Program-made: the position numbers and the translations under genes
Notes under the pieces: generated by a model
The model's input: the letters and a program-made list of their open reading frames with translations, nothing else
Told to the model about the DNA's origin: nothing
Database searches by the model: none
From: an uncultured bacterium
Lineage (GTDB): Bacteria; Patescibacteriota; Microgenomatia; Levybacterales; UBA12049
Direction of reading: 5' to 3'
DNA length: 64,000 nucleotides
Assembly: GCA_963826535.1 (NCBI GenBank)
Contig: CAWGXL010000010.1
Location: 234,814 to 298,813, forward strand
Part shown: positions 1 through 64,000 of the stretch, piece after piece
Layout: every line of letters begins with the position of its first letter
Numbering within the stretch: position 1 is the first letter of the stretch

Positions 1-2
1 AA

Positions 3-527
3 ACAGAAGGAATCATCATAAAAAGAAAAAACTATGGGGAAGCCGATAGGATTCTAACAGTCTTCACCCCATACCAAGGCAAAATTCAGGTAAAAGCATC
101 CGGAATACGAAGAATTCCAAGCAGACGCTCTGCACATGTGGAATTATTAAACTTTTCAATACTTAGTCTATATAAAGGAAGCGGTTTCCCCATTTTGACA
201 GAAGCAGAAACTTTAGAAAATTTTTCCGCGATCAAAGACAGTCTACAAAAAATTGGGCATGCTTACCATCTCTGCGAACTTATAGACGGTCTTTGTCCTG
301 AAAACCAAGAGAACACAAAAGCATTTTATCTACTCAAAAATATTCTAACAAACTTATCTAATTTCACGACCACTGATATCCGGGAGTTTGAAATCGAATT
401 ATTGTCAACACTTGGGTTTTGGAGCAAAGCGGACATGCTGACCGGCAATTTCAATACCCACCTCTTCATCGAAAACATCCTCGAACGCAAACTCAAAAGC
501 CACGACATATTCTCCAAAATGCAATAA
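3..527 (+). CDS. recO: DNA repair protein RecO, C-terminal part (5' end outside window)
   Basis: Frame 3 is open from the window edge and reads TEGIIIKRKNYGEADRILTVFTPYQGKIQVKASGIRRIPSRRS..., matching the conserved RecO N-terminal OB-fold region (YGEADRIL...GKI...KG.R.). The ORF track only shows it from the internal Met at 138. Confidence 0.8.
   Translation, partial: TEGIIIKRKNYGEADRILTVFTPYQGKIQVKASGIRRIPSRRSAHVELLNFSILSLYKGSGFPILTEAETLENFSAIKDSLQKIGHAYHLCELIDGLCPENQENTKAFYLLKNILTNLSNFTTTDIREFEIELLSTLGFWSKADMLTGNFNTHLFIENILERKLKSHDIFSKMQ
496..527 (+). repeat. 32-bp direct repeat copy 1 (AAAGCCACGACATATTCTCCAAAATGCAATAA), the last 32 nt of recO including its stop codon
   Basis: Seen directly. 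The same 32-mer recurs at 1029-1060 (28/32 identical) and 1731-1762 (31/32 identical). Confidence 0.9.
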
Positions 528-578
528 CAAATCAAAAATATTGTATTCTAATTTCTTATCTGTAATAATAAAGAAGAG

Positions 579-1013
579 ATGGATACAACTATAAATCAAG
601 AAGCAACGATTCCTGTCCAAACTCTTGGTGCCGTATCACCGGCAAATTTGAAAAAAAGTATTTTACCATGGTGCCTAATTATCATGGGTACATTAGCATT
701 AATTATCCCATTAGCAATATTGTGGATACTGTTGCCTCCAATTGTTACATTAATATCATCATTGGGCGGCGGCTCTATTGGTTTAGTAATTGCATTACCG
801 TTAGCAGGCATTCTTGGATTTTTTATCGGCCAAATATTTTATGGTATTAGTCTAGTCAGGAAGCAAATAAAAGCTGGAGGGATAGACGCAATTCAAATAA
901 AATGGGCAATAATCTTATTAGTAGGTGGAGTTATTGTAGCATTTCTCTTTATTCCGGCATTCTTAATTTCCATAATGAATCCATTATACGGAATAATTGA
1001 ATCAATTAAATAA
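579..1013 (+). CDS. Small polytopic membrane protein (about 4 TM helices), unknown function; cargo of cassette 1
   Basis: 144-aa hydrophobic ORF with Gly-rich TM segments. It lies between repeat copies 1 and 2. Confidence 0.55.
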   Translation: MDTTINQEATIPVQTLGAVSPANLKKSILPWCLIIMGTLALIIPLAILWILLPPIVTLISSLGGGSIGLVIALPLAGILGFFIGQIFYGISLVRKQIKAGGIDAIQIKWAIILLVGGVIVAFLFIPAFLISIMNPLYGIIESIK

Positions 1014-1028
1014 GAGTTTGTCTATTTA

Positions 1029-1060
1029 AAAGCTACGACATCTTCTCCAAGCTGCAATAA
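1029..1060 (+). repeat. 32-bp direct repeat copy 2 (AAAGCTACGACATCTTCTCCAAGCTGCAATAA)
   Basis: Seen directly, 16 nt downstream of the stop of the membrane-protein ORF. Confidence 0.9.
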
Positions 1061-1082
1061 ATTGCATATGCTATACTATTAC

Positions 1083-1379
1083 TTACATATGAAACATGCA
1101 AATCTGAAAAAAATAAAGAAAGAAATTTTACCAATTCTCAAAAAAGCTGGAGTAACTCGTGCTGCGATATTTGGCAGTGTTGCCAGAGGTGATGACACCA
1201 AAAAAAGCGATATTGATATGCTTGTAGATTTACCAAAAAAAATGAGCTTATTTGATGTTATCGATTTAGAATTTAAATTGGAAAAAGTCCTACATAGAAA
1301 AGTTGATCTCGTAGATTATGAAGCAATTAAACCTCGTATAAAACCATATATTATGCAGGATCAGGTACCCATTTTATGA
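1083..1379 (+). CDS. mntA: MntA-type nucleotidyltransferase (antitoxin of a HepT/MntA type VII TA pair)
   Basis: GSVARGDDTKKSDIDMLVD is the minimal nucleotidyltransferase motif (GS...DxD). The stop overlaps the downstream gene by 4 bp (ATGA). An alternative start is at 1062. Confidence 0.75.
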   Translation, partial: LHMKHANLKKIKKEILPILKKAGVTRAAIFGSVARGDDTKKSDIDMLVDLPKKMSLFDVIDLEFKLEKVLHRKVDLVDYEAIKPRIKPYIMQDQVPIL

Positions 1380-1720
1380 TCCGAGACCCCTTAATCTATC
1401 TGCATGACATACTCGAGAGTATTGAAAATATTGAGGAGGACACGCAGGGAATTTCGGAAGAAGAATTTCTCAAAAAGAGAATTATACAACAAGCAGTTAT
1501 AAGGAACTTAGAGATTATAGGCGAAGCCTCAAAGCAGTTATCAAGAGATTTTAAAAGCGCGAATCCCTCCATACCTTGGAATAAAATAACAGCAATGAGG
1601 AATAAAATCATTCATGAATACTTTGGACTGAAATTAAATGTAATTTGGCAGACAATAAATGAAGACTTACCACCTCTTAAAAAACAGATAAGAAAAATGC
1701 TGGACAATTCCTCGCAGTGA
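1376..1720 (+). CDS. hepT: HepT-type HEPN toxin (DUF86, nucleotidyltransferase substrate-binding family)
   Basis: The C-terminal HEPN Rx4HxY motif is present as RNKIIHEY. Size about 114 aa. Translationally coupled to mntA. Confidence 0.75.
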   Translation: MIRDPLIYLHDILESIENIEEDTQGISEEEFLKKRIIQQAVIRNLEIIGEASKQLSRDFKSANPSIPWNKITAMRNKIIHEYFGLKLNVIWQTINEDLPPLKKQIRKMLDNSSQ

Positions 1721-1730
1721 AATGATTATC

Positions 1731-1762
1731 AAAGCCACGACATATTCTCCAAACTGCAATAA
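1731..1762 (+). repeat. 32-bp direct repeat copy 3 (AAAGCCACGACATATTCTCCAAACTGCAATAA)
   Basis: Seen directly, 11 nt after the hepT stop. Confidence 0.9.
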
Positions 1763-1806
1763 TTGTTTTACAACCCGTAGTATGCTAAGATCTTAATCTA
1801 ATTACT

Positions 1807-2550
1807 ATGGGAACAGAAGCTTGGCAAAATCGACCCTCAGGAGAACACGGCTCATCATCAGAAAGAAGAATTGGTGTGAGTCACCCGGTTATTGAAGTCA
1901 TAAACAGCAATCTCCCCATTATTAATGAACGCATAAAAGGTTATGATTCTACCCTATTTAAAAGTGCACGATCTTATGACGACAGTTTACGCAAAGCACT
2001 AGAGCATCGTGACAAATATAACAAGAATAATTTTAGTTTCTTGGCTGATGCATTTGTAAACGTAGGACCTTTTCCTTTGGAGCCATTAGACATTGCTCTT
2101 ATTTGGTCTCGCGGAAAAGAAATGTTTACAAGCTTTAGTAAAAATGATTTTCCGCGTCTTGTGTCAACTGCCTATACAGTTCAAGATGCTCAAACTTCAG
2201 ATTGGAAAAACGTTCCTCGTCAGTTCTTTGAGAAAAAAACTATTCCAGAAGCTGTGCATAATGATGTAAGTGGCATAGCCAATGTCAGAGGGAAAGTCAG
2301 GTATGTATTGCAAAATGCTTTTGCACTATACGAATATGTATATGGACTACCGTATGACTGGGCATATCAATCTACCGGTGTTGCCGAAAGAATTAGAGAA
2401 GGTGATTCTAGCGTGAAAGCAGAAATTGACAAATTTATTGTAGAAAATGGAGAAAATGCAGTTACTGAAATTGCTGAAGACTTTTCAATTGGATTAACCT
2501 CTTTTAATGACCTATTAAGCGACTTACACTGTCCAAAATTACAAGAGTAG
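1807..2550 (+). CDS. Hypothetical protein (247 aa), no recognisable domain; possible third cargo gene
   Basis: Long ORF downstream of repeat copy 3. A short remnant of the repeat end (TGCAATAA) lies at 2608-2615 before the convergent gene. Confidence 0.45.
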   Translation: MGTEAWQNRPSGEHGSSSERRIGVSHPVIEVINSNLPIINERIKGYDSTLFKSARSYDDSLRKALEHRDKYNKNNFSFLADAFVNVGPFPLEPLDIALIWSRGKEMFTSFSKNDFPRLVSTAYTVQDAQTSDWKNVPRQFFEKKTIPEAVHNDVSGIANVRGKVRYVLQNAFALYEYVYGLPYDWAYQSTGVAERIREGDSSVKAEIDKFIVENGENAVTEIAEDFSIGLTSFNDLLSDLHCPKLQE

Positions 2551-2621
2551 ACAAAGTCAACCTGCTGCTAAAACTCACTAAATTTAAACCACTTAATTTT
2601 TGATCATTGCAATAAATCGGA

Positions 2622-3827
2622 TCATGAACCGGAGCTATTAGGGACAAGAATTTCCTCCATTAATGCTTTATAAGCAATTACAAGCTCACCTGGCGATCTA
2701 GCCGGCACATGCTCATTTGGTTCATGGATAGTTGTGCCCGGCAATCCAAGCTCTATAACATGAGTCCCTAAGGGTGAAAAAAATCCTCCATCCGATGTGC
2801 CGCCGCCTCCTGAAAGCCTAGGAGTTACGCCCAAAGAACTTTTTAAACTTCTTTGCGCAGCAGCAATTAATGGACTATCTTTCGGAGTTCCATATGGTTT
2901 ACCACTTAATCTCCATTCAGCGGCAAAAGCATTTTTAGGTGGTTTTTTACCCCTCGCTACTTTTTCATATACAATTTCCGCCATTTGTGTAAAATGACGT
3001 TGGATATCAGCATCCGTAGCTGATGGATTAGTTCTCCAGTTTCCCTGTACTATCGCCTTGGCAGCGGTTTGATTCTCAACCTCTGCGCTGGCTTGTATAT
3101 CCCATACACGGAAACTTGTTGGAGGAAATCTGGGGTCAGGATTTTCTTCCCAAGATCCATCAAGTCCTTCTACAAAAAGTCTTGCAGCAACTTCAGCAGC
3201 ATCAATACCATTGTTTTTTGCAATATGTCCGGTTATTCCATTAATTGTTAATCTAACGTGGTGCGATCCACGGCGACCTATATATATTTGATCTCCTACA
3301 ACCTTAATACTTGAAGCCTCTCCAACAACTGCATACTCCGGACGCAGACCATCCTTACGAAGTCTTTCTACTGCATATTTTGTACCATCTGTACGTTGAG
3401 CTTCCTCGTCACTGGTAATTAAAAACCCAATTGAACCAAAAAGGCTTTCTGGAGCATGATCTTGCAGTAATTGTTCCGTCGCGACCATCATACACGCAAT
3501 GGCACACTTCATATCTGCCACACCCCGGCCATACAATTTGCCGCGATGATGTATAAGCTCGAAAGGATCAAGTTGTTTCTTATTAACAACCCAACTCTCT
3601 CTTGGTCCTGGAGGAACAATATCTGTATGTCCTGCAAAAATCAACAAGGGCCCTTTCTCAAAATCTTTAAGCGCCCACGTGTTTGTAGTATCCTTACGGG
3701 AGAGATCTGTAATTGCAAACCCTAACGGAACTAAATGGTCACGAATAATAGTTTGGCATCCTTCATCACGAGGACTTAAGCTCTGGCGCTCAATTAAATT
3801 TGCAGCAATATCAATTTCTTTTGACAT
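2622..3827 (-). CDS. M20 family metallopeptidase (ArgE/DapE-like deacylase)
   Basis: M20 signatures HTDIVP, GVADMK and SDEE (metal ligands). 401 aa. Confidence 0.75.
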   Translation of the reverse strand: MSKEIDIAANLIERQSLSPRDEGCQTIIRDHLVPLGFAITDLSRKDTTNTWALKDFEKGPLLIFAGHTDIVPPGPRESWVVNKKQLDPFELIHHRGKLYGRGVADMKCAIACMMVATEQLLQDHAPESLFGSIGFLITSDEEAQRTDGTKYAVERLRKDGLRPEYAVVGEASSIKVVGDQIYIGRRGSHHVRLTINGITGHIAKNNGIDAAEVAARLFVEGLDGSWEENPDPRFPPTSFRVWDIQASAEVENQTAAKAIVQGNWRTNPSATDADIQRHFTQMAEIVYEKVARGKKPPKNAFAAEWRLSGKPYGTPKDSPLIAAAQRSLKSSLGVTPRLSGGGGTSDGGFFSPLGTHVIELGLPGTTIHEPNEHVPARSPGELVIAYKALMEEILVPNSSGS

Positions 3828-3939
3828 CTTATAACTTCGTTGGCAGGTGTATTCTACTAAAAATTTACCTGGAATGCTATGGAAGTATAAAGTTTTACTT
3901 TTATTTACGTTTTTTGCTTTTTATTGTTATAATAGTGCT

Positions 3940-5439
3940 ATGGCTGAGAATCGCACACCAGTTAATTCGGGTCTTATGGACAAGATTGTCGCACTCGCCA
4001 AACGTCGCGGTTTTATCTACCCAGGTTCCGAAATTTATGGAGGACTTGCCAATACCTATGACTATGGCCCCATGGGTACCGAACTTCTCCGCAATATTAA
4101 AAATCTTTGGTGGAAATATTTTGTTCAGGACCGGAGCGACATCGTAGGCCTGGATGCCGGTCTGATTTCCCACCACAAAATATGGGAAGCCTCCGGCCAT
4201 GTCGCCGGTTTCGCCGACGCTATGATTGACTGTAAAAACTGCAAAGCCCGCATGCGCGCGGATCACTTATTAGAGGCACAATTAGGTATTGAAACTGGTA
4301 TTCCCCGGCATAAATTAAAAAAAACTCTCCAATCTGAAAATGATAATACATTTAATAATGAAGAAAGAAAAATTTTATTAACAGTTGTAGACTCGGGTAA
4401 AGTAGAAGGTTTATATATTGAACTATTAAATAAATTAGTTACTTTCCTAAATCCGGAGTGTCCTAACTGTGGGAAGCGCGACTGGACTGCTATTCGGAAG
4501 TTTAATTTATTATTCCCTGTCCAATTGGGCATTATCGAAGGCGAAGGGGGAATGGGCTACTTACGGGGGGAAACAGCCCAGGGAATCTTTATAAATTTCC
4601 GTAATGTAGTTGATTCCACGCGGGTACGACTACCATTTGGTATCGCCCAGCTTGGCAAAAGCTTCCGTAATGAAATAACACCCGGAAATTCCATCTTTCG
4701 CACAATTGAATTTGAACTCGCAGAAATAGAATATTTTTTCGATCCTGAGATTATTTCACCAGACGAGTTGTTTGAAAAATGGAAAAACGCGCTTTGGGAT
4801 TTTGTTACCAAAGAGCTCAAAGTTTTAGCAACAAATCTCCGTTGGCGGGCACACAATGACGATGAGCGATCATTTTATAGTGAACGCACCGAAGATATGG
4901 AATACAAATTCCCATTTGGATTTAAAGAATTATTGGGACTGGCATATCGAACCAATTATGATCTATCCCAGCATATGAAAATTTCCAAAAAAGACCTGAC
5001 AATTACCGATCCGCATACTGGAAAGAAGATCCTTCCGCACGTTATTGAACCGGCACTGGGAATTAATCGATTACTATTAATGATACTAATTGACTCCTAT
5101 ACTGAGGAAGAGAAGCGGGTAGTTTTAAAACTTAACCCGCAACTCGCACCATATAAAGTTGCCGTTTTTCCTCTGCTCGCCAACAAAGAAAATTTAGTCG
5201 AGAAAGCAAAAGAAATATATGATGAACTAAAGCAACATTTTATGGTTGTCTTTGATGACCGTGGCAATATTGGCAAACGATACCTTGCCCAAGACGAAAT
5301 CGGCACACCCTGGTGCGTCACAGTTGATTTTGATTCCCTCGAAGACGATACAGTCACAATTCGTGACCGTGATACAACCAAACAAGAAAGAGTACCAATA
5401 AAAGAGCTATCTGCCTACTTCCACCAAAAACTCACTTAA
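3940..5439 (+). CDS. glyQS: Glycine--tRNA ligase (class II, dimeric GlyQS type)
   Basis: ...MDKIVALAKRRGFIYPGSEIYGGLANTYDYGPMG... is the typical GlyRS N-terminus, and class II motifs are present. Start chosen at ATG 3940, which has a TATAAT-like box at 3928-3933; alternative starts are 3847 or 3976. Confidence 0.85.
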   Translation: MAENRTPVNSGLMDKIVALAKRRGFIYPGSEIYGGLANTYDYGPMGTELLRNIKNLWWKYFVQDRSDIVGLDAGLISHHKIWEASGHVAGFADAMIDCKNCKARMRADHLLEAQLGIETGIPRHKLKKTLQSENDNTFNNEERKILLTVVDSGKVEGLYIELLNKLVTFLNPECPNCGKRDWTAIRKFNLLFPVQLGIIEGEGGMGYLRGETAQGIFINFRNVVDSTRVRLPFGIAQLGKSFRNEITPGNSIFRTIEFELAEIEYFFDPEIISPDELFEKWKNALWDFVTKELKVLATNLRWRAHNDDERSFYSERTEDMEYKFPFGFKELLGLAYRTNYDLSQHMKISKKDLTITDPHTGKKILPHVIEPALGINRLLLMILIDSYTEEEKRVVLKLNPQLAPYKVAVFPLLANKENLVEKAKEIYDELKQHFMVVFDDRGNIGKRYLAQDEIGTPWCVTVDFDSLEDDTVTIRDRDTTKQERVPIKELSAYFHQKLT

Positions 5440-5476
5440 TCGTCCTCTTGAATTTTAAAAATAAACAGTATATATT

Positions 5477-5872
5477 ATGTCTATGTTCACAAAAATTCAG
5501 TTAGATCAACTCCAAAAACTCTTTGATTCTAACAATAAATCTAACAATAAAAAAATTAGAAAAGATATACACGAAGATATCAAAACTTCAGAAAACAGGC
5601 TAAGACTGGAAATTCAAGTATCCAATCAACAGCTAGAAGATAAGCTAAATAAAAAAATTGACACTTCCAATCAACAACTTGAAAGTAAATTGCGAAAAGA
5701 AATCCAAGGCTCCAATCGACAACTAAAGGAAGAATTAAGTCTAAAAATTGATTCTTCACAAGAAGATACAATAGAAATCTTATCAGCTTTGATACACACA
5801 GGAATTAACATGCAGGAAAGACGCATTAAGCGCATAGAAGATAACCTCGATCTCCCCCCATTAAAAGATTAA
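5477..5872 (+). CDS. Coiled-coil protein with three tandem 15-aa (45-nt) repeats (SNQQLExKL...), unknown function
   Basis: Repeats at about 5625, 5669 and 5711, visible in both DNA and protein. Low-complexity Lys/Gln/Glu-rich sequence. Confidence 0.5.
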   Translation: MSMFTKIQLDQLQKLFDSNNKSNNKKIRKDIHEDIKTSENRLRLEIQVSNQQLEDKLNKKIDTSNQQLESKLRKEIQGSNRQLKEELSLKIDSSQEDTIEILSALIHTGINMQERRIKRIEDNLDLPPLKD

Positions 5873-5923
5873 TTATCGTAGGCTGCTATTGACAGTTGAA
5901 AATAATTTAAGTATTCTAAGGTC

Positions 5924-6424
5924 ATGTTAAAGAATAGAACAACTCAAATTGTCATAGGTGTAGTAGTTATCCTTATTCTCGCCGGCGGCTACTTTCTTTT
6001 CCTAAATAAATCATCTACAGAATCCAATGCAGAACAAAATCAATCAATAGATACCGGACCGCAAAATATATCTCCAGACGAAATAGACCTCGAGATGACT
6101 GCTTCACCAGATAAAAAGAAAGTTCAATTTACCATAGGTAAGCTCACCGACATTAAAGCGCTTGCCTACGAACTCACCTACGAAGCCGAATCAACAGAGC
6201 AAGAGAGAAGTGAAGGAGCAGAGGAACGAATTCCTCGCGGAATAACCGGCGATGCTAAATTTAGTCGTAGCGAAAGCAAATACCAATCTCCATGGCTCGA
6301 TTTAGGCAGTTGTTCCAAAAATGTCTGCCGGTATGATAAGGGAATCGAATCTATCAACCTGATACTCAAAATTACAAAAGAAAATAACAAAATCTACGCA
6401 ACAGAGAAAGAACTAGACTTATAA
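5924..6424 (+). CDS. Hypothetical exported or membrane-anchored protein (N-terminal TM helix)
   Basis: N-terminal hydrophobic segment IVIGVVVILILAGGYFLFL, then a polar domain. Confidence 0.45.
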   Translation: MLKNRTTQIVIGVVVILILAGGYFLFLNKSSTESNAEQNQSIDTGPQNISPDEIDLEMTASPDKKKVQFTIGKLTDIKALAYELTYEAESTEQERSEGAEERIPRGITGDAKFSRSESKYQSPWLDLGSCSKNVCRYDKGIESINLILKITKENNKIYATEKELDL

Positions 6425-6566
6425 CCTCATACTTTTTTCTTACAAATACATACCCTGGAGTTTAAATATTCTCTTACAATTTGACAAAAATGGTTGTTGA
6501 CAACTCTACAATAAAGGGTCAAAATATACAAAGGTAGTACAAAGTAGGATGAAGTAGTCTTTTAGT

Positions 6567-6998
6567 ATGTTACTCGGGCAGTATGACGGAAAAATAAGTG
6601 AAAAACATCAGGTAGCCTTTCCGAAAAAATTCAGAGAAGAGCTGGGTAAAAAACTTATAGTTACAAAAGGATTTGAAAACTGTCTAATTGTAGTGTCTGA
6701 GGATAATTGGAAAACACTTTTAGAAGGAACTGAAGGTAAGCCCTTTACCAATAAAAATACTAGAGAATTACAACGTTTCCTACTTGGAAATGCGACTTAT
6801 GTTGAACTTGATACGAAAGGAAGATTTGTTTTACCGGAATTTTTGCGAAGCTTCGCCGGGATCAAAAACGATATCATTTTCGCAGGTATACAACGTTTCG
6901 TCGAAATATGGGACAACAAGACTTGGAATGAGCACCAGAAAGAACTTTCTGGAAATATCTCATCAATAGCAGAGAGACTGTCGGCAGGAGATGAATAA
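6567..6998 (+). CDS. mraZ: Transcriptional regulator MraZ
   Basis: MLLGQYDGKISEKHQVAFPKKFREELG... matches the MraZ duplicated SpoVT/AbrB-like fold. First gene of the dcw cluster. Confidence 0.85.
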   Translation: MLLGQYDGKISEKHQVAFPKKFREELGKKLIVTKGFENCLIVVSEDNWKTLLEGTEGKPFTNKNTRELQRFLLGNATYVELDTKGRFVLPEFLRSFAGIKNDIIFAGIQRFVEIWDNKTWNEHQKELSGNISSIAERLSAGDE

Positions 6999-7872
6999 TT
7001 ATCATGTTAGTGTACTTTTACAGGAAGTAATCGAATATCTAAACGTAACAAAGGGAGAGAAATATATTGACGCTACTCTTGGCGGCGGTGGACACGCAAT
7101 TGAAATAGTTAAGCGTGGCGGAATTGTTCTAGGTTTTGACGCCGATCAAGAAGCAATTGATTTTGTTTTAGAAAGTCACAAATCACTAATCACAGGTCAT
7201 AAATTAACGGTTGTTAGGGGGAATTTTAAGGACATTAAAAAAATAGCAAGCGAATACGGATTTAACAATGTAGCAGGTGTAATATTTGATCTTGGGGTTT
7301 CTAGCCATCAGTTTGATAGCGGCTGGAGAGGATTCAGTTTCCGAAAAGAAGGACCGCTTGATATGCGGATGGATAGTGATCTCAAGGTGCAAGCCAAAGA
7401 CCTTGTTAATATACTAACGAAAGGAGAACTCTATGAGCTATTTTCTAAATTGGGTGAAGAACGATTTTCTCGATCCATTGCTAACAGTATTATTAGGGCC
7501 CGTCGAATAAGACCGTTCACGTCAACAACGCAATTATCGGATATTATCAGCGGAGCGGTACCATTCGACAAATTAAGATTAGATGCAATTGCGCGTATTT
7601 ATCAAGCACTACGGATCGCAATTAATGATGAACTTAATAATTTGAGAGAAGCCCTGCCGCAAGCATTTGAGCTGCTTGCCAAATCAGGAAAAATCGCAGT
7701 TATATCTTTTCATTCGCTTGAAGATAGAATAGTAAAAAATCAATTCCTACAATGGCAGGATGAAGGAAAAGGTTCTATTCTCACCAAAAAGCCAATCAGG
7801 CCGAGCGAAGAAGAAATAGAAAAAAACAAAAGAAGTAGAAGCGCTAAGTTACGGGTTATTCAAAAAAATTAA
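6991..7872 (+). CDS. rsmH: 16S rRNA (cytosine1402-N4)-methyltransferase RsmH (MraW)
   Basis: N-terminal YHVSVLLQEVIEYL...DATLGGGGHA, SAM-MTase motifs, 8-bp overlap with mraZ. Confidence 0.9.
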   Translation: MNNYHVSVLLQEVIEYLNVTKGEKYIDATLGGGGHAIEIVKRGGIVLGFDADQEAIDFVLESHKSLITGHKLTVVRGNFKDIKKIASEYGFNNVAGVIFDLGVSSHQFDSGWRGFSFRKEGPLDMRMDSDLKVQAKDLVNILTKGELYELFSKLGEERFSRSIANSIIRARRIRPFTSTTQLSDIISGAVPFDKLRLDAIARIYQALRIAINDELNNLREALPQAFELLAKSGKIAVISFHSLEDRIVKNQFLQWQDEGKGSILTKKPIRPSEEEIEKNKRSRSAKLRVIQKN

Positions 7873-7889
7873 AAAGTCAGTTTTTGCAG

Positions 7890-7957
7890 CCCGCCGGCAA
7901 AGCGCTCATCGAGCCGTACTCGAATAGAATTGAAAAGGCGGAAGTAAGCTTAGGCGG
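7890..7957. repeat. Family-2 palindromic intergenic repeat, copy A (CCCGCCGGCAAAGCGCTCATCGAGCCGTACTC...GAAGTAAGCTTAGGCGGG)
   Basis: Imperfect long hairpin. Two near-identical copies lie at 38883-38952 and 52694-52783. Confidence 0.8.
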
Positions 7958-7966
7958 GGAAAGAAT

Positions 7967-8308
7967 ATGAAACACAAATATAATAAATCAACAATAATAA
8001 AACAGTCATCAACTATGAAAAAACCATTATTACTACTTATTTTTTTCGTTAGTATTGTACTTGGTCTCTCAATTATTCAGGTTGCGGTTTCGAACAAATT
8101 ATCTACCACAGGTATCGAACTGGAAAACCTGCAATCCCAAATTACAAAATATAAGAAAGAAAATACGACTCTTGAAGAAAAAGTACTGGAAGCGTCAGCT
8201 CTTATAAATGTTTCAAAGAAGGCTAAAGCATTAGGACTCGTCGAAACAAAATCACAAATTTACTTATCAAATCCTTTGCCTCTTGCACTAGGTAATGCAA
8301 ATGAATAA
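7967..8308 (+). CDS. ftsL: Cell division protein FtsL-like (single TM plus coiled coil)
   Basis: Small bitopic protein between rsmH and ftsI with a TM helix (LLLLIFFVSIVLGL) and then a coiled coil. The call rests on position and architecture. Confidence 0.55.
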   Translation: MKHKYNKSTIIKQSSTMKKPLLLLIFFVSIVLGLSIIQVAVSNKLSTTGIELENLQSQITKYKKENTTLEEKVLEASALINVSKKAKALGLVETKSQIYLSNPLPLALGNANE

Positions 8309-8310
8309 AC

Positions 8311-8381
8311 GTCATTCCTACTAAAGCAGGAATCTTATCATTTAATATTATTAGTTTCCCTTTTGCACTGGAATGACAAGG
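8311..8381. repeat. Family-1 MITE-like element, short copy (GTCATTCC...GGAATGACAAGG terminal inverted repeats)
   Basis: GTCATTCC at 8311-8318 and GGAATGAC at 8370-8377. The ends are shared with the copies at 15422, 38491 and 46355. Confidence 0.7.
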
Positions 8382-8407
8382 TGAAATTAAGATATAATTA
8401 GTCAGCA

Positions 8408-10195
8408 ATGAAATGGCGCTATCGATTTAGCTTATTATTTTTTATAATATTTTTTCTAATTATTGATAGCAGATTATATTATTGGCAGGTTGTCCGCGCA
8501 GATGAGTTGTCAGCTATGGGTCAGTCTCAATATGGAGCTGCAGTAAAATTAATTCCCCGCCGGGGTCCAATAAAAGTCTCGGACGGATTTGCAATTGCAA
8601 CAAATAAAATTACATATCTTGTTTTCGCAAATCCAAAGGTAGTAAAAGATAAAGAAAGCGTGGCAAATAAACTTTCTCCACTCTTGCAGATAAAAAGCAG
8701 TACTCTAAGTGCACGATTATCGTTAAATAGTTACTGGTCTCCTCTAAAACCTCAAATAGACGAGAATCTAAAAAACAAAATAGAAGCGCTTAAGCTCGAG
8801 GGAATAGACTTTGAAGAACAACCTAAACGTTTTTATCCCGAAGCGTCAATGGCTGCCAAAATACTAGGCTTTGTTGGAAAAGACAAAAATGGAGATCCTC
8901 AAGGTTACTTCGGTTTGGAAGGCTATTACGATAGACAATTACGCGGCAAAGCCGGCATGGGTATGCGCTTACATGATGCATGGGGCAATCCTATTGTTTC
9001 GAATATGAATAGCATTGCCGACAGGATCGACGGCCGTACGCTCATATTACACACAGACCGTGTTATTCAATATATTTTGGAGCAGGAACTAAAAAACGGA
9101 ATAGCAAAATATGGCGCTGAAAGCGGTATGGCAGGTATTATAGATCCTAAAACCGGTGGGATATTGGCGATGAGCGCATTTCCCGATTATGATCTCAGAA
9201 ATTATCAGGACTTTTCAGACAATCTTTATAAAAATCCGTTTATTTCCGATACTTACGAACCCGGCTCGACTTTCAAGCCATTTATTATGTCCGCAGCGAT
9301 TGACGCCGGAGTTATTAACTCCGATACCATCTGCACGATATGTAGCGGTCCCGTAGAAATTGGCGGCTATACCATCAAGACCTGGAATGACAAATACCAC
9401 GCGAACTCAACCATGACCGATGTTATTCAACACTCTGACAATACCGGAATGGTTTTTGTTGGCAAAAAGCTAGGTTTGGATCGTATGCTGAGTTATATAA
9501 AAAAGTTCGGATTCGACGATTACACAGGAATTGACCTACAGGGAGAGGCATCTCCGGACCTTAGGCCAAGGGACAATTGGTATCCAATTGACCTGGCAAC
9601 AGCTACCTTCGGACAGGGTATTACGGTAACCCCAATTGAATTACTTTCTGCATTTGCTGCGATAGCCAACGAGGGGAAAAGAATGGAGCCCCACATGGTC
9701 GATGCAATAGAAACACCTACAGGTGAAACGATCAAAATTCAACCCAAAGAATTAAGCCGGCCAATTTCTTCAAAAACGGCCAAAATTATGACTGAAATGA
9801 TGGTAAATGCTGTTGAGAACGGTGAAGCACAATGGGTGAGACTCAAAGGTTATAGAATTGCAGGTAAGACCGGTACAGCTCAAATCGCGCTAGCCGGTAA
9901 TTATGACCCAAGTAAAACAATCACTTCTTTTATCGGTTTTGCCCCTGCAGACGAACCAAAATTTGTCATTCTTGTAGTTTTAAATAAACCGTCCACATCT
10001 ATTTATGGATCTGAAACAGCAGCTCCGATATTTTTCAACGTTGCCAAAAAACTACTGACTTATTACAATATACCTCCAACCGGATCAGTAATCTCTACCC
10101 CTGAGCTATTAAAAGTTGTAGCAGACCCCCCACAAGACACACCTACACTTGATCTATCAATTTCACCTGAAGCTACGGAATCAGCCTCCCCTTAG
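8408..10195 (+). CDS. ftsI: Peptidoglycan D,D-transpeptidase FtsI (class B penicillin-binding protein)
   Basis: N-terminal TM helix, STFKP (SxxK), SDN (SxN) and KTGT motifs. 595 aa. Confidence 0.85.
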   Translation: MKWRYRFSLLFFIIFFLIIDSRLYYWQVVRADELSAMGQSQYGAAVKLIPRRGPIKVSDGFAIATNKITYLVFANPKVVKDKESVANKLSPLLQIKSSTLSARLSLNSYWSPLKPQIDENLKNKIEALKLEGIDFEEQPKRFYPEASMAAKILGFVGKDKNGDPQGYFGLEGYYDRQLRGKAGMGMRLHDAWGNPIVSNMNSIADRIDGRTLILHTDRVIQYILEQELKNGIAKYGAESGMAGIIDPKTGGILAMSAFPDYDLRNYQDFSDNLYKNPFISDTYEPGSTFKPFIMSAAIDAGVINSDTICTICSGPVEIGGYTIKTWNDKYHANSTMTDVIQHSDNTGMVFVGKKLGLDRMLSYIKKFGFDDYTGIDLQGEASPDLRPRDNWYPIDLATATFGQGITVTPIELLSAFAAIANEGKRMEPHMVDAIETPTGETIKIQPKELSRPISSKTAKIMTEMMVNAVENGEAQWVRLKGYRIAGKTGTAQIALAGNYDPSKTITSFIGFAPADEPKFVILVVLNKPSTSIYGSETAAPIFFNVAKKLLTYYNIPPTGSVISTPELLKVVADPPQDTPTLDLSISPEATESASP

Positions 10196-10218
10196 ATCCA
10201 TTTAAAAACTAATTACAA

Positions 10219-10734
10219 TCAATTACCTGTTTTCGTTAAAAAATCCTCTAACCCCTTTATAACCATATGAAAACCTATCGGCTGTTTCAATACTTGATTC
10301 CTCGGAAAAAATCGAAAATCCGCAACATCATCATCAGCTTTCAAAATTCCGCTAACAATTTTTGCCGTTACTATAATACCCAGCGTTGGATTAACAATCT
10401 CCTGAAATAAATAGGTGTCTTCATAAACTCCGATAATATTTATCATTTTTACCTCAACGCTTAGCTCCTCCATAATTTCCCTCTTAACTGAATGTTCCAG
10501 GCTTTCCCCTGCTTGTATAAATCCACCAGGAACATCCCAATAACCTTTTTTCGGCTCAATCTTTCGTCTTACCAGCAAAATTTCCTTTTTTTTATTTTCA
10601 ATAATAACACCATTACATGGTATTGGATTTAAATATAATTTAAATCCGCAATGAACACATTGCAACAATTCCTCTTTTATCTCAAGCTTATTTCCACACC
10701 TGTGACAAAATTTATTAGCTTCTCTAGGATCCAT
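10219..10734 (-). CDS. NUDIX hydrolase with N-terminal zinc-ribbon
   Basis: CxxC...CxxC at the N-terminus. NUDIX box GGFIQAGESLEHSVKREIMEELSV. Confidence 0.75.
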   Translation of the reverse strand: MDPREANKFCHRCGNKLEIKEELLQCVHCGFKLYLNPIPCNGVIIENKKKEILLVRRKIEPKKGYWDVPGGFIQAGESLEHSVKREIMEELSVEVKMINIIGVYEDTYLFQEIVNPTLGIIVTAKIVSGILKADDDVADFRFFPRNQVLKQPIGFHMVIKGLEDFLTKTGN

Positions 10735-10735
10735 A

Positions 10736-11065
10736 CTATTTTATTTTTGCGCCGGCTTTAGATTTTGATTTCGCTTTGATAGGTATAGGCTTTACCCCAT
10801 CTGCACACAATAGCATACCCTGTGATTCTTCACCAATAAATTTTCTTGGCTCCAAATTAATAACAAATATAAATTGCTTTCCTTTAAAATCTTCAGGTTT
10901 ATAAATAGGGTACAGACCGGATAAAATATTCCGCTTACCTTCCTCCCCAAAATCCACAGTAAGCCTTAAAAGTTTATCTGCTCCCTCTTTCCGAACGCAA
11001 TCCACTACATCACCTACCCGCAAATCCAATTTAGAAAATTCCTCATAAGTAATAAATGGCTTCAT
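10736..11065 (-). CDS. tRNA-binding domain protein (CsaA/Trbp111/MetG C-terminal-like)
   Basis: MKPFITYEEFSKLDLRVGDVV...DKLLRLTVDFGEEG.RNILSGL matches the OB-fold tRNA-binding domain. Confidence 0.7.
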   Translation of the reverse strand: MKPFITYEEFSKLDLRVGDVVDCVRKEGADKLLRLTVDFGEEGKRNILSGLYPIYKPEDFKGKQFIFVINLEPRKFIGEESQGMLLCADGVKPIPIKAKSKSKAGAKIK

Positions 11066-11079
11066 AAATTAAGATTGTA

Positions 11080-11412
11080 TCAAATAAGCTCCCAAAAATC
11101 ACCAATTTGAATTTTACTTTTCTCTACACTACCAACTGGCAATTCCACAATAAGTGAATAAATTGGATTCCAAACGAAAATCCTGTTTGGTTTCAATTTT
11201 TTCCTTATTCTCACGACCTGTTTCTTCTTATCCAAAACAATTACATCAATAGGAAACTGCATAAAAAAAGTGTGTACCCCAAATCGTGTTTTAAAAATCA
11301 TAACCACAGGCGTTTTAATAAAAATCATTCCAAATATTTTCTGACCTAACGTTGATGCATAAATGGCATTTTTAGAAATAATTGTATGATTGGCATTATT
11401 CGAGATCTTCAT
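11080..11412 (-). CDS. DUF192 domain protein
   Basis: ...GMIF...FWM..IDVIVLDKKKQVVRI...IYSLIVELPVGS...IGD matches the DUF192 (COG1430) pattern. The start is uncertain: ORF track 11487, internal Met 11412. Confidence 0.5.
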   Translation of the reverse strand: MKISNNANHTIISKNAIYASTLGQKIFGMIFIKTPVVMIFKTRFGVHTFFMQFPIDVIVLDKKKQVVRIRKKLKPNRIFVWNPIYSLIVELPVGSVEKSKIQIGDFWELI

Positions 11413-11456
11413 ATAATATTTATTATAGTAAAAATTTGCTATACTATGGTTATCCA

Positions 11457-12035
11457 ATGACTGGAAGAACACACGACCTTGCAGCATTTACTGCCTTAAG
11501 TATAACTGTTATTTTATTACCAATCGATAAAATTACACTTTCGACAGCTATTGTTGCAGTTGTAGCCAATATGATTGGTGGTATTGCCCCTGATATAGAT
11601 CAGCCAACCGCTCCCTTCTGGCGCAATCTACCAATTACCGGATATTTAGGAAGAACATTGACCAGACTTCTTGGTGGACATAGATTTCTCTCCCACTCTG
11701 TAATAGGCATCTTTATTTTCGGGTTTGGATTCCGCTATCTATTGAATATACTGCATCCAAGTTTCCCTCAGCTAAACATGGAAATTATCTGGTGGGCATT
11801 CATGATCGGTTTTGTATCTCATCTCGTTATGGACACATTCACCCGCGAAGGAGTACCATGGCTGCTTCCTGTCCCAATAAAATTTGGCATACCACCTCAT
11901 AAATTTTTCCGCATCACTACCGGCGGATTCATGGAAAGATTTATCCTTTTCCCGGCACTTATTATTTTTAATGGATATTTCTATTTTTCGAATTACTCCA
12001 AAATCCTAGACATATTAAAACACCATTTGAAGTGA
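11457..12035 (+). CDS. Membrane-bound metal-dependent hydrolase, YdjM/DUF457 family
   Basis: MTGRTHDLAAFTALS... and multi-TM with conserved His/Asp (HLVMD). The ORF track starts at TTG 11382; ATG 11457 is preferred. Confidence 0.6.
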   Translation: MTGRTHDLAAFTALSITVILLPIDKITLSTAIVAVVANMIGGIAPDIDQPTAPFWRNLPITGYLGRTLTRLLGGHRFLSHSVIGIFIFGFGFRYLLNILHPSFPQLNMEIIWWAFMIGFVSHLVMDTFTREGVPWLLPVPIKFGIPPHKFFRITTGGFMERFILFPALIIFNGYFYFSNYSKILDILKHHLK

Positions 12036-12052
12036 GCATTTTATAAAATCCT

Positions 12053-13246
12053 ATGTGGCAGGACATAAAAAATATTTACCATCTACTCCAAGCTATATAT
12101 GCCAACATAATAAATGGTTACCCTTCAAGAGGATTAACTATAATTGGCGTTACAGGAACAGATGGAAAAACTACAACCTCATTTATGATTTATCATATCC
12201 TAAGAGCTGCAGGCTTTAAAACCGCCCTCATCTCATCAGTCGCGGCTATCATTGACGGGAAAGAATATGATACCGGTTTTCATGTCACTAACCCAGATTC
12301 GTTACATTTACAACCATACATTAAAATGGCCCGAAATAAAGGTATTAAATATTTAATTATCGAAACAACCTCAATGGGCTTGCATCAGAACCGTGTTTTT
12401 GGTATACCTTTTAGTATCGCCGTTCTCACCAACATAACAAACGAACATCTCGACTACCATAAAACCTATCAGAATTATGTGAAAGCCAAAGCGCGCCTTT
12501 TCCAAGTCGCGAAAACTTCGATCATTAATGCCGATGATAAATCTTATTCTTATATAGTTCCATACATCCGGAATAAAAAAGTTATTACGTATGGAATGAA
12601 TAAAAACGCCGAAATAAATCCGATCGTCTTCCCATTTAAAACCAAACTACTTGGTAGTTTCAATACATACAATGCGCTTGCGGCTATTGCAGTCGCAAAG
12701 GATTTGAATATAAACGATGCGACTATAACCAAAGCTTTACTTTCATTTACAGCTCCAACTGGCCGCGTAGAAATTGTCTACAATAAGGACTTTAAGGTAA
12801 TTATTGATTTCGCCCACACCCCCGGATCTTTTAAAGCAGTACTTCCTGATATAAGCAAAATGAAAACAGGCCGTCTTATCCATGTTTTTGGCTCAGCCGG
12901 CCAGCGTGATAAATATAAACGGCCCGAAATGGGCAATATCTCATCAATTTACGCTGAGATCATTATCCTTACAGCCGAAGATCCTAGATCTGAATCTGTT
13001 GAAGAAATTATTTCTGAAATAGAGAAGGGTATAAATTCCAAATTCGACAAAAAAAACTTATTTATAATCCCCGATAGAAAAGAAGCTATTAAAAAAGCCG
13101 TTGATTTAGCTAAATACGGAGATATTATATTAACTACAGGTAAAGCACATGAAAGCTCCATGAATTATGGCAAAGGAGAAGAACCATGGAGTGAACATGA
13201 AGCTGTAAATGAAGCAATTAAAAAAAGAATGGTAAAAATTAAATAG
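12053..13246 (+). CDS. murE: Mur ligase family protein, MurE-like, lacking the usual N-terminal domain
   Basis: P-loop GVTGTDGKTTT, middle-domain NITNEHLDYH and C-terminal DFAHTPGSF (cf. MurE DYAHTPDAL). 397 aa, against about 490 for typical MurE. Confidence 0.6.
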   Translation: MWQDIKNIYHLLQAIYANIINGYPSRGLTIIGVTGTDGKTTTSFMIYHILRAAGFKTALISSVAAIIDGKEYDTGFHVTNPDSLHLQPYIKMARNKGIKYLIIETTSMGLHQNRVFGIPFSIAVLTNITNEHLDYHKTYQNYVKAKARLFQVAKTSIINADDKSYSYIVPYIRNKKVITYGMNKNAEINPIVFPFKTKLLGSFNTYNALAAIAVAKDLNINDATITKALLSFTAPTGRVEIVYNKDFKVIIDFAHTPGSFKAVLPDISKMKTGRLIHVFGSAGQRDKYKRPEMGNISSIYAEIIILTAEDPRSESVEEIISEIEKGINSKFDKKNLFIIPDRKEAIKKAVDLAKYGDIILTTGKAHESSMNYGKGEEPWSEHEAVNEAIKKRMVKIK

Positions 13247-13247
13247 T

Positions 13248-13976
13248 ATGATACATTTTGACACCTCTAATTTTAAAACGTTTTCACAATATCCAAATTT
13301 AGTTAGCGCTTATTCGACCCGGTCTTCAGGATCTATGAAAGATCATGGCATAATCAATTTTCAAGTTATTAATTCTTTTCTTACGAAATTTAAAATCTCA
13401 TCAGACAGACTTGTTTTATCAGAACAAGTACATGGTGGTGATATTGAAATCTTAGATAATGTTCCAACAGAAAAAATCATCCAAAAAGTTGATGGTTTGA
13501 TTACTTCAAAAAGAAATATTTTTCTGGGAATAATAACAGCCGACTGTTTTCCAATACTATTTTATGATAGAAATAAAAAGATAATTGGCGCAGCTCATGC
13601 CGGCTATAAAGGCTTAAGCAAACTGATAATTAAACATATGATAGATGAATTAAAAAATTTAGGAAGTAATCTCAAAGATTTAATTGTCTATATTGGTCCA
13701 GGAATCGGGCTTTGTTGCTATTTAGTATCACAAAAGAGAATTGAGATGTTTAATAAAGTATTTCCGTCATATCAAAATTGGTATCAAAAGAAAAAGGATT
13801 TATTTTTTTTAGATTTGAAAAAAATTGCGTATCTAAATCTTAAAGAACAAGGGATACTTATTAAGAACATCAATATCTCAGAAATTTGTACAAGCGATCA
13901 TATTGACACTTTTTTTTCTTACCGCAAAGAAGGAGAATCTGCCGGAAGATTTATCAGTATTATTGGAATGACATGA
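13248..13976 (+). CDS. pgeF: Peptidoglycan editing factor PgeF (YfiH/DUF152, purine nucleoside phosphorylase/laccase-like)
   Basis: TADCFPILFYD...GAAHAGYKGL...C motifs of the YfiH family. Located between Mur ligases. Confidence 0.7.
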   Translation: MIHFDTSNFKTFSQYPNLVSAYSTRSSGSMKDHGIINFQVINSFLTKFKISSDRLVLSEQVHGGDIEILDNVPTEKIIQKVDGLITSKRNIFLGIITADCFPILFYDRNKKIIGAAHAGYKGLSKLIIKHMIDELKNLGSNLKDLIVYIGPGIGLCCYLVSQKRIEMFNKVFPSYQNWYQKKKDLFFLDLKKIAYLNLKEQGILIKNINISEICTSDHIDTFFSYRKEGESAGRFISIIGMT

Positions 13977-15394
13977 AAAAGAAAAAGAAATACATTCACT
14001 TTACAGGTATCAAAGGTGTCGGCATGACCCCACTTGCCATTATAGCCAAAGAAGCCGGATTTACTGTTACCGGATCAGATATAGATGAAGAATTCATCAC
14101 AGATGTTGCCTTAAAAAATGCAGGAATTAGTCCGTTAATTGGATTTTCAAAAGATCATATCAATAAACAAGATTTAGTCATAACCACAGGTGCGCACAAT
14201 GGATTTGATAATATCGAAGTTAAGAGAGCCAAAGAATTAGGTATAGAAGTCCTTACTGCCGGGGAAGCTGTAGGGATTTTTATGGACGGCAAAATTTTCA
14301 ACAAAAAATACCGTGGTATCTCTATTGCAGGAACTCACGGGAAGACAACCACAACAGGCATGTTAGCAACAATTCTTAAAGAAAACCGTTTTGACCCATC
14401 ATATGTTATAGGAACCGGGAACGTTGTCTCCCTAGGCGCACCCGGACGATTCGGTCGCGGCAAATACTTCGTCGCCGAAGCCGACGAATATGCCACAGAA
14501 CCCAATTATGATAAAACACCCAGATTTCTCTGGCAGCACCCGCAAATTGCCATTTTCACCAACATCGAATTTGACCACCCGGATGTATACGCCACTCTTG
14601 AAGCTATCCGCTTTGCATTTTTAAAATTTGCCAACCAACTTCCAACGAACGGAGTTTTAATTGCCTGTGGTGATGATCGCCAAATTCAAAAATTAATTAA
14701 AGAATACAACAAGCCAAATATAACCTACGGATTTTCACCTGACAATAATTATGTCATAACCAAAGTTAGCATTTCAGGCGATCATATGTTTTTTTGGGTA
14801 AGCGCGTACGGTAAAAATATAGGTGAATTTATGCTAAAAGTTATAGGCGAGCATAATGCGCTAAATGCGCTTGCTGCCTTTATAGCTGCAACTGAAGCAG
14901 GCGTGTCTCTGGAGAAAGCCAGATCGGCGCTTCAGGCGTTTACAGGATCAAAAAGAAGATTAGAATATGTTGGCGAGCTCTTATCTGGAGCAAAAATCTA
15001 TGATGATTACGCCCATCACCCCACTGAAATTGAGAAAACTCTCCTCGCGCTGCGAAAGCAATATCCGAAGAAAAAAATAACCTGTTTTTTTCAACCACAT
15101 ACGTTTTTAAGAACAAAAAAACTATTCGATGACTTTTTAAGAGCATTTGAATTCGTTGATACTGTAGTAGTAACCAATATCTATCCATCTCTTCGTGAAC
15201 AATTTGACCCGACAGTTTCTTCAAAAATCCTAGCTGTGTCAATGGAAAAATTCCATAAAGAAGTTATTTACCTCCCTAAATTAACCGATATAACAGATTT
15301 TATCAATCAAAAAAAATTCCGCTCCGATACTATAATAGTTACTATGGGCGCCGGCGACATTTATAAAATAAATAATAATCTCAAGTTTAAATAA
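13973..15394 (+). CDS. murC: UDP-N-acetylmuramate--L-alanine ligase MurC
   Basis: N-terminus IHFTGIKGVGMTPLAIIAKEAGFTVTGSD, P-loop GTHGKTTTT, Mur ligase domains. 4-bp overlap with pgeF. Confidence 0.85.
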   Translation: MKKKKKYIHFTGIKGVGMTPLAIIAKEAGFTVTGSDIDEEFITDVALKNAGISPLIGFSKDHINKQDLVITTGAHNGFDNIEVKRAKELGIEVLTAGEAVGIFMDGKIFNKKYRGISIAGTHGKTTTTGMLATILKENRFDPSYVIGTGNVVSLGAPGRFGRGKYFVAEADEYATEPNYDKTPRFLWQHPQIAIFTNIEFDHPDVYATLEAIRFAFLKFANQLPTNGVLIACGDDRQIQKLIKEYNKPNITYGFSPDNNYVITKVSISGDHMFFWVSAYGKNIGEFMLKVIGEHNALNALAAFIAATEAGVSLEKARSALQAFTGSKRRLEYVGELLSGAKIYDDYAHHPTEIEKTLLALRKQYPKKKITCFFQPHTFLRTKKLFDDFLRAFEFVDTVVVTNIYPSLREQFDPTVSSKILAVSMEKFHKEVIYLPKLTDITDFINQKKFRSDTIIVTMGAGDIYKINNNLKFK

Positions 15395-15421
15395 GTAAAC
15401 TGACACCTAACTGACGGAGAA

Positions 15422-15562
15422 TTGTCATTCCGAGCGACCAAAGGGAGTCGAGGCGACACCAAGAAGTGGATAGTACCCTTGTGGTGAATCTCATACCACA
15501 TATCTACTTGGTGGCTTGAGATCCCTCCACTACGCTATCGCTTCGGTCGGGATGACAGGGTG
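15422..15562. repeat. Family-1 MITE-like element, long copy (TTGTCATTCCGAGCGA...GAGATCCCTCCACTACGCTATCGCTTCGGTCGGGATGACAGGG)
   Basis: About 140 bp. The 3' 40 nt are nearly identical to the copy at 46417-46457. A TATAAT box follows directly at 15563-15568, upstream of the murB-like gene. Confidence 0.8.
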
Positions 15563-15583
15563 TATAATATGAATCATTAATCT

Positions 15584-16237
15584 ATGAACAACTGGCAGGA
15601 GTTCGCCGATTTAATCGGAAATAATAGAATAAAAGAAAACGAACACGCAAAATTAAATGTAGACGTTGAAAGGATTGAGGATCTAATATTTATATCCAAA
15701 CAAGCTGCAATCCACAAAATACCTCTTTTCATAATAGGAACGGGTTCTTTGACCAATTTACCAACAGGTCAACTAAACGGACTACTCATAAAAAACAATT
15801 GCCGCAAATTTGAAATATTTGTGATGTCAGGAAAGAAGCGCGAAGGACAGATGGGAACAATCAACACTTTAGTATATGCTGAATCCGGAACAATTATGAA
15901 TCAGCTTGTACGGTTTACTATAGAAGAGGGTTACAGCGGACTGGAATATCACTTAGGACTACCAGGCACAGTTGGCGGTGCCATTTACACCAACGCCAGA
16001 TACACTCCCAAAAATATTTATCTCAATGACAATGTCGGGAAAATTAGAATACTAAATAAAGATGGCCACATCCAAGAAGTCCACAGAGACTATTTTATCT
16101 CCCGCGCGAAAAGTAATTTCTCTGAACTCGAAAATATTATTCTTTCAGCAGTTTTCCACTTAGTTCCTGAAGATAAAAAACTACTCTGGCAAAGAGCCAA
16201 CGAAGCAGCAGAGTATAGAAGTAGACTAATTTCGTAG
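15584..16237 (+). CDS. murB: UDP-N-acetylenolpyruvoylglucosamine reductase MurB-like, shortened (217 aa)
   Basis: FIIGTGSL(T)NL (cf. GGGSNLL) and GLPGTVGGAIYTNARY (cf. GIPGSVGGAVxMNAGAYG). The C-terminal substrate domain is truncated relative to a 300-aa MurB. Confidence 0.55.
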   Translation: MNNWQEFADLIGNNRIKENEHAKLNVDVERIEDLIFISKQAAIHKIPLFIIGTGSLTNLPTGQLNGLLIKNNCRKFEIFVMSGKKREGQMGTINTLVYAESGTIMNQLVRFTIEEGYSGLEYHLGLPGTVGGAIYTNARYTPKNIYLNDNVGKIRILNKDGHIQEVHRDYFISRAKSNFSELENIILSAVFHLVPEDKKLLWQRANEAAEYRSRLIS

Positions 16238-16249
16238 TATAATATCTTT

Positions 16250-17284
16250 ATGGGAGAACTCGAACAATCACATTCTCCACCAGACAAACCCCAACAAAAA
16301 GAAAAGGGTTTAGAAATAAGCTTCTCAAATGAATCAGCTTCTGCTGTATTCCGTAATCTTGAATTAAATGCTGAAAATCCCACATCACCAGAAGTTAGAT
16401 TAACTGTAGAAAAAAGACCGATTACAATAAAAGAAGGAAAAAGTTATGGTACCTATGCTGTTTTAATTGATAATGAATCTGAGAGGATGAGAGCTCTCAC
16501 ACAGAAAGCAGAAACCCTTTTAGAACTACCAGAGAAAGAACGCCTTGCAAAAGTTCTCGATATTTTGCGGGGTAATGTGCACTACGCCTACAATGATGTT
16601 GTAGGAAAATTGTCTGAAACAAACCCAGAATTAGCAAAATGGGTAGCGGAAAATACCAGTCTCAATGCTTCATCAGTTACCAATGTTCCCCTTTCCGAAA
16701 TTATTGAAAAAAGATATGGTGTATGCAGACACTTAGCTGTGGCTTATTTATGGTTAGCACAAAAAGCTGGATTAAAAGGCATTATCTTGAATAGCGATTT
16801 GGGCGTAATAAAAAATATTCAGAGAAGTGATACAAAGGAAAAATTATTTAAATCAGTTGACATTGGAAAATCGGCGCCCGCGCACTCATGGGTTGAAATC
16901 AAAACAAGTGATGGGCAATGGATACCTGTTGATCCATCAACAAAACTCGTTGGTGATTCAGAGGAGAGACTAACCATGTTTAAAGAAGCAAACTATATGG
17001 CTTATGGGAATCTAGGCTTGGATATTGAATCGGAACCAGGAGGAGAGCTTTCCACAAAAGGAAAATCCATTATTTTTGCTCCAGCAGAAGCAAAAGCCTC
17101 TGGCACTTATTCTCTTGAACTAAAAAGCACAAAACCTACAATAATAATTAGAGGAGAAAACTTGCCACCTACTAACTTCCCATTTTCAGGTGAGGGAAGA
17201 TTAAACATAAATACAACCGAACAATTTGGAAGCATGGCTTTGGATATTGTTGATGTTAAAGAAGAGAAAACATTTCCCGTCTAA
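16250..17284 (+). CDS. Transglutaminase-like cysteine protease superfamily protein
   Basis: Cys-His-Asp triad context: YGVCRHLAVAYLWLAQ, HSWVEIK and IPVDPS. Confidence 0.65.
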   Translation: MGELEQSHSPPDKPQQKEKGLEISFSNESASAVFRNLELNAENPTSPEVRLTVEKRPITIKEGKSYGTYAVLIDNESERMRALTQKAETLLELPEKERLAKVLDILRGNVHYAYNDVVGKLSETNPELAKWVAENTSLNASSVTNVPLSEIIEKRYGVCRHLAVAYLWLAQKAGLKGIILNSDLGVIKNIQRSDTKEKLFKSVDIGKSAPAHSWVEIKTSDGQWIPVDPSTKLVGDSEERLTMFKEANYMAYGNLGLDIESEPGGELSTKGKSIIFAPAEAKASGTYSLELKSTKPTIIIRGENLPPTNFPFSGEGRLNINTTEQFGSMALDIVDVKEEKTFPV

Positions 17285-17453
17285 GAAAAACTTGAAATCG
17301 CCATTTTCTAGATTTAACCATCAGAACATATTCCAAACGTGCAAACCTGAAATATTCAAGAAATGCCTGTCATAGGAAATAAATTAAGAGGTTGTTTCTA
17401 GAACTTGTGCATAAAGAATTTGTGCAATATTTATAGTATAATATAGGTTCAAT

Positions 17454-18779
17454 ATGGAAAAACTAATTGTAACAGGAGGAAATAAGCTCAAAGGAACGGT
17501 CAAAGTTTCCGGTGCGAAAAACGTCGCCCTGAAAACCCTCATCGCCGCTTGTCTTACAGACGAAGAAATTACAATTAAAAATGTTCCTCTTATATCGGAT
17601 TTCTTCACTATGATAGAGATAATAAAAGGATTAGGTGGAAATGTCAGGCTGACAGATCACACTGCGCGTATCCAAATTAAAAAAATCAAAAACCACAAGC
17701 TTTCTCTCGATATTGCGGCCCGTATTCGTACCTCATTCATGTTTATTGTCCCTTTATTACTTCGCTCCCATCATGCAGTCATTCCCAATCCTGGCGGCTG
17801 TAGGCTTGGAGCTAGACCGGTAGATAGATTAGTTGATGGTTTGAAAAAGATGGGTGCAAATATTACCTACAACCACGAGGATGGATTTTTTTATACCAAA
17901 GCAACAAAACTACATGGATCAGATTATACATTTAAGAAAAACACTCATATGGGCACAGAAACACTTCTTTTAGCAGCTGTGTTAGCCGAAGGTAAAACAA
18001 TTTTGAAAAACGCTGCAGAAGAACCTGAAATAGATGAGCTGATCGAACTTCTCAATAACATGGGAGCAGATATAAAACGAAACGGCAAAAGAATAATTGA
18101 AATAAATGGTGTGAAGAAATTACACAGCGCGGTTTATACTATCGGACCGGACCGAAATGAAATTGTTACATTTGCTTGTGCCGCTCTGATTACGCGCGGA
18201 GATATCTTTATAAAAGGAGCAAAAAAGGAGTATATCTCAGAATTTTTGGATAAATTGAAAATTGCCGGAGGTGGTATAGATGAAAAAAGAGATGGATTGC
18301 GTTTTTATTACAAAGGCCCATTAAATGCAGTTGATATTGAGACTAAGCCATATCCCGGATTTATGACTGATTGGCAGGCGCCTTGGGGTGTTCTTATGAC
18401 ACAAGCAAAAGGCGAGAGTATAATTCATGAAACTGTCTTTGAAAATAAACTAGACTATATCAAAGAACTCCAAAAAATGGGAGGAGTGGCAAAGCTTTTT
18501 AACCCCAAAATCGCGCGTCCCGAAGATGTCTACAACTTCAACCTATCGGATGACAAGTCCAAATATTTCCATGCTGTGAAAATCAAAGGTCTGACCACAC
18601 TGCATAACGCGATTATAACTATGTGGGATATTAGGGCCGGCGCCGCTGTTTTACTCGCCGCCCTCAACGCGAAAGGCACATCAAACATATATGATATAGA
18701 AAAATTAGACAGAGGTTATGAAAATTTCGAAAAAAGAATGATACAATTAGGAGCAAAGATAAAGAGAATTACAAAATGA
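17454..18779 (+). CDS. murA: UDP-N-acetylglucosamine 1-carboxyvinyltransferase MurA
   Basis: MEKLIVTGGNKLKGTVKVSGAKNVALKTLIAACL... is the canonical MurA N-terminus. 441 aa. Confidence 0.9.
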   Translation: MEKLIVTGGNKLKGTVKVSGAKNVALKTLIAACLTDEEITIKNVPLISDFFTMIEIIKGLGGNVRLTDHTARIQIKKIKNHKLSLDIAARIRTSFMFIVPLLLRSHHAVIPNPGGCRLGARPVDRLVDGLKKMGANITYNHEDGFFYTKATKLHGSDYTFKKNTHMGTETLLLAAVLAEGKTILKNAAEEPEIDELIELLNNMGADIKRNGKRIIEINGVKKLHSAVYTIGPDRNEIVTFACAALITRGDIFIKGAKKEYISEFLDKLKIAGGGIDEKRDGLRFYYKGPLNAVDIETKPYPGFMTDWQAPWGVLMTQAKGESIIHETVFENKLDYIKELQKMGGVAKLFNPKIARPEDVYNFNLSDDKSKYFHAVKIKGLTTLHNAIITMWDIRAGAAVLLAALNAKGTSNIYDIEKLDRGYENFEKRMIQLGAKIKRITK

Positions 18780-19522
18780 AAAAAAATAGAAAACTAGGCG
18801 CCATCATTCTCGCTGCCGGCCGCGGAAAGAGAATGGAACAAAAACGCGCAAATAAAGTCACACTTCTACTTCGTGACAAGCCACTTATTACTTATGCGGT
18901 AAACCTCCTCGAAAAAATGAAAATTAGTCCGGTAATTGTAGTTGTTGGACATGCAAAGGATACAGTCCAAGTTGCGCTTAAGAACGCCCGGGTTGTATTT
19001 GCCGAACAAAAACGCAGGCTAGGGACTGGTCATGCTGTGAGATCCGCGATAACAAAGATTCCTTCAGAAATAACTGATATAATTATTCTATATGGGGACG
19101 ACTCATTTGTTTACAATGAAGAGATTCTAAATAAAATTATTAATATTCATATTATGAACGACCAAATGCTTACTTTTCTGACAATTAAAGTTAATAATCC
19201 GGCAGGCTTAGGCAGAATAATAAGAAATGATAAAAGAGAAGTAATAGATATAATTGAAGATAAGGACGCCACAGTTGTGCAAAAGAAAATAAAAGAAATA
19301 AATCCCAACTGTTATATATTCCAAACTGAATTCCTTAAAAAATATCTCCCTAAAATTACCAAAAGTCCTGTCACAGGTGAATACTACTTACCCGCCCTTA
19401 TTAAATTAGCCCGTGATTACAAAGAAAAACTTGAAGTTGTCGAAGCCGGTTTTATTCCTTGGCAAGGTGTTAATACCCAAGAAGATCTCATTGAAGCTAA
19501 AAAATTATTTAAATATGAATGA
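18776..19522 (+). CDS. Sugar-phosphate nucleotidyltransferase (GlmU N-terminal uridylyltransferase-like)
   Basis: LGAIILAAGRGKRM is the nucleotidyltransferase G-loop. 248 aa. 4-bp overlap with murA. Confidence 0.65.
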   Translation: MKKNRKLGAIILAAGRGKRMEQKRANKVTLLLRDKPLITYAVNLLEKMKISPVIVVVGHAKDTVQVALKNARVVFAEQKRRLGTGHAVRSAITKIPSEITDIIILYGDDSFVYNEEILNKIINIHIMNDQMLTFLTIKVNNPAGLGRIIRNDKREVIDIIEDKDATVVQKKIKEINPNCYIFQTEFLKKYLPKITKSPVTGEYYLPALIKLARDYKEKLEVVEAGFIPWQGVNTQEDLIEAKKLFKYE

Positions 19523-20153
19523 TAAAAACTTTCACAATTCAAATTTTTTTGACTTAACTAAATTTGCATATAAAGATATCCTTGATGGGCCTCCTTGGAA
19601 TTCAATTTCCCTAATGAACCCATTTATTCTCCAACAATTTTCCAGTGGTACAATTGCTCCAAATTTTAAGGATAAACCATATGTTTTTATTGGAGAAGGT
19701 ACCACAATACATCCATCTGTAGAAATTGCAGGCCCTGCAATTATTGGTCGAAATTGTGAGTTGAGACATGGAGCATTTTTACGCGAAGGATGTATCATTG
19801 GCGATAATGTAATCATTGGTCACGCGGTTGAAGTAAAGCACTCAATAATTTTTAACCACAGCACAATTACCCATCTTAGTTATGTTGGTGACAGTATGAT
19901 CGGTAATAATGTAAATATATCGGGTGGTGTTATCATTGCCAATTTCAGATTAGACAAGAAAAATATTTTCATAAAAACTCCAAAAGAAGAAATTGATACA
20001 GGTATGCAAAAATTTGGCGCAACTATAGGTGACAATTCTGTAATCGGTGTAAACTCGGTTTTAAATCCTGGCACTCTACTAGGTAAAAACACAATCGTTT
20101 TCCCTTTAAAATCCATTTCAGGAGTACATGAAGACAATGCAGTCCTTAAATAA
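19515..20153 (+). CDS. Left-handed beta-helix (hexapeptide-repeat) acyltransferase, GlmU C-terminal acetyltransferase-like
   Basis: Tandem hexapeptide repeats (IGDNVIIGHAVEVKHSIIFNHSTITHLSYVGDSMIGNNVNISGGVII). ATG 19515 overlaps the stop of the upstream gene (ATGAATGA). Confidence 0.6.
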   Translation: MNDKNFHNSNFFDLTKFAYKDILDGPPWNSISLMNPFILQQFSSGTIAPNFKDKPYVFIGEGTTIHPSVEIAGPAIIGRNCELRHGAFLREGCIIGDNVIIGHAVEVKHSIIFNHSTITHLSYVGDSMIGNNVNISGGVIIANFRLDKKNIFIKTPKEEIDTGMQKFGATIGDNSVIGVNSVLNPGTLLGKNTIVFPLKSISGVHEDNAVLK

Positions 20154-20619
20154 ACCGGTTATTTTATTCGACATAGACTATACTCTTTTTAATACTGCTC
20201 AATATAAAGAATCGAATCAAGAACTATTCTCATTATACAAAGAAGTTTACGACGTTTTATCAGAACTATCAAACACCACAATACTCGGCATATTTTCCGA
20301 AGGCGAGTCAGAATTCCAAAATAGAAAATTAAGAAAGACGAAAATAGATCATTTTTTTAGTAAAGAACACATTCATATTGAACATCTTAAATCAGGGAAA
20401 ATAAAAGCACTAGGAGAGATTTACAAAAATACCCCACTCTATATAATTGATGACAAACTACCCTTCCTATTAGTTATGAAGAATACTATTCCCCAAGTCA
20501 AAACAATTTGGATAAAAAGAGGACTATACGCCGAGAATCAAAATACCATCCCCGGTTTCACTCCTGACGCAGTAATAGACAATTTATCCGAACTAATCCC
20601 CATCATAAATAATCTCTAA
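20128..20619 (+). CDS. HAD superfamily hydrolase
   Basis: VILFDIDYTLF is HAD motif I (DxDxT). 163 aa. Confidence 0.55.
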   Translation: MKTMQSLNKPVILFDIDYTLFNTAQYKESNQELFSLYKEVYDVLSELSNTTILGIFSEGESEFQNRKLRKTKIDHFFSKEHIHIEHLKSGKIKALGEIYKNTPLYIIDDKLPFLLVMKNTIPQVKTIWIKRGLYAENQNTIPGFTPDAVIDNLSELIPIINNL

Positions 20620-20634
20620 AATTTATACTTTCAA

Positions 20635-21087
20635 TTATTTAATATCTTTAATAGAATATTTAATTATCCCGGAAGGAGATTGAAATTTCACATTTTCCCC
20701 TTTCTCTTTTCCCTCAATAGCCCGACCTAAAGGAGACAACAAGGATATTTTTCCTTCTCTGGGATTTGCTTCCAAATCCCCAACAATTTTGAACACAATT
20801 TCTCTTTTCCCATCATATAAAGTAATTTGCTTACCAATTGCAGCCCCTGACCCACTGGGTTTATCTATTATCACAGCTTGTTTCAATGATAATTTAAGCT
20901 GGAACAATTTAAAATCCATTGAAGTAAGCTTGGAACGAGCTGCCTTATAATATCCATTTTCACTCAAATCTCCCATCTCCCTTGCTTTTTTCAAATCAGC
21001 AACAGCTGCCGGTCTTGACTGAAGTAGTTCCTCATATTCCTGTTTTGTTTTTTCGTACCCTTCTTTTGTAAAACGCGTTTGTTTCAT
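20635..21087 (-). CDS. greA: Transcription elongation factor GreA
   Basis: ...TKEGYEKTKQEYEELL...GDLSENGYYKAARSKL... with GreA coiled-coil plus FKBP-like domain. Confidence 0.85.
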   Translation of the reverse strand: MKQTRFTKEGYEKTKQEYEELLQSRPAAVADLKKAREMGDLSENGYYKAARSKLTSMDFKLFQLKLSLKQAVIIDKPSGSGAAIGKQITLYDGKREIVFKIVGDLEANPREGKISLLSPLGRAIEGKEKGENVKFQSPSGIIKYSIKDIK

Positions 21088-21116
21088 TATTCTATATTAT
21101 ACATTACAATGTTACC

Positions 21117-21500
21117 TTATACTCCTTTCAATTCTTCCTCGTTCATACCGAAATGGTGTCCAATTTCATGAAGCACAGTTTGTTTTACCTGTTCTTTTAT
21201 TTCTTCATGCGTTGAACTAATACTTTCTATTGGACCTTGAAAAATAGTGATCTTATCAGGTAGCACCATTGTGTAATTTAATCGATCTGTTTGCGGTATT
21301 CCCTCGTAAAGCCCTAAGAGAGTACTTCCACGGCGAAGATGCATTTTCCGTAATTGTTCTATTGTTGGCTCATATTCAATAGTAACAGTTACATTATTCA
21401 ATTTTTCCCTGAATACTTCCGGTATATCCTTAAGCGCCAAAACCACAAGCTGTTCAAAAGTTTCCCTAACAAGGTTCAACACCACTTTGTTATAGCACAC
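21117..21500 (-). CDS. Minimal zinc metallopeptidase-like protein (COG3824/DUF1025 family)
   Basis: HEIGHHFG (HExxH) near the C-terminus, about 127 aa. Confidence 0.55.
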   Translation of the reverse strand: MCYNKVVLNLVRETFEQLVVLALKDIPEVFREKLNNVTVTIEYEPTIEQLRKMHLRRGSTLLGLYEGIPQTDRLNYTMVLPDKITIFQGPIESISSTHEEIKEQVKQTVLHEIGHHFGMNEEELKGV

Positions 21501-21542
21501 TTTTACTTATGATGTATATCTAAACATGTTATAATTATTCTT

Positions 21543-21998
21543 ATGACTAGCTGGCAACAAATAGCTGTGATAATATATGGGATACTAAATTTATGGGTAT
21601 TTGCAAAAAGTTTTTATGAGATAAAGAACAGGAAAAATACTTTCGGATTAGCCGGGCATTTTGGTTTTTTGGGAATTTTTGTTAGAGGAGACGCAGTTAT
21701 ACTCGGTTCATTTTGGGTTATAGTTAGTTGTACAATTTTGCTTCTACAGGATTGGTATTTATTTTTATTGACTCTCTCGCTTTTTTGGGTAGTAAGAAGC
21801 GCGGGTGAAGTTATCTACTGGCTCAACGAACAATTTGCAGCCAAGTTTAGAAATCCACCCCAAACACTTAAATTTTATAAATTCTTTAATGGCGAATCTG
21901 TTTGGTTTATCTATCAACTATTTTGGCAATGCGTTTTAGTTGTATCCTTAATCGCCTCAATCTATCTTGCGGCATTATGGTTATATAGTAGATTTTGA
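21543..21998 (+). CDS. Hypothetical membrane protein (4 TM)
   Basis: Hydrophobic 151-aa ORF. Confidence 0.4.
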   Translation: MTSWQQIAVIIYGILNLWVFAKSFYEIKNRKNTFGLAGHFGFLGIFVRGDAVILGSFWVIVSCTILLLQDWYLFLLTLSLFWVVRSAGEVIYWLNEQFAAKFRNPPQTLKFYKFFNGESVWFIYQLFWQCVLVVSLIASIYLAALWLYSRF

Positions 21999-22101
21999 AT
22001 AGTCCCATCACTTATCTAATTCTTACGACTTTATTGTTTGTCTCTTATTAATAAAGCATACTATACACGAGTGTGTAACAATGGATAGGAGGTGAAAATA
22101 T

Positions 22102-22320
22102 ATGGGTGATTTAAGCGATATCGGACAAAAAATAAAAGGTAAAGTTCAGGTAATCAAAGGTGATATAAATCAAAAAAGAGGGAAAGGAATTAAAGGTGGT
22201 ATGCAAAAAATTAAAGGAAAGTTTAATCAAACTGTGGCTGATACAAAAATGAAAGCCAAAAAAGCAGGAGCCAAAGGAGATGCAGATTGGGATAGAGAAG
22301 AAGATTGGGATAATAACTAA
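22102..22320 (+). CDS. CsbD-like small stress protein
   Basis: KIKGKVQVIKGDINQ...KIKGKFNQTV matches the CsbD repeat pattern. Preceded by GGAGGTGA RBS at about 22088. Confidence 0.5.
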   Translation: MGDLSDIGQKIKGKVQVIKGDINQKRGKGIKGGMQKIKGKFNQTVADTKMKAKKAGAKGDADWDREEDWDNN

Positions 22321-23123
22321 AGTTGCGCTTTTATAATAATATTATTTGGTTCCCATCTATTTTTAAATATTTTAGATAAAAATTTTTTAATAAAGTAAAA
22401 ATTTTTAAAAGCATAAAGTGTGTTTGAGTTTAATATTTTAAATCCTACTAACTCTAATTCAGCTTTGATTAATTTGTCAGTGTAATCCCTCACGTGTGCG
22501 TTTGGATTAGTTGTCATTTTTTCCAATTCTTCGTTCATGGGAACAGAAACTATTAAAAAGCCCTTTTTTTTTAACATTTTTTTAACATTACCAAGCAACT
22601 TAAATAGTTTACTGGGCGGTACATGCTCTAAAACTTCGAGCAAAAAAATGCAATCGAAAAAATTATAATGATAATTCAAACTATAAATTGATTGTTTTTC
22701 AAAATTACCTTTAAATTTACTTCTTAATCTATTAATTGAGATATCCGAGAAATCATTGGCATATATAGCAATATCTCGCCTTTTAATTAAATATTCCTCA
22801 AGAAATCCAGCTCCGGCTCCGATATCTAATACTTTTTTACAAGAACTAGTTAAAAATTTAAAGGCAATCTTTATTCTTTCTTTTGTCATTCCATCCTGAT
22901 CTTTAATATTGCCGATATCTTCAAAATTTTCATCCCACATATCAGATGTATTATTATCCTTTATCTCGGTAAATGACCTTTCGTATAATCGTCGCAACGT
23001 ATTAATCTCTTTACTTTCTGCAAGCATTTGTCTGCACCTCTCAATATTAAACGGATTCACGCAGCACTTTTTACAAATAGGATAATTCTTATCTATTTTA
23101 CAAATCAGACAATTACTCCTCAT
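22317..23123 (-). CDS. Class I SAM-dependent methyltransferase with N-terminal Cys-rich zinc-ribbon
   Basis: VLDIGAGAGFLEEYL (motif I) and an N-terminal CxxC...CxxCC. Confidence 0.65.
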   Translation of the reverse strand: MRSNCLICKIDKNYPICKKCCVNPFNIERCRQMLAESKEINTLRRLYERSFTEIKDNNTSDMWDENFEDIGNIKDQDGMTKERIKIAFKFLTSSCKKVLDIGAGAGFLEEYLIKRRDIAIYANDFSDISINRLRSKFKGNFEKQSIYSLNYHYNFFDCIFLLEVLEHVPPSKLFKLLGNVKKMLKKKGFLIVSVPMNEELEKMTTNPNAHVRDYTDKLIKAELELVGFKILNSNTLYAFKNFYFIKKFLSKIFKNRWEPNNIIIKAQL

Positions 23124-23251
23124 ACTTGCAATATATCATCAATTTGAACCACTGACAATAATTCACCCCCTTAATAAATTAATTTATAATTCTCCACTAC
23201 AAATTTATTTCCGGTTTGTATATTTATATCAGAGTATTAATAAGGTAAAAT

Positions 23252-25465
23252 ATGATTATGATATCTATTATTATCGTTAATTATCACGTTAAAAAAGAGC
23301 TATTTGAATGTGTAAAATCAATTATTTCTACTAATCCCAAAACTCCTTATGAAATAATTGTAGTTGACAATGACGAAGAGAAAACCATTCTGAATGATCT
23401 GCATAAAAAGTTTCCAAAAATCAAATACATACCAAATAAAAATAAAGGGTTCGGTCAGGGCAATAATGTTGGCGCGAAGCAGGCGAAAGGGGAGTACCTC
23501 TTCTTTCTAAATCCTGACACTAAATTTCTAAATAATTGCCTGGATATTTTGATAGCTTATCTTAAAAAAAATAAGGTTGCTGCAATCTCAGCACCTCTTC
23601 TTTTTGATAATAAAAATAAACCTTACCCTTTACAGGGAATTTTGAATCTAACACCGTTACGCGCAATATTTGCACTTTCATTTATAAATAAAGTATTTCC
23701 CAATAATAAAATATACCAGGACTATTATTTATTTGACTGGAATAAAAAAAGCATAAAAGAAGTAGATGCTGTACCAGGTACAGCTTTTATTATAAAAAAA
23801 GAAGTTTTTGAAAAAGCGGATGGATTTGACGAAAATTTTTTCCTCTATTTTGAAGAGTTTGATCTTTGTAAAAGAGTCAAAGAACTGGGTTGGAAAATCT
23901 TTATTCTTCCTACAGCAAAAGTATTTCATGTCTGGGGTAGCAGTACAAAAAAGCATGACACAAAAAAAATATTTTTAGAAAGTAGATATTATTACTTTAA
24001 AAAGCACTTTGGGACAATTACTGCTATTATCACGGAAGCAATATTGAGAATTAATAAATATAGTTTGCTACTTTCCGGAATTATAGTGCTGGGATTATTT
24101 CTTCGCACTCACAATCTGACAGATACTATGACTTTTATCGGTGACCAGGCATGGTTTTATATATCCGCACGGGATCTGCTACTTACAGGAAATATTCCTC
24201 TAGTTGGAATCCCTTCAAGTCATCCCTGGCTCCATCAGGGAGCGTTATGGACATACGCATTAGCCTTTGGACTTAAGGTCTTTTCTTTCAGCCCCCCCTC
24301 AGGAGCTTATCTTTCAGTATTAATTGATTTGATAGCAATTTTCTTAATATACAAAGTTGGGTCATCAATGTTTACGCAAAAACTTGGAGTAATCGCAGCT
24401 GCATTATATGCCACCTCACCGCTAGTGGTAATAAGTGCCCGAATGCCCTATCACACAAGCCCAATTCCATTGATGACAATTATTTTTATTTATTTCTTAT
24501 ATATTTGGGTATCCGGGAACAAGAAAGCTTTTCCTTTGATAATTGCGTCTTTAGCCATTCTTTACAATCTTGAAATAGCGACTTTTATATTGGCAATCGT
24601 ATTTTTTCTAATTCTTGCATATGGAGCGTTAAAAAAAACTTCTTGGTTTAGAAAAATTATTAGCCTAAAAATTATAATTGCCTCCTTGTTCGCTTTTATT
24701 ATTCCAATGATACCTATGTTTATACATGATATCAATCATGAGTTTTCTCAAACAATTAAATTTATTGCCTGGCTAGGTTACAAAGTTCTTTTAGTCTTTG
24801 GATACCCACCGCTTCATCCGGAAATTCAATCACCCGGCATTAACGAAATACTAGTTTTTTTAGCTATCCATTTTCAAAGACTGATTTACGCTCCAAGTTC
24901 TTTAGTTGCCTTCATATTAGGCGTATTTTCCATAGGATTTTTTTATAAATCGATAATACCTAAGATAAAATTTAATAAAAACAATATAAGCATTATCGTG
25001 CTAGCTCTTATATTTTCAGTTAGTTTGGTTGGATTCATAATTGTAGGGGTTCCCTCGAGTGCATATCTTCCCATCTTCTTCGCGCCGGTAATATTATTAA
25101 CAGCCTTGTTTTTTGAAAGGTTAATGAATAATAAAAAGCTAGGTTATAAACTTACTTTATTATTATTAAGTTTAATTGTATTTGGAAACAGTTATTATCT
25201 AATTAGTCATAATTATTCTTTTGATATGTATTTAGGACAAACGCTTAAAGTTAAGATAGATATTGCAAAGTCAATAATTAGACAATCCACTGGAAGAGAG
25301 TATAATTTAATAGGTACAGGGCCATCAAGTCAATTTAAAAGCTTTACTATGAATTACGAATATTTAACCTGGTGGCTTGGACACGGCCCCTCAGATGAGC
25401 AACAAAAATTACAGTTTATTATTAACGATGAGGATGGTACAGTTAACGTTAATAAAATAGAATAA
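23252..25465 (+). CDS. Fusion protein: N-terminal GT2 glycosyltransferase plus C-terminal polytopic GT-C-like membrane domain (ArnT/PMT-like)
   Basis: N-terminus ISIIIVNYHVKKELFECVKSI...VVDNDEEKT (GT2, DxD region). About 480 aa of multi-TM C-terminal domain follows. Confidence 0.6.
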   Translation: MIMISIIIVNYHVKKELFECVKSIISTNPKTPYEIIVVDNDEEKTILNDLHKKFPKIKYIPNKNKGFGQGNNVGAKQAKGEYLFFLNPDTKFLNNCLDILIAYLKKNKVAAISAPLLFDNKNKPYPLQGILNLTPLRAIFALSFINKVFPNNKIYQDYYLFDWNKKSIKEVDAVPGTAFIIKKEVFEKADGFDENFFLYFEEFDLCKRVKELGWKIFILPTAKVFHVWGSSTKKHDTKKIFLESRYYYFKKHFGTITAIITEAILRINKYSLLLSGIIVLGLFLRTHNLTDTMTFIGDQAWFYISARDLLLTGNIPLVGIPSSHPWLHQGALWTYALAFGLKVFSFSPPSGAYLSVLIDLIAIFLIYKVGSSMFTQKLGVIAAALYATSPLVVISARMPYHTSPIPLMTIIFIYFLYIWVSGNKKAFPLIIASLAILYNLEIATFILAIVFFLILAYGALKKTSWFRKIISLKIIIASLFAFIIPMIPMFIHDINHEFSQTIKFIAWLGYKVLLVFGYPPLHPEIQSPGINEILVFLAIHFQRLIYAPSSLVAFILGVFSIGFFYKSIIPKIKFNKNNISIIVLALIFSVSLVGFIIVGVPSSAYLPIFFAPVILLTALFFERLMNNKKLGYKLTLLLLSLIVFGNSYYLISHNYSFDMYLGQTLKVKIDIAKSIIRQSTGREYNLIGTGPSSQFKSFTMNYEYLTWWLGHGPSDEQQKLQFIINDEDGTVNVNKIE

Positions 25466-25478
25466 AAGATATAATAAT

Positions 25479-26225
25479 ATGATATCAGCAATTATTCTCA
25501 CAAAAAATGAAGAAAAAAATATTAAACAGTGTCTAGAGTCTCTTTCTTGGTGCGATGAGAGAATTGTTATAGACGACCAATCAAAAGATCGAACCGGTGA
25601 AATAGCTCAAAAATTAGGCGCGAAAGTTTATGTGCGTCTCTTATCAAATTTTTCTGATCAGAGAAATTATGGTAAAGATAAAGCTAAAGGAGACTGGATT
25701 CTTTTTATCGATGCTGACGAATATATTTCCTCTGCATTATGGTATGAAATAATGCAAAAGATCAATGAACCAATAGATAATCCAGCAGGATTTTATTTTA
25801 AACGTATTGATGTTATGTGGGGGAAGCAGTTAAAATATGGTGAATCGGGGACAATAAAACTTTTAAGACTTGCCAAAAAAAACAGCGGACAATGGGTTGG
25901 CGCTGTACATGAAAGATGGGAAATTTCCGGAAAAACAGAAACCCTTAATAATCCTTTACAACACTATCCTCACCAGACAATTGAGGAGTTTCTAAAAGAA
26001 ATTAATCACTACACGGATCTCCGCGCAAAAGAGTTATATAAACTGAATGTAAAAACAAATTGGTCCATGATTTTACTCTATCCAAAAGCAAAATTTTTTC
26101 AAAATTATATCCTCAGACTTGGAATTTTGGATGGCCTGCCGGGACTGGTTTCATCCCTCATGATGTCCTTCCATTCATTTTTAGTTAGAGGAAAGTTGTG
26201 GCTATTATGGCAAAAAGCAAAATAA
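25479..26225 (+). CDS. GT2 family glycosyltransferase
   Basis: ISAIILTKNEEKNIKQCLESL...IVIDDQSKDRT and DADE. Confidence 0.7.
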   Translation: MISAIILTKNEEKNIKQCLESLSWCDERIVIDDQSKDRTGEIAQKLGAKVYVRLLSNFSDQRNYGKDKAKGDWILFIDADEYISSALWYEIMQKINEPIDNPAGFYFKRIDVMWGKQLKYGESGTIKLLRLAKKNSGQWVGAVHERWEISGKTETLNNPLQHYPHQTIEEFLKEINHYTDLRAKELYKLNVKTNWSMILLYPKAKFFQNYILRLGILDGLPGLVSSLMMSFHSFLVRGKLWLLWQKAK

Positions 26226-26328
26226 ATAATCTTTATTATATAGCGTTCACTATTTGGAGTATATTAATTATGTTTCTTTATTTGGTACATCTATTTTCAC
26301 GAGCAAAATAATTCTTTGAGGTCCGCAA

Positions 26329-28074
26329 ATGAAATTAAGAATAAAAATATTATTAGGTATAATTGCCTTTTTTATTTTCGTTTCTTTATCAATATATATT
26401 ACGTTTCCACTCATTTTTCATCTAGGAGATTTTGCAGTTGGTCATGGAGATGAATTAGTTATTGCTTGGATACAAAGTTGGGTAATTCATGCCCTGTCAT
26501 CTGGCAATATTTTTTCTCTTTTCAATGCAAATATATTTTATCCATACCATAATTCACTAGCCTTTTCCGATATTTTTTTAACCTCAAGTATACTTTCTAT
26601 TATACCTTTGTATATTATTAAAGAGCCAATTAGCGTGGTGAATTTTACTTTTATTTCTTCACTTATACTATTGGGTTTCTCTATATTTTTATTATCATAC
26701 TATTTAACCAAGGATTTTGTTGTATCTATACTTTCCGGTAATCTTGTATTATTTACTCCGGCTGTTCTGGATAAAGCAACTCATTTACAAATACTGGCTA
26801 TTCAGTGGGTTCCACTTTCTATACTCTTTTTCCTAATTTTTATTAAGCAAGGAAAATCTAAATACTTTGCATTAGGCTTAATTTTTTTTCTGCTTCAAAT
26901 TTATAATAGTTTTCTGCCTGGTTATTTTATAGTTATTTCATATGTAATTATTTCTATTTTTAACATTTTTTATGACAAGAAAAAAAGTTTAAAACTTTTA
27001 ACAAAAATGAACATCTCACTGTTATTAATTGCATTTGCATTGACTATCCCTATTATTATTCCTTATTATCAGGTATCTAAGGAATTTAGCTACACAAGAG
27101 ATATACGGGATTCAATTCATTTTGCTCTGCAACCTGAAGATCTATTTTATTCGTCCAATTATAGCCGTTTAAATACTTTTCTAAACGACTTCCCAATCAA
27201 CAAAAATTCACAAAATAATGAATTTAAACCGGGTTATCTTGGTATCGTTTTTACAATATTATCAATATTTGTTCTATATTACTTTATTAAAAATTTCAGA
27301 AAGAATAACAAAATTTTTAATTCTTTAACTACTATAAGTTTAATTGGGTTAGTTTTAAGTTTTGGGCCTGTATTACATCTGGGAAGACAAACTATTCATG
27401 AACCCTTTCCTATACCATTACCATATACGCTTTTCTACTATATTCTTCCTGGCTTTAATGGATTTCGAAATTCCGCCAGATGGGAAATGCTCTTTATTTT
27501 ATGTATAGCTGTTGTAATTGCTTTGACATTAACTATGATATTTAAAAATTACAACAAAACAAAAACAAAGATAATTTATTGCCTGCTTATAATAGGTATA
27601 ATCGCAGAATATAACTTCCCTATGAAATTGTACGCCGTCCCTCAAGTATCTGATTTCCCGCCTGTTTACAAGTGGCTCAATACCACACCGGCAGATTCTG
27701 CTGTAATTATATTGCCAATACATAACTGGAATAGTATTTTTGCAGTAGAAGAAATATGGAGAGAATATTACTCAACAGCAAATTTCAGAAAAACAGTAAA
27801 CGGATATTCCGGCTTCTCTCCTCCGCCTTGGCAGAAGTTAGTAGTAGATATTAATAATGATTTTCCTCAAGAAAATTCTATTATTAAATTAAAAAAAATA
27901 GGGGTTGATTATATTATTGTACATAAAAGTGAATTTGACTTATTACATAAAAATAACTTTAAATTAAACATGCATCCTGGACAGATGGGAAATGAAATTA
28001 TTACCTCATTAGCTAAAAGTAAAAAATTACACTTAATCAAAAAAATAGGTAACGATTATATATATGAATTATAA
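26329..28074 (+). CDS. Large polytopic membrane protein, putative GT-C-type glycosyltransferase
   Basis: 581 aa, more than 10 predicted TM helices with a large C-terminal soluble domain. Confidence 0.4.
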   Translation: MKLRIKILLGIIAFFIFVSLSIYITFPLIFHLGDFAVGHGDELVIAWIQSWVIHALSSGNIFSLFNANIFYPYHNSLAFSDIFLTSSILSIIPLYIIKEPISVVNFTFISSLILLGFSIFLLSYYLTKDFVVSILSGNLVLFTPAVLDKATHLQILAIQWVPLSILFFLIFIKQGKSKYFALGLIFFLLQIYNSFLPGYFIVISYVIISIFNIFYDKKKSLKLLTKMNISLLLIAFALTIPIIIPYYQVSKEFSYTRDIRDSIHFALQPEDLFYSSNYSRLNTFLNDFPINKNSQNNEFKPGYLGIVFTILSIFVLYYFIKNFRKNNKIFNSLTTISLIGLVLSFGPVLHLGRQTIHEPFPIPLPYTLFYYILPGFNGFRNSARWEMLFILCIAVVIALTLTMIFKNYNKTKTKIIYCLLIIGIIAEYNFPMKLYAVPQVSDFPPVYKWLNTTPADSAVIILPIHNWNSIFAVEEIWREYYSTANFRKTVNGYSGFSPPPWQKLVVDINNDFPQENSIIKLKKIGVDYIIVHKSEFDLLHKNNFKLNMHPGQMGNEIITSLAKSKKLHLIKKIGNDYIYEL

Positions 28075-29253
28075 TTTTATTACTTTTTCGTATTTATTAA
28101 ATATATATATTACTAAAAGTCCAAGTGGGAAGTAAATTAAAGTTAATTTAGGATGGTAAGCCATAGTGACTACATTAATCATGCTACCAATAGCTAGAAA
28201 ACCTAGTAAGTACCCTTTTTTATAATGTGATGCAAGTAAAAAAGCGCAAAGAATCAAAGGTATGAAAGCCTGATAAGAATATCTCAAACTCGACACCATA
28301 ACCCACGGCTCCGCTGAAGTTGGAAAAGTAAAGTAGAGAAATAAATTAACAAAACCGAGAATATAAAGGCGATTTATACCAAAAATATTAATTTGTTTTT
28401 TATAAAATTTTATATATAGAAAAAAGCCGAATGTTAGAAATATAATTAATATCCAAATATTATATTCACCAAATACCGCATCAAACATTTGAAATGGTTG
28501 TTTTAAAGTTTCGTCTAATACATTAACTTGATAGTAGTTAACTCCCTTGAATCCAAGTACTGGCAAAGGATAAAATGGATTTTGAAGATATATATAGTTT
28601 CTTACATACCAAAAAAGCCCGAATATGGAAAAAGGGATAAAAAAAGCTATTAAATTCTTTAAATTAAGATAACGGATTATACTTCTAAAGTAGACAATTA
28701 GAAGTAATAAAAAGAATATACAACCGGTATATTTTGTACCAATCAGCATGCCAAGTACAAATCCAAGTTTAACAAAATATTTAATTTCTTTTTTAGGATG
28801 TTCAAGTAGTATAACGCCGAGAAGAAAGAATATACAAAGCCAAACATCTATACTTACCGCATTATACCACCGGACAAATACATTAAGAGTACAAATCGTA
28901 GTTGCAAAAAGTAATGACCAATAATAACGCATACGAAATATTAAACCCAATTTAAAGCACACAAAAAATAAAACAATAACAGCCAGGATATTTGAAAGGG
29001 TTAAGGGAATACCCAGAATAATTAATAGGGAATTTATAGCCTCCGATGATCCGGGAAAATATTGTCCTACAACTTTATAATCGGATGGATGTAGAAAGCT
29101 ACCATCTAAAATAGATTTAGAAATTGGAATATGATAATCCCAACTGTCACCCGGCGCTGGAACGGGGTTAATCAACCCTATATATGCATAATGAACGACA
29201 TAATATAAGAAAATAATAATACCTACATGAGATAATGTCTTTATTATTTGCAT
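28069..29253 (-). CDS. Polytopic membrane protein, putative GT-C glycosyltransferase (GT39/83-like)
   Basis: 394 aa, multi-TM, aromatic-rich. Confidence 0.4.
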   Translation of the reverse strand: MQIIKTLSHVGIIIFLYYVVHYAYIGLINPVPAPGDSWDYHIPISKSILDGSFLHPSDYKVVGQYFPGSSEAINSLLIILGIPLTLSNILAVIVLFFVCFKLGLIFRMRYYWSLLFATTICTLNVFVRWYNAVSIDVWLCIFFLLGVILLEHPKKEIKYFVKLGFVLGMLIGTKYTGCIFFLLLLIVYFRSIIRYLNLKNLIAFFIPFSIFGLFWYVRNYIYLQNPFYPLPVLGFKGVNYYQVNVLDETLKQPFQMFDAVFGEYNIWILIIFLTFGFFLYIKFYKKQINIFGINRLYILGFVNLFLYFTFPTSAEPWVMVSSLRYSYQAFIPLILCAFLLASHYKKGYLLGFLAIGSMINVVTMAYHPKLTLIYFPLGLLVIYIFNKYEKVIKL

Positions 29254-29307
29254 TATTTTTATTTTATCACTAAGCCAGATATTAGAGTAGAAGCTGTAGT
29301 TTTAATG

Positions 29308-30918
29308 TACAATATGAATATGTTTAAATTTGCACTTTTGTTAGGAATATTTTCTTATTTACTTTTTGCTCTTGGGTTATCGGGTTTATTATATGAACAT
29401 TTAATTATTTGGCTAACATTGAGTTATTGGGGTATAGCTACTTATTGGAGGAGGAAAAGTTTAATTTACTTATTTAGTAGTTTAATTAGAAATATTAAAA
29501 TTAAAGATAAACTCTTCTTTCTATTTTTTTTCCTTTTATTAAGTCAAGCGCTTGTCAATTTAATAGGAGCTTTGGGTCCGGAATTAGCTTTTGATGCATT
29601 GTGGTATCACTTAACTATTCCAAAAATATGGTTAAGTAATCATCAAATTAATTTTATACCCGGTGGATTACTTTATTACAGTGCAATGCCGAAATTAGCA
29701 GAATTATTATACACTGCAGGTCTGGCAATCGGCAATGAATTATTGCCAAAATTAATCCATTTCTCATTTGGCTTGTTGACATGTATTGCTATTTATAAAT
29801 TAGCACGAAAATTTTTCGCCCCAATTATTTCACTTCTTGCTGTAATAATTTTTTATTTTAATTTAGTTGTAGGCTGGGAATCCATAACTGCATATATTGA
29901 CTTAACACGAACATTTTTTGAAGTTATGGCTCTTTGGGCTTTTATCAATTGGTGGGAAGCGGGAAAAAAGAAGTGGATAATAATATCTGCGTTAATGGTC
30001 GGATTTGCAATTACAACAAAAATTCTCGCTCTCAGTTCGCTGCTCATATTTACAATACTTATTCTCTATAAAGGGTATACGCAAAAGCACAAGATCCATT
30101 TAGCTCATCTTTCTGGAATCCTATTATACTGGACACTATGTCTTATGGTGCCAATGCCATGGTTTATTTTTTCCTATTTTAATACGGGTAACCCAATATA
30201 TCCATTTTTCACCGAAATTTATCAAATTATTCCATCGCAATTTAGTATGACCAGTATAGTAAATGATATCGTAAATCTATTTATCTATTCTCCTGACCCT
30301 CTTTCACCTTTATATTTTATCTTCCTCCCACTAATAATTTTTATTTTTACGAAGTTTAAATCAGAAATTAAAATTATAACCATCTATTCCATATTTTCAA
30401 TTGTGTTGTGGAATTTTACTCCCAGAACTGGTGGAGGTAGATTTATACTTCCATATTTGCCAGCCATGTCAATTATCTGCGCTGCGTGTTTACATTTCTT
30501 AATTGAAAATAAGAAAAAATATGGCGCTTATTTTCCAGGAATTTTAATAATCATAATTATTGTAGTTTCTCTAATCTCTATTAGTTATCGTTTCATAGCA
30601 AATGCTAAATACCTTCCTGTTATTTTAGGAAGAGAAACAAAACATGAGTTTTTGGTAAACAATCTCAACTTTTCTTTTGGTGATTTTTATGATACTGACA
30701 AATATTTTGAAAAAAACATAAAATCAGATGATAAAATTTTGCTATTTGGATTTCATAATCTATATTATGTTGATTTTCAGTATATTGACTCATCTTGGCA
30801 AAAAGATAAAGATAAGTTTAATTATATCGCTACACAAAATATAAAGCTTCCGGAAAAGTATAAAAATTGGAAGCTCATATATGTAAATGAGAAAACAATG
30901 GTAAAATTATATAAGTGA
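29308..30918 (+). CDS. Polytopic membrane protein, putative GT-C glycosyltransferase
   Basis: Multi-TM N-terminal domain plus C-terminal soluble domain. Start chosen at internal Met 29308 (ORF track 29248). Confidence 0.4.
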   Translation, partial: YNMNMFKFALLLGIFSYLLFALGLSGLLYEHLIIWLTLSYWGIATYWRRKSLIYLFSSLIRNIKIKDKLFFLFFFLLLSQALVNLIGALGPELAFDALWYHLTIPKIWLSNHQINFIPGGLLYYSAMPKLAELLYTAGLAIGNELLPKLIHFSFGLLTCIAIYKLARKFFAPIISLLAVIIFYFNLVVGWESITAYIDLTRTFFEVMALWAFINWWEAGKKKWIIISALMVGFAITTKILALSSLLIFTILILYKGYTQKHKIHLAHLSGILLYWTLCLMVPMPWFIFSYFNTGNPIYPFFTEIYQIIPSQFSMTSIVNDIVNLFIYSPDPLSPLYFIFLPLIIFIFTKFKSEIKIITIYSIFSIVLWNFTPRTGGGRFILPYLPAMSIICAACLHFLIENKKKYGAYFPGILIIIIIVVSLISISYRFIANAKYLPVILGRETKHEFLVNNLNFSFGDFYDTDKYFEKNIKSDDKILLFGFHNLYYVDFQYIDSSWQKDKDKFNYIATQNIKLPEKYKNWKLIYVNEKTMVKLYK

Positions 30919-30919
30919 C

Positions 30920-32152
30920 TTGGGATTATTAATGAAATTCCTAAAACTACTATTCATATTAATTTTTATCCTTTTTCCCTTTGGTGAGTTATTGCGGTTT
31001 GAAATAGGAAACAATATAGCAATTAAGCCGCTCGATATAGCAGTCGGACTAGCTGCTGCAAATTGGTTAGTTTTAACACTATTCAAAAAACACAAACCCA
31101 AACTCATTCACTGGCTGTTTTTAGCCTTTCCTTTAATTGGCTTCCTTTCTTTGATTATTAGCAGTAACTGGTTAAAACCGCATGAATTCTTAACTAGCTT
31201 TCTTTATTTAGTTCGTTGGGTATCATACGCATCTATATTTTTTATAGTAATGGGTTTTGACAGGTCATTCAAAAAGATAATATGGTTTATAATGATTTTT
31301 GACGGACTGATAATTCTATTAGTAGGCTTTATACAATATTACTTTTATTCTAGTCTTAAGAGTCTTTATTATTTAGGTTGGGATGAACATTTGCACCGGA
31401 TGTTTTCAGTTTTCCTTGACCCAAATTACGCCGGCTCGTTTTTTGTTTTATACTTTTTATTTAATGGGGGACTGCTTTACAAAAGTATAATCAAGGCAAA
31501 AGAAAATAAACCGGCAAGTAAAAATTTAAATAATTATTTACTAAGCATTATTCTATTTTTAACGCTGATTGCTATATTTTTAACTTTTTCAAGATCTGCA
31601 ATTTTAATGCTCATTACTGGATCTATAACATTTTGTATACTGATTAAAAGAAAAAAATTCGTAATTTTTGTCTTAACAGCTATTTTACTATTTGGTATCA
31701 CTGCGTCTCCAAAATTTTATGATGAGAACATGAATATATTTAGGCAAAACTCAAGTGAGGCTCGTATAGACAATTACATAACCGCACTAACAATCATACG
31801 AGACCACCCATTAGTGGGCGTTGGATTTAATAGTTATCGTTATACTAAAGAATTGTATGGGCTGGATCATGATTGGGTTGACGCGCCGTCACATGCAGAT
31901 GCTGGTGTAGACAACAGTTTACTTTTTGTACTAGCCACAACCGGAATAATTGGACTAACAGCTTACTTAGGAATTTGGAGAGTGATTATTAATAAGTCAT
32001 GGCATTATTACACAAAAAAAAGATCTTCTATTGCTATTGTTGTAATAGCTTCAGGAACTGGCATTCTTATCAACTCTTTTTTTATAAATAGTCTCTTTTT
32101 TGCCCCGCTAATGCTCTGGATGTGGGCGGTCATAGGATTAATGGAAGATTAA
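30920..32152 (+). CDS. O-antigen ligase (WaaL)/Wzy-like membrane protein
   Basis: Multi-TM protein with a periplasmic loop. ...NSYRYTKELYGLDHDWVDAPSHADAGVDNSLL is typical of the O-antigen ligase family. Confidence 0.55.
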   Translation: MGLLMKFLKLLFILIFILFPFGELLRFEIGNNIAIKPLDIAVGLAAANWLVLTLFKKHKPKLIHWLFLAFPLIGFLSLIISSNWLKPHEFLTSFLYLVRWVSYASIFFIVMGFDRSFKKIIWFIMIFDGLIILLVGFIQYYFYSSLKSLYYLGWDEHLHRMFSVFLDPNYAGSFFVLYFLFNGGLLYKSIIKAKENKPASKNLNNYLLSIILFLTLIAIFLTFSRSAILMLITGSITFCILIKRKKFVIFVLTAILLFGITASPKFYDENMNIFRQNSSEARIDNYITALTIIRDHPLVGVGFNSYRYTKELYGLDHDWVDAPSHADAGVDNSLLFVLATTGIIGLTAYLGIWRVIINKSWHYYTKKRSSIAIVVIASGTGILINSFFINSLFFAPLMLWMWAVIGLMED

Positions 32153-32157
32153 CTAAG

Positions 32158-32871
32158 CTATTCAATTTTCACAACAACTTCCTTTTCAGTTTTGTTACCC
32201 GCCTCATCAGATGCTACTATCTTTATTTTATTATCACCTTTTTGTAAATTTAATAAATATGAAAAATTTCCCAGGTTATCAATAATCGCCCAATATCCAT
32301 TTACGGTTACCTGTGCGTCTCCATCTGTTTTTCCCTCGACATTAATATTGCTACTATTTGATATAATTTGTTGATCGTTTGGATATTTAACTTCCAAAGC
32401 TGGTGATTTATTTTTGTATACAATATGAATATTTTGAGAATATTGACTTTCTTTATTGTTGGATTCTATTGATTTTGCCTTTATATCATTTTCTCCATTA
32501 GCAAGAATAACATTGTTGATAACAAAATTTTTATCCTCATCTGATTTTATCTGTTTAATATACTTACCGTTTAGATAAAGTTTAACCGTTTGATTTGGTA
32601 ACGCAGAACCGGAAATTGTAATCTGGGCACTATTTGTAGCACTTGGAAGGAGATTAAGTACAGGCGGGGGTATATAGTTCGAATTATTTACAGAAATAGA
32701 ACTTTCATTACTCCCCCTAAAATTTTCAACGAATAAACTAAAATTAATAAGTAGAGGTACTCCATAAAAAAAGAACACTAAAATTAAGAAAAAAAAACCT
32801 ATAATAATAAGAATTATATTTCGCGCGTAGCGCTTATGGGACAGTTGCTCAAGTCTGGATTTTTTTACCAT
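32158..32871 (-). CDS. Membrane-anchored protein with bacterial Ig-like domains
   Basis: N-terminal TM helix, then beta-rich Ig-like repeats. Confidence 0.45.
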   Translation of the reverse strand: MVKKSRLEQLSHKRYARNIILIIIGFFFLILVFFFYGVPLLINFSLFVENFRGSNESSISVNNSNYIPPPVLNLLPSATNSAQITISGSALPNQTVKLYLNGKYIKQIKSDEDKNFVINNVILANGENDIKAKSIESNNKESQYSQNIHIVYKNKSPALEVKYPNDQQIISNSSNINVEGKTDGDAQVTVNGYWAIIDNLGNFSYLLNLQKGDNKIKIVASDEAGNKTEKEVVVKIE

Positions 32872-32872
32872 G

Positions 32873-32944
32873 AGCCTACGGTCGGATTTGAACTGACAAC
32901 CTGCGGTTTACGATACCGCTGCTCTACCGTTGAGCTACGTAGGC
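32873..32944 (-). tRNA. tRNA-Thr (anticodon CGT)
   Basis: On the minus strand: GCCTACG TA GCTC AACGGTA GAGC A GCGGT ATCGTAA ACCGC AGGTT GTCAG TTCAAAT CCGAC CGTAGGC T. This gives a cloverleaf with a 7-bp acceptor, U33, anticodon CGU and A37. Confidence 0.8.
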
Positions 32945-33254
32945 ATTCAATACTGATATTTTACGAAATATAATATAATAAGGCAAATCCTAAAAACTGA
33001 GTTTTATTAAAATAAATTTAAAACTTGAAGCTAAATTTTTAAATTTAAACCTTATGACTTAGCAATTATTTTAAATGACTGCTAATTTTATAAAGCAGCA
33101 TAGCCACTTTTATTTTTACTAGCAAATTTCTTTGTCAACTGCTAATAAATCAGTTTAACTTTAAAAACTTATGCGTATTTTACGAATAATATATAAATAA
33201 AAACGAAATCGTATAAAAATGATAGTCAAATTGAAATATATTACAGTATATATT

Positions 33255-33686
33255 TTACCCTTGTGGTACTGGAGTTCGTTGTCTTCGTCTACGGTTTGCA
33301 ACATGTAATTCTGAAACTGCACGTCTCAGATCCGCCTGAGCAACGGCAAAATCTCGCTCACTTAAGCCTTCTTTAGTTTTCTTCAAAATCTCCTCAGCCC
33401 GTTTCTTTGCAGCTAGCGCTTTCTCAACTTCAATTTCCTCTGAATGAATAGCATAATCCGCAAGTATGGTCACCCCTTCTTTCCCGACTTCAAGAAATCC
33501 CCCGGTAATAGCATAGTTTTGCTCCCGGCCTTTTATCTTCAAAATCATTTCACCTGGGTTTACAGCCGTTACCAAAGGCATATGATGTGGTAGAATGCCT
33601 ATCTGACCGCTTGGCGTATTCACTATCAATTCATCAATCTCTTCATTTAGAACCGTTTTATTAGGAGTAATTACCGCAAGATGCAT
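33255..33686 (-). CDS. atpC: ATP synthase F1 epsilon subunit
   Basis: MHLAVITPNKTVLNEEIDELIVNTPSGQIGILPHHMPLVTAV. Confidence 0.85.
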   Translation of the reverse strand: MHLAVITPNKTVLNEEIDELIVNTPSGQIGILPHHMPLVTAVNPGEMILKIKGREQNYAITGGFLEVGKEGVTILADYAIHSEEIEVEKALAAKKRAEEILKKTKEGLSERDFAVAQADLRRAVSELHVANRRRRQRTPVPQG

Positions 33687-33697
33687 ACTTTTATAAT

Positions 33698-35125
<1,428 letters not shown>

Positions 35126-35196
35126 TTATTATTGCGAGTGACAGCAATGTAACGCAGTTCCGCTTAGCCGGGCTTCATCAATCTCCCTCTCAATTT

Positions 35197-36060
35197 TTAC
35201 GTCGCCAATCCAGCCCCGGTAATATCTAATAATTCACTTGTAATTTTTGCCTGCCTGGTCTTGTTGTACTCAAGTTTTAGATCTTCAATAATATCATTTG
35301 CGTTTGTTGTGGCATTTTGCATCGTAATCATACGACTTGCCTGTTCGGATGCAAAGCTTTCCAGGAAGAAATGATAAAGAGACATCTCTAAATGATGCCG
35401 TAACAATTCAGGTAGGATCTCTAATGGGCTCGGTTCAAAAACATAAGGTAGATCAGGTATTTTATCCACTGCAGTTTCCTCTGATAATTTGACAGGCAAT
35501 AGCGTTGTACTGGTCGGACTTTGAGAGAAGAAGCTTACGAAATCAGTATAGAGCACTTTTACTTTGTCAACTTTACCACCCAAATAATACTCGTCAATAA
35601 TTTTAATAATCGGATAAATTATGTCAAAGGCTGGGGTTGTCGTCCCGAAATGAAAGTTAGCTACTACCTGCTGGTTCATTCGCACAACCTGACCTTCAAT
35701 TTTGCGACCTACTACAATACACAAAGAATCAGCGCTGGTTTTTTGATAATCTATAAATGCTCTTAAAAGGTTTGAAACTAATCCTCCACACAAACCCTTA
35801 TCTGGCGCGAGAATTACCAATAAGGTTTTTCCACTTCTTGTATCATTTTTAACGTAAGGGTGGTTAAAAGTCCCTTTATCAATTTTGCTAACAACGTTAT
35901 GAGTTAAAATATCCAATAGTTTCACATATGGCCGGGTGGATATAGCAGCGTTTTGAGCCTTCTTCAGCTTTGATGCCGAAATCATCTGCATAGCTTTAGT
36001 CGTTTTTGAGACATTTCTTGCAGCTTGTATCCTTCTTTTTAATGAAATTATTGTTGCCAT
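35197..36060 (-). CDS. atpG: ATP synthase F1 gamma subunit
   Basis: Conserved gamma N- and C-termini (...ITSELLDITGAGLAT). Confidence 0.85.
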   Translation of the reverse strand: MATIISLKRRIQAARNVSKTTKAMQMISASKLKKAQNAAISTRPYVKLLDILTHNVVSKIDKGTFNHPYVKNDTRSGKTLLVILAPDKGLCGGLVSNLLRAFIDYQKTSADSLCIVVGRKIEGQVVRMNQQVVANFHFGTTTPAFDIIYPIIKIIDEYYLGGKVDKVKVLYTDFVSFFSQSPTSTTLLPVKLSEETAVDKIPDLPYVFEPSPLEILPELLRHHLEMSLYHFFLESFASEQASRMITMQNATTNANDIIEDLKLEYNKTRQAKITSELLDITGAGLAT

Positions 36061-36063
36061 AAT

Positions 36064-37605
36064 TTAAACTGTAAATCTTTTTTTAAATTCGTGCACTAAC
36101 TTTTCCAATAATTTGATCTTTGTTTCATCAAGTTTTTTCCCATCTTCCAGCTCCTCTAATACTTTCTGGTTTGTAGTGCGGGCATAGTTAATAATTTCCT
36201 TCTCAAATCGGCTTACATTATGTGCTGGTATATCGTCAATATTTCCACTGGTTACAGACCAGATGGACAATATTTCTTCCGCCTCTGAATACGGCTGATA
36301 CTGTTCCTGTTTAAGTATCTCAGTCAATTTGAGACCTCGGTCAAGCTGCTTTTGGGTTGCCGGATCAAGCTCGCTTCCGAATTGCGCAAACGCAGCCAAT
36401 TCCCTGTATTGAGCCAATTCCAGACGCATTTTTCCGGCTACAGATTTCATAGCCCCTGTCTGCGCTGCGCCGCCAACTCTGGAAACCGAATTGCCTGCGT
36501 TAATTGCCGGTCTGATTCCTACATTAAATAAATTCCCTTCCAGAAAAATTTGCCCATCAGTGATAGAAATAACATTTGTCGGAATATATGCTGAAATATC
36601 ACCGGCCTGAGTTTCAATAATCGGCAGTGCAGTAATTGACCCGCCGCCATTTTTCGCGTTTAGCTTAACTGCACGCTCCAGAAGTCTACTATGCAGATAA
36701 AATATATCCCCCGGATATGCTTCACGTCCGGCTGGTCTTCTCAGTACAAGTGAAATTTGTCTATATGCCCATGCGTGTTTTGTCAAATCATCATAAACAA
36801 TTAGCACGTCGTTACCCTTTTCCATAAAATACTCAGCTATTGCGCACCCTCCATAGGGAGCCAGATATTGAAGAGCTGCGGGTGCAGAAGCGCCCGCGAC
36901 CACAACTATAGTGTAATCCATTGCGCCCTCTTCTTTAAGTCTGCTTACAATTTGTGCAATAGAACCTTCCTTTTGTCCGATTGCCACATAAATACAAATT
37001 ACAGGTTTCAATTTCCCCTGTGTTTTTTTACTTTTTGCTTGGAATCGTTTCTGATTGATAATAGTATCTACGGCAATCGCTGTCTTACCCAAACCTCGGT
37101 CGCCGATGATGAGTTCTCTCTGTCCACGACCTATCGGTATCATCGCGTCAATAGGTTTTATCCCGGTCTTCAGAGGTGTGTCAACTGGATCTCTTTGCAC
37201 GACCCCCGCGGCAATCCTCTCAAGCGGCATAGATTTGCCGTTTTTAATGCGTGACAACCCATCAAGTGGTTCGCCCATTGGAGAAATAACTCTCCCAAGA
37301 AGATCTTCAGATGCGTCCACCGATAAAACTTTTCCCGTTCTACTAACTTTATCTCCTTCTTTTATTCTTAAATTCTGTTCCAACAAGATAATTGATACAT
37401 TATCCTCATTAAGATTGAAGACAACACCGGTCGCACCTTTTTCAAAACTTACAATTTCAGCCATTCCGGCCTCTGATAATCCGGAGCAACTTATAACTCC
37501 GTCCTGATTCGTCTCAACGATACCAATGTTTTCCGAATTTTTCTCAGCTGAAAAAGTATGTATTCTGTTTTCTAATTGTTTTAAAATATCTTGACTGTCT
37601 ATCAT
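36064..37605 (-). CDS. atpA: ATP synthase F1 alpha subunit
   Basis: Walker A GDRGLGKT. 513 aa. Confidence 0.95.
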
Positions 37606-37955
37606 AAAGATCTGTCTAAATAAACTCTCAACTGTTCCAAAACCCCATTCATATTAAAATTATATACCATATCATTCTCAATTATCCGTATTCCTAGAAG
37701 TAGCTCATAATCTTTCCGGAAATTAACTTGTTTATTTGGGAACAAATCCTCCAACAACTTTTTATTTTGTGCGCTTAAATCAAATGAATGATCAATATAA
37801 ACATTCATTTTACTCTCTTTACTCTTCAAGGCCTTAAAATATACCCGCAACTCAGCCCTGGTTAAATGGTTTATTATATTATTAACAATCTTATTATCCA
37901 GCCTATTATCCACATAACTTGCTTCGGCTAATTTTGAAATCTGTTTTTTGTCCAT
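37602..37955 (-). CDS. atpH: ATP synthase delta (OSCP) subunit, short form
   Basis: Position between atpF and atpA. 117 aa, shorter than a typical delta of about 180 aa. Confidence 0.6.
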
Positions 37956-38461
37956 TAATCTACCTTCTTTCTTATCTTTTGAATTGCATTCTTAATTATA
38001 TCCTCTTGATCCTCTTTACTGAATATCTGAACTGTTGATTTCTGTAGAAGTTCTATTGCCAGTCCGCTTATTTGCATGGAGAGTACTCTCTGCGCTTCTT
38101 TTGTCTCTAAGACGATTTGCTTTTTAGCGTCCTCCAAAACTTTTTGAGCCTGTATCTTAGCTTTTGCTTCAGTAGCAGTCAGGATCTGTTCACTTTGTTT
38201 TCTTGTTTCCTCAAGCAACTTTTTAGCTTCTAATTGTGCCCGTTTCAATACATCTTTTTCCTTCACCACAGTTTTCTCCAGAAGCAACCGTGACTCTTCA
38301 GCCTGCTTCAACCCTTCTTTAATTGTTTCCTGACGCTTTTTTAATACATCCAGGATCTTTTTATAAAAAAACCTTTTTAAAATATATAAAACAATTAAAA
38401 AGTTTACTATCTGAGCACTAAGAAGTACCAGATCTACCCCAAAATTTTTAAAAATTTCCAT
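37955..38461 (-). CDS. atpF: ATP synthase Fo subunit b
   Basis: N-terminal TM helix plus a long charged helix. Position in the operon. Confidence 0.8.
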   Translation of the reverse strand: MEIFKNFGVDLVLLSAQIVNFLIVLYILKRFFYKKILDVLKKRQETIKEGLKQAEESRLLLEKTVVKEKDVLKRAQLEAKKLLEETRKQSEQILTATEAKAKIQAQKVLEDAKKQIVLETKEAQRVLSMQISGLAIELLQKSTVQIFSKEDQEDIIKNAIQKIRKKVD

Positions 38462-38490
38462 AATAAATTAATTTTTCCTTTTACCTTATC

Positions 38491-38591
38491 TTGTCATCCC
38501 TTCCGCCAGCTGGCGGATCATAATCTCAAGCGTTTGGGATCTTGAATTAAATTCAGAGCCTGTCCTGAAGTTCTTTCAGGGATGACAGTAC
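38491..38591. repeat. Family-1 MITE-like element (TTGTCATCCC...CAGGGATGACAGTA) containing the perfect palindrome CCGCCAGCTGGCGG
   Basis: Terminal inverted repeats match the other family-1 copies. Sits between atpF and atpE. Confidence 0.7.
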
Positions 38592-38601
38592 TTAAAACAC
38601 T

Positions 38602-38811
38602 TTATATCTTAATAAACGCAAAGATAAGTGAATAAATAGCTATTGCCTCTGCGAATGCCATGCCCAATAACATGATTGGGATAATTTTTCCAGATGCATC
38701 CGGATTGCGTCCAATTGCTTCCACAGCCTTAGCTCCAATAAATCCTACCCCAATCGCCGGGCCTAAACCTCCAACTGCAACAATAATACCTCCTGTAACA
38801 CTAATTTCCAT
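38602..38811 (-). CDS. atpE: ATP synthase Fo subunit c
   Basis: 69-aa hairpin proteolipid with a conserved carboxylate (AEAIAIY). Confidence 0.9.
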   Translation of the reverse strand: MEISVTGGIIVAVGGLGPAIGVGFIGAKAVEAIGRNPDASGKIIPIMLLGMAFAEAIAIYSLIFAFIKI

Positions 38812-38882
38812 AAATAACTCACCTCCTTTTAGAAGCTCTTAACGATCCCGATTCAATCGGGAGAGTTCTAGTGCTTCTTAAA

Positions 38883-38952
38883 CCCGCCGCTAAAGCGCTC
38901 TTCAAGCCGTGTACAAATAGTACTGAAAAGGTTTGAAGTAAGCTTAGGCGGG
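38883..38952. repeat. Family-2 palindromic repeat, copy B
   Basis: CCCGCCGCTAAAGCGCTCTTCAAGCCGTGTACAAATAGTACTGAAAAGGTTTGAAGTAAGCTTAGGCGGG. Sits between atpB and atpE. Confidence 0.8.
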
Positions 38953-38955
38953 TTA

Positions 38956-39744
38956 TTACCCATGCGCGCTTTCACTATGCGGTGTCATAAGCATTGACAT
39001 AAATACCAAAGTTAACATTGAAAACACCATTGCTTGTACTACACCGACAAGAATTTCCAACATTATAAATGGAATTGGCAACAAAAAGGCAAAAAGAGAC
39101 CCAATTGTTGCCAAAAGTATTTCTCCTGCAAATATATTACCAAAAAGTCGGAAAGAAAGCGAGATGAGTTTTGTAATTTCAGAAACTATCTCCAAAAGAC
39201 CTACAAATAAATTTAGAGGATTTAAAGAGAAGTAACGGCTTAAATATTCTTTAATTCCAACTGTGCTGATAGCAAAAAAATGTGTAGCGAAAAGAGAAAT
39301 CAAAGTAAGTGCCAAAGTCATATTTAAATCACTCGTAGCATTTCGAAATATCGGTACTAAATTGCCATGCTCTTTTAGCCCTATAGAGCCATGTCCGGGA
39401 ATTAACCCTGACCAGTTGGTAATAAGTATAACTATAAAAAAACTCATGAAGTAGGGGAATATCTTAATTGTGTGTTTGCCTGCGATTGTCTCTGTTAAAT
39501 CATAAAAAGTTTCGACCAATAATTCCATGATATTTTGAAACATCCCGGGAATTTTTCTAAAATTTTTATTCAAGGCATAAACTCCACCTATAATAAGTGC
39601 ATCAACTACAAGAGTATTCAACACAGTGTTAGTTACACCAAAAGATCCAATATGAAAAATTACCTCAGGAGCCAGTTCAGTCATATAATTCTCGTATTTT
39701 TTTACTTTATCATTAATAATTAGCCTGTTTAAATTAACAAACAA
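38956..39744 (-). CDS. atpB: ATP synthase Fo subunit a
   Basis: LSFRLFGNIFAGE contains the conserved Arg. Confidence 0.9.
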   Translation of the reverse strand: MFVNLNRLIINDKVKKYENYMTELAPEVIFHIGSFGVTNTVLNTLVVDALIIGGVYALNKNFRKIPGMFQNIMELLVETFYDLTETIAGKHTIKIFPYFMSFFIVILITNWSGLIPGHGSIGLKEHGNLVPIFRNATSDLNMTLALTLISLFATHFFAISTVGIKEYLSRYFSLNPLNLFVGLLEIVSEITKLISLSFRLFGNIFAGEILLATIGSLFAFLLPIPFIMLEILVGVVQAMVFSMLTLVFMSMLMTPHSESAHG

Positions 39745-39754
39745 TGCATATTAG

Positions 39755-40324
39755 CTATGCATCTACCAAGGCTACTAAATTATCAGGCCTACCTGTTAGA
39801 CCAAAATTTACAACCGTCATTCTTCCTGGTTCTCCTCTTTGCATAGGTTGATTTGTTGAGCCTGCGGCGTAGTAACTCTGTATCTCTAATTTTGCTAATT
39901 GTTTTTCTCCAGCAACTTCGCGATAGGTAAATCTTCTAACCCAACCGTAACCGCGTCCTTGGGTACGTGAAGCTTCAGTTAGATATCCTGCATCATCATA
40001 TTTAAACTCTGTTTCATACCTAGGCTCACTAATTCTAACTGGCCTGCCTTTCTCATCAAGCAAAACAGTTTGGTGGTAATCATCGTCATTATCAAACATT
40101 TTGACTTTTTTGACATTTGGCTTATCTGTATCCAAAACCATTGTTGGATTCGAAATAATTTCAGGACTCAAAACAATTTGTGGATAACAACCAGTAAAAT
40201 CACCTTCCCTAAAGCTTGGTTGGGGCTCTGATAAATGTTTATGAAATTGTCTTAGCGTACTCTCTTGTTCCGCATAACTCTGTTCTAGAAGATGATAAAA
40301 TAGCTTCTTTCCTAGCTCTGTCAT
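39755..40324 (-). CDS. Hypothetical protein (189 aa)
   Basis: ORF only, no recognisable domain. Confidence 0.35.
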   Translation of the reverse strand: MTELGKKLFYHLLEQSYAEQESTLRQFHKHLSEPQPSFREGDFTGCYPQIVLSPEIISNPTMVLDTDKPNVKKVKMFDNDDDYHQTVLLDEKGRPVRISEPRYETEFKYDDAGYLTEASRTQGRGYGWVRRFTYREVAGEKQLAKLEIQSYYAAGSTNQPMQRGEPGRMTVVNFGLTGRPDNLVALVDA

Positions 40325-40367
40325 AATTTTTACCTGCTCTTCTTAAATATAAAAAAACATTATACCA

Positions 40368-40742
40368 TTATTTCTTTTTTATTTCCTCCCCTTCATTTGT
40401 TATTGAAATGAGATGTCCTTTTTCCTCACTTGGTTTAAGCTTTTTTAAAACTTTGCAGATTTTTTTATCAATCTGGGCATTCGTCAATGTTGTCGAAAGA
40501 GCAATCACACTCGGCTTATTATCTTCAATTAATGGTTTAAAATCTTTTGTATTAAAAACTACAACTATATACTCGTTTTTCCCCGCAAGATGGTAAATAG
40601 CCTTGTCGTTCAATCCGCCCTTTTTCAAATCGTGATTAATGTGTCTTACAGTATGAAGATTATTTAGTTTTGCAAAACTTTCTCTTCGCGGTAAACCTTC
40701 ATCAAGCAGCAGCTTGCGTCTTATATGTCTTTTTGAAATCAT
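40368..40742 (-). CDS. DUF5615 family protein (PIN-like, toxin-like partner of DUF433)
   Basis: ...KLLLDEGLP... matches the DUF5615 N-terminal signature (LLDENLP). Downstream of and overlapping the DUF433 gene. Confidence 0.55.
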   Translation of the reverse strand: MISKRHIRRKLLLDEGLPRRESFAKLNNLHTVRHINHDLKKGGLNDKAIYHLAGKNEYIVVVFNTKDFKPLIEDNKPSVIALSTTLTNAQIDKKICKVLKKLKPSEEKGHLISITNEGEEIKKK

Positions 40743-40950
40743 CAAGTCCGATTTCCATTAATAATGAAATTACCGACTGGATTTTTTTAATGCTAACTTG
40801 TGGATACTCCTCTTTCAAAGACTCAGTTGTATATCCTTGTTTTACAAGTTCCTTTATTCGTTCTATCGGAATTCTTGTCCCCGCAATTACAGGCGTCCCA
40901 CCAAGGATCTCAGGGTCAATAATGATGGTTTTTGATAATTTTGTAATCAT
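40702..40950 (-). CDS. DUF433 family protein (antitoxin-like)
   Basis: IIIDPEILGGTPVIAGTRIPIERIKELVKQGYTTESLKEEYPQVSIKKIQSVISL matches the DUF433 pattern. Confidence 0.65.
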   Translation of the reverse strand: MITKLSKTIIIDPEILGGTPVIAGTRIPIERIKELVKQGYTTESLKEEYPQVSIKKIQSVISLLMEIGLDDFKKTYKTQAAA

Positions 40951-40996
40951 GGCCTGTTAAGTATATAAAATATAATTCCTTTTGACAAGGATCTTA

Positions 40997-43900
40997 TCAG
41001 CCGACAGCATTCTTCGGAGAACTAATTGTATCAACAATTATAATCATTTTATCATTTTTATTATCCAGTTTTCCTTCCAGCACAATCACAGTATCATTCA
41101 ACAGAAGCGTTTTATACCTCTCAAAAGTTTTTGGAAATATAATACACTCAATTTGAAAGCCATTCTCATTGCTTATAGTCAAAAAAGCCATTTCACTGTT
41201 TGTCTTTTTGGTAAATATTCGTTTTGCATTTTCAATAATACCTCCGACCTTAACTCGCGCTCCTTCGCGCTCGTCTTGCAAAAATTCAAGCTCATGGCTT
41301 AGGACAGATTTAATTTTACTCAGTGCATCTCGATGCGGATGTGAAGTTAGATAAAATCCCAAAAATTCTTTTTCAAACACAAGCTTTTCTTCACCGGTAA
41401 AATCATCTACATCAACAGCGGAAAAATCTATAGCTTTCGAGTCTTCTGATTCACCAAATAATGACCCTTGCCCGTCGGACGCCTGTTTTTTCAACTGATT
41501 TGCTTTATTTACAATCTCAGGATAAACTATCAAAAGTGAAGCCCTCTTACCAAAAGAGTCCATTGCACCGGCTTTAATAAGGCTCTCCATTGTTTTCTTA
41601 TTAACTGTAGACAAATTTACTCTTGCGCAAAAATCTGCAAAGTTTATAAAATTCTTAACATTGCGGACCTTTAGTATAGCATCAATCGCTGCGCTCCCAA
41701 CATTTTTAATCGCTGATAACCCGAAACGAATTTTGGTGTTTTCCTCAATTGTAAAATCACTTTCAGATTTATTAATATCAGGAGAAAGAACAGGCACATT
41801 CAGTCTTTTACATTCCCCAATAGCCAACGCAATTTTCTCGTTTTTTACGGGACCCGTAGAACCCCTTGATTCAGCAGTTAATAGTGCAGTCATAAATTCT
41901 ACGGGGAAATTTGCTTTCAAATAAGCTGTTCGGAAAGAAATAGTCGCGTAACATGCAGCATGCGCTTTATTAAATCCATAGCCTGCAAAAGGAGCAATCA
42001 AATCAAAAAATTCCTCCGCTCTTTTTGCACTTAATCCATTTGCAACACAACCCTTAATAAATAATTCCCTTTGCTTTTTCATTTCAGATGGAATTTTCTT
42101 ACCCATAGCTTTACGGAATTTGTCCGCTTCCAACCAACTATATCCCGCAAGGGCGATAGCAGTTAATAAAACATCATCCTGATAAGTAAGCACACCATAA
42201 GAATGCTTCAAAATATCTTTTAATCTTGGATCAGGATAAGTAATAAGTTTTGGATTGTGCTTCCTTCTAACGAACTCAGGAATATTTGCCATAGGACCGG
42301 GCCTGTACAATGCAACCATTGCTTGAAGATCAAAAATCGAGGTCGGTTTAAGTTCCTTAATATTTCTGCGCATTCCTGGGGATTCTAATTGAAAAATTCC
42401 TGTTGTTTCCCCGCTCGATAAAAGATCATAAGTTTTTTTATCATTTAATGGTGCTTTTGTTAAATCAACCACTTTATCTTGATTTTGTTTTATAAATTTC
42501 AGAGTCTCTTCAATTATTGTTAAATTGCGAAGTCCAAGAAAATCCATTTTGAGTAAACCTACCCCATCTTCCCCCACTGTATACATATCGTATTGAGTAA
42601 CTATTTTATCCCCATTCGTTTCTCTCTGAAGCGGTGTGTATTCAGTTAGTGGTTTATCGGCTATGACGACACCGGCTGCATGTACAGATGCATGACGCGC
42701 TACGCCTTCAAGTTTTTTGGCTAAATCCAAAAGTCTTTTTGTTTCAGGTTCGGTGTCATAAGCCCTCTTAAGATCAGGGCTTTGTCCTAGTGCAGTATCA
42801 ATTGTCATTGCATGTCCCTGCCATCCGGGTGGGATCATTTTGGAGATCCTATCCGGTCCTGCATATGGCATCCCAAGAGCTCTTCCTACATCACGCACAG
42901 ACCCCCTCGCTTCCATCGTGCCAAAAGTAATAATTTGCGCTACCTTATCCTCGCCATATTTTTTTATGACGTATGCGATTACTTCATCGCGCCGTGTATC
43001 TGCAAAATCCAAATCAAAATCAGGAGCAGATGGACGCATTGGATTAAGAAAGCGTTCGAATGGAAGTTCAAAATAAAATGGGTCAACATCTGTTATTCCC
43101 AAAGCATATGAAGCAACTGAGCCTGCTGCAGAGCCTCGTCCGGGGCCTACCAAAATATTATGATCTTTCGCCCAATTTACAAAATCTGATACAACCAGAA
43201 AATACATATCATAATTTCTTTTTGAAATAACCGATAGTTCATAGTCAACTCTCTGTTGAATTTCAGGTGTAATTTTGTTGTATCGCTTATTTAAGCCTGC
43301 ATAAACTTCCTGTTTTAAATATTCATCCGCATTTAGATTGTCAGGAACTTCAAAAATCGGCATATGCCATTTACCAAGTATGATTTCTACGTTGCATCGC
43401 TCTGCGATTTTCGTTGTATTCTCAATCGCCTCAGGAATATCTAAAAATGAGCCGTTCATCTCTTCGCCACTTTTAATATAAAAATCAGGTGAGCTTATCA
43501 TGGAGAGCTTTCTTTTCTTTTCTAAAATATTTGTTTGTGTTTGCACGCACAGCAATATTTCCTGCGCCTCAGCATCTTGTTTATTTATATAATGGTTATC
43601 GTTTGTCGCGACAACAGGTATGCCTAGTTTAGATGATAACTTCAAAAGTTTTTGATTAACATTTTCCTGCGGAGGAACATTTATATGTCTCTGCAATTCG
43701 AAATAAAAATGATCCGGCCCAAAAATATCAGCCAATTTAACCGCCCTTTTCTCAGCGGTAGCTTCTTCATTTCGCATAATCGGTTCGCTAACATATCCGT
43801 TCACACACGCGCTAAGGCAAATGAGTCCCTCATGGTACTTAGCCAGCAAGTCAAGGTCTGATCTAGGTTTATAATAATATCCATCCAAATTTGATATGCT

Positions 43901-44218
43901 CACGATCTTCATCAAATTCTTATACCCAATATTATTTTCAGCAAGCAGCACCAAATGATTATAGTCTTTATCAACCCCTGCCTGCTTTTCATACAGCGAC
44001 CTCTTTGCTACATAAATCTCGCATCCGATAATAGGCTTGATACCCATTTCACGGCAGTTTTGAAAGAATTTAATTGCCCCATACATATTCCCATGATCCG
44101 TAATTGCCAAAGCCGTCATTCCCAAATCCTTTACCCGCTGAATCATATTTTTCACTTTAGAGAGCCCGTCAAGAAGAGAATATTCCGAATGATTATGTAG
44201 ATGCACAAAATCCGCCAT
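40997..44218 (-). CDS. dnaE: DNA polymerase III alpha subunit
   Basis: N-terminal PHP domain (MADFVHLHNHSEYSLLDG). 1073 aa. Confidence 0.95.
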   Translation of the reverse strand: MADFVHLHNHSEYSLLDGLSKVKNMIQRVKDLGMTALAITDHGNMYGAIKFFQNCREMGIKPIIGCEIYVAKRSLYEKQAGVDKDYNHLVLLAENNIGYKNLMKIVSISNLDGYYYKPRSDLDLLAKYHEGLICLSACVNGYVSEPIMRNEEATAEKRAVKLADIFGPDHFYFELQRHINVPPQENVNQKLLKLSSKLGIPVVATNDNHYINKQDAEAQEILLCVQTQTNILEKKRKLSMISSPDFYIKSGEEMNGSFLDIPEAIENTTKIAERCNVEIILGKWHMPIFEVPDNLNADEYLKQEVYAGLNKRYNKITPEIQQRVDYELSVISKRNYDMYFLVVSDFVNWAKDHNILVGPGRGSAAGSVASYALGITDVDPFYFELPFERFLNPMRPSAPDFDLDFADTRRDEVIAYVIKKYGEDKVAQIITFGTMEARGSVRDVGRALGMPYAGPDRISKMIPPGWQGHAMTIDTALGQSPDLKRAYDTEPETKRLLDLAKKLEGVARHASVHAAGVVIADKPLTEYTPLQRETNGDKIVTQYDMYTVGEDGVGLLKMDFLGLRNLTIIEETLKFIKQNQDKVVDLTKAPLNDKKTYDLLSSGETTGIFQLESPGMRRNIKELKPTSIFDLQAMVALYRPGPMANIPEFVRRKHNPKLITYPDPRLKDILKHSYGVLTYQDDVLLTAIALAGYSWLEADKFRKAMGKKIPSEMKKQRELFIKGCVANGLSAKRAEEFFDLIAPFAGYGFNKAHAACYATISFRTAYLKANFPVEFMTALLTAESRGSTGPVKNEKIALAIGECKRLNVPVLSPDINKSESDFTIEENTKIRFGLSAIKNVGSAAIDAILKVRNVKNFINFADFCARVNLSTVNKKTMESLIKAGAMDSFGKRASLLIVYPEIVNKANQLKKQASDGQGSLFGESEDSKAIDFSAVDVDDFTGEEKLVFEKEFLGFYLTSHPHRDALSKIKSVLSHELEFLQDEREGARVKVGGIIENAKRIFTKKTNSEMAFLTISNENGFQIECIIFPKTFERYKTLLLNDTVIVLEGKLDNKNDKMIIIVDTISSPKNAVG

Positions 44219-44229
44219 AATTAAGTAAC

Positions 44230-44826
44230 ACTATTATAGTTTCTCAAACCAAACTTGTCGAGGCTTTATTCCAGGGGAGTTCAAACATACTTTTTCACTT
44301 AGCGACCCCGATGTTACATCGGGGGAGTCGAAGTGCATCTATAACGAAGCCTTCGACAGACTCAGGCAAAATTATTTGTTTCAGAAGCGTGAACTGTTAC
44401 TTCAAATGTGTTAAGGGAGGCGTAACCACATCCTCACTCCATTCAAATCTAGTCTGAAGCTTGCTCTTCTGAGCCCTTTCGCAATTCTCCTCGATCGTTT
44501 TGCTTCTTTTTGATATATTGTTTGAAGATTTGGTGAAGAATAAAAATTTTCGGCAAGCCTGTCATAGCTTTCTGCGGATCTTGTATATGCGTGCGACAAT
44601 ATGTGTCCTTTTTGGCTAAGATATAAATCAGCACCACGAAGGTGGCTGGCTGTTACCTTCCGAGACCCCCCATGCGCCTCCTCCCACGCAAGCTTTGCTT
44701 TTGTCTTGCTAGAACTCCTGAAAACTGCTTTAGCAATATTATCGCTAGGCCCGGTTCTGGTTTGTTCTATCCTCTTTTCAATATATCTTATTGCTAATTC
44801 CACCATAAATGAAATATATGTCTAGA
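44230..44826 (-). ncRNA. Candidate structured ncRNA, identity unresolved (RNase P RNA or tmRNA not confirmed); the embedded 131-aa ORF (44411..44806) is probably spurious
   Basis: A 690-bp intergenic gap, extraordinarily long for this genome, with local GC of 50-63% against roughly 35% in flanking DNA. Strong hairpin CGACUCCCCGAUG-UAA-CAUCGGGGUCG. Consensus sigma70 promoter immediately upstream on the minus strand, and no RBS. Confidence 0.4.
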
Positions 44827-44854
44827 ATTATAGCACAGCTTGTTTGCGTGTCAA
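44827..44854 (-). promoter_or_regulatory. Consensus sigma70 promoter (TTGACA, 16-nt spacer, TATAAT) firing leftwards into the GC-rich locus
   Basis: Minus strand reads TTGACACGCAAACAAGCTGTGCTATAAT, with -35 at 44849-44854 and -10 at 44827-44832. Confidence 0.6.
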
Positions 44855-44913
44855 TTTTTTAACTTTTCCGGCTTTAAGAATTGTTACACTTTGTTTACGA
44901 ATTAATCTATTAA

Positions 44914-46341
44914 CTATTTCAAACTACTTTCAATGGTTTTTCGAACAATCGTCGCGTCGACTTTTTTCCCGATCTTTCTCATTGTCTGTCCCACCAAAAA
45001 CATAATAGAAGCTTCTTTTCCTTTCTTATAATCTTCAACAGCCTTTCCGTGCTCCTTTATCACTTGACCTATTATTTTTTGCAACTCATCCTCATCAATC
45101 ACTACTCTAGTTTTAGCTCCGGCTATCTGTTTTACCAAATCACCAGGCTTTACCTTATTGATATTAACCTTTTTATTAATAATCCAATTAGCAATAGCCT
45201 TTGGCTCAACTCTTTCTTTATTATTTCTTACCGCATTTTCAAAATAGTCAGCCATGTTTTTTTCTCTGCACAAAATTTCGGCATCATAAAACGTGAGTCC
45301 ATATTCTGTCTCAAATCTTGCCACTTTTTTATCCGGCAATTCTGGCACCAAAGCAATCAGACTGCTAAGTTGCTCTCCCGTCCATCTAATTGGAGGAATA
45401 TCGGGGTCTGGAAAATATCTGTAATCCTGCGCTTCCTCTTTCAATCGCTGAGAGAAAGTTTTTTGCCTATCCTCATCCCAACCTCGGGTTTCCTGAACCG
45501 GAATTTTTCCTTCCACTAGTATTTTCTCCTGCCTTTTCAATTCATAAGCAATCGCTTTCTCAACAAATTTAAAAGAGTTGATATTTTTAACTTCCACCTT
45601 ATATTTTGGCAATTCGTCATTCTGGAGCGAAGCGATAGAATCTACTGCAGGGGATCCTATCGTGGTCGTTGCCACTCCAGGATGACTGCGAAGCGAAATA
45701 TTCGGTTCAAGACGCATCTCACCTTTTTCCATGTCAGCATTCGACACATCTAAATAGCGTACAATCTGTTGAAGTTTTTGCAAATATTCTTTTACCTCGA
45801 TTGCGCTTTGAAAATCAGGCTCAGTTACGATCTCGACCAATGGCACACCACTCCTATTGAAATCAATAAATGATACCTTGGGAGGAGGATTACTTTCGAG
45901 TATACCAGTGAGTTCTTCGTCTTTAGTATACCAAGCAGAACCTCCATGGTGAGTTAGCTTAGCAGTGTCTTCCTCCATATGAACCCTGCGGATACGTATC
46001 AATTTTTTATCGGACAAAACAATATGTCCTTTCTCAGCGAACGGCTGATCGTACTGACTTATCTGATATCCTTTTGCCAGATCCGGATAAAAATAATTTT
46101 TGCGATCAAACTTTGAAATCAAAGGAATCTTACAATTTAAAGCCATCCCGATCATTACGCACCACTCAATTGCTTTTTTATTAGGCACCGGCAATGCGCC
46201 AGGTAGTCCAAGGCAAACAGGGCACGTGTGTGTGTTAGGTTCTTTTCCAAAATATTCCGTACTGCACCCGCAGAACATCTTTGACTTAGTCTTGAGTTCC
46301 ACATGTACTTCTAGTCCGATTACAGGTGTGTATTTATTCAT
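44914..46341 (-). CDS. gatB: Asp/Glu-tRNA amidotransferase subunit B
   Basis: ...GLEVHVELKTKSKMFCGC... is the GatB N-terminus, with a YqeY-like C-terminal domain. Confidence 0.9.
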   Translation of the reverse strand: MNKYTPVIGLEVHVELKTKSKMFCGCSTEYFGKEPNTHTCPVCLGLPGALPVPNKKAIEWCVMIGMALNCKIPLISKFDRKNYFYPDLAKGYQISQYDQPFAEKGHIVLSDKKLIRIRRVHMEEDTAKLTHHGGSAWYTKDEELTGILESNPPPKVSFIDFNRSGVPLVEIVTEPDFQSAIEVKEYLQKLQQIVRYLDVSNADMEKGEMRLEPNISLRSHPGVATTTIGSPAVDSIASLQNDELPKYKVEVKNINSFKFVEKAIAYELKRQEKILVEGKIPVQETRGWDEDRQKTFSQRLKEEAQDYRYFPDPDIPPIRWTGEQLSSLIALVPELPDKKVARFETEYGLTFYDAEILCREKNMADYFENAVRNNKERVEPKAIANWIINKKVNINKVKPGDLVKQIAGAKTRVVIDEDELQKIIGQVIKEHGKAVEDYKKGKEASIMFLVGQTMRKIGKKVDATIVRKTIESSLK

Positions 46342-46354
46342 AGTTATTTTCTAT

Positions 46355-46457
46355 TTGTCATTCCGAGCGACTGGAAGTAGTCGAGGAATCTCCTACCAAT
46401 GAGCTAATAAGTGGTATGAGATCCCTCCACTTCGCTATCGCTTCGGTCGGGATGACA
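46355..46457. repeat. Family-1 MITE-like element (TTGTCATTCCGAGCGACTGG...GAGATCCCTCCACTTCGCTATCGCTTCGGTCGGGATGACA)
   Basis: Shares both termini and a 40-nt 3' block with the 15422-15562 copy. Sits between gatB and gatA. Confidence 0.8.
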
Positions 46458-46461
46458 ACTT

Positions 46462-47868
46462 TTATATTTTTGGTTTCTTCAAATACAATGGATTTTCCGA
46501 TTCATACTGATAAGCTAAATTAAGTACAGTTTCCTCTCCATACTGCCGCCCAATAATCTGCATACCAATGGGCATTTTTTCCTTTGAAAACCCAACAGGC
46601 ATATTAATGCCTGTTAGACCGGCGATGGACGAAGGCTCAACAAGGACATCCATAATCTCCCCAAACATTGGATTATCTTTCGTCGCCCCAATCTTAAGTG
46701 CCGTAACTGGAGTTGTGGGACTAATAATAGCATCTACTTTCTCATATGCTTTCATAAAATCCTGAATAATCATTGTCCGCACCTTTTGCGCCTTTTTATA
46801 ATATGCATCATAATATCCACTAGAAAGTGCGTATGTTCCAAGCATTATGCGCCGCTTTGCTTCTTCGCCAAAGAAAGAACGGTCTTTACCATATCGGATA
46901 CCGTCATACCGTGCTAAATTTGATGAAACCTCAGACCTTTGCAAAATCGTATAAACATCAATTGCATATTTCGGGTCAAACAACTTAACCTTTTTTATTA
47001 TATGACCATGCTTTTGCAGGACTTTAATTGCGTCTTCAACAGAAGCTACGATTTCAGGATCAACACCCGTGAAATAATCATCTGAAATACCGATTGTCAT
47101 TTTTCTTGATCCCTTTAAATTCCTGGAATAGTTTTTTACTACTTCCTGAGATGTAGTTGCGTCATTTGGATCATTTCCTGCTATTACTTTAAGTATAAGT
47201 GCTGCATCCTCGACAGTCTTAGTAATTGGTCCCGGACTATCCAGAGACGAACCCATGGCTATCACTCCATATCTGCTAACTCTTCCATAAGTTGGTTTAA
47301 ACCCAACAATTCCACACCATGCGCTAGGCTGTCTAATTGAGCCTGCAGTTTCTGATCCAACAGCTGCTACGCACTCATCAGCACACACACTTGCCGCAGC
47401 CCCGCCCGATGAGCCACCTGGTAATTTATTAATATCCCATGGATTTCTGGTTGTTCCATAGTCAGATGATTCAGTTGAAGAACCATGTGCCCAAGCATCC
47501 ATATTTGTTTTACCTAGCAAAACAATTCCTGCATTTACCAATCGCTCTACAACGGTCGCGTTGTAGGGAGGTATAAACTTATCTAGCACATTGCTCGAAG
47601 CTGTTGTACGAATTCCGGTAGTTAAAAAATTGTCCTTAATAGAAAAGGGGATTCCAAGAAGTGGAAAGTCGGCCCCGGTTGCTAATAAATCATCTGCCTT
47701 TTGCGCGTCTTCCAGAGCACGTTCTTCTGTTACAGTCACAAACGCGTGAAGTTTGGGTTCAATTTTATTAATTCTTTTTAAATATTCTTTAGTAAGTTCT
47801 GAAGAAGAAAATTTCTTTTCTTTAAATTTCTTTTTTACGTCTTTTATAGTTAGTGAATGGAGATCCAT
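46462..47868 (-). CDS. gatA: Glu-tRNA(Gln)/Asp-tRNA(Asn) amidotransferase subunit A
   Basis: Amidase-signature family (GGSSGG...). 468 aa. Confidence 0.9.
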   Translation of the reverse strand: MDLHSLTIKDVKKKFKEKKFSSSELTKEYLKRINKIEPKLHAFVTVTEERALEDAQKADDLLATGADFPLLGIPFSIKDNFLTTGIRTTASSNVLDKFIPPYNATVVERLVNAGIVLLGKTNMDAWAHGSSTESSDYGTTRNPWDINKLPGGSSGGAAASVCADECVAAVGSETAGSIRQPSAWCGIVGFKPTYGRVSRYGVIAMGSSLDSPGPITKTVEDAALILKVIAGNDPNDATTSQEVVKNYSRNLKGSRKMTIGISDDYFTGVDPEIVASVEDAIKVLQKHGHIIKKVKLFDPKYAIDVYTILQRSEVSSNLARYDGIRYGKDRSFFGEEAKRRIMLGTYALSSGYYDAYYKKAQKVRTMIIQDFMKAYEKVDAIISPTTPVTALKIGATKDNPMFGEIMDVLVEPSSIAGLTGINMPVGFSKEKMPIGMQIIGRQYGEETVLNLAYQYESENPLYLKKPKI

Positions 47869-48158
47869 TAATCAATATCCTCCTCTAATATTGCCGGCAC
47901 GACAAAAAATCCTTTATAAGTTTTCTTCGCGTTCATCAAAGCACTTTCCTGCGAAAGCGAGGGTATTACTTTATCATCCCGCCAGACATTAACCAGATTA
48001 TTTACCTCATTTGTTTCAGCTATGCTTGCTGTATCAATTTCCTTTAGTCGTTCAACATGTTTAAGAGTTTCTTCCAGTTGTTCTGCAAGTGACTTTTTTT
48101 CTTTCGCTGAAATAGGAAGATTTGCCAATTTAGCCACATGGCTAATATCAATTTTCAT
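47868..48158 (-). CDS. gatC: Amidotransferase subunit C
   Basis: MKIDISHVAKLANLPISAKEKKSLAEQLEETL. 96 aa. Confidence 0.85.
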   Translation of the reverse strand: MKIDISHVAKLANLPISAKEKKSLAEQLEETLKHVERLKEIDTASIAETNEVNNLVNVWRDDKVIPSLSQESALMNAKKTYKGFFVVPAILEEDID

Positions 48159-48263
48159 GAACCTATTATATGCACTAGTCTATTTTTTTACAACTATTGA
48201 AATATTAATCAAAAGCGAATCTTAAGTTTTTCGATTAAGAGTTGTGAATTGTACTAAGCCAGG

Positions 48264-49064
48264 TCAAATTAAAGGTGGATGATTTTCTTGTGTTGCTAGT
48301 ATTTTAGCGTTCTTTATTTGTCTGGCAAGGTGAAAAGTATTTATGTATGAATTATTAGAAGATCTGGTTTCGTGAATCAAATCTCGCATGTCATCCCAAA
48401 AATGACCCCCAACACTTAAGTCAGATGCTCTATCTGGTCGAAGTATTTTCAAATACGCACCTAGGTCTAATGCCATTATTGCAGCTTCTCTTTTCGCAAG
48501 CCATTTAGGAGATTCTATTTCTGCACCTAATCTATTAAATACATCTTGACCAAAATTCCATTCATCGCCACTTATTCCCATTTCATGAGCTCTTTCAGGA
48601 GCAATGATTGAAAGATTAGCTCCCAAAGCAGCCATATTATGATCATAAAGCTTATGTACATCTTGCAAAACCCCGCCTCCAATTTTTCTTGAGGTCCTTA
48701 TAGTCCGTAACGCAACATATACAAGTCTTGGATATGAAAATTCATCAACAGGAATTTCGGGAATCTGACTAAAAGTAGTCTTAGCTGCCGCTGCTAATTC
48801 CAGTGCTCCCACTAAATCTGGAACAGTCGTTACATATTTTTCTTGTGTATCAATTTCTTTATTAATTTCTTGAAAAAAATTAAGATTCAAATCCAAATAT
48901 CTAAGTATTGGATGACCAGGAAGGATTGTTTTCAGATCTGCGCCTAAAAGAATATGGTCTGGTTTTCCTTTTGTTATATCCAACTTCTTTCCTAGGCGAT
49001 CTAAATCACCTGTAGTTAATTCCCTGACTGGATCATAAAGCGGTCCAGCTTTTATTTCATGCAT
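48264..49064 (-). CDS. Hypothetical protein (266 aa), no recognisable domain
   Basis: Long ORF with ordinary composition, between gatCAB and gatD-murT. Confidence 0.45.
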   Translation of the reverse strand: MHEIKAGPLYDPVRELTTGDLDRLGKKLDITKGKPDHILLGADLKTILPGHPILRYLDLNLNFFQEINKEIDTQEKYVTTVPDLVGALELAAAAKTTFSQIPEIPVDEFSYPRLVYVALRTIRTSRKIGGGVLQDVHKLYDHNMAALGANLSIIAPERAHEMGISGDEWNFGQDVFNRLGAEIESPKWLAKREAAIMALDLGAYLKILRPDRASDLSVGGHFWDDMRDLIHETRSSNNSYINTFHLARQIKNAKILATQENHPPLI

Positions 49065-49117
49065 ATAGTAATTATACTACAAATAGTGGAAACATTAGGT
49101 TAAATTTTATAACACCT

Positions 49118-49885
49118 CTATGATTGATCGGCAAGGTTTAATCTATTCAATACTGCATTTTTTGCCTTATTCTCCAATTCATCATCAAGCGCTATCAATT
49201 CAACTTTATGCTTATACTTAACCTCTAATGCCTTCTTAATAACATAATCTGCAATATGAGGATTTTTCGGCAAAAGGGGACCATGCAGATAACTTCCTAT
49301 TGCATTTTTATATAAAACACCTTCAGTACGGTCTTCTCCATTATTCCCAAATCCTTTTATAACTTTCGCAAACGGCTTTGCGGATTTTCCCAAAAAGCTT
49401 CTTCCCCCATGGTTTTCAAACCCCACAATTATTTCATCCTCAAGCTCAGGAATTAATATCTTCGCAACAACATTACCAATACATCGTGGAATATTTTCGC
49501 CTGGATGGACAGAATTCATATCAAATATCCCAAGACCTTTTATCCGTTTTCCAACAGCAGGTTCATAATAATTTCCCATAAGTTGTGGGGACCCGCAAAC
49601 GAAAAGGGCTGGAATATTATTCTCGATCAAATCTATTATTATCTTCCCCTTCTCGCCTTCCAGGTCGTTTATAACAATTTCCTGTTCCCGATCCTGAGCT
49701 CCACCACCAAAAAAAATATCTACCTTTCTTATTTCACCCAATTTCGTTTCAGTAGTTATTGGAAGAACGAGTACTTCAATTTCTCTCCAGTCACAACGTT
49801 TTTGAAACACTATAATATTCCCACGATCCCCGTAAGTACTCATAAGCTCGGGATATAACCAACCAATGGTAAGCTGATATTTCAT
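49118..49885 (-). CDS. gatD: Lipid II isoglutaminyl synthase, glutaminase subunit GatD (CobQ/CobB-type GATase)
   Basis: MKYQLTIGWLYPELMSTYGDRGNIIVFQKR... matches the GatD N-terminus. 4-bp overlap with murT. Confidence 0.7.
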   Translation of the reverse strand: MKYQLTIGWLYPELMSTYGDRGNIIVFQKRCDWREIEVLVLPITTETKLGEIRKVDIFFGGGAQDREQEIVINDLEGEKGKIIIDLIENNIPALFVCGSPQLMGNYYEPAVGKRIKGLGIFDMNSVHPGENIPRCIGNVVAKILIPELEDEIIVGFENHGGRSFLGKSAKPFAKVIKGFGNNGEDRTEGVLYKNAIGSYLHGPLLPKNPHIADYVIKKALEVKYKHKVELIALDDELENKAKNAVLNRLNLADQS

Positions 49886-51162
49886 AGTATCCTCCTTCCA
49901 GTTAGAATTTTACGCACCTCAAGCATCGCCGAATAAGTAGGAAGAATAAACAGCTTTTCATCCTCTCCAACCAGATCTATTCCGGTACTTACGGCATCTT
50001 CTATCTTTTCAATTGTTTGAAAATTTTTGTACCCTTCATATTTAATACGTAAAGCCATATCATATACTCTGTCACCTGTAATAATTATATGTTTAAAATC
50101 TTCTATTCCTGGCAGATCAACATCCCAAATCCAGGATATGTCGCGGCCATCTGGTATTCTATCGTTCAAAGCTAAAATTAGAGTTTTCGCCTCAAGCTCC
50201 TTAATCGTGGTATATGATTGATTAAAGCTTGTTGGATTTTTGGAAAGAAAGAGCTGGACCTTCTTTCTCTTGTAAATTATTAATTCCTGCCGTCCAAAAG
50301 CAGGAGTAAAACCTTTTAAAGCCTGATTAATATCATCCTCAAGGAGACCGATTGTTTTTAAAAGCAGTACAGTTGATAGAATATTATATCTATTATACAA
50401 ACCGGGTAATGGGTAATCTGCTATATCGAGTGTCAATCTAGGACGTGTAAATTTACATTTATTGCAGCTATAATCACCAAGATGGGAAAAGAAAATCTTT
50501 TTATAATTTAACTTCGTCCCACAATTTGGACAGTAAATTGAATCTGCTGCATGCTGTTGAATAATGTTACTTTGATTTAAATCATTGAGACCAAAAAACA
50601 GCTTCTGGGCTTTCATATTTTTACCTAAAAACGCAATTTGGGGGTCGTCCGCGTTCAAAATAAGTGTTGTAGAGGAAGGCATTTTTTCCAGAGCTAACTT
50701 CCATTTTTTTGCAATAGTTTGCACTTCTCCATACCTATCAAGTTGATCGCGGAAAAGATTAAGCAAAACAATATAATTTGGCGTTAATTCTTTTAGTGAA
50801 TGAGGCAGGACGTTCTCATCAACTTCAAATATCGCATAATCGCAATTCAAATTTCCCGTCATATTGCAGTTAAGGATTAAAGCGGATGCAATGCCATTTA
50901 GTAAATTTGCCCCCGACTGGTTCTGCAAAATCTTTTTCCTGTTTGTTTCAAGTACTGTTCTAATTAGCCTCGCGGTTGTAGTCTTCCCATTTGTTCCGGC
51001 AATAAGTATTGTTAGTAGTGAAGATTTAGAAATCATTTCCGAAATAAAATTTTTATTTATTCCCAATGCAATATGTCCCGGCCAAGTTGAGCCATTACCG
51101 AAATTTGTGATTCTGAAAAATTTAGATATAATTTTTCCGAAAATAATTAATAAGAGATTCAT
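49882..51162 (-). CDS. murT: Lipid II isoglutaminyl synthase MurT (Mur ligase family with Cys4 ribbon and DUF1727)
   Basis: P-loop IAGTNGKTTT and zinc ribbon CPNCGTKL...CNKC in the middle domain. Paired with gatD. Confidence 0.7.
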   Translation of the reverse strand: MNLLLIIFGKIISKFFRITNFGNGSTWPGHIALGINKNFISEMISKSSLLTILIAGTNGKTTTARLIRTVLETNRKKILQNQSGANLLNGIASALILNCNMTGNLNCDYAIFEVDENVLPHSLKELTPNYIVLLNLFRDQLDRYGEVQTIAKKWKLALEKMPSSTTLILNADDPQIAFLGKNMKAQKLFFGLNDLNQSNIIQQHAADSIYCPNCGTKLNYKKIFFSHLGDYSCNKCKFTRPRLTLDIADYPLPGLYNRYNILSTVLLLKTIGLLEDDINQALKGFTPAFGRQELIIYKRKKVQLFLSKNPTSFNQSYTTIKELEAKTLILALNDRIPDGRDISWIWDVDLPGIEDFKHIIITGDRVYDMALRIKYEGYKNFQTIEKIEDAVSTGIDLVGEDEKLFILPTYSAMLEVRKILTGRRIL

Positions 51163-51179
51163 TCTGGAGGCAAAAACTT

Positions 51180-52076
51180 TTACATCGACCTTAAAGCCTT
51201 TATCCTTTCCTCAATAGGCGGGTGTGTACTGAAAAAACCAGTAAACCATCCCTGAAAACCTTTGTTCTTGAAAGGATTTACAATAAAGAGATGCGCAGTA
51301 GCGCTCGTTGCAGTTAGAACCGGCCTTGGATCTGATGCGATTTTCTCCAATGCATTGGCCAATGCTTCTGGATATCTTGTCAAGAGAGCGCCTGAGGCAT
51401 CAGCCAAATATTCACGCTTGCGGGAAATTGCTAGTTGAATAAGAGTAGCAACCACTGGTGCCAAAAATGCAAATATTAAACCCATAATCAGAAATAAACC
51501 GGTAGCTCTTTTATCCCTGCTCTCATTTCTAATTCCTCCCCAAAGTAACCCCCGCATAAATATGTCTGCGATTAAAGCAATAAAGCCAACAAGTAAAGCT
51601 GCTATAGCCATAAGCCTGATGTCATAATTTTTAACATGCGAAAGTTCATGAGCCAGAACACCTTCTAGTTCGCTTTTATTTAGTCGTTCAAGTAATCCGG
51701 CCGATACCGCGACGCTTGCATGTTTAGGGTCACGGCCGGTCGCGAATGCATTAGGTGACGGATCATTAATAATATACAGTTTTGGCATTGGTGTGCCGGA
51801 TGCAATGGTCAAATTTTCGACTATTCTATATAATTCAGGATTATCTTTTTTTTCAATAGGCTTAGCGCCTGATGTAGATAGTACAACCTGATCTGCATAA
51901 TAGTAGCTGCCAATACTGGATGTAATTGAGATAATTAAAATAATAATTGTAAACGCAAGTCCATAACCTGTAACTTCACCTATAACATAACCAACTGCGA
52001 CGGCAAAAACGACAAATAAAAACATTATTATCCAGCTTTTCCAGATATTTTGTGATATTTGAGAATAAATCTTCAT
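51180..52076 (-). CDS. htpX: Protease HtpX (M48 family)
   Basis: HELSHVKNYD (HExxH), 4 TM, ...THPPIEERI at the C-terminus. Confidence 0.85.
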   Translation of the reverse strand: MKIYSQISQNIWKSWIIMFLFVVFAVAVGYVIGEVTGYGLAFTIIILIISITSSIGSYYYADQVVLSTSGAKPIEKKDNPELYRIVENLTIASGTPMPKLYIINDPSPNAFATGRDPKHASVAVSAGLLERLNKSELEGVLAHELSHVKNYDIRLMAIAALLVGFIALIADIFMRGLLWGGIRNESRDKRATGLFLIMGLIFAFLAPVVATLIQLAISRKREYLADASGALLTRYPEALANALEKIASDPRPVLTATSATAHLFIVNPFKNKGFQGWFTGFFSTHPPIEERIKALRSM

Positions 52077-52083
52077 TTGCCTT

Positions 52084-52635
52084 TTAGAATTTAACCTTCA
52101 CTGGCTTTTTATCTTCTTCACCAGTCTCGAAATATTCTGCAGGTTTAAAATTAAGCAGATTAGCAAATAACACATTTGGAAAAATCTGAATCTTTGTATT
52201 ATAGTCCAGTACGTTACTGTTATAAAATTGGCGCGAATATGCTATTTTATTCTCAGTATCCGAAAGTTCTTCCTGTAAAGATAGAAAGTTTTGACTGGCT
52301 TTCAAATCAGGATAATTCTCTGCAACTGCAAAAAGTGACTTTAAAGTATCTGTTAACATATTATTCGCAACTGCTTTTTCTTGCGCTGATGATGCGGACA
52401 TAAGATTTGCCCTCGCCTTTGTTACATTCTCAAGCAATGTTTTCTCATGTTTTGTGTATCCTTTTACAGCCTCAACAAGATTAGGAATAAGATCCGTTCT
52501 TCGCTTCAGTTGTACATCGATCTGAGACAAAGCTTCAGCAATTCGAGCTTTTGCAGTTACTAGACTGTTATATACAACCCACAAATAAATAAGTATACCT
52601 GCAAATATTATTACCGGAATCCATGTCATATCCAT
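52084..52635 (-). CDS. lemA: LemA family protein
   Basis: N-terminal TM plus ...[31 protein letters not shown]... . Strong RBS AAGGGGGTGA upstream. Confidence 0.8.
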
Positions 52636-52654
52636 AAATTTATCACCCCCTTTA

Positions 52655-52690
52655 GAGACACTTAGCGAATGTAATGAGTTTAGTGTCTCT
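52655..52690. other. Hairpin: 9-bp perfect inverted repeat AGAGACACT / AGTGTCTCT with an 18-nt loop
   Basis: Seen directly. Between the polX stop and the lemA start, with no U-tract. Confidence 0.5.
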
Positions 52691-52693
52691 TAA

Positions 52694-52783
52694 GTCCGCC
52701 GCTCAAGCGCTCTTCAAGCCGTGTACTCCTGTCCGCCTTTGGCGGGAATAGTACTGAAAGGGCTTGAAGTAAGCTTAGGCGGA
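52694..52783. repeat. Family-2 palindromic repeat, copy C (with an extra internal GTCCGCCTTTGGCGGGA hairpin)
   Basis: GTCCGCCGCTCAAGCGCTCTTCAAGCCGTGTACTC...GTACTGAAAGGGCTTGAAGTAAGCTTAGGCGGAC. Confidence 0.8.
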
Positions 52784-52790
52784 CCTAATA

Positions 52791-54563
52791 TTAACTCTTA
52801 AACCACTCTTTAACTTCATTATACGACTTTGCATTTAAAATGTCATTGCAAGTTGCCCAACCGCGTCGTGCAACAGAAACTCCAAATTCCATCATTGTCA
52901 TTTGCTGGACAGCATGGCTATCTGTGTCAATCACAAGAGTTACCCCTATCTTTACAGCTTGACGGACAATAGAATCAGGAAGATCGAGTCGCAGCGGCCA
53001 TGCATTTATTTCCAAAGCTTTATTATTCAATTTACAAAAATCAAAAATTTGTTCCCAATCTAAATCATAACCCGGTCTTTGATTAAGTAATCTTCCGGTG
53101 GGGTGCGCAAGTATTTTCGCTTTAGGGTTCGACAAGCCCTTAAGAACTCGTTTAGTCATTGCTTGTTTATCCATATCAAACGCACTATGAACAGAAATTA
53201 TTGCACCATCGAGTAAATCAAGACTTTTTTGATCTAATGCTAGTTCGCCCTTAGGTAGGATATCTATCTCGAGCAAAGAAAAGATATGGATAACTTTATT
53301 ATACTTTATTTTTAACCGTTCAATAAATTTACTCCTCTCTTTCATTATCTTGTAGCATTGATCCGAATTGTGCCTGGAAATACTCGGGTTATGTTCTGAA
53401 AATCCTAAATAGTTATATTTTAATGCTTTTGCTTTTATAATCATCTCATCCATTGAACTTTGTCCCATATCATGACTCGGTTCAATTGGATAAGAAGAAT
53501 GCAAATGAAAATCACCCTTTATGTCTTTTAGTTCAACAAGTATTGGCAAATTATTTTTTAATGCCAACGCAATTTCCCCTGTATCTTCACGCATTTCAGG
53601 TGGTATCCAGGAAAGTCCTAGTGCGTCATAGAATTTTTCTTCTGTTGCATATAGTTTTGCTTTATCATTGCCTTCGCCTTTTTTCCTAATGCCATACTCT
53701 GACAATGAGAGTCCATTAGAGAGGGCATGCTCGCGTAAATGAATATTATGAGCTTTGCTCCCTGTAAAATGCTGCAGAAGAGCTCCAAATCCTTCCGGAG
53801 GGGCAACCATAAGATCAATTTGCCTGTTTGATGAGACCAATATAGAAGTTGACTTTTCACCCCGCTCAATAATCCTATCAATACCGGGATATTTTGCAAA
53901 GTGATCCATGACTTTCTCTGGTTGATTAGTAGCAACAGCAATATCAATATCCCCTATTGTAGACAATCTTCTTCGCATGCTACCCAAAGGGTAAGCTTTT
54001 AATACTGCCTTAGATTTCAACAAATAAGCGACAATATTTTCTGCCAATTCATTAGCATAGGGAAGGACCATACGGACCGTCTTCGTTTTTCCAAGCCAAT
54101 ACTCTTGTATCGCCTGGAGAATATCTTGTTGAGATTTTTCGCCAAACCCCGCAAGACTTGCAATTTTTCCTGCCTGTGCGATTTTTGCAAGATCAGATAT
54201 AACGCTTTCCGGATTTGATAATTTAAATTCAGATACAAGTTTGAAAGCCTTTTTAGGACCAAAACTCGGGACATCTAGGAGTGGAAAGACTGCTCTGGGT
54301 ATGTCTCTCAAAACTTGCTCAAAATGTTTGACATTACCTTTAGTAAATATTTCCTCAAGATGAGATTTTATCGACGGTCCGATGCCGGATAGTGAATCTA
54401 TTTTATTTTCCCGGAATAAATCACGTAATTCAGTGACGCTATGATCTATTGTATCTGCGGCTTTTTGATAAGCAATGATTTGAAAGCGATATTTTTTTTC
54501 GTCTTTTATACTGTAAGCAGCCGCCACATTTCTTAAAATCCGACTTATTTCCGAGTTTGTCAC
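52791..54563 (-). CDS. polX: DNA polymerase X family protein with C-terminal PHP phosphoesterase domain
   Basis: N-terminal helix-hairpin-helix/Pol beta-like region (...KYRFQIIAYQKAADTI...). PHP His/Asp motifs in the C-terminal domain. Confidence 0.8.
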   Translation of the reverse strand: MTNSEISRILRNVAAAYSIKDEKKYRFQIIAYQKAADTIDHSVTELRDLFRENKIDSLSGIGPSIKSHLEEIFTKGNVKHFEQVLRDIPRAVFPLLDVPSFGPKKAFKLVSEFKLSNPESVISDLAKIAQAGKIASLAGFGEKSQQDILQAIQEYWLGKTKTVRMVLPYANELAENIVAYLLKSKAVLKAYPLGSMRRRLSTIGDIDIAVATNQPEKVMDHFAKYPGIDRIIERGEKSTSILVSSNRQIDLMVAPPEGFGALLQHFTGSKAHNIHLREHALSNGLSLSEYGIRKKGEGNDKAKLYATEEKFYDALGLSWIPPEMREDTGEIALALKNNLPILVELKDIKGDFHLHSSYPIEPSHDMGQSSMDEMIIKAKALKYNYLGFSEHNPSISRHNSDQCYKIMKERSKFIERLKIKYNKVIHIFSLLEIDILPKGELALDQKSLDLLDGAIISVHSAFDMDKQAMTKRVLKGLSNPKAKILAHPTGRLLNQRPGYDLDWEQIFDFCKLNNKALEINAWPLRLDLPDSIVRQAVKIGVTLVIDTDSHAVQQMTMMEFGVSVARRGWATCNDILNAKSYNEVKEWFKS

Positions 54564-54650
54564 AAAAACAGTGTACCAAAGGATTGACGCGCTAGCAAGA
54601 TTCGTTTAAAATACAATTTGACTCAGAGCCAAGCACAAAGAAATGTTGAA

Positions 54651-54692
54651 TTCTTAGTTCTTAGTTCTTAGTTCTTAGTTCTTAGTTCTCAG
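54651..54692. repeat. Tandem heptamer repeat (TTCTTAG)x5 plus a degenerate sixth unit
   Basis: Seen directly. Followed by the palindromic AGCTGCGCTCTGCGCACT, then tRNA-Asp. Confidence 0.9.
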
Positions 54693-54708
54693 CTGCGCTC
54701 TGCGCACT

Positions 54709-54782
54709 GGGGTGGTAGCTCAGTTGGTTAGAGCGCTTCCCTGTCACGGAAGAGGTCGCGGGTTCGAGCCCCGTTCACCCCG
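54709..54782 (+). tRNA. tRNA-Asp (anticodon GTC)
   Basis: GGGGTGG TA GCTC AGTTGGTTA GAGC G CTTCC CTGTCAC GGAAG AGGTC GCGGG TTCGAGC CCCGT TCACCCC G gives a canonical cloverleaf. Confidence 0.9.
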
Positions 54783-54958
54783 CAACGTAAAACATTATAA
54801 AAATTATTATAAGTTGCTTTTTTAAAAAAAACCTGTATAATAACAAAACTGGAATATCAACATCTCTTTTTTTAACTATTTAATTTAATCATTAGTCATC
54901 ATTGATCAAGTTGATTTTTTCCTAAATCCCTTTGCCCAGAAAGGATGTGACATAATAA

Positions 54959-55786
54959 ATGCCAAAAAGCGCACCGATAAAATCAAGATTTAAGCCAATG
55001 AAAACTGAACAATCAACAAGACAGACAGAACAAAAAAACGGAATCTGGGATATTTTTAAATTCGGTGAATCATACACGAGTTTAATTTTAGGTATAATTG
55101 TAGTTGTTGTAGCGACAGTAATTCTTCTCACTTTTGTAAGAGGCAGAAATGATACAACTAAATTATCTGAAGCAAACCAACAAGCAGCAGTAGTACAAAC
55201 ACAACAGATAGAAAAAAATAAGGTCACACCTAAAGTAACACAAAATGTATCCAATGTTGATCAAATAAAACCAACAGAAATTCCAGCTAAGCCAACTTTA
55301 AAAGCAAATAATAAAATAGTAGTCAAGCCAACTGAGTCAAATAATAAGCAAAAAATTGCTATTAACAGCCTTAATAATCAAACAATACCTGGTACTAATT
55401 ATTCTGTTAAAGCTGGAGATACACTTTGGAATATTGCAGAAAGAAAATATAAGAGTGGTTATAATTGGGTAGATATTCAAAACGCAAATAAGCTTGCAAA
55501 CGCAAACTTGTTACAAGTAGGTACGAAATTAACTCTTCCGGATGTGAAAGCAAAGATTTCTACCGTGGTAGAGCCAAATAAACCTATTACACAAGCCAAA
55601 AGCGCAATAGAATCAAATAAAATTGCTGGAAATAGTTATACAATAATTAAGGGAGATACTTTGTGGGATATAGCAATACGAGCGTATGGAGACGGATTTT
55701 CATGGTCAAAGATTGCCAATGCCAATAAATTATCCAATCCTAATATCATTCACTCAGGTAATAAAATCAATATCCCGCGAGTATAA
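54959..55786 (+). CDS. LysM domain-containing protein (two C-terminal LysM repeats, N-terminal TM anchor)
   Basis: YSVKAGDTLWNIAERKY...VGTKLTLP and YTIIKGDTLWDIAIRAY...GNKINIP. Confidence 0.8.
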   Translation: MPKSAPIKSRFKPMKTEQSTRQTEQKNGIWDIFKFGESYTSLILGIIVVVVATVILLTFVRGRNDTTKLSEANQQAAVVQTQQIEKNKVTPKVTQNVSNVDQIKPTEIPAKPTLKANNKIVVKPTESNNKQKIAINSLNNQTIPGTNYSVKAGDTLWNIAERKYKSGYNWVDIQNANKLANANLLQVGTKLTLPDVKAKISTVVEPNKPITQAKSAIESNKIAGNSYTIIKGDTLWDIAIRAYGDGFSWSKIANANKLSNPNIIHSGNKINIPRV

Positions 55787-55857
55787 ATAATTTACCCGGA
55801 ATTTTATTTGCATCCAGAAGCCAGTTGTACTAATCTAGTATTAGAGAACTAAAACCT

Positions 55858-55928
55858 GCGGGGTTAGTACACCGGTAGTATGCCACCTTCCCAAGGTGGA
55901 GAAGCGAGTCCGATTCTCGTACCCCGCT
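55858..55928 (+). tRNA. tRNA-Gly (anticodon CCC)
   Basis: GCGGGGT TA GTAC ACCGGTA GTAT G CCACC TTCCCAA GGTGG AGAA GCGAG TCCGATT CTCGT ACCCCGC T. The anticodon arm is typical of tRNA-Gly, but the T-loop TCCGATT is non-canonical. Confidence 0.65.
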
Positions 55929-56187
55929 CACGTGCCTAATTAAGTGGATAATCATCTGAACCCCGAACTCTCGAGGTTAAGATTACAATTTATATTACTC
56001 GTGTTTAACTCCCTTTGTAAGATTGAAGTGTAAGTAAGTCTCATTTGACCTTTAATATTTTGTATTAAGAAACTCAGTCAATTTATATAAATAATAAAAT
56101 TTAAATGTCATCCAAGAGCAAAGACTATGTTCTATTTTCTTACTCATTTATTACGTTTTTCTAAAAACTTCATCCTAAGCTTATCGT

Positions 56188-56565
56188 ATGGAAACTAAAT
56201 TGAAATTTGCCTCATTTATCGCAAATCTACTCGACAACCAATTTGAATTATACGGCCGCCGCTTTGGTTTAAATGGAGTTTTGGGTATCATTCCGGGTGT
56301 TGGAGACATCATCCCCACTATTCTTTCACTTTATCTAATTAGAGTCGCTGTTCAAATGAGATTGCCGACTATAAAGATCGTGCAAATGCTTTGGAACGTT
56401 ATTTTTAATTTTCTAATCGGGTTACTTCCCGTGGTAGGTGATTATATTGATCTCTTCAATCACGCTAATCTTAAAAACCTCGCGATTCTAAAAGAATACT
56501 CAAAAAATCCCATTATCGAAGGTAAAATTGTGGAGGAAAATAGTGAATCGCCTCGTGTTGAATAA
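56188..56565 (+). CDS. DUF4112-like small membrane protein
   Basis: ...FGLNGVLGIIPGVGDIIPTILSLYLI... . 125 aa. Confidence 0.45.
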   Translation: METKLKFASFIANLLDNQFELYGRRFGLNGVLGIIPGVGDIIPTILSLYLIRVAVQMRLPTIKIVQMLWNVIFNFLIGLLPVVGDYIDLFNHANLKNLAILKEYSKNPIIEGKIVEENSESPRVE

Positions 56566-58620
56566 TTATTTTAATAAGCTCATTAATAATTCTAAAATCT
56601 TTAGAATGAGATTTAGTATTTGTTTTATTAAGCCATCTTTAGATTGTCCACCACCAGGTGCTTTAGTTTTTTTATCACCAGTCGCCCCGGGTTCGGTAGG
56701 GGAAATGGCAGGAGAAAGCTGAGGACTTTGGTTTGAAGTTGGAACAATAGTAAGTTGGTTATTTGTACCTGAAGGCACTGTTGAAGGACCACCTGGAGCG
56801 CTAATTGGCAAACCTGTTGTTGGACATGCTCCCAAACACTTATCTGGTGGCGCTACTGATGTCTCACTGTATTCTGCAGTATAGGTTGTGTTTGATTTTG
56901 GTGTAAATACAGTATGCGAAGCTTTCCCGGTATCGGACCAGGATACGAATAGATAATTCTTACTATTAAAAGTTTGGGTTGTTGGCGCTCCTATTTCTCT
57001 TTGAAATCCAACTACACCCGTTATAGTAAACGGTGTTTTTTTCGGTTGTCCATCAATAGTTAATTCAAGACCTGCAGGATTTGAAGTAAATTCCATTGTC
57101 GCATTATTAGGTAAGACATCCTGAGTCACTTCATTTGATTGACCTTTAGAGTTCTTAACTGAAAGATAGATGCGGTATTTAATATTTGCATCCGTTTCAC
57201 CTACTTTTCCGGTCAGAAACGACCCGCTTTTTTTGCCCATCACGGCATCAAGAAATGGATGAGTATGCTCGTCGTTATGTACTGTTTCAATCTTCCAACT
57301 AAACGCACTCTCGGGTAGAGCATCTTCTATCATATCTGTAGCAATCCCTTCATATTCAATCGTGTCCCCGGCACTATATAAAGTACCTGCTGTGGGCTTT
57401 ACGATGGTTATTGATATCGTAGGATTATTATTGCCCCCTTGTCCTTGTGTGGGATTAGCTGGTGCTGAAGGATTCGCACCGTTCCCATATTGTATCCGGT
57501 AAATTAGTCCTCCGTGATAAGAAAGATAATAGAGTTGTCCTTCGGCGCCCATTCGTATGTCAACCGGATTCTTCAAGCCTGTAACAAAAGTAGTGACTTT
57601 GTTATCGCTCGGATTTAATTGCTTTATCCAGTTCGCAGTATAATCTGAGAAAAAGTAGCTTCCTTGATATTCGCTTGGATAGGATGTGCCTGTATAAAAT
57701 GCGCCGCCTGTAATTGCCTTCCCAACATCGTGTTTATACGCATGAATAGGATTGATAAATCCTCGATCACATGTCCCTTCACAGGTCGGCCAGCCATAAT
57801 TCCCACCTTTCTGTAGATCATTAACTTCTTCCCAAGTGCTGGCGCCGACATCATTGACAAATATTTTCCCGCTACTTGGATTAACTGCAAAAGTAAAAGG
57901 ATTACGAAATCCAAGTGCCCAAATCGATTGATTAATACCACTTGCCGTCTGATAAAACGGATTATCCGTCGGAATAGTGCCATCCTTATTAATTCTAAGT
58001 ATTTTACCTGCAATGGTTGTCATTGACTGGGCATTCGAAGAAGTATGACTTTCTCCAATGGCGATATAAAGTTTGCCATCTGTACCGAAATGAATAGCTC
58101 CACCATTATGATATCCTGCCGAAGATGGAATATTATCAAGAACGACTGTCTCACTACCAGCTGCCGCCACATCAGGATTGGCACTGTCTGCGGTATATCT
58201 GATGACTCTATTTACTGATCTGCTATCATCTGTATAATAAACATAAAGAAATTTATTTGAGGCAAAATCAGGATCAACAGTGATACCAAGAAGGCCCCGC
58301 TCTCCATCGGTTTTAACCGGTACCGTGAGAAATGGCTGAGGTAGTAGGGTATTGTTTTTGACAACCCGGAGCTTTCCTCCCTTTTCTGCGACAAACAGTC
58401 TCCCGTCAGGTGCAAATTCCATAGCTGTAGGTTGGGTCAACCCACTAGCTACCTTAATTTCCTGAAATCCCGTAGGATAACTCTGAGCACGTGTTGAAAC
58501 GCTTTGTTGTTTCTGTCCGTTCTGTAAAACCACTATAGTTCCTGCGACCAAAACAATGAGGATTATAACTATTGATAAAAAGCTAATTACCTGTTTACGT
58601 CGTGTATTATTACTTACCAT
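56566..58620 (-). CDS. PQQ-dependent sugar (glucose/sorbosone) dehydrogenase-like beta-propeller protein with N-terminal membrane anchor, Ig-like domain and Pro/Thr-rich C-terminal tail
   Basis: ...GLTQPTAMEFAPDGRLFVAEKGGKLRVV...LLGITVDPDF... matches the SGL/GDH-B family. 684 aa. Confidence 0.65.
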   Translation of the reverse strand: MVSNNTRRKQVISFLSIVIILIVLVAGTIVVLQNGQKQQSVSTRAQSYPTGFQEIKVASGLTQPTAMEFAPDGRLFVAEKGGKLRVVKNNTLLPQPFLTVPVKTDGERGLLGITVDPDFASNKFLYVYYTDDSRSVNRVIRYTADSANPDVAAAGSETVVLDNIPSSAGYHNGGAIHFGTDGKLYIAIGESHTSSNAQSMTTIAGKILRINKDGTIPTDNPFYQTASGINQSIWALGFRNPFTFAVNPSSGKIFVNDVGASTWEEVNDLQKGGNYGWPTCEGTCDRGFINPIHAYKHDVGKAITGGAFYTGTSYPSEYQGSYFFSDYTANWIKQLNPSDNKVTTFVTGLKNPVDIRMGAEGQLYYLSYHGGLIYRIQYGNGANPSAPANPTQGQGGNNNPTISITIVKPTAGTLYSAGDTIEYEGIATDMIEDALPESAFSWKIETVHNDEHTHPFLDAVMGKKSGSFLTGKVGETDANIKYRIYLSVKNSKGQSNEVTQDVLPNNATMEFTSNPAGLELTIDGQPKKTPFTITGVVGFQREIGAPTTQTFNSKNYLFVSWSDTGKASHTVFTPKSNTTYTAEYSETSVAPPDKCLGACPTTGLPISAPGGPSTVPSGTNNQLTIVPTSNQSPQLSPAISPTEPGATGDKKTKAPGGGQSKDGLIKQILNLILKILELLMSLLK

Positions 58621-58621
58621 T

Positions 58622-59020
58622 TTATACTACTTTTTTATTTTGATTTCTTTGAAAAAATATCCTTTTAATTGATTTTTTTTGCTTACCTCCTTTTTCACTT
58701 ACAGGTTTTTCTTCTGGTTGATTTTTTGGACGCACTTCTAAAGTATCTTTTTCAGCACTATAATCTGCGGCTAAAAAGCGGATTTCTTTTTTTACTTCTT
58801 CAGGCTTAGGTTTTACATAGTCATTTTCTACATCTGACTTTTGTTTATTTTCATCACTGGATTTATCAAGATCGGATATTTTATGTATAGCTTTATCAAT
58901 TAACTCCCTAAGTATTTCCCGCCCTTTTTTTGTAGTTAAAAGCAATGTTAGCAGCACGCCAATAAGAATTCCAAGTAAGAATCCGCTTCCTATTCCGGTA
59001 TTATTAGTTTTATTTCCCAT
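58622..59020 (-). CDS. Hypothetical protein with N-terminal TM helix and highly charged tail
   Basis: ORF only. Confidence 0.35.
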   Translation of the reverse strand: MGNKTNNTGIGSGFLLGILIGVLLTLLLTTKKGREILRELIDKAIHKISDLDKSSDENKQKSDVENDYVKPKPEEVKKEIRFLAADYSAEKDTLEVRPKNQPEEKPVSEKGGKQKKSIKRIFFQRNQNKKVV

Positions 59021-59303
59021 GCTGCTTCTCTCCGTCTTTTTCGTGGCTTAGGAGATTTCTGACAAATTTTGCAATAGTAAGAAGCGATGATGCTTTTACA
59101 CCCAACGCGATAGTAGAAATTGCCGACAGTGGTGTTTTTACACTCTCAGTAATAGAATTTGCATTTTCCAATATTCCATTGGTTTTCGAAACTGTTTTAC
59201 GAACCTCAGAAAGAATATAAAAAACTTGAATACCCAAAATAACAAGTAGTAGGGTTAGAATAATAATAACAGTTAACAAAACAAATTGAACTAAGTCAAG
59301 CAT
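59010..59303 (-). CDS. Hypothetical small membrane protein
   Basis: ORF only, 97 aa, one TM. Confidence 0.3.
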   Translation of the reverse strand: MLDLVQFVLLTVIIILTLLLVILGIQVFYILSEVRKTVSKTNGILENANSITESVKTPLSAISTIALGVKASSLLTIAKFVRNLLSHEKDGEKQHGK

Positions 59304-59343
59304 AAATATAAGTTACAGCAATTATATGATTAATGTCAATCCC

Positions 59344-59976
59344 TCATTTCGCAACTAAGATATTTCTTTTCTGCACTGTCTCCTTTCCAAACCGATTTTT
59401 AGCCGTTATAGTAATAGACGTTTTACCGGGAAACAATGATAAGTTTTTAATAAATTTACCATCTGGACTAAGCGTTACTGACTCATTATTTATATAAACT
59501 GTTGCATTTGAATCTGTCTTGCCCGATACAGTTATTTCATCATTAGTTAATGCGTTTTGTTTGGGAGAGTCAATGCTTAGCATAGGCGCAAAAAACATTG
59601 CTCTGTAAGTAAATCCAAGATATCCAAGAAATAATACTAACCCTAATGTAAAGATAATAAATGACAACTGAATATGAACACGTGGTAGGCTAAAACCGCC
59701 ATTTTTAGTCAAAGTATCCGGCAAAACTTTATAATGTTTTTTCTCGTCAAAATCTCGACGAAAAAGAGCAAGTATCTCTTTTTGCGACAAGCCCAAATAT
59801 TGAGCATAGTTTCTGACAAACCCCTGTGCATAAGCTGCTGAGGGCAACTTATCATAGTCTCCTCTTTCAATAGCCGTAAGGAATACAGGGCGGATTTTAG
59901 TTGCAGCCGCTATTTCTTCAAGCGTCAACGATTTATGAACACGTGTATCATGTAGTTTTTGTCCGGCTCGAATCAT
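59344..59976 (-). CDS. rodZ: RodZ-like cytoskeleton protein (XRE-type HTH plus TM plus C-terminal domain)
   Basis: ...LTLEEIAAATKIRPVFLTAIERGDYDKLPSAAYAQGFVRNYAQYLGL... matches the RodZ N-terminal signature. Confidence 0.65.
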   Translation of the reverse strand: MIRAGQKLHDTRVHKSLTLEEIAAATKIRPVFLTAIERGDYDKLPSAAYAQGFVRNYAQYLGLSQKEILALFRRDFDEKKHYKVLPDTLTKNGGFSLPRVHIQLSFIIFTLGLVLFLGYLGFTYRAMFFAPMLSIDSPKQNALTNDEITVSGKTDSNATVYINNESVTLSPDGKFIKNLSLFPGKTSITITAKNRFGKETVQKRNILVAK

Positions 59977-60048
59977 AGGCAGAACTTTAAAGTTTAATGA
60001 CTGAAAACTAATTATTAATCATCAATCATCAAAGATCATTCATCAATA

Positions 60049-62166
60049 TTATTGCTGATATAAATTACTTAAAAATTCCTCGGCATTTCTTACCAACACG
60101 TCCCGTGGTTTTGCTCCTTCAGCTTGACCGACGATCCCCATCTCTTCAAGTTGGTCAAGAATTCTCGCGGCTCTTGCGTAACCAATGGACATTTTTCTCT
60201 GTAAAAATGATGCTGATGCCGTATTGAATTGACACACAAGACGTATAGCATCCTCTAACTGCCCGTCACGGCCATCTGCTCCGGTCGAAGACACGCCTTT
60301 TCCACCTTTTAACGGAAGAGGTTGTGAAATAACTTCTTCGGTATACTCTACTGGGTAATTTTTGGACTTGAGATAGTCAACTAGCTTCTTTATCTCTTTT
60401 TCTGAAACATAAGTCCCCTGAATACGGGTTGGCTTAGCCTGATCCGGAGGAATATATAACATATCTCCGCGGCCAAGTAATTTTTCGGCACCTGGACTAT
60501 CTATAATAACACGCGAGTCAACCATAGATGAAACATTAAATGCAATACGACAGGGAATATTAGCCTTAATGAGTCCGGTAATAACATTTACTGATGGCCT
60601 CTGAGTTGCAATAACTAAATGAATTCCGGTAGCTCTAGCCATTTGCGCTATTCTTGCAATTGCGTCTTCTACCTCAACAGGAGCAAACATCATTAAGTCG
60701 GCTAATTCATCAATAAAAATTACTATATACGGCAATACCTGAAAGCCGGCAAGTTCATTATAAGAATCAATATTTCTCACACCCCGTTCTGCAAAAAGAC
60801 GATATCTTTTATCCATTTCCGCCATAGACCATTTAAGCGCCGAAAGAATTTTTTCAGGCTCCACTATGACCGGTGTCAGCAAATGGGGGATACCATTATA
60901 ACTCGTAAACTCGACGCGTTTGGGATCAATAAGTATCAGCCTGACTTCTTGCGGAGAAGCACGGAATAAGAGAGAAGAAATAAACGAGTTGATCAAGACA
61001 GATTTACCTGACCCGGTAGTTCCCGCAACCAAAACATGTGGCATTTTTGCAATATCTATCGCGACTGGACTACCGGAAACATCAAGTCCGAGTGATACGG
61101 ACAACTTCGATTTTACCTTTTGCATAACATTTGAGCTAAGCATAGTTTTAAGCGTTACCACTTCAAGGGTGCGATTTGGAATTTCTATACCAACTAAACT
61201 TCGTCCAGGAATTGGTGCCTCAATTCTGATCTGTCCTGTCGGAGCTTCGGTTGCCAGAGCCAAGTCATTTGTTAGGGTTGTAATTTTTGAAACTTTTGTT
61301 CCAAGTGCTATTTCAATCGCATACTGTGTTACAGCAGGACCTAGATTGACCTCGGCCACACGAGCTTCAACGCCAAAACTTTCAAGAGTCTTTTCAATTG
61401 TCGAGGCGCTTTTATTGATATCTCCTCGGTCTGCTTTATGACCTGATACCTCAGACAAGAGTGAAAGGGAAGGGTATTCCCACACTCCATGAACTGTTTG
61501 ACTAAGAACATTACTGACAAGCTTATCCGGTAATATTTCCGGAGCCTTTTTATGAATGACAGGCGGCGGCTGGTTAGTCTTAAGTGGAGGAATATCTTGC
61601 TTTTGATCCTGTGCTCCCTTGATCGTCATCGGTTTATTGCGGTTTATAAGCGGTTTAGGCCGTGAGGCAAAAACAGAATAAGGAATAAGCCGTTTGAAAG
61701 TTTTGCCAATAACAACTAATCCCTCCAAAATTTCATCGAGTGAAGTATCAAAAAATACGATAATACCCACTAACAAACCGCCAATAAAGACTATATCTGC
61801 ACCCCTTGGAGAAATAATCTCAGCAAGTACAAAAAAAATCTGCTGTCCGATCACTCCGCTTCGGGTCAAACTTAAAAGGGAAAAAAAGAACAAGATATAT
61901 CCAAGTGTAACGTTTAGTCTGGAGAGATAAAGTCTCTTCGAATTTATAAATAGAAAGCCTATAAAGAAAAATACAAGAGGAAACAAGAAAGCCAAAGAAC
62001 CAAAAAGACCATTAAGTATTTGATTAAAATACAAAACTGCGCCTACTCTTTTACTAAATGACAGAAGACATATTACTGTTACCAAGAAACTGGCGATTGC
62101 AAAAAGTGTATAAACAGTTTTTTTCTTAAGCTTGAGCTTAAAAAGCTTAGCTCTCCTCCTGGGCAT
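60049..62166 (-). CDS. ftsK: DNA translocase FtsK/SpoIIIE
   Basis: N-terminal 4 TM. Walker A GTTGSGKS. C-terminal gamma domain. Confidence 0.9.
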   Translation of the reverse strand: MPRRRAKLFKLKLKKKTVYTLFAIASFLVTVICLLSFSKRVGAVLYFNQILNGLFGSLAFLFPLVFFFIGFLFINSKRLYLSRLNVTLGYILFFFSLLSLTRSGVIGQQIFFVLAEIISPRGADIVFIGGLLVGIIVFFDTSLDEILEGLVVIGKTFKRLIPYSVFASRPKPLINRNKPMTIKGAQDQKQDIPPLKTNQPPPVIHKKAPEILPDKLVSNVLSQTVHGVWEYPSLSLLSEVSGHKADRGDINKSASTIEKTLESFGVEARVAEVNLGPAVTQYAIEIALGTKVSKITTLTNDLALATEAPTGQIRIEAPIPGRSLVGIEIPNRTLEVVTLKTMLSSNVMQKVKSKLSVSLGLDVSGSPVAIDIAKMPHVLVAGTTGSGKSVLINSFISSLLFRASPQEVRLILIDPKRVEFTSYNGIPHLLTPVIVEPEKILSALKWSMAEMDKRYRLFAERGVRNIDSYNELAGFQVLPYIVIFIDELADLMMFAPVEVEDAIARIAQMARATGIHLVIATQRPSVNVITGLIKANIPCRIAFNVSSMVDSRVIIDSPGAEKLLGRGDMLYIPPDQAKPTRIQGTYVSEKEIKKLVDYLKSKNYPVEYTEEVISQPLPLKGGKGVSSTGADGRDGQLEDAIRLVCQFNTASASFLQRKMSIGYARAARILDQLEEMGIVGQAEGAKPRDVLVRNAEEFLSNLYQQ

Positions 62167-62354
62167 ATAAAGTATTATATACCACTCCGCTTTGAATTTG
62201 CAAAAATTGGTATATACCTACCGGAGCTTTCAAAACTAAAATCTAACTGCCATCTTAGCATAAATAGCTTCAAATTCAGAGCTTCGTTAGGTATTATACT
62301 TATTGTATTTTGAAAGCAGAGGGGTATAGAACTTTGGGGATGAGATAACAACTT

Positions 62355-63509
62355 TTATATACTGTAAACAACCTCAGCCGCCCGTTGTGGAACTCTTTTA
62401 GGCCATTGTTCTTGTTGGTCGCGTCGCGGAATATATCCCGAAAATAAATCTTTTGCAGCGCTCAAAGATATATTATATGTCCTTTCTAATTCTGTAGAAT
62501 CCATCGATAATCGGTCAACAGATATAGATCTAGGATAACTAACTCCAATATTGACTTTAGTATCTCTTGGCCTTTTTTCTCGGTACATCGCGTAATCAGT
62601 TGCCTCTTTGTATCTCTCATCATTGGTTTCAATCATTTCTTTAAATTTAGGAGATAGACCCCAGGTTAATCCCCAACTATTAAATCTTCTGTAACACTCA
62701 ATCAGGGGACTCCCTTCCTCTTCCAATGGATGTGACAACATTACAAGAACATCTGTTGCTCCCAGTTTTTTAACTGCGTGTTCAATCGGTAAAGGGTCAC
62801 CAACTCCTCCATCTCCGCCTCGAATACCATTTATCTCAACATACGGTATATTTGATAACAAAGGAAGATTTCCCGATGCTATGGTTGCACTAATGAGGTC
62901 TGTAGATCCATCTTTTGAATTAGGATATACGACCAGTCCTGTTTCGATATCTGTGACTCCAATATGTATTATTCCTCGCGAATTTTCAATCTGCCTAAGA
63001 TCTACCGGCACATCGATTCGATGACTTTTCTCAAGTCCTTTCATATCTACCACGCCTCTCCAAGCACGTCTTTTATCTATAAGTCTATTTTTAATATTAT
63101 GCTTAAAATAAAACTCCGCTCCTACCCTTGCTTGTTTAGCAACTGTACGCAAAACGCAAAATGCACCTGTAGATACACCCACCCAATGATCAATTTGGTC
63201 GGTAAATTTTAGATCCTCCATTGCCACACAATTCCCGGCTGGGACCACCCCTCTCTGGACGCCCGGACCAATAACTACCGCTGTCACAATACGTTTATGA
63301 TCAGGGTCTCCATCTCGCAGCATCTCCGCTTTCCTTTTAAAATTTCTCAAGACAGTATCCATTTCGCCTCCAAATGCTATTTCTGTTTCTAAGGGCCTCG
63401 CATTCTCACGAGGAATTGTTCGTTCAGGTTTACGACGTAAATTCAAGCTAGGCATTCTATCGTAAAGCCCAGCTATAGCTGTAGTAGCACTGGTAAGTTC
63501 TGCTCTCAC
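62355..63509 (-). CDS. Patatin-like phospholipase domain protein
   Basis: G-x-S-x-G as GVSTGA and the catalytic Asp in GGDGG (DGG). Confidence 0.6.
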   Translation of the reverse strand: MRAELTSATTAIAGLYDRMPSLNLRRKPERTIPRENARPLETEIAFGGEMDTVLRNFKRKAEMLRDGDPDHKRIVTAVVIGPGVQRGVVPAGNCVAMEDLKFTDQIDHWVGVSTGAFCVLRTVAKQARVGAEFYFKHNIKNRLIDKRRAWRGVVDMKGLEKSHRIDVPVDLRQIENSRGIIHIGVTDIETGLVVYPNSKDGSTDLISATIASGNLPLLSNIPYVEINGIRGGDGGVGDPLPIEHAVKKLGATDVLVMLSHPLEEEGSPLIECYRRFNSWGLTWGLSPKFKEMIETNDERYKEATDYAMYREKRPRDTKVNIGVSYPRSISVDRLSMDSTELERTYNISLSAAKDLFSGYIPRRDQQEQWPKRVPQRAAEVVYSI

Positions 63510-63570
63510 ATGCTTTTCTAATAGAGTATATCAATCTCAACCGTACAAGCTTGACAAAAACCTAACAAAA

Positions 63571-64000
63571 TTATACTTCTATAACAACTGGCAAAACCAG
63601 CGGCCTGCTCCGGAACTTCTTCAAAATATGCCGCTCTGCAATGTCGCCGATCAACTTCCGGATATGTACCCAATTCGTAACCTTACCTTGGCGCGCCAAA
63701 AGCTCCTTCTCTATCTCTTTTCCTAAAGTAAGAGAAATGTGCGCTTGAATATCTTTAAGCGAAGAACCTCGCATTATCACCTCAGGAGAACCGGCAAGTT
63801 GCCCGGTTGACGCGTTGATTTCAGCCATAACAATAAAAATACCTTCTTGTGCCAGTTTTTCCCGGTCCCGGATAAGATAATTCTCAACTTCTTCACCGGA
63901 AACTTTATCGACATAAACATTTTTTGTCTCTATTTTCCGGCCGAATTTTGCAGTATTTTTACTAAATATTATTTCCTGCCCATTTTCAACAATAAAAATA
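63571..64000 (-). CDS. rnj: Ribonuclease J, C-terminal part (5' end beyond window edge)
   Basis: Frame open to the window edge: ...VYVDKVSGEEVENYLIRDREKLAQEGIFIVMAEINASTGQLAGSPEVIMRGS...RPLVLPVVIEV matches the RNase J C-terminal domain. The ORF track shows only the segment from the internal Met at 63828. Confidence 0.7.
   Translation of the reverse strand, partial: IFIVENGQEIIFSKNTAKFGRKIETKNVYVDKVSGEEVENYLIRDREKLAQEGIFIVMAEINASTGQLAGSPEVIMRGSSLKDIQAHISLTLGKEIEKELLARQGKVTNWVHIRKLIGDIAERHILKKFRSRPLVLPVVIEV

What the first reader, a model, noticed from the sequence alone, without database searches (positions are those of the whole stretch)
496..2615. Cassette array at the recO 3' end: cargo genes each followed by a 32-bp copy of the recO terminus
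The last 32 nt of recO (AAAGCCACGACATATTCTCCAAAATGCAATAA, 496-527) recur as non-coding direct repeats at 1029-1060 (28/32) and 1731-1762 (31/32). Each copy lies 11-16 nt after the stop of an inserted unit: a small 4-TM membrane protein, then a HepT/MntA toxin-antitoxin pair. A third unknown gene (1807-2550) is followed by a possible degenerate remnant (TGCAATAA at 2608-2615). This is the footprint of repeated site-specific insertion that regenerates the target 3' end at each event, like an integron or a 3'-end integrative hotspot. No integrase or recombinase is nearby. The repeat has no dyad symmetry, so it is not an attC-like or REP hairpin. The membrane protein and the 247-aa protein are candidate new defence or addiction cargo.
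Basis: seen in the sequence. Interest (0 to 1): 0.85.

Follow-up and report, generated by a model that had tools for sequence, protein, structure and literature searches.

The report
Displaced recO gene ends flank inserted cassettes
Two small gene cassettes (an unknown membrane protein and a HepT/MntA toxin-antitoxin pair) were added one after the other at the very end of the DNA-repair gene recO in a Levybacteria (candidate phyla radiation) genome, each leaving an old, once-coding copy of the recO end behind it; this looks like gene gain by recombination at a chromosomal hotspot rather than a new kind of mobile element.

Summary
The last 32-33 nt of recO occur three times (495-527, 1028-1060, 1731-1762) and nowhere else in the 64 kb. 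The proposed fourth "remnant" (2608-2615) is not significant, so three copies mean two insertions, and the 247-aa gene need not be a cassette.

Read in the recO frame, the downstream copies still encode valid RecO C-termini (KSYDIFSKLQ*, SHDIFSKLQ*). I found two independent cases of the same architecture in distant Levybacteria. L197 has recO, mntA-hepT, then a 39-41-nt copy whose three differences are all synonymous. L088 has a 66-nt copy.

Pooled pN/pS between working and displaced ends is 0.14 (p = 6e-6 against random change; p = 0.0025 against in-situ duplication plus decay). The copies are therefore former or foreign coding recO ends, not target-site duplications.

recO-glyS is a conserved gene pair whose gap varies greatly across about 110 loci. 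It holds restriction-modification, methyltransferase, IS200 and transporter genes. No integrase was found there or in the 64-kb window.

The best reading is additive recombination at a hotspot, anchored in recO and then spread through the short repeat. A trans-acting recombinase, integron-like system is not excluded.

The parts
3..527 (+). recO (the window starts at codon 6; full protein 179 aa, P0001); conserved left flank of the hotspot
   Evidence: Pfam RecO_N 1.3e-15 and RecO_C 4.7e-10. There are 1390 homologues, mostly Levybacteria/Patescibacteria, and the family ends in ERKLKSxxIF[AS]KLQ*.
495..527 (+). T1: the working recO end (KSHDIFSKMQ*), first copy of the repeat
   Evidence: It scores 28.2 bits on a position-specific scoring matrix (PSSM) built from RecO C-termini.
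528..1027 (+). Cassette 1: 51-nt leader plus a 144-aa ORF (579-1013), a 3-4 TM membrane protein with no homologue
   Evidence: ORF. Only itself was found among 5.8 billion proteins. No Pfam, PADLOC or PHROG hit. Hydropathy.
1028..1060 (+). T2: displaced recO end that reads KSYDIFSKLQ* in the recO frame; 4 differences from T1 (2 synonymous, H>Y, M>L)
   Evidence: Only 0.2% of random 4-substitution variants of T1 keep so RecO-like a peptide.
1061..1730 (+). Cassette 2: TGCTATACT -10-like box (1070-1077), mntA (1089-1379) and hepT (1376-1720, start overlaps the mntA stop)
   Evidence: Pfam NTP_transf_2/Polbeta and HepT-like 3.7e-30. The GSx10DxD and Rx4H motifs can be read in the translations. 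PADLOC PDC-S09 matches MntA. The -10 box is the only non-coding feature shared with homologous TA loci elsewhere.
1731..1762 (+). T3: displaced recO end that reads SHDIFSKLQ*; 1 difference from T1 (M>L, the family consensus). Probably the original end of this lineage
1807..2550 (+). 247-aa gene of unknown function. It lies in the variable gap but is not bounded by a repeat
2608..2615 (+). Claimed degenerate remnant (TGCAATAA): not supported
   Evidence: no better than shuffles
2622..3827 (-). M20-family peptidase, convergent with the 247-aa gene. It is also part of the variable gap and is absent from the recO neighbourhood of the 84 other loci tested (L001-L084)
   Evidence: Pfam Peptidase_M20 and M20_dimer; no tblastn hit in these loci
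3847..5439 (+). glyS (glycyl-tRNA synthetase), the conserved right flank. The true start is probably the ATG near 3976 (MDKIVALAKRRGF), behind a TTTACG-18-TATAAT promoter-like site at 3904-3933
   Evidence: glyS follows recO in 76 of 80 Levybacteria species representatives; promoter scan

Best explanation
The recO-glyS junction is a gene-gain hotspot in Levybacteria. In this genome two compact cassettes, each with its own -10-like box and one transcription unit, were added one after the other at the 3' end of recO.

Each event brought in a recO 3' end that now terminates the gene. It pushed the previous end, about 33 nt including the stop codon, downstream of the new cargo. On this reading T3 is the lineage's original end, T2 came with the HepT/MntA cassette, and T1 came with the membrane-protein cassette.

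Most likely mechanism (inferred, not shown). DNA taken up from related Levybacteria, in which cargo already sat next to recO, recombined with a long homologous anchor inside recO. The other side joined illegitimately a few tens of nucleotides before the recipient's stop codon, as in homology-facilitated illegitimate recombination. Once one cargo is flanked by two recO ends, the short repeat can itself serve as the second homology arm. Cassettes can then be swapped or stacked with the same boundary, and lost again by recombination between repeats. No dedicated recombinase is needed.

The HepT/MntA pair would stabilise the insert by addiction. This step follows from established knowledge of type II/VII toxin-antitoxin systems and was not tested here.
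For: Shown:
(1) There are three copies and no more, each directly after a compact unit.
(2) The displaced copies still encode RecO-like C-termini. Random variants rarely do so (0.2% and 1.5%).
(3) Two independent instances exist. L197 has recO, mntA-hepT (only 49% and 41% aa identity to the window pair) and a 39-41-nt copy with 3 of 3 synonymous differences, including TAG>TAA. L088 has recO, a reverse 244-aa gene and a 66-nt copy at 77% identity reading IVGNILENKFKSKSISAKLQ*.
(4) Pooled over the four pairs there are 14 synonymous and 8 nonsynonymous differences, pN/pS 0.14, p = 6e-6 against random placement and p = 0.0025 against in-situ duplication with neutral decay of one copy.
(5) recO is followed by glyS in 76 of 80 species. 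The gap ranges from overlap to 4.5 kb, and 23 species have 0.57 kb or more of extra DNA.
(6) The four closest RecO relatives (71-79% identity) each have different DNA after recO.
(7) Occupied gaps hold a DNA methylase with HNH, class I methyltransferases, IS200-type transposases, DndB, glycosyltransferases and EamA transporters, but no integrase. There is none in the 64-kb window either.
(8) The displaced piece differs in length between lineages (33, 39-41, 66 nt) but is the same to within 1 nt for both window copies.
(9) The same HepT/MntA family sits in the recO-glyS gap of L207 without any displaced end, and in unrelated contexts elsewhere. Those loci share no conserved cassette ends.
Against: No donor genome or empty-site strain of the same species is available, so no recombination junction has been seen directly. 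The nearest RecO in 5.8 billion proteins is 79% identical.

Two independent illegitimate joins landing within 1 nt of each other in the window would be unlikely. The model needs the extra assumption that the second cassette entered through the repeat. A 33-nt arm with 3-12% mismatch is a poor substrate for RecA.

The synonymous-site statistics rest on 22 differences, 14 of them from L088.

The region upstream of recO and the rest of the 494-kb contig could not be retrieved, so a recombinase elsewhere in the genome cannot be excluded.
Confidence: 0.5

Rival explanations
1. An integron-like or satellite cassette system. Cargo-only minicircles of 0.5-0.7 kb carry a mimic of the recO end as their attachment site. 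A recombinase encoded elsewhere in the genome inserts them at the recO end. The crossover lies at the 5' edge of the identity block, so the element supplies the new gene end and the old one is displaced. This is how islands that target tRNA 3' ends behave.
For: The units are compact, point the same way and have no debris. Both window repeats share a boundary to within 1 nt. The identity block ends exactly at the stop codon. HepT/MntA cargo occurs twice at the same site in distant lineages. Coding-like divergence of the repeat is also expected if the element's site must encode a working RecO end.
Against: No integrase was found in the 64-kb window or in 17 other occupied recO-glyS gaps. There is no recO relative on viral contigs. 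The recO-end-like viral matches are chance hits, the best one lying antisense inside a phage ORF. The repeat has no dyad symmetry or fold. Repeat length differs between lineages (33, 39-41, 66 nt). Homologous TA cassettes elsewhere carry no such site. L207 has the TA pair in the same gap without a displaced end.
Confidence: 0.3
2. In-situ duplication, such as a transposase or casposase-type target-site duplication, replication slippage or tandem duplication of the recO end, followed by neutral drift of the non-coding copies.
For: The repeats are direct and flank the inserted DNA. T3 differs from T1 at a single base.
Against: Differences are strongly biased to synonymous sites (pN/pS 0.14), and the in-situ model is rejected at p = 0.0025. 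All three differences in L197 are synonymous, including the stop codon. The cassettes have no terminal inverted repeats and there is no transposase nearby. Duplications of 33-66 nt are far longer than known target-site duplications (general knowledge).
Confidence: 0.07
3. The 32-mer is a reused functional motif, such as a promoter, operator, terminator or RNA element placed in front of each gene, and not an insertion scar.
For: Each copy lies 29-52 nt upstream of the next start codon. TGCAATAA(T) weakly resembles an extended -10 element (read).
Against: The sequence is the coding end of a conserved protein, and its variants follow the RecO codon pattern. There is no fold, no Rfam hit and no promoter or terminator call at the copies. 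It occurs nowhere else in 64 kb. Synonymous sites of the recO end are not unusually conserved across 106 loci (0.46 against 0.42 overall). Each cargo has its own -10 box downstream of the copy.
Confidence: 0.05
4. An assembly artefact: strain variants concatenated through a k-mer-sized repeat.
For: The repeat is close to a typical k-mer length and the source is a metagenome-assembled genome.
Against: The three copies are not identical (28/32 and 31/32) and their flanks are unique. Two unrelated assemblies show the same architecture with other sequences (L197, L088).
Confidence: 0.03

Closest known systems
Minimal mobile elements, i.e. chromosomal hotspots between conserved flanking genes (Saunders & Snyder 2002; as described in PMC3787668)
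   Same: Different whole-gene cassettes sit between the same two conserved genes (recO and glyS) in related genomes. No mobility genes are present. Content differs even among the closest relatives. Spread is attributed to transformation and homologous recombination in the flanks (definition; data).
   Different: Minimal mobile elements are not described as leaving duplicated gene ends. Here, in 3 of about 110 loci, the cassette is followed by a displaced copy of the left-flank gene's end. That implies one-sided (additive) exchange rather than clean double-crossover exchange.
Integrase-mediated islands, ICEs and IMEs at the 3' ends of tRNA or protein genes, including tandem accretion and integrase-less remnants (CIMEs; cargo-only tycheposon remnants). 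This comparison rests on general knowledge.
   Same: Direct repeats consist of the 3' end of the target gene. The gene end is restored by incoming DNA. Successive insertions build an array with one repeat per unit.
   Different: No integrase is present in or near any instance. The units are only 0.5-0.7 kb. Repeat length varies between lineages. recO is not a reported target: no paper combined recO with 'integration site', 'direct repeats' and 'genomic island', and the phrase search 'end of recO' plus 'integrase' returned only irrelevant papers, because word-start matching also caught 'end of recombination' and similar phrases.
Integron cassette arrays (general knowledge)
   Same: The arrays are made of short cassettes with one or two genes, all in one orientation, each followed by a recombination-site-like repeat. 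Toxin-antitoxin cassettes are common cargo.
   Different: There is no intI. The repeat lacks the imperfect palindrome of attC. The cassettes carry their own promoter-like boxes. The repeat is the coding end of a housekeeping gene.
HepT/MntA (HEPN/MNT) toxin-antitoxin systems
   Same: Cassette 2 is a canonical pair. The genes overlap, the Pfam domains match, and the GSx10DxD and Rx4H motifs are present.
   Different: Nothing is unusual in the proteins. What is unusual is the position, directly after recO and before a displaced recO end, seen twice in distant lineages.

Membership tests
Integron | An intI tyrosine recombinase gene next to the array | tested here: not met
   No Phage_integrase or any recombinase domain in ORFs of 120 aa or more across the 64-kb window. 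The region upstream of recO is not visible.
Integron | attC sites: imperfect inverted repeats (R''-L''...L'-R') that fold as hairpins | tested here: not met
   The repeats with their flanks fold no better than shuffles (z -2.1, +0.3, -0.2) and share no common structure. No inverted repeat covers them.
Integron | Short co-oriented cassettes, each ending in the recombination site | tested here: met
   The units span 533 and 702 nt from repeat start to repeat start, lie on the same strand as recO, and the repeat starts 10-15 nt after each stop codon.
Integrase-mediated integrative element at a gene 3' end (island, ICE, IME, CIME) | Flanking direct repeats made of the target gene's 3' end, with the gene kept intact | tested here: met
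Integrase-mediated integrative element at a gene 3' end (island, ICE, IME, CIME) | An integrase encoded in the element, or for CIMEs a related integrase-bearing element using the same site | tested here: not met
   None in the window, none among 20 genes in 17 other occupied recO-glyS gaps, and no recO-adjacent provirus in IMG/VR.
Integrase-mediated integrative element at a gene 3' end (island, ICE, IME, CIME) | Excision to a circular form with a single att site | not testable with these tools
   This needs the raw reads of the source sample.
Minimal mobile element / homologous-recombination hotspot | A variable region between the same two conserved flanking genes in related genomes | tested here: met
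   recO followed by glyS in 76 of 80 species; gap from overlap to 4.5 kb
Minimal mobile element / homologous-recombination hotspot | No mobility genes of its own | tested here: met
   No integrase was found. IS200-type transposases occur in only one of 17 gaps.
Minimal mobile element / homologous-recombination hotspot | The same cassette found between the same flanks in distantly related genomes (evidence of transfer by flank homology) | tested here: inconclusive
   HepT/MntA lies in the recO-glyS gap in the window, L197 and L207, but the pairs are only 41-66% identical. No near-identical cassette was found.
Transposon or casposon target-site duplication | Duplicates identical at birth, then neutral divergence; terminal inverted repeats; a transposase | tested here: not met
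   pN/pS 0.14, in-situ model rejected at p = 0.0025. No TIRs and no transposase.
HepT/MntA toxin-antitoxin (cassette 2 only) | Adjacent MNT nucleotidyltransferase (GSx10DxD) and HEPN RNase (Rx4-6H) genes | tested here: met
   Pfam hits. The translations contain GSVARGDDTKKSDID and RNKIIH. The genes overlap at 1376-1379.

The most novel reading that the evidence does not exclude
Levybacteria (Patescibacteria) have an integron-like cassette system that uses the coding end of recO as its recombination site. Cargo-only minicircles (toxin-antitoxin pairs, small membrane proteins) carry a functional mimic of the recO end. They are captured, stacked and released at recO, either by a recombinase encoded elsewhere or by the host's own recombination machinery acting on the roughly 33-nt repeat.
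Probability: 0.2. Interest if true: 0.8.

Novelty: new variant of a known kind. Interest (0 to 1): 0.42.

Why it matters
Bacteria of the candidate phyla radiation have small, streamlined genomes and few recognisable mobile elements. How they gain accessory and defence genes is poorly documented.

This locus gives a concrete, datable record of gene gain. Each event is marked by a displaced recO end that once coded for protein, so the order of events can be read and the relatedness of the donors can be estimated. The record also points to recombination between relatives, not a dedicated element, as the route.

The pN/pS test on displaced gene ends is a general way to separate target-site duplication from an incoming replacement end at any insertion site of this kind.

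If the integron-like reading were right instead, it would be a new class of cassette system. The evidence here does not favour that.

Tried and rejected
- Source genome: looking up the source contig through its RecO or HepT protein found nothing on record. The region upstream of recO and the rest of the genome stayed out of reach.
- Exact and degenerate 32-mer: no match in the metagenome or viral collections.
In viral contigs the 6 hits are chance, the best one antisense inside a phage ORF.
- recO relatives on viral contigs: none.
- Second copies of the recO end in the 80 species representatives: none, either by DNA matching at up to 7 mismatches in 32, by local alignment or by peptide PSSM.
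- Embedded DNA element in the recO end: synonymous-site conservation there is not elevated.
- Promoter or terminator role: no calls at the repeats. GC content of the cassettes is only slightly below the neighbouring genes.
- Function of the 144-aa protein: no homologues at all.
- Context of the closest HepT homologue (76% identity, P0123): DNA not retrievable.
- Literature: the phrase search 'end of recO' plus 'integrase' returned 11 papers, all irrelevant because word-start matching also caught 'end of recombination' and the like. No paper combined recO with 'integration site', 'direct repeats' and 'genomic island'. A search with Patescibacteria among four terms (three required) listed only papers that do not mention Patescibacteria.
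- Considered and dropped: a Xer/dif-like site (no dyad arms), diversity-generating retroelement template and variable repeats (no reverse transcriptase; the repeat is too short), CRISPR-like repeat duplication (no cas genes; 0.5-0.7-kb 'spacers' that are genes).
Full report
**1. What is there**

The window opens inside recO. Pfam finds RecO_N and RecO_C, the full protein is 179 aa (P0001), and its relatives are almost all Levybacteria or other Patescibacteria.

The last 32 nt of recO (496-527) recur at 1029-1060 (28/32) and 1731-1762 (31/32). No other match with up to three mismatches exists on either strand of the 64 kb, and none is expected by chance. Identity starts within 1-2 nt of AAAGC and stops exactly at the TAA.

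Two compact units lie between the copies:
- 528-1027 holds a 144-aa ORF with 3-4 hydrophobic segments.
- 1061-1730 holds an overlapping MntA/HepT pair with the expected domains and motifs.

After the third copy come a 247-aa gene, a convergent M20 peptidase and then glyS.

The proposed fourth 'remnant' is only the 8-mer TGCAATAA. Aligning the recO end to that spacer does no better than shuffles. Three copies need two insertions, so the 247-aa gene is not shown to be a cassette.

**2. The copies are old coding ends, not fresh duplications**

Across 120 homologues the RecO family ends in ERKLKSxxIF[AS]KLQ*. Read in the recO frame, copy 2 encodes KSYDIFSKLQ* and copy 3 SHDIFSKLQ*. Both are as good a RecO end as the working one, KSHDIFSKMQ* (26.5-28.5 bits on a position-specific scoring matrix, PSSM, of RecO C-termini).

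The four differences of copy 2 are two synonymous changes, H>Y and M>L. Y and L are both common at those positions in the family. Only 0.2% of random four-substitution variants of the working end score as well. Starting from copy 3, the figure is 1.5% of three-substitution variants.

**3. The architecture recurs**

A degenerate recO-end pattern pulled 120 metagenome loci, 26 of them recO loci. Two carry a second copy of their own recO end.

- L197 (Ga0335069_10385198; RecO 51% identical to the window's). recO stops at 770. A bona fide mntA-hepT pair follows at 802-1448, only 49% and 41% identical in protein to the window pair. Six nucleotides later comes a 39-41-nt copy of the recO end. Its three differences are all synonymous: CTA>CTG, CAA>CAG, TAG>TAA.
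- L088 (Ga0134124_10000283; RecO 62%). recO stops at 3376. A reverse-strand 244-aa gene follows, then a 66-nt copy at 77% identity that reads IVGNILENKFKSKSISAKLQ*.

A peptide-level scan of all roughly 110 recO loci in hand found extra copies only in the window, L197 and L088.

**4. Synonymous bias**

Pooling the four pairs of working and displaced ends gives 14 synonymous and 8 nonsynonymous differences over 31 synonymous and 131 nonsynonymous sites, so pN/pS is 0.14. The excess of synonymous change has p = 6e-6 against random placement. It has p = 0.0025 against a model in which an in-situ duplicate decays neutrally while the working copy stays constrained.

Most of the divergence therefore arose while both sequences were working recO ends in separate lineages. 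Each insertion brought a foreign recO end, or an element-borne mimic held to the same coding constraint, and displaced the previous one. This rules out ordinary target-site duplication and slippage. The numbers are small, and L088 contributes most of them.

**5. The site is a hotspot**

In 76 of 80 Levybacteria species representatives recO is followed by glyS and then the same dcw-cluster genes as in the window. The recO-glyS distance runs from overlap to 4.5 kb, and 23 species have 0.57 kb or more of extra DNA.

None of the 84 related loci examined at that stage (L001-L084) contains any of the window's five gap genes next to recO.

The four closest RecO relatives (71-79% identity) each have different DNA right after recO and no displaced end.

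Twenty genes from 17 occupied gaps include an N6/N4 DNA methylase with an HNH nuclease, several class I methyltransferases, two IS200-type transposase genes, a DndB-like protein, glycosyltransferases, EamA transporters and unknowns. None is an integrase.

The 64-kb window itself holds housekeeping genes (dcw cluster, ATP synthase, dnaE, gatAB, ftsK and others) and no recombinase.

**6. The cargo has no ends of its own**

Close homologues of the window's HepT (62-76% identity) lie in unrelated neighbourhoods (L082, L083, L205/L206, L208). In L207 the pair lies in a recO-DUF218-mntA-hepT-ORF-glyS gap with no displaced end. The only non-coding feature these loci share is a TGnTATACT -10-like box before mntA. 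The toxin-antitoxin pair is therefore not a self-contained element with conserved termini.

The repeat has no fold, no Rfam match and no promoter or terminator call. Synonymous sites at the recO end are not unusually conserved family-wide.

**7. Mechanism**

Two models fit the coding-like divergence.

(a) Recombination without a dedicated enzyme. Incoming DNA from a relative pairs within recO. The far side joins illegitimately just upstream of the recipient's stop codon. The repeat so created then serves as a short second arm for further swaps and stacking.

(b) A recombinase encoded elsewhere that inserts cargo-only circles carrying a recO-end mimic.

Model (a) explains four things: why the displaced piece differs in length between lineages (33, 39-41, 66 nt) yet matches within the window; why no integrase turns up in any occupied gap; why most insertions at this site have no repeat; and why the site behaves like the 'minimal mobile elements' of naturally transformable bacteria.

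Model (b) explains the near-identical boundaries in the window more directly, as well as the very clean, compact units. It cannot be excluded, because the rest of the genome was not retrievable.

I put (a) at about 0.5 and (b) at about 0.3.

**8. The cargo proteins**

The 144-aa protein has no homologue in 5.8 billion proteins. The 247-aa protein belongs to a family of about 100 clusters with no Pfam, PDB, PADLOC or PHROG relative. It has a confident all-helical model with no specific structural neighbour. Calling either one a defence or addiction gene is unsupported. HepT/MntA is a canonical toxin-antitoxin pair.

**9. Verdict**

The evidence points to hotspot recombination that leaves displaced, once-coding gene ends. 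It does not point to a new site-specific cassette system. This is a new variant of a known kind and of moderate interest.

Noticed in passing
window 15420-15568 and 46353-46468: Two copies (81-84% identical) of an intergenic element of about 115-150 nt, downstream of a Mur ligase gene and between gatB and gatA. Each folds into one long hairpin closed by GUCAUUCCGAGCGA / UCGCUUCGGUCGGGAUGAC (z -2.7 and -5.8). There is no Rfam match at gathering threshold. It could be a MITE-like repeat or a structured RNA.
   Followed up: partly
window 38865-38955, 52677-52786 and, more weakly, 7872-7960: A second family of intergenic repeats (89-94% identical between the first two). They fold into a GC-closed hairpin (z -4.5 and -4.4; the third copy is degenerate, z +0.2). 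They lie after the ATP synthase a-subunit gene, after lemA and after mraW. No Rfam match.
   Followed up: partly
recO-glyS gaps of L035, L053, L068, L066/L071/L072/L088: The same hotspot in other Levybacteria carries a DNA methylase with an HNH nuclease (L035), a DndB-like gene (L053), two IS200-type Y1 transposase genes (L068) and, repeatedly, a reverse-oriented methyltransferase-like gene of about 240 aa (clear class I methyltransferases in L066, L071 and L072; only a weak, below-threshold match in L088).
   Followed up: partly
window 3847-3976: The longest glyS ORF starts at GTG 3847 with a hydrophobic extension not seen in relatives. The conserved protein begins near ATG 3976 (MDKIVALAKRRGF), and a TTTACG-18-TATAAT site with an upstream TG lies at 3904-3933. 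The real start is probably 3976, with a divergent promoter region shared with the M20 gene.
   Followed up: no
window 5609-5757 (inside ORF 5477-5872): Three 45-nt in-frame repeats (61-73% identical) inside a 131-aa ORF with no Pfam hit. It is probably a coiled-coil repeat protein.
   Followed up: no
window 3-527 and RecO homologues: RecO in this clade is short (about 180 aa) and matches only positions 4-64 of the 157-position RecO_C profile. A sister group has proteins of about 219 aa with an internal insertion.
   Followed up: no
L082 601-1620: A homologous HepT locus carries two tandem MntA paralogues (53% and 82% identical to the window MntA) ahead of one HepT.
   Followed up: no
window 40368-40745: A DUF5615 protein lies next to a 189-aa ORF with no Pfam hit, between dnaE and the ATP synthase operon. 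It may be a second toxin-antitoxin-like insertion.
   Followed up: no

Follow-up and report, generated by a model that had tools for sequence, protein, structure and literature searches.

Three repeat copies and their surroundings

The window, a 64,000-nucleotide stretch of DNA from an uncultured bacterium, holds three copies of one palindromic repeat, here called family 2 (Table 1). As annotated with Pfam, the gene order is MraZ, RsmH, copy A, an FtsL-like protein and PBP on the + strand at site A; AtpB, copy B, AtpE (69 aa) and AtpF on the - strand at site B; and a PolX-like protein (pol beta thumb plus PHP), copy C and LemA on the - strand at site C. All three copies are read on the + strand, copy A being sense and copies B and C antisense to their flanking genes. 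Since the atp genes are on the - strand, the mRNA of the atpE region carries the reverse complement of copy B, whose right end is 3 nt from the atpB stop codon. Both conserved halves of the element are matched exactly three times, against a chance expectation of 0.04-0.05, and a covariance model run with the filters off finds only A, B and C in the window (76.8, 94.5 and 83.7 bits, respectively; E 6e-19 to 6e-15). A preliminary description had reported three GC-rich palindromic copies in an AT-rich background, with an extra hairpin in the third. The analysis agrees with it on the positions within 1 nt, on the composition (50-57% GC in the elements versus 30-40% in the surrounding window) and on the extra hairpin, which is an insertion in the apical loop of copy C.

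Table 1. Family-2 copies and neighbouring features in the window
Feature	Position	Strand	Context
Copy A, core hairpin	7890-7958	+	Between rsmH stop (7872) and ftsL-like start (7967)
Copy B, core hairpin	38883-38952	+	atpB-atpE spacer; genes on - strand
Copy C, core hairpin	52695-52783	+	Between polX stop (52791) and LemA; genes on - strand
Apical-loop insertion of copy C	52727-52745	+	19 nt; mini-hairpin CCGCC-TTT-GGCGG at 52733-52745
Module 2, site B	38831-38878	-	Between core and atpE Shine-Dalgarno (38820-38829)
Nested CCCGATTCAATCGGG mini-hairpin	38847-38861	-	Apex of site B module 2
Module 2, site C	52650-52694	-	Between core and LemA Shine-Dalgarno/start (ATG 52635-52633, - strand)
Candidate sigma-70-like promoter ATGACA-17-TATAAT	52818-52846	-	11/12 consensus matches only; inside polX 3' end

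Copies B and C are composites of the core and a second conserved hairpin, module 2, which also follows the core in seven other loci (L012, L013, L029, L030, L043, L054 and L087) and whose 9-bp stem covaries. In the predicted fold of the whole atpE leader, the Shine-Dalgarno sequence is unpaired and flanked by two hairpins. The candidate promoter in the 3' end of polX precedes copy C by 34 nt in the mRNA direction and, judged by its match to the consensus, would set this copy near the 5' end of the LemA transcript. Sigma-70-like sites with at least 9 of 12 matches end no more than 40 nt upstream of 7 of the 23 antisense-type copies (mean of shuffles 1.8; none of 500 reaches 7), and other copies are operon-internal.

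A structurally conserved hairpin

About 37 distinct copies of family 2 were recovered by an exact 17-mer scan together with a covariance model; most of the loci were fetched by the exact 17-mer, and the conservation of that segment is thus partly built in. The carriers are only Patescibacteria MAGs (Levyibacteriota and Gottesmanbacteria) and groundwater and sediment metagenomes. The core of about 70 nt (68-71 nt) is an interrupted hairpin whose arms pair over 23 bp in four helices: P1 (CCCGCC/GGCGGG), P2 (AAGC/GCUU), P3 of 9 bp, which is either fully Watson-Crick or has a central tandem G.A, and P4 of 4 bp, which is capped by a GAANA pentaloop. Since each stem is self-complementary, the RNA stem-loop is almost unchanged when the element is inverted. 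The long imperfect hairpin seen in the preliminary description is predicted strongly for copy B (-32.1 kcal/mol, z = -5.7) and copy C (-46.0 kcal/mol, z = -5.4), but only weakly for copy A (-21.8 kcal/mol, z = -1.0). The latter has decayed: its P3 has lost 1 nt and contains a mismatch, and its P4 contains a second mismatch.

The paired positions covary. Double changes affect 8 of the 23 pairs in a MAFFT alignment, a number reached in none of 500 shuffles; in the model-fitted alignment, compensatory double changes are found in 15 of 23 pairs and 92.6% of the cells are paired, falling to 22-44% in register-shift controls. Three divergent copies (L029:3063, L049:6276 and L068:32) keep the pairing of P3 with a wholly different sequence, and the closing pair of P1 in copy C has changed from C-G to U-A in a compensatory manner. 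Insertions, of 4-32 nt, are confined to the apex (copy C, L009, L049, L060, L075 and L082), and L049, L075, L082 and L060 each have, nested at the place of the mini-hairpin of copy C, a related one. As to a known annotated RNA, Rfam 15 gave no match at the gathering score in the window or in 24 loci, and around copy B it gave chance-level matches only (E above 2). Family 2 is a previously undescribed, structurally conserved hairpin repeat of the Microgenomates (candidate-phyla-radiation bacteria).

Patchy distribution among relatives

All copies are intergenic. Four contigs (L029, L049, L068 and L075) have two to four copies each, and one MAG has the element on three contigs. The comparison with relatives suggested in the preliminary description found most of the corresponding sites empty. 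The atpB-atpE site is filled in the window by core plus module 2 and in L095 (AtpB 75% identity) by the core alone, and this short copy is independent of copy B; in L092, L093, L096 and L097 (AtpB identity 72-82%) the site is empty, the spacer being 15-21 nt or the genes overlapping. Similarly, the rsmH-ftsL site has the element in the window but not in five relatives (L098-L102; spacer 1-48 nt). The density is one copy in about 177 kb of the relatives' loci versus three in the 64-kb window. Moreover, copies from different genomes that sit at unrelated sites are 99% identical to each other, and the flanking orthologous proteins are 67-70% identical.

The element is flanked by TAA...TAA at window copy B, L034 and L082 and by TGA/TAA in L095, and the flanks of short antisense-type copies are inconsistent; with TAA/TAA flanks at some copies only, no clear target-site duplication was found. 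Nor were lone or split arms flanking a gene, as expected of an autonomous parent, found in about 0.8 Mb of fetched loci. The earlier label of REP/MITE-like is supported: family 2 is an imperfect palindrome scattered in multiple copies, with orthologous sites filled in some genomes and empty in others, both orientations and nested insertions, but no parent transposon was seen in those loci, and a classical, RAYT-associated REP/BIME element is ruled out by the length of 68-71 nt and the lack of GTAG beside P1. An integron attC site is likewise ruled out, as the ends are CCCGCC...GGCGGG without the AAC/GTT cores (RYYYAAC...GTTRRRY expected) and the neighbours are core housekeeping genes, not an array of promoterless cassettes.

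Position and orientation relative to genes

One end of the element is close to a start codon in 31 of 34 copies, at a distance of 7-19 nt, or of 59-74 nt with module 2 in between. The gene on the other side is 0 to about 200 nt away, and several copies are found 0-14 nt past a stop codon. Comparison with the relatives' atpB-atpE sites identified the Shine-Dalgarno sequence in the window as the pre-existing orthologous one. The element recurs before genes encoding S21 (three times), YbaB (twice), HU, L10, NrdR and AtpE. On one metagenome contig, four copies flank a 16S rRNA gene. The preliminary description had not included the end abutting the ribosome-binding site, the second hairpin and antisense orientation of copies B and C, the Microgenomates-wide conservation or the 16S flanking.

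According to orientation classes assigned by a simple ORF script, about two-thirds of the copies, B and C among them, are antisense to the only plausible transcripts. The tandem G.A, which reads C.U/U.C on the opposite strand, is found in 9 of 12 sense versus 6 of 24 antisense copies (Fisher p = 0.01), and its enrichment on the transcribed strand argues for selection at the RNA level. Counts of G.U versus A.C do not discriminate between the strands. On the other hand, of 30 copies compared, 26 have a + strand that folds better than the complementary one, and most of the copies whose complement is in the mRNA are among them. This bias, present in the core and in module 2, is unexpected under selection on the mRNA strand only and counts against the explanation preferred below.

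Alternative explanations

The element could be a dedicated RNA signal that a protein recognises in the + orientation only, with the antisense copies as by-products, although we hold this to be rather unlikely. The candidates would be a nut-like boxA/boxB module loading Nus factors for processive antitermination and the site of some other conserved RNA-binding protein; such a signal might conceivably be used in rRNA leaders and spacers and upstream of selected genes. The boxA sequence is CGCUCUUA in lambda and UGCUCUUUAACAA in E. coli rrn, and the lambda boxB loop is of the GNRNA type. The 5' arm of family 2 reads CGCUCUUC(R)AG, which appears boxA-like, and 7 nt downstream of it is the P4 hairpin, in whose GNRNA-type pentaloop, G-A-A-N-A, only position 4 is free (U, G, A or C). 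The sense copies in L049, in the 16S leader (6392-6462) and past the 16S gene (4252-4324), are at the two nut-like places of E. coli rrn operons. In addition to its greater stability, the + strand has the conserved tandem G.A and purine-rich bulges, and a GCUCUU motif is kept in 12 of 12 sense copies and lost in three antisense copies. However, unlike in lambda nut and rrn boxA-boxB sites, most copies are antisense, the boxA-like segment is base-paired within P3, and both sense copies in the rRNA operon have an unrelated CCGCC-AACU-GGCGG hairpin instead of the boxB-like one. Terminator-like hairpins are upstream, not downstream, of the sense copies, and the genes for S21, HU and FtsL that follow some copies are short and have no need of antitermination.

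Equally doubtful is a reading at the DNA level, in which the + strand hairpin would be recognised as single-stranded DNA by an HUH-type enzyme (REP/RAYT-like or IS200/IS605-derived, 'PATE'-like). With no greater probability, the adjacency to Shine-Dalgarno sequences would then come from the enzyme's choice of target, for instance insertion 3' of CCTT (complementary to AAGG), and the orientation would be set by the replication fork and not by transcription. In its favour, the same strand folds better whichever way the genes run, module 2 included; A, B and C are on one strand despite the differing directions of their flanking genes; antisense-type copies almost always have CC(Y)TT(G/T) on their left; and there are no classical target-site duplications. 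When GC skew was regressed on coding-strand bias, with frames oriented by the element, the intercept came out at -0.05 (bootstrap interval -0.072 to -0.030), which would fit an orientation bias with respect to replication. Gene orientation and expression confound this analysis, however, and by the sign of the intercept the better-folding strand is the C-rich one. Furthermore, no Y1/HUH transposase gene was seen in a non-exhaustive search, the CCTT flank is absent from sense-type copies, the GTAG motif is missing, the element is twice as long as a REP, and the tie of the tandem G.A to the transcribed strand points to RNA-level selection. A different, GTAG-type REP-like doublet fills the atpB-atpE spacer of the relative L094, which would fit such activity in this group; its sequence differs from that of family 2.

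The preliminary description had offered a terminator as one possible function, and a factor-independent, possibly bidirectional, terminator or attenuator would agree with the stable GC-rich P1 stem in intergenic DNA, with copy C right after polX and with the copies just past stop codons. This is very improbable: a U-tract is absent on either side of all of the approximately 37 copies, so that the element is not an intrinsic terminator, and a terminator scan found nothing at A, B or C. Copies B and C are inside transcription units or at their start, and the genes that follow must be expressed, copy B being inside the atp operon directly before atpE, whose expression must be high, and the true terminator-like hairpins with T-runs are separate features beside some copies. 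We give hardly any credence to a double-stranded DNA operator for a dimeric regulator of an abundant-small-protein regulon, for although the element is palindromic, is placed between promoter and start codon and recurs before the genes listed above, its apical insertions of 4-32 bp alter the half-site spacing and, being confined to the apex, indicate a hairpin, its compensatory changes keep intrastrand pairing and not a fixed half-site sequence, its seventy bp are far above known operator length, and closely related genomes have the same genes without it.

The preferred explanation and its closest known systems

With slightly better than even confidence, we assign family 2 to the small, palindromic, non-autonomous repeats of the ERIC, Correia or MITE kind, as a form specific to the Microgenomates branch of Patescibacteria, with a stem-loop role at the RNA level. 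We infer that the element is transcribed and that it spreads by being gained and lost at single intergenic sites, and it would persist where it is transcribed yet harmless or useful. Its tolerated niche, whichever way it points, would be upstream of a gene's Shine-Dalgarno sequence and downstream of a promoter or of the preceding gene's stop codon. In 5' untranslated regions and operon spacers, the co-transcribed stem-loop, together with module 2 at B and C, may act in the RNA as a structure near the 5' end or between cistrons that shields the ends of the mRNA or determines where they fall, possibly as a processing site for a double-strand-specific RNase III-type enzyme or as a block to 5'-end-dependent decay. 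As the ribosome-binding site would be left unpaired, expression of the downstream gene (atpE, LemA, S21, HU, YbaB, L10 and others) could be uncoupled from that of the upstream gene. A role in mRNA stability, also raised in the preliminary description, is the preferred and a plausible reading, based on position and structure. The near-identity of copies between species is hard to explain by a neutral passenger and counts against this explanation.

Like family 2, the ERIC/IRU elements of enterobacteria, which are 127-bp imperfect palindromes, occupy intergenic sites, transcribed in ERIC and presumably in family 2, in either orientation, exist in short and long forms through internal deletions or insertions, and are unusually conserved between species at non-orthologous sites. 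Family 2 has no sequence similarity to ERIC, is about 70 instead of 127 nt long, belongs to a different phylum with streamlined genomes, has one end almost always at a ribosome-binding site, and can be joined to module 2 in a composite; TA duplications like those reported for ERIC are not clearly seen in it. The Correia/NEMIS elements of Neisseria are also small, non-autonomous, gene-adjacent repeats, but in family 2 the whole element is a single hairpin, and the 24-26-bp terminal inverted repeats, TA duplications, IHF sites, promoters and hundreds of copies of Correia are not shown in it. Both ERIC and Correia elements are co-transcribed and change the stability of flanking mRNAs via RNase E or RNase III, the long RNA hairpins of Correia being proposed RNase III targets that modulate neighbouring mRNAs (PMC2229807).

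REP/BIME elements with RAYT are, like family 2, GC-rich palindromes found outside genes, in the spacers of operons; they are able to make segments of an mRNA more stable, and their hairpin is recognised from one strand only. However, REPs are 20-40 nt long, begin with 5' GTAG and are usually clustered, whereas family 2 has four helices in its roughly 70 nt, no GTAG and mostly solitary copies. In cyanobacteria, the ATPC RNA motif is a structured element between the genes for ATP synthase subunits a and c. Its location matches that of copy B, but family 2 is not atp-specific, is absent from this spacer in most relatives and has no Rfam match.

Implications for the Microgenomates

It is possible, though we consider it unlikely, that the element is not a passenger but a lineage-wide Microgenomates RNA signal read by a conserved protein, and we are just as reserved about what it would then be: a Nus-loading nut-like module, an RNase III-type processing or maturation signal, or the target of another RNA-binding factor. 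If this were true, minimal genomes with few regulators would set expression through a signal in rRNA leaders and before ribosome-binding sites, and its target genes would be those for abundant small proteins, namely S21, L10, HU, YbaB and the ATP synthase c subunit. On this view, copies in different species would be nearly identical because purifying selection preserves the protein contacts, and an adaptive advantage would lie behind the repeated gain of the element at the same genes. Under the preferred explanation of a small non-autonomous repeat, family 2 probably adds to the Microgenomates an ERIC/Correia-like repeat of a kind known from better-known bacteria.

Copies in the window and extent of the family

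Family 2, a GC-rich palindromic hairpin repeat of about 70 nt with core helices P1 to P4, is a real and well-supported family, new among the small palindromic intergenic repeats. The preliminary description had placed such a palindrome at three intergenic sites, here A, B and C, and all three hold the sequence as described. The invariant 3' 17-mer GAAGTAAGCTTAGGCGG and the 5' 18-mer AAGCGCTCTTCAAGCCGT each have three exact matches in the window, all on the + strand, where about 0.05 would be expected by chance, and the covariance model with all filters off found no fourth copy there. The copies are GC-rich as claimed (50–57% GC against 30–40% for the window), and the extra hairpin reported for copy C corresponds to 19 nt inserted into its apical loop. 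The long imperfect hairpin was confirmed against shuffled sequences for B (z = -5.7) and C (z = -5.4), and not for A (z = -1.0), which folds no better than shuffles because P3 carries both a deletion and a mismatch and P4 a further mismatch. Across the window (1-64000), the + strand carries most of the genes in the first ~32 kb and the - strand most of those that follow; the GC skew, close to 0 in the first half, is about -0.15 in the second half. The pattern is consistent with a single replichore for the whole window, the - strand being G-rich.

An Rfam search of the element gave no family match at the gathering score or with E up to 10, and nothing relevant was found in the literature on Microgenomates/CPR RNA motifs, palindromic repeats and MITEs. 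The 17-mer was scanned against the JGI/ENA metagenomes and a genome set with one representative for each species; about half of the matches (Campylobacter and others) were discarded as unrelated coding sequence, and the single match among viral contigs was put down to chance. True 17-mer copies are confined to Patescibacteria MAGs (four Levyibacteriota, one Gottesmanbacteria and five ‘Patescibacteria group’) and metagenomes from groundwater or sediment, apart from one small contig with a Gammaproteobacteria bin label, which is taken to be mis-binned. Loci L068 and L073 go back to Hainich groundwater samples (H14/H51). A covariance model (R1) made from 27 copies then recovered copies without the 17-mer, and one further copy was found in a relative. 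The family now counts about 37 distinct sequences, most of the loci having been retrieved by the exact 17-mer.

Positions of family-2 copies and associated features in the window and in compared MAG, metagenome or relatives' loci (L numbers)
Feature	Location	Strand	Description
Copy A	window 7890-7958	+	MraZ, RsmH, copy A, FtsL-like, PBP (genes +; Pfam)
Copy B	window 38883-38952	+	AtpB, copy B, AtpE, AtpF (genes -; Pfam)
Copy C	window 52695-52783	+	PolX-like, copy C, LemA (genes -; Pfam)
Module 2	window 38831-38878, 52650-52694; also L012, L013, L029, L030, L043, L054, L087		second hairpin of the long form
Tiny GC hairpins	window 38503-38516, 38847-38861, 52733-52745; L015, L029, L049, L075, L082
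Sigma-70-like site at copy C	window 52846-52818		ATGACA-17-TATAAT
atpE-atpF spacer palindrome	window 38462-38601		CTGTCATCCC...GGGATGACAAG enclosing TCCGCCAGCTGGCGGA mini-hairpin
‘Family 1’ direct repeat	window 15422-15566, 46355-46466		TTGTCATTCCGAGCGA...GAGTCGAGGAATCTC...GGGATGACA
REP-like doublet	L094 10730-10795		two tandem units CGTAGGGGCRATT-loop-RTTGCCC, GTAG-type
16S rRNA gene	L049 4610-6072	-
16S leader copies	L049 6392-6462; 6276-6344; 6096-6163		sense; antisense; antisense
16S trailer copy	L049 4252-4324		sense; then terminator-like hairpin and tRNA
LOOT RNA match	L051 4348-4463	-	RF03000, 71.6 bits
DAHP-synthase leader	L009 about 5700-5860; L015		TTTACTTTA-CTCC...GGGG...

The conserved feature is an intrastrand hairpin

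The consensus on the window + strand is CCCGCC-GCUMA-AAGC-GCU-CUUC(AA|GA)GCC-GU-GUAC-GAAUA-GUAC-UGAAAA-GGC(UU|GA)GAAG-UAA-GCUU-A-GGCGGG. In a structure-blind MAFFT alignment, changes on both sides are found at 8 of the 23 pairs, a number reached by none of 500 shuffles. The model-fitted alignment, which is biased towards the model structure, has such changes at 15 of 23 pairs and 92.6% of its cells paired, and register shifts lower the pairing to 22–44%. P4 covaries freely (GUAC/GUAC, GAAC/GUUC, CUAC/GUAG, AUUC/GAAU and UUAC/GUAA), and three divergent copies with a wholly different P3 sequence keep its pairing and the central tandem G.A. Only the apex has insertions, often in the form of a small GC hairpin, for example CCGCC-N3-4-GGCGG or CCCGAUUNAAUCGGG. 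The covariation and the tolerated apical insertions mean that the family conserves a hairpin formed within one strand, of RNA or of single-stranded DNA, and on the same grounds a binding site of a dimer on duplex DNA was rejected. A peptide-coding reading was dismissed since the copies differ in length by 1–2 nt and carry insertions of 19–32 nt.

The long form, to which B and C belong, has a second conserved hairpin (module 2), which in every case separates the family-2 core from the Shine-Dalgarno sequence. Its 9-bp stem covaries (AGAARYUCU/AGARYUUCU), and its loop has conserved AAAACUC and CGUUA parts and an apex with variable nested mini-hairpins. Tiny GC hairpins of two types, (U)CCGCC-N3-4-GGCGG(A) and CCCGAUUNAAUCGGG, recur nested in the loops of larger palindromes and also stand free; they may be a separate mini-repeat family.

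Gain and loss at orthologous sites

Comparison with relatives, as the preliminary description had proposed, revealed a patchy occupancy at both atpB-atpE and rsmH-ftsL. The atpB-atpE spacers are only 21 and 15 nt in L092 and L093 (AtpB identity 81–82%), and the two genes overlap in L096 and L097 (72%). In L094 (78%) the spacer holds a REP-like GTAG doublet unrelated to family 2, so different hairpin repeats have been independently acquired there and in the window, while L095 (75%, same synteny) has a family-2 short form at exactly the same site and in the same orientation as the window. Alignment of filled and empty sites delimits a window block of ~125 nt (core and module 2) from the atpB stop to the atpE Shine-Dalgarno sequence GGAGGTGAGTTA, which was pre-existing. 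At rsmH-ftsL, no element was found in five relatives, whose spacers are 1–48 nt. In total, the relatives' loci, picked independently of element presence, amount to ~177 kb with one copy; the 64-kb window has three.

Family 2 is 85–99% conserved between species whose proteins are about 67–70% identical. Sharing an orthologous site does not make copies more similar than those at unrelated sites; copies at unrelated sites in different genomes can reach 99% identity, as between L013 (rpsU) and L029 (ybaB) and between L095 (atp) and L010 (pilX-like), with flanking orthologous proteins 67–70% identical. In its gain and loss and its high identity at unrelated sites, family 2 behaves like a mobile or frequently replaced repeat, not like a vertically inherited leader, and the earlier view of it as REP/MITE-like holds in that it is a small, dispersed, palindromic intergenic repeat. 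No consistent target-site duplication was found at the copy flanks, and about 0.8 Mb of retrieved loci showed no split arms around a transposase.

The atpE-atpF spacer of the window has a further palindromic element, which resembles the ‘family 1’ repeat, and thus repeat hairpins flank atpE on both sides. The two window copies of the ‘family 1’ direct repeat are about 81–84% identical, the second lying between gatB and gatA.

Position relative to genes

A start codon is near one end in 31 of 34 copies; this and the following position and orientation counts are based on gene calls of a simple ORF script, here with Pfam. The antisense type counts about 24 copies, B and C among them; here the neighbouring genes run on the other strand and the mRNA therefore contains the element's reverse complement; the short form shows P1 and then CAAGGRGG, with the start codon 7–19 nt off, and the long form shows module 2 and then UAAAGGAGG, with the start codon 59–74 nt off. 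In the 12 sense-type copies, A among them, ATG follows GGCGGG at a distance of 8–18 nt. The gap to the gene on the far side ranges from 0 to about 200 nt. The downstream genes encode S21 (three genomes), YbaB (two), HU, L10, NrdR, AtpE, LemA, FtsL, PilX-like protein, a secreted 183-aa protein (three), DAHP synthase (two) and several small membrane proteins.

Judged by consensus matches only, a good sigma-70-like site ending ≤40 nt upstream is present at 7 of 23 antisense-type copies, including C (1.8 expected; none of 500 shuffles reached 7), and those copies would sit near the transcript 5' end. The other copies are operon-internal. Inspection of the element by eye in both orientations gave no acceptable -35/-10 hexamer pair.

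The contig with a LOOT RNA match also has a family-2 copy upstream of nrdR. The DAHP-synthase genes of two MAGs share a similar long leader, upstream of the element in the element-oriented frame, which ends in a terminator-like hairpin directly upstream of the copy and may represent an attenuator or riboswitch-like leader that has escaped annotation.

On a metagenome contig (L049 4252-6462), four copies surround one 16S rRNA gene. An RNase III processing stem formed by long-range pairing of the antisense leader and sense trailer copies was rejected because the two differ too much and each folds locally.

Possible modes of action

The suggested role as terminator was not supported: the element is no intrinsic terminator, since it has no U-tract and the terminator scan was negative at sites A, B and C. 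For the complete atpE leader, the predicted fold has two stable hairpins and leaves the Shine-Dalgarno sequence unpaired. Since the stems are self-complementary, the same helices form in RNA from either orientation and only the loops differ. The tandem G.A is more frequent in sense copies (9 of 12) than in antisense copies (6 of 24; p = 0.01); on the complementary strand it would read as unfavourable C.U/U.C, and there the antisense copies are mostly Watson-Crick. This suggests selection on the transcribed strand, a subfamily effect being another possibility. Counts of G.U versus A.C per orientation class included too few non-Watson-Crick pairs to discriminate.

A less probable alternative is a mechanism acting on single-stranded DNA, of the HUH/RAYT kind, which several observations would suit better than an RNA-level role. 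In 26 of 30 copies, most antisense copies among them, the + strand gives a better fold than the complementary strand, and module 2 is biased in the same way. One strand bears all three window copies, CCYTT flanks the antisense-type copies, and a GC-skew regression with a significant intercept hints at a replication-related orientation, although it is confounded by gene orientation. Apart from this, the + strand has CGCUCUUC and, after it, a hairpin whose loop is G-A-A-N-A, an arrangement that resembles boxA/boxB of lambda nut, and in L049 the leader and the trailer of the 16S gene each contain a sense copy; however, most copies are antisense, and the sense copies of the rRNA operon are without that loop.

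For ERIC and Correia elements, an RNA-level role has been reported (PMC2229807). We infer, and favour, a similar RNA-level role for family 2. The stem-loop, 5'-proximal or intercistronic, would be processed or would form a barrier to decay, and it would serve to insulate the ribosome-binding site; in the case of atpE, expression of the abundant c subunit would become independent of atpB.

Significance

The family is unusual in its consistent juxtaposition to ribosome-binding sites, its very high conservation across species and its composite two-hairpin form. The genomes of the candidate phyla radiation are small and are thought to be poor in mobile elements and regulators, and to our knowledge almost nothing is known about post-transcriptional control in these bacteria. 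The covariance model can be used by annotators to mask or label family-2 sites in Microgenomates MAGs. If family 2 is a passenger, MITE-like repeats thrive even in streamlined genomes and mark 5' UTRs that tolerate insertion; if it is functional, it would be a portable expression module, a hairpin leaving the ribosome-binding site free, comparable to synthetic ‘insulator’ hairpins.

Follow-up and report, generated by a model that had tools for sequence, protein, structure and literature searches.

Gene-less inverted hairpin pairs in a Patescibacteria genome as a probable example of the TGTC/CGTC-tagged repeats associated with Ssn-type GIY-YIG nucleases

The closest described systems are the hairpin motifs recognised by the Ssn nucleases, known as Ssn-related motifs (SRM) and, in Neisseria, as NTS, and the CGTC-tagged REP sequences. 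Ssn proteins are small single-domain GIY-YIG enzymes (cd10448), and their genes typically have such motifs on both sides (PMC11893778). Ssn binds its hairpins only as single-stranded DNA, and not as RNA; the cut falls in the variable flank outside the tag, a few nucleotides to its 5' side, and is governed by the three bases that precede the stem (PMC11893778). In Neisseria, the cytosine directly 3' of the palindrome has been shown to be the most important base for binding, and the same authors have proposed, as a hypothesis only, that units of Ssn and its hairpins behave as mobile elements (PMC11893778). The CGTC-tagged REPs comprise the families CGTC-1 to CGTC-4, including dRS3 of Neisseria and RPE-4 and RPE-6 of Rickettsia (Di Nocera et al., 2013; PMC3733652); no RAYT has been linked to them and no dedicated transposase is known (PMC3733652).

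In the 64-kb stretch of DNA analysed here (the window), an original prediction had placed four short repeated elements, all in very short operon spacers. All four are present at those positions, and their motifs are far more frequent than expected by chance: TGTCATYCC occurs 11 times on the two strands against 0.78 expected, a number reached by none of 100 shuffles, and the inverted-pair pattern GTCATYY..RRATGAC occurs six times against 0.57. The neighbouring genes had been correctly named, since NCBIfam models match ftsL, PBP/ftsI, murC, murB-like, atpF, atpB, gatB and gatA, and atpE is the minus-strand ORF at 38602-38811. Each element is an inverted pair of modules. The first, c1 (8310-8379, 70 nt), lies after the ftsL stop (8308) and before the PBP/ftsI start (8408), and reads CGTCATTCC...GGAATGACAA; its left module, CGTC-ATTCCT-N8-AGGAAT-C, is NTS/dRS3-like; that on the right, which lies on the minus strand and reads TTGTCATTCC...GGAAAC, is degenerate. 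The fourth, c4 (46356-46457, 102 nt), is flanked by gatA (stop 46462) and gatB (start 46341), both on the minus strand, and consists of a type A module (46356-46392), a 26-nt spacer and a type B module on the minus strand (46419-46457). The second, c2 (15423-15557, 135 nt), has the murC end (15394) on one side and the start of a murB-like ORF (15584) on the other. It belongs to the c4 type and has about 32 additional nt, which interrupt the type A left module (GAGCGA..GTCGAGG) ahead of its closing GAATC; on the right is a type B module, on the minus strand (GACCGA..GTGGAGGGATC). The common 5' end of these two copies, TTGTCATTCCGAGCGAC, and their near-identical 40-nt 3' block were confirmed, the block being identical save for the W position. 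The third, c3 (38492-38587, 96 nt), is flanked by atpE and atpF (37955-38461), both on the minus strand. Its left module is TGTCATCCC, then 35 nt that include the palindrome CCGCCAGCTGGCGG already ascribed to one copy, then GGGATCT, and its right module is TGTCATCCCTGAA..TTCAGG. The resemblance of c1 and c3 to c2 and c4 is limited to the tag, closing stem and overall architecture.

The count of four and the restriction to spacers hold for c1-c4, but a fifth copy, c5 (45615-45687, about 73 nt), had been missed: it lies in frame within the gatB ORF, and was picked up by the inverted-pair scan and confirmed by sequence and translation. Its plus-strand part is CGTCATTCT-GGAGCGAAGCGAT-AGAATC, its minus-strand part AGTCATCCT..AGGATC, and it translates to about SHPGVATTTIGSPAVDSIASLQND, in a surface loop of GatB. 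This insert is missing in close GatB homologues and in the Aquifex GatB 3h0l_B, and the gatB of one relative (L123) bears an in-frame dimer of its own, independent of c5. Across c1-c5, GTC precedes the stem in 10/10 modules (TGTC in seven, CGTC in two and AGTC in one), and a C directly follows the palindrome (GGRAT-C or equivalent) in all except the c3 right module, which has an A. The boundary TTGTCATYCC proposed for every copy does not apply to c1, which starts with CGTC.

The terminal inverted repeats are real, but those of c2 and c4 are structured modules of about 40 nt and not, as had been described, repeats of 9-10 bp. A module begins with the tag (T/C)GTC, followed by the stem strand AT(Y)CC; then come tandem G·A pairs (two CGAG/CGAG blocks), a variable inner hairpin, the closing GG(R)AT and a C; the closing stem has 5 bp and the tail is TCTC or TCTT. 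In the window the modules measure 36-52 nt and their stems are interrupted by tandem G·A pairs and a bulged T. Compensatory changes support the hairpin: over 47 sequences, pair 10-39 is CG in 24 and UA in 22, pair 15-34 GC in 30 and CG in 15, and pair 20-28 GC in 22 and CG in 19, with a covariation score of 0.293 against 0.102 for shuffles and at most 0.112 for slid controls. With the covariance model (R1 cmsearch), the c4 modules score 55.7 and 58.7 bits, the right module of c2 58.2 bits (15516-15560, minus) and its interrupted left module 30.1 bits (15420-15458, plus). The modules of c1, c3 and c5 fit weakly, at 8-17 bits (c1 left 13.6 bits, E 0.37, and right 8.3 bits; c3 17.1 bits, E 0.05; c5 15.8 bits). 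As DNA, c4 folds at -22.4 kcal/mol (z = -5.1), and z is -3.0 for the c1 left module and -3.2 for c5; most single modules do not beat shuffles under nearest-neighbour DNA folding, a model that scarcely credits tandem G·A pairs.

The module is by no means confined to the window. It occurs in at least 120 GTDB genome stretches of many phyla, often in several copies and as inverted pairs. Viral contigs and MAGs from a wide range of phyla have it too, for the most part in pairs of 50-150 nt whose tags face outward. The dimers fall into two size groups: 39 of 52 span 50-150 nt, and the others form a second group at about 370-420 nt that has a GIY-YIG ORF inside. In four loci selected by the module, a gene of about 95 aa lies exactly between both modules; family membership was assigned by the Pfam model PF01541, which matches these ORFs with E values of 1e-14 to 1e-17. 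When 61 metagenome loci were selected by the GIY-YIG protein alone, HGTCAY-tagged hairpins were found on at least one side in 47 and on both sides in 27, the latter with tags outward and spans of 353-652 nt. Some of the protein-selected loci bear canonical NTS-like hairpins, for example TGTCATTCCCGCGCAAGCGGGAATCC, and module stems differ from one GIY-YIG locus to the next. In the window, tblastn with four locus-derived GIY-YIG proteins found no such gene. No target-site duplication, taken as a flanking direct repeat of at least 3 nt, accompanies any of 68 dimers or c1-c5.

The elements are probably (at about 0.7) TGTC/CGTC-tagged, REP-class DNA repeats of the SRM/NTS class and gene-less counterparts of Ssn-type GIY-YIG units. 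Observations made here on module structure and covariation, on the association with GIY-YIG genes, on the lack of target-site duplication and on presence and absence between relatives are the ground for this reading. The window modules also agree with CGTC REPs in having an unpaired CGTC/TGTC tag, a stem that starts with A-T and T-A pairs, and a dimeric arrangement. The published SRM pattern, HGTCWYN(0-2)YYVSBRHN(0-5)WNVSBRGN(0-2)RNCYNB, does match canonical NTS, and it admits short uninterrupted stems only; it has no match in the window, none among 129 long modules and three among the 61 GIY-YIG loci, so that the class assignment is built on architecture and gene association and not on the published definition. 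Each module would be a hairpin of single-stranded DNA. In this genome the modules form gene-less inverted pairs, with the tags facing outward and a short spacer in the middle, and units elsewhere carry an Ssn-type GIY-YIG nuclease of about 95 aa between the same two modules. The pairs would be spread, now or formerly, by Ssn-dependent processing of single-stranded DNA in replication or repair, in a manner like that of REPINs and RAYTs, and they may persist where harm is small, as in spacers of co-directional genes or in the GatB surface loop. Should a long hairpin affect the operon mRNAs, for instance as a site of stabilisation or processing, this would be a side effect.

Comparison with relatives bears on mobility. 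At the gatA|gatB junction, c4 is missing in three relatives (L121, L122 and L123), and c2 is missing at the orthologous spacer of two others (L126 and L127). Conversely, L122 has a c4-type module in its M48|murT spacer, which in the window is just 17 nt long. Absence at orthologous spacers together with copies elsewhere points to mobility of the window elements. The original prediction was to be given up if only these copies existed and relatives carried the same sequence in these spacers, or if an Rfam family explained the elements; relatives mostly lack the elements there and Rfam gives no match for them, so neither was found. We infer that Ssn moves these elements. Simple excision cannot be derived from the known activity of Ssn, which cleaves the motif in one orientation only, and Ssn is not known to transpose DNA. 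A more far-reaching proposal, which we regard as possible but somewhat doubtful, is that the Ssn gene with its two hairpins is truly mobile and represents a mechanistically new class of element (single-stranded DNA, no target duplication, driven by a GIY-YIG enzyme). The window pairs would then be its non-autonomous, REPIN-like offspring, actively invading operon spacers and even protein loops in the small genomes of Patescibacteria and crossing phyla, possibly on phages.

Among other explanations, the one that survives best, although it is unlikely, is that of a cis-acting operon RNA: a hairpin between cistrons would stabilise the one upstream, undergo RNase III cleavage or attenuate read-through, and would be maintained by selection and not spread by mobility. 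The four intergenic copies are each embedded in a run of co-directional genes, where transcription would cover them, and strong RNA hairpins (-39 to -54 kcal/mol, z down to -5.5) are predicted for c2 (-53.8 kcal/mol, z = -3.5), c3 (-39.5 kcal/mol, z = -4.8) and c4 (-45.6 kcal/mol, z = -5.5), with c1 at -15.5 kcal/mol (z = -2.8). Expression of atpE must exceed that of atpF, a classic setting for intercistronic hairpins (atp and mal operons), which fits this explanation. Besides c3 in the window, the atpE|atpF spacers of L121 and L122 each have a single TGTC-tagged hairpin, different from c3, and occupation in three lineages might reflect selection for a hairpin at this site. On the other hand, c2 and c4 are oppositely oriented with respect to transcription, type A coming first in one and type B in the other; the transcribed strand has no T-tract at any copy, with terminator totals at shuffle level; and c5 is translated within GatB. 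For these reasons the alternative of a structured regulatory or terminator RNA, offered with the original prediction, is weak. The statement that no known RNA family could be assigned was borne out: at gathering thresholds Rfam finds only three tRNAs in the window, and permissive scans give only microRNA-like hairpin matches at chance level. The lack of an Rfam hit, the orthologous spacers without c2 and c4, the presence of the module in many phyla and unrelated contexts, and the failure of Ssn to bind RNA (PMC11893778) also speak against an operon RNA. A secondary, acquired RNA effect is still compatible with these data.

Very unlikely is the possibility that the pairs are a host repeat with another role and that the GIY-YIG gene is a homing-type selfish gene that inserts in mid-pair, a parasite and not a propagator. 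Homing endonucleases do occur among GIY-YIG enzymes, the gene is invariably located in the spacer of a module pair, and gene-less pairs are far commoner than gene-bearing ones. However, Ssn cuts single-stranded DNA only, in the variable flank beyond the tag and not at the pair centre, and module type varies with the adjacent gene across loci, as expected of a recognition pair. Still less credible is service by a RAYT, a Y1 HUH transposase of the IS200/IS605 type: REPs and REPINs follow a like logic of tagged hairpins, inverted doublets, no duplication and mostly intergenic position (PMC3116915, PMC3733652), but the tag here is TGTC/CGTC instead of GTAG, Di Nocera et al. saw no RAYT tied to CGTC REPs (PMC3733652), and the gene flanked by the modules encodes a GIY-YIG protein. 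Finally, the least probable reading is that of classical MITEs, deletion derivatives of DDE-transposase ISs moved by cut-and-paste through terminal inverted repeats, for although the TG...CA termini and inverted repeats are real and several copies of 70-135 nt lie between genes in the window, the ends are conserved, covarying structured hairpins and not plain repeats, the duplications are lacking and a GIY-YIG nuclease is the sole gene found between such ends. Of the predicted non-autonomous mobile, MITE-like nature, the dispersed, palindromic and apparently non-autonomous character stands; the usual MITE label does not fit, because none of the 68 dimers has a target-site duplication and the gene of the full-length relatives is a GIY-YIG nuclease.

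Reading the elements as Ssn-class repeats has practical consequences. The SRM pattern entirely overlooks the long, G·A-rich module type. In lineages of soil and groundwater, Patescibacteria among them, surveys of Ssn target repeats are therefore likely to give counts that are too low. Repeats like c5 account for spurious small ORFs as well as for unusual peptide inserts (…SLRS…ASLQND…) in conserved proteins. In addition, the idea of mobile-element-like Ssn-hairpin units gains comparative support from bimodal sizes, the lack of target duplications, reciprocal presence and absence between related genomes, and the two in-frame insertions that arose independently in GatB.

As regards other known systems, MITEs of the Correia and ERIC type are likewise small, have terminal inverted repeats, and are transcribed within operons with strong RNA hairpins, whereas they have target-site duplications (TA in Correia) and neither the tag-hairpin module nor an association with GIY-YIG genes. 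Rickettsia palindromic elements reportedly lie in frame within genes. They resemble c5 and the L123 GatB dimer as in-frame palindromes tolerated in essential protein genes, where they add a surface-loop peptide, but they belong to another host lineage and only RPE-4 and RPE-6 are tied to the CGTC class (PMC3733652). In the REPIN-RAYT system (Bertels and Rainey, 2011; PMC3116915), the non-autonomous unit likewise consists of two tagged hairpins in inverted orientation, separated by a short spacer, the gene of a single-strand-specific enzyme is flanked by the repeats, and there is no target duplication; the enzyme there is Y1 HUH, with a GTAG tag and other sequence, in contrast to GIY-YIG and TGTC/CGTC here. 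CGTC REPs (PMC3733652) have the CGTC tag, often TGTC, A and T at stem positions 1-2, mostly dimers and some intragenic copies, all as in the window; their stem of 8-9 bp, loop of 4-5 nt and CCA tail differ from the interrupted stems, variable interiors and TCT(C) tail of the window modules. SRM/NTS repeats (Chenal et al., 2025; PMC11893778) share the 5' tag HGTCAT, a hairpin starting with AT, the C after the stem, an orientation set by the tag, copies that number in the hundreds and are mostly intergenic, and a wide spread over phyla; ssn genes have inverted copies on both sides, as GIY-YIG genes do in some of the related loci examined here. Compared with them, the window has longer modules with interrupted stems and a variable inner hairpin, compact gene-less pairs, a Patescibacteria host and 64 kb without an ssn gene. 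The window elements add a fresh example to a known repeat class; they do not represent a new type of element.

The sequence TGTCATYCC occurs at 11 sites on both strands of the window, compared with 0.78 expected (no shuffle got to 11), and its relaxed form GTCATYCC at 15 sites, with 2.0 expected. Eight of the 11 strict sites are accounted for by the ends of four intergenic elements, c1 to c4, and the reading of the four regions, together with these counts, bears out the places assigned to them in the original prediction. Element c1 (8310-8379) lies between the genes of FtsL and a class B PBP (FtsI-like), c2 (15423-15557) between those of MurC and a short MurB-like protein, c3 (38492-38587) in the atpE/atpF spacer and c4 (46356-46457) in the gatA/gatB spacer. 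The neighbouring genes are confirmed by NCBIfam (FtsL, class B PBP, MurC, short MurB-like protein, AtpF, AtpB, GatB, and GatA), and atpE is a 69-aa ORF on the minus strand (38602-38811). The 5′ end TTGTCATTCCGAGCGAC common to c2 and c4, their 40-nt 3′ block, which is the same apart from one position, and the perfect palindrome of one copy (CCGCCAGCTGGCGG, in c3) were likewise found as described. The number of copies had been slightly under-counted, as a fifth inverted pair, c5 (45615-45687), had been missed inside gatB; its sequence was read after the covariance model flagged positions 45612-45646. With c5 included, the pattern GTCATYY..RRATGAC forms six pairs in the window, with 0.57 expected, the sixth of which, at 22885-22977, lacks hairpins and probably arose by chance. 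Single TGTCATYCC sites within ORFs (9384, 13965, 17778, 22885, 24219, 44115, and 48390), without partner or hairpin, were rejected as chance matches, and blastn-short with each element as query found no further diverged copies in the window.

The inverted ends are confirmed, although not as the simple 9-10 bp terminal repeats initially proposed: in c4 and c2, end-to-end comparison has shown them to be imperfect inverted modules of about 40 nt, with the order (T/C)GTC-AT(Y)CC-GA-(G/C)-C-GA-[variable hairpin]-GA-G-T-(C/G)-GA-GG(R)AT-C. Element c4 consists of two such modules, tags outward, 26 nt apart, and c2 follows the same plan with about 32 additional nt within its left module. The left module of c1 is short and similar to the Neisseria Ssn target repeat, NTS (CGTC-ATTCCT-N8-AGGAAT-C), the right one being degenerate; in c3, tag and closing stem enclose a 35-nt interior. 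The module covariance model R1, built from the alignment described next, scores 55.7-58.7 bits for the right module of c2 and the two of c4, and less for the interrupted left c2 module (30.1 bits), c3 (17.1), and c1 (13.6). In an alignment of 44 modules of other genomes and three from the window, compensatory changes back the module hairpin: at pair 10-39, 24 sequences have CG and 22 have UA, at pair 15-34, 30 have GC and 15 have CG (column 34 is left free by the search pattern), and at pair 20-28, 22 have GC and 19 have CG. The covariation score is 0.293, compared with 0.102 for shuffled sequences and no more than 0.112 with partners slid. Two CGAG/CGAG blocks sit between the Watson-Crick pairs of the module. 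This arrangement is the classic setting of tandem sheared G·A pairs, to which folding software gives no credit. The most frequent inner hairpin is GCGNAGC. Folding of whole pairs predicts stable structures both for RNA (between -39 and -54 kcal/mol, with z down to -5.5) and for DNA (z = -5.1 for c4 and -3.2 for c5), as would be expected from any palindromic repeat. The thermodynamic support for single modules folded as DNA is not significant; the support for the module hairpin comes from covariation.

The main rival explanation is a function at the RNA level. Rfam at gathering thresholds recovers three tRNAs and nothing else in the window, and permissive scans of c4 and four other loci gave just chance-level microRNA-like hairpin matches, so that this search, suggested at the outset, yields no family that explains c1-c5. 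No T-tract follows any copy on the transcribed strand, terminator-like sites are at shuffle level and the promoter scan is likewise at chance level. In addition, c2 and c4 have opposite orientations relative to transcription: of the two module types that make their ends, transcription reaches type A first in murC-murB and type B first in gatA-gatB. The lack of an Rfam match and of T-tracts, and the opposite orientation of c2 and c4, speak against an RNA family or terminator as a general label. For individual copies, c3 above all, a secondary role as RNA retains some life. In two relatives (loci L121 and L122) the atpE/atpF spacer also contains one TGTC-tagged hairpin, with an interior unlike that of c3, and its occupation reflects either a hot spot or selection.

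Orthologous spacers were compared, as had been proposed with the original prediction, in syntenic loci with 67-77% identity in GatB and 77-79% in MurC, the best-matching named relatives of this Patescibacteria genome by both proteins being members of the Levybacteria/Patescibacteria group. In L121 and L123 gatA and gatB overlap by ATGA, and in L122 the two genes stand 91 nt apart, with AT-rich DNA between them; because none of these three junctions has a module, c4 is lineage-specific. Element c2 is missing from L126 and L127, whose murC/murB spacer is empty, and L125 has there a single module of another kind (TGTCATTGCGAG...GCAATCTC). L122 carries elsewhere a single c4-type module (3458-3497, 49 bits), in the spacer between M48 peptidase and murT, which in the window (51163-51179) measures 17 nt only. 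Module pairs also occur within GatB. The pair c5 (CGTCATTCT-GGAGCGAAGCGAT-AGAATC ... GATCCT..AGGATGACT) is in frame with gatB and translates to about SHPGVATTTIGSPAVDSIASLQND, at a position where the close homologues P0004, P0005, and P0007 and the crystallised Aquifex GatB (3h0l_B) have just a loop of 5-6 residues. The gatB of the groundwater relative L123 (4607-4686, protein P0010) contains an independent in-frame dimer of an ATTGC-stem module at a place other than that of c5, translated as VIASEAKQSQ...GIATSPLAPRNDK. The c5 loop of other GatB homologues holds further inserts (e.g., SLRAQRSN... in P0002). A second, larger length difference from most homologues is found at residues about 133-156 (GGSAWYTKDEELTGILESNPPPKV; window 44914-46341); its DNA shows no recognisable tagged repeat.

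Other features of the window have also been observed. An unrelated palindromic family of about 85-100 nt, with ends ACCCGCC...GGCGGGT, has copies at 7876-7957 (rsmH/ftsL), 38869-38951 (atpB/atpE), and 52681-52782 (lemA-like/polX; fold z = -6.5), and is missing from the atpB/atpE spacers of L121 and L122. The MurB-like ORF (15584-16237) encodes only 217 aa, the FAD-binding part alone; because the protein of the relatives is equally short (215-222 aa), the reduced form appears to be characteristic of the lineage, not the mark of a pseudogene. Finally, three copies of a 32-nt sequence (496-527, 1029-1060, and 1731-1762; 88-97% identical) lie among small tandem ORFs, one forming the 3′ end of ORF 138-527 and the others just downstream of the ORFs that end at 1013 and 1720, a possible sign of tandem duplicates.

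The module is widespread. In one genome per GTDB species (596 Gb), the pattern TGTCATYCCGASCGAN{8,30}GGRATC was found in at least 120 stretches, a rough estimate for a pattern of such information content being a few tens of chance matches. By their sequences, the matches listed are clearly akin to each other, as they run on to ...GAGT(C/G)GAGG ahead of the required GGRATC, many MAGs hold several modules each and about half of the matches are tags-outward inverted pairs like c4. Their hosts, with a G+C content of 37 to 72%, include Acidobacteriota, Chloroflexota, Planctomycetota, Omnitrophota, Gemmatimonadota, Clostridia, Alpha- and Gammaproteobacteria, and several Patescibacteria. One element, in a MAG labelled Gammaproteobacteria (L001, 5259-5368; G+C 0.41), is very close to c2 and c4, a likeness that spans a nominal phylum boundary; its right module is near-identical to theirs (GATCCCTCCACGCGCTATCGCTTGGTCGGGATGAC) and its inner hairpin, CCGCCAGCTGCCGG, resembles that of c3. 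Predicted viral contigs of IMG/VR likewise contain the long module, in 21 stretches (L208-L228) of which L213, L227, and L228 have multiple copies, and are a possible vehicle for its spread between phyla.

The spans of the tags-outward pairs among the matches listed are bimodal: 39 of 52 measure 50-150 nt, and a second group of about 370-420 nt corresponds to gene-bearing pairs. In four of the 120 matches listed (L004, L012, L110, and L114), an ORF of about 95 aa lies exactly between two inverted modules; all four have the motif YYVYIL..LYIGVTNNL.RR..EH and match Pfam GIY-YIG (E 1e-14 to 1e-17). In the reverse test, 80 metagenome loci were chosen by protein alone, 61 of them with at least 200 nt on either side, and the flanks were searched for HGTCAY tags directly before a hairpin whose stem has 5 bp or more. 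Such hairpins occur on at least one side in 47 of the 61 (77%) and on both sides, tags outward, in 27 (44%; span 353-652 nt), figures that are raw counts because inverted pairs are frequent in the flanks and the wrong-orientation control is not clean. The stems vary (ATTCC, ATCCT, ATTCT, ATTGC, ATTTC, ACCCT...), and several loci have canonical short ones, such as TGTCATTCCCGCGCAAGCGGGAATCC in L202. No GIY-YIG gene was detected by tblastn in the 64-kb window, and the fetched viral stretches contain none.

Structure, GIY-YIG association, lack of duplications and gain or loss among relatives are what is shown here; according to the literature, Ssn recognises and nicks such hairpins in single-stranded DNA. 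The gene-less pairs would be non-autonomous kin of the ssn-bearing units, and the pairs might spread by Ssn-dependent processing of single-stranded DNA in replication, repair or DNA uptake, and stay on where harmless. This stronger claim, mobility driven by Ssn, is tentative and somewhat doubtful: Ssn is not known to cause transposition, and a nuclease cutting one orientation per strand does not readily account for a new copy. Alternatively, the GIY-YIG genes may have invaded pairs that already existed, without propagating them. The MITE label is discarded, as none of 68 tags-outward pairs has a target-site duplication, their sole flank regularity being T...A, part of the repeat proper. Thus, from the initial choice between a non-autonomous mobile repeat and an RNA family, the non-autonomous repeat broadly survives, and the MITE and RNA-family labels do not.

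A full-text literature search for the literal repeat sequences returned no relevant paper. The repeat class is already known, and its enzyme partner was described in 2025. CGTC-tagged REPs, with the tag CGTC (often TGTC) and a stem starting with A, T, are mostly dimers, some of them intragenic; they take in Neisseria dRS3 and Rickettsia RPE-4/-6 and have "apparently no dedicated transposase" (Di Nocera et al., 2013, PMC3733652). The Neisseria NTS (CGTCATTCCCGCGMAVGCGGGAATCYRG) is bound solely as single-stranded DNA by SsnA (94 aa; GIY-YIG, family cd10448), whose cleavage site lies upstream of the tag, at a distance of a few nucleotides; the critical bases are the three ahead of the stem and the C behind it (Chenal et al., 2025, PMC11893778). 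These authors likened NTS-ssnA-NTS to an insertion sequence and compared it with REP/RAYT. In the window, the modules have the tag in 10 of 10 cases, an AT-initiated stem in 10 of 10 and a C after the stem in nine of 10. The degenerate pattern published for the Ssn-related motif (SRM) permits short uninterrupted stems only, in which the window modules differ; it recognises the canonical NTS, but none of the window modules, none of 129 long modules and, among the 61 loci chosen by protein, only three. As this formal test fails, c1-c5 are filed in the CGTC-REP/Ssn class by architecture and gene association, an identification to which, as a whole, we give a probability of 0.72. The novelty is limited and consists of a long module variant, rich in G·A, that escapes the SRM pattern, the occurrence of this variant in Patescibacteria as in many other phyla, the in-frame GatB insertions, and comparative evidence for mobility. 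With regard to the associated gene, the proportions of flanked loci (77% on at least one side and 44% on both) are near those published for SRM repeats around ssnA homologues, 71% and 42% (Chenal et al., 2025, PMC11893778).
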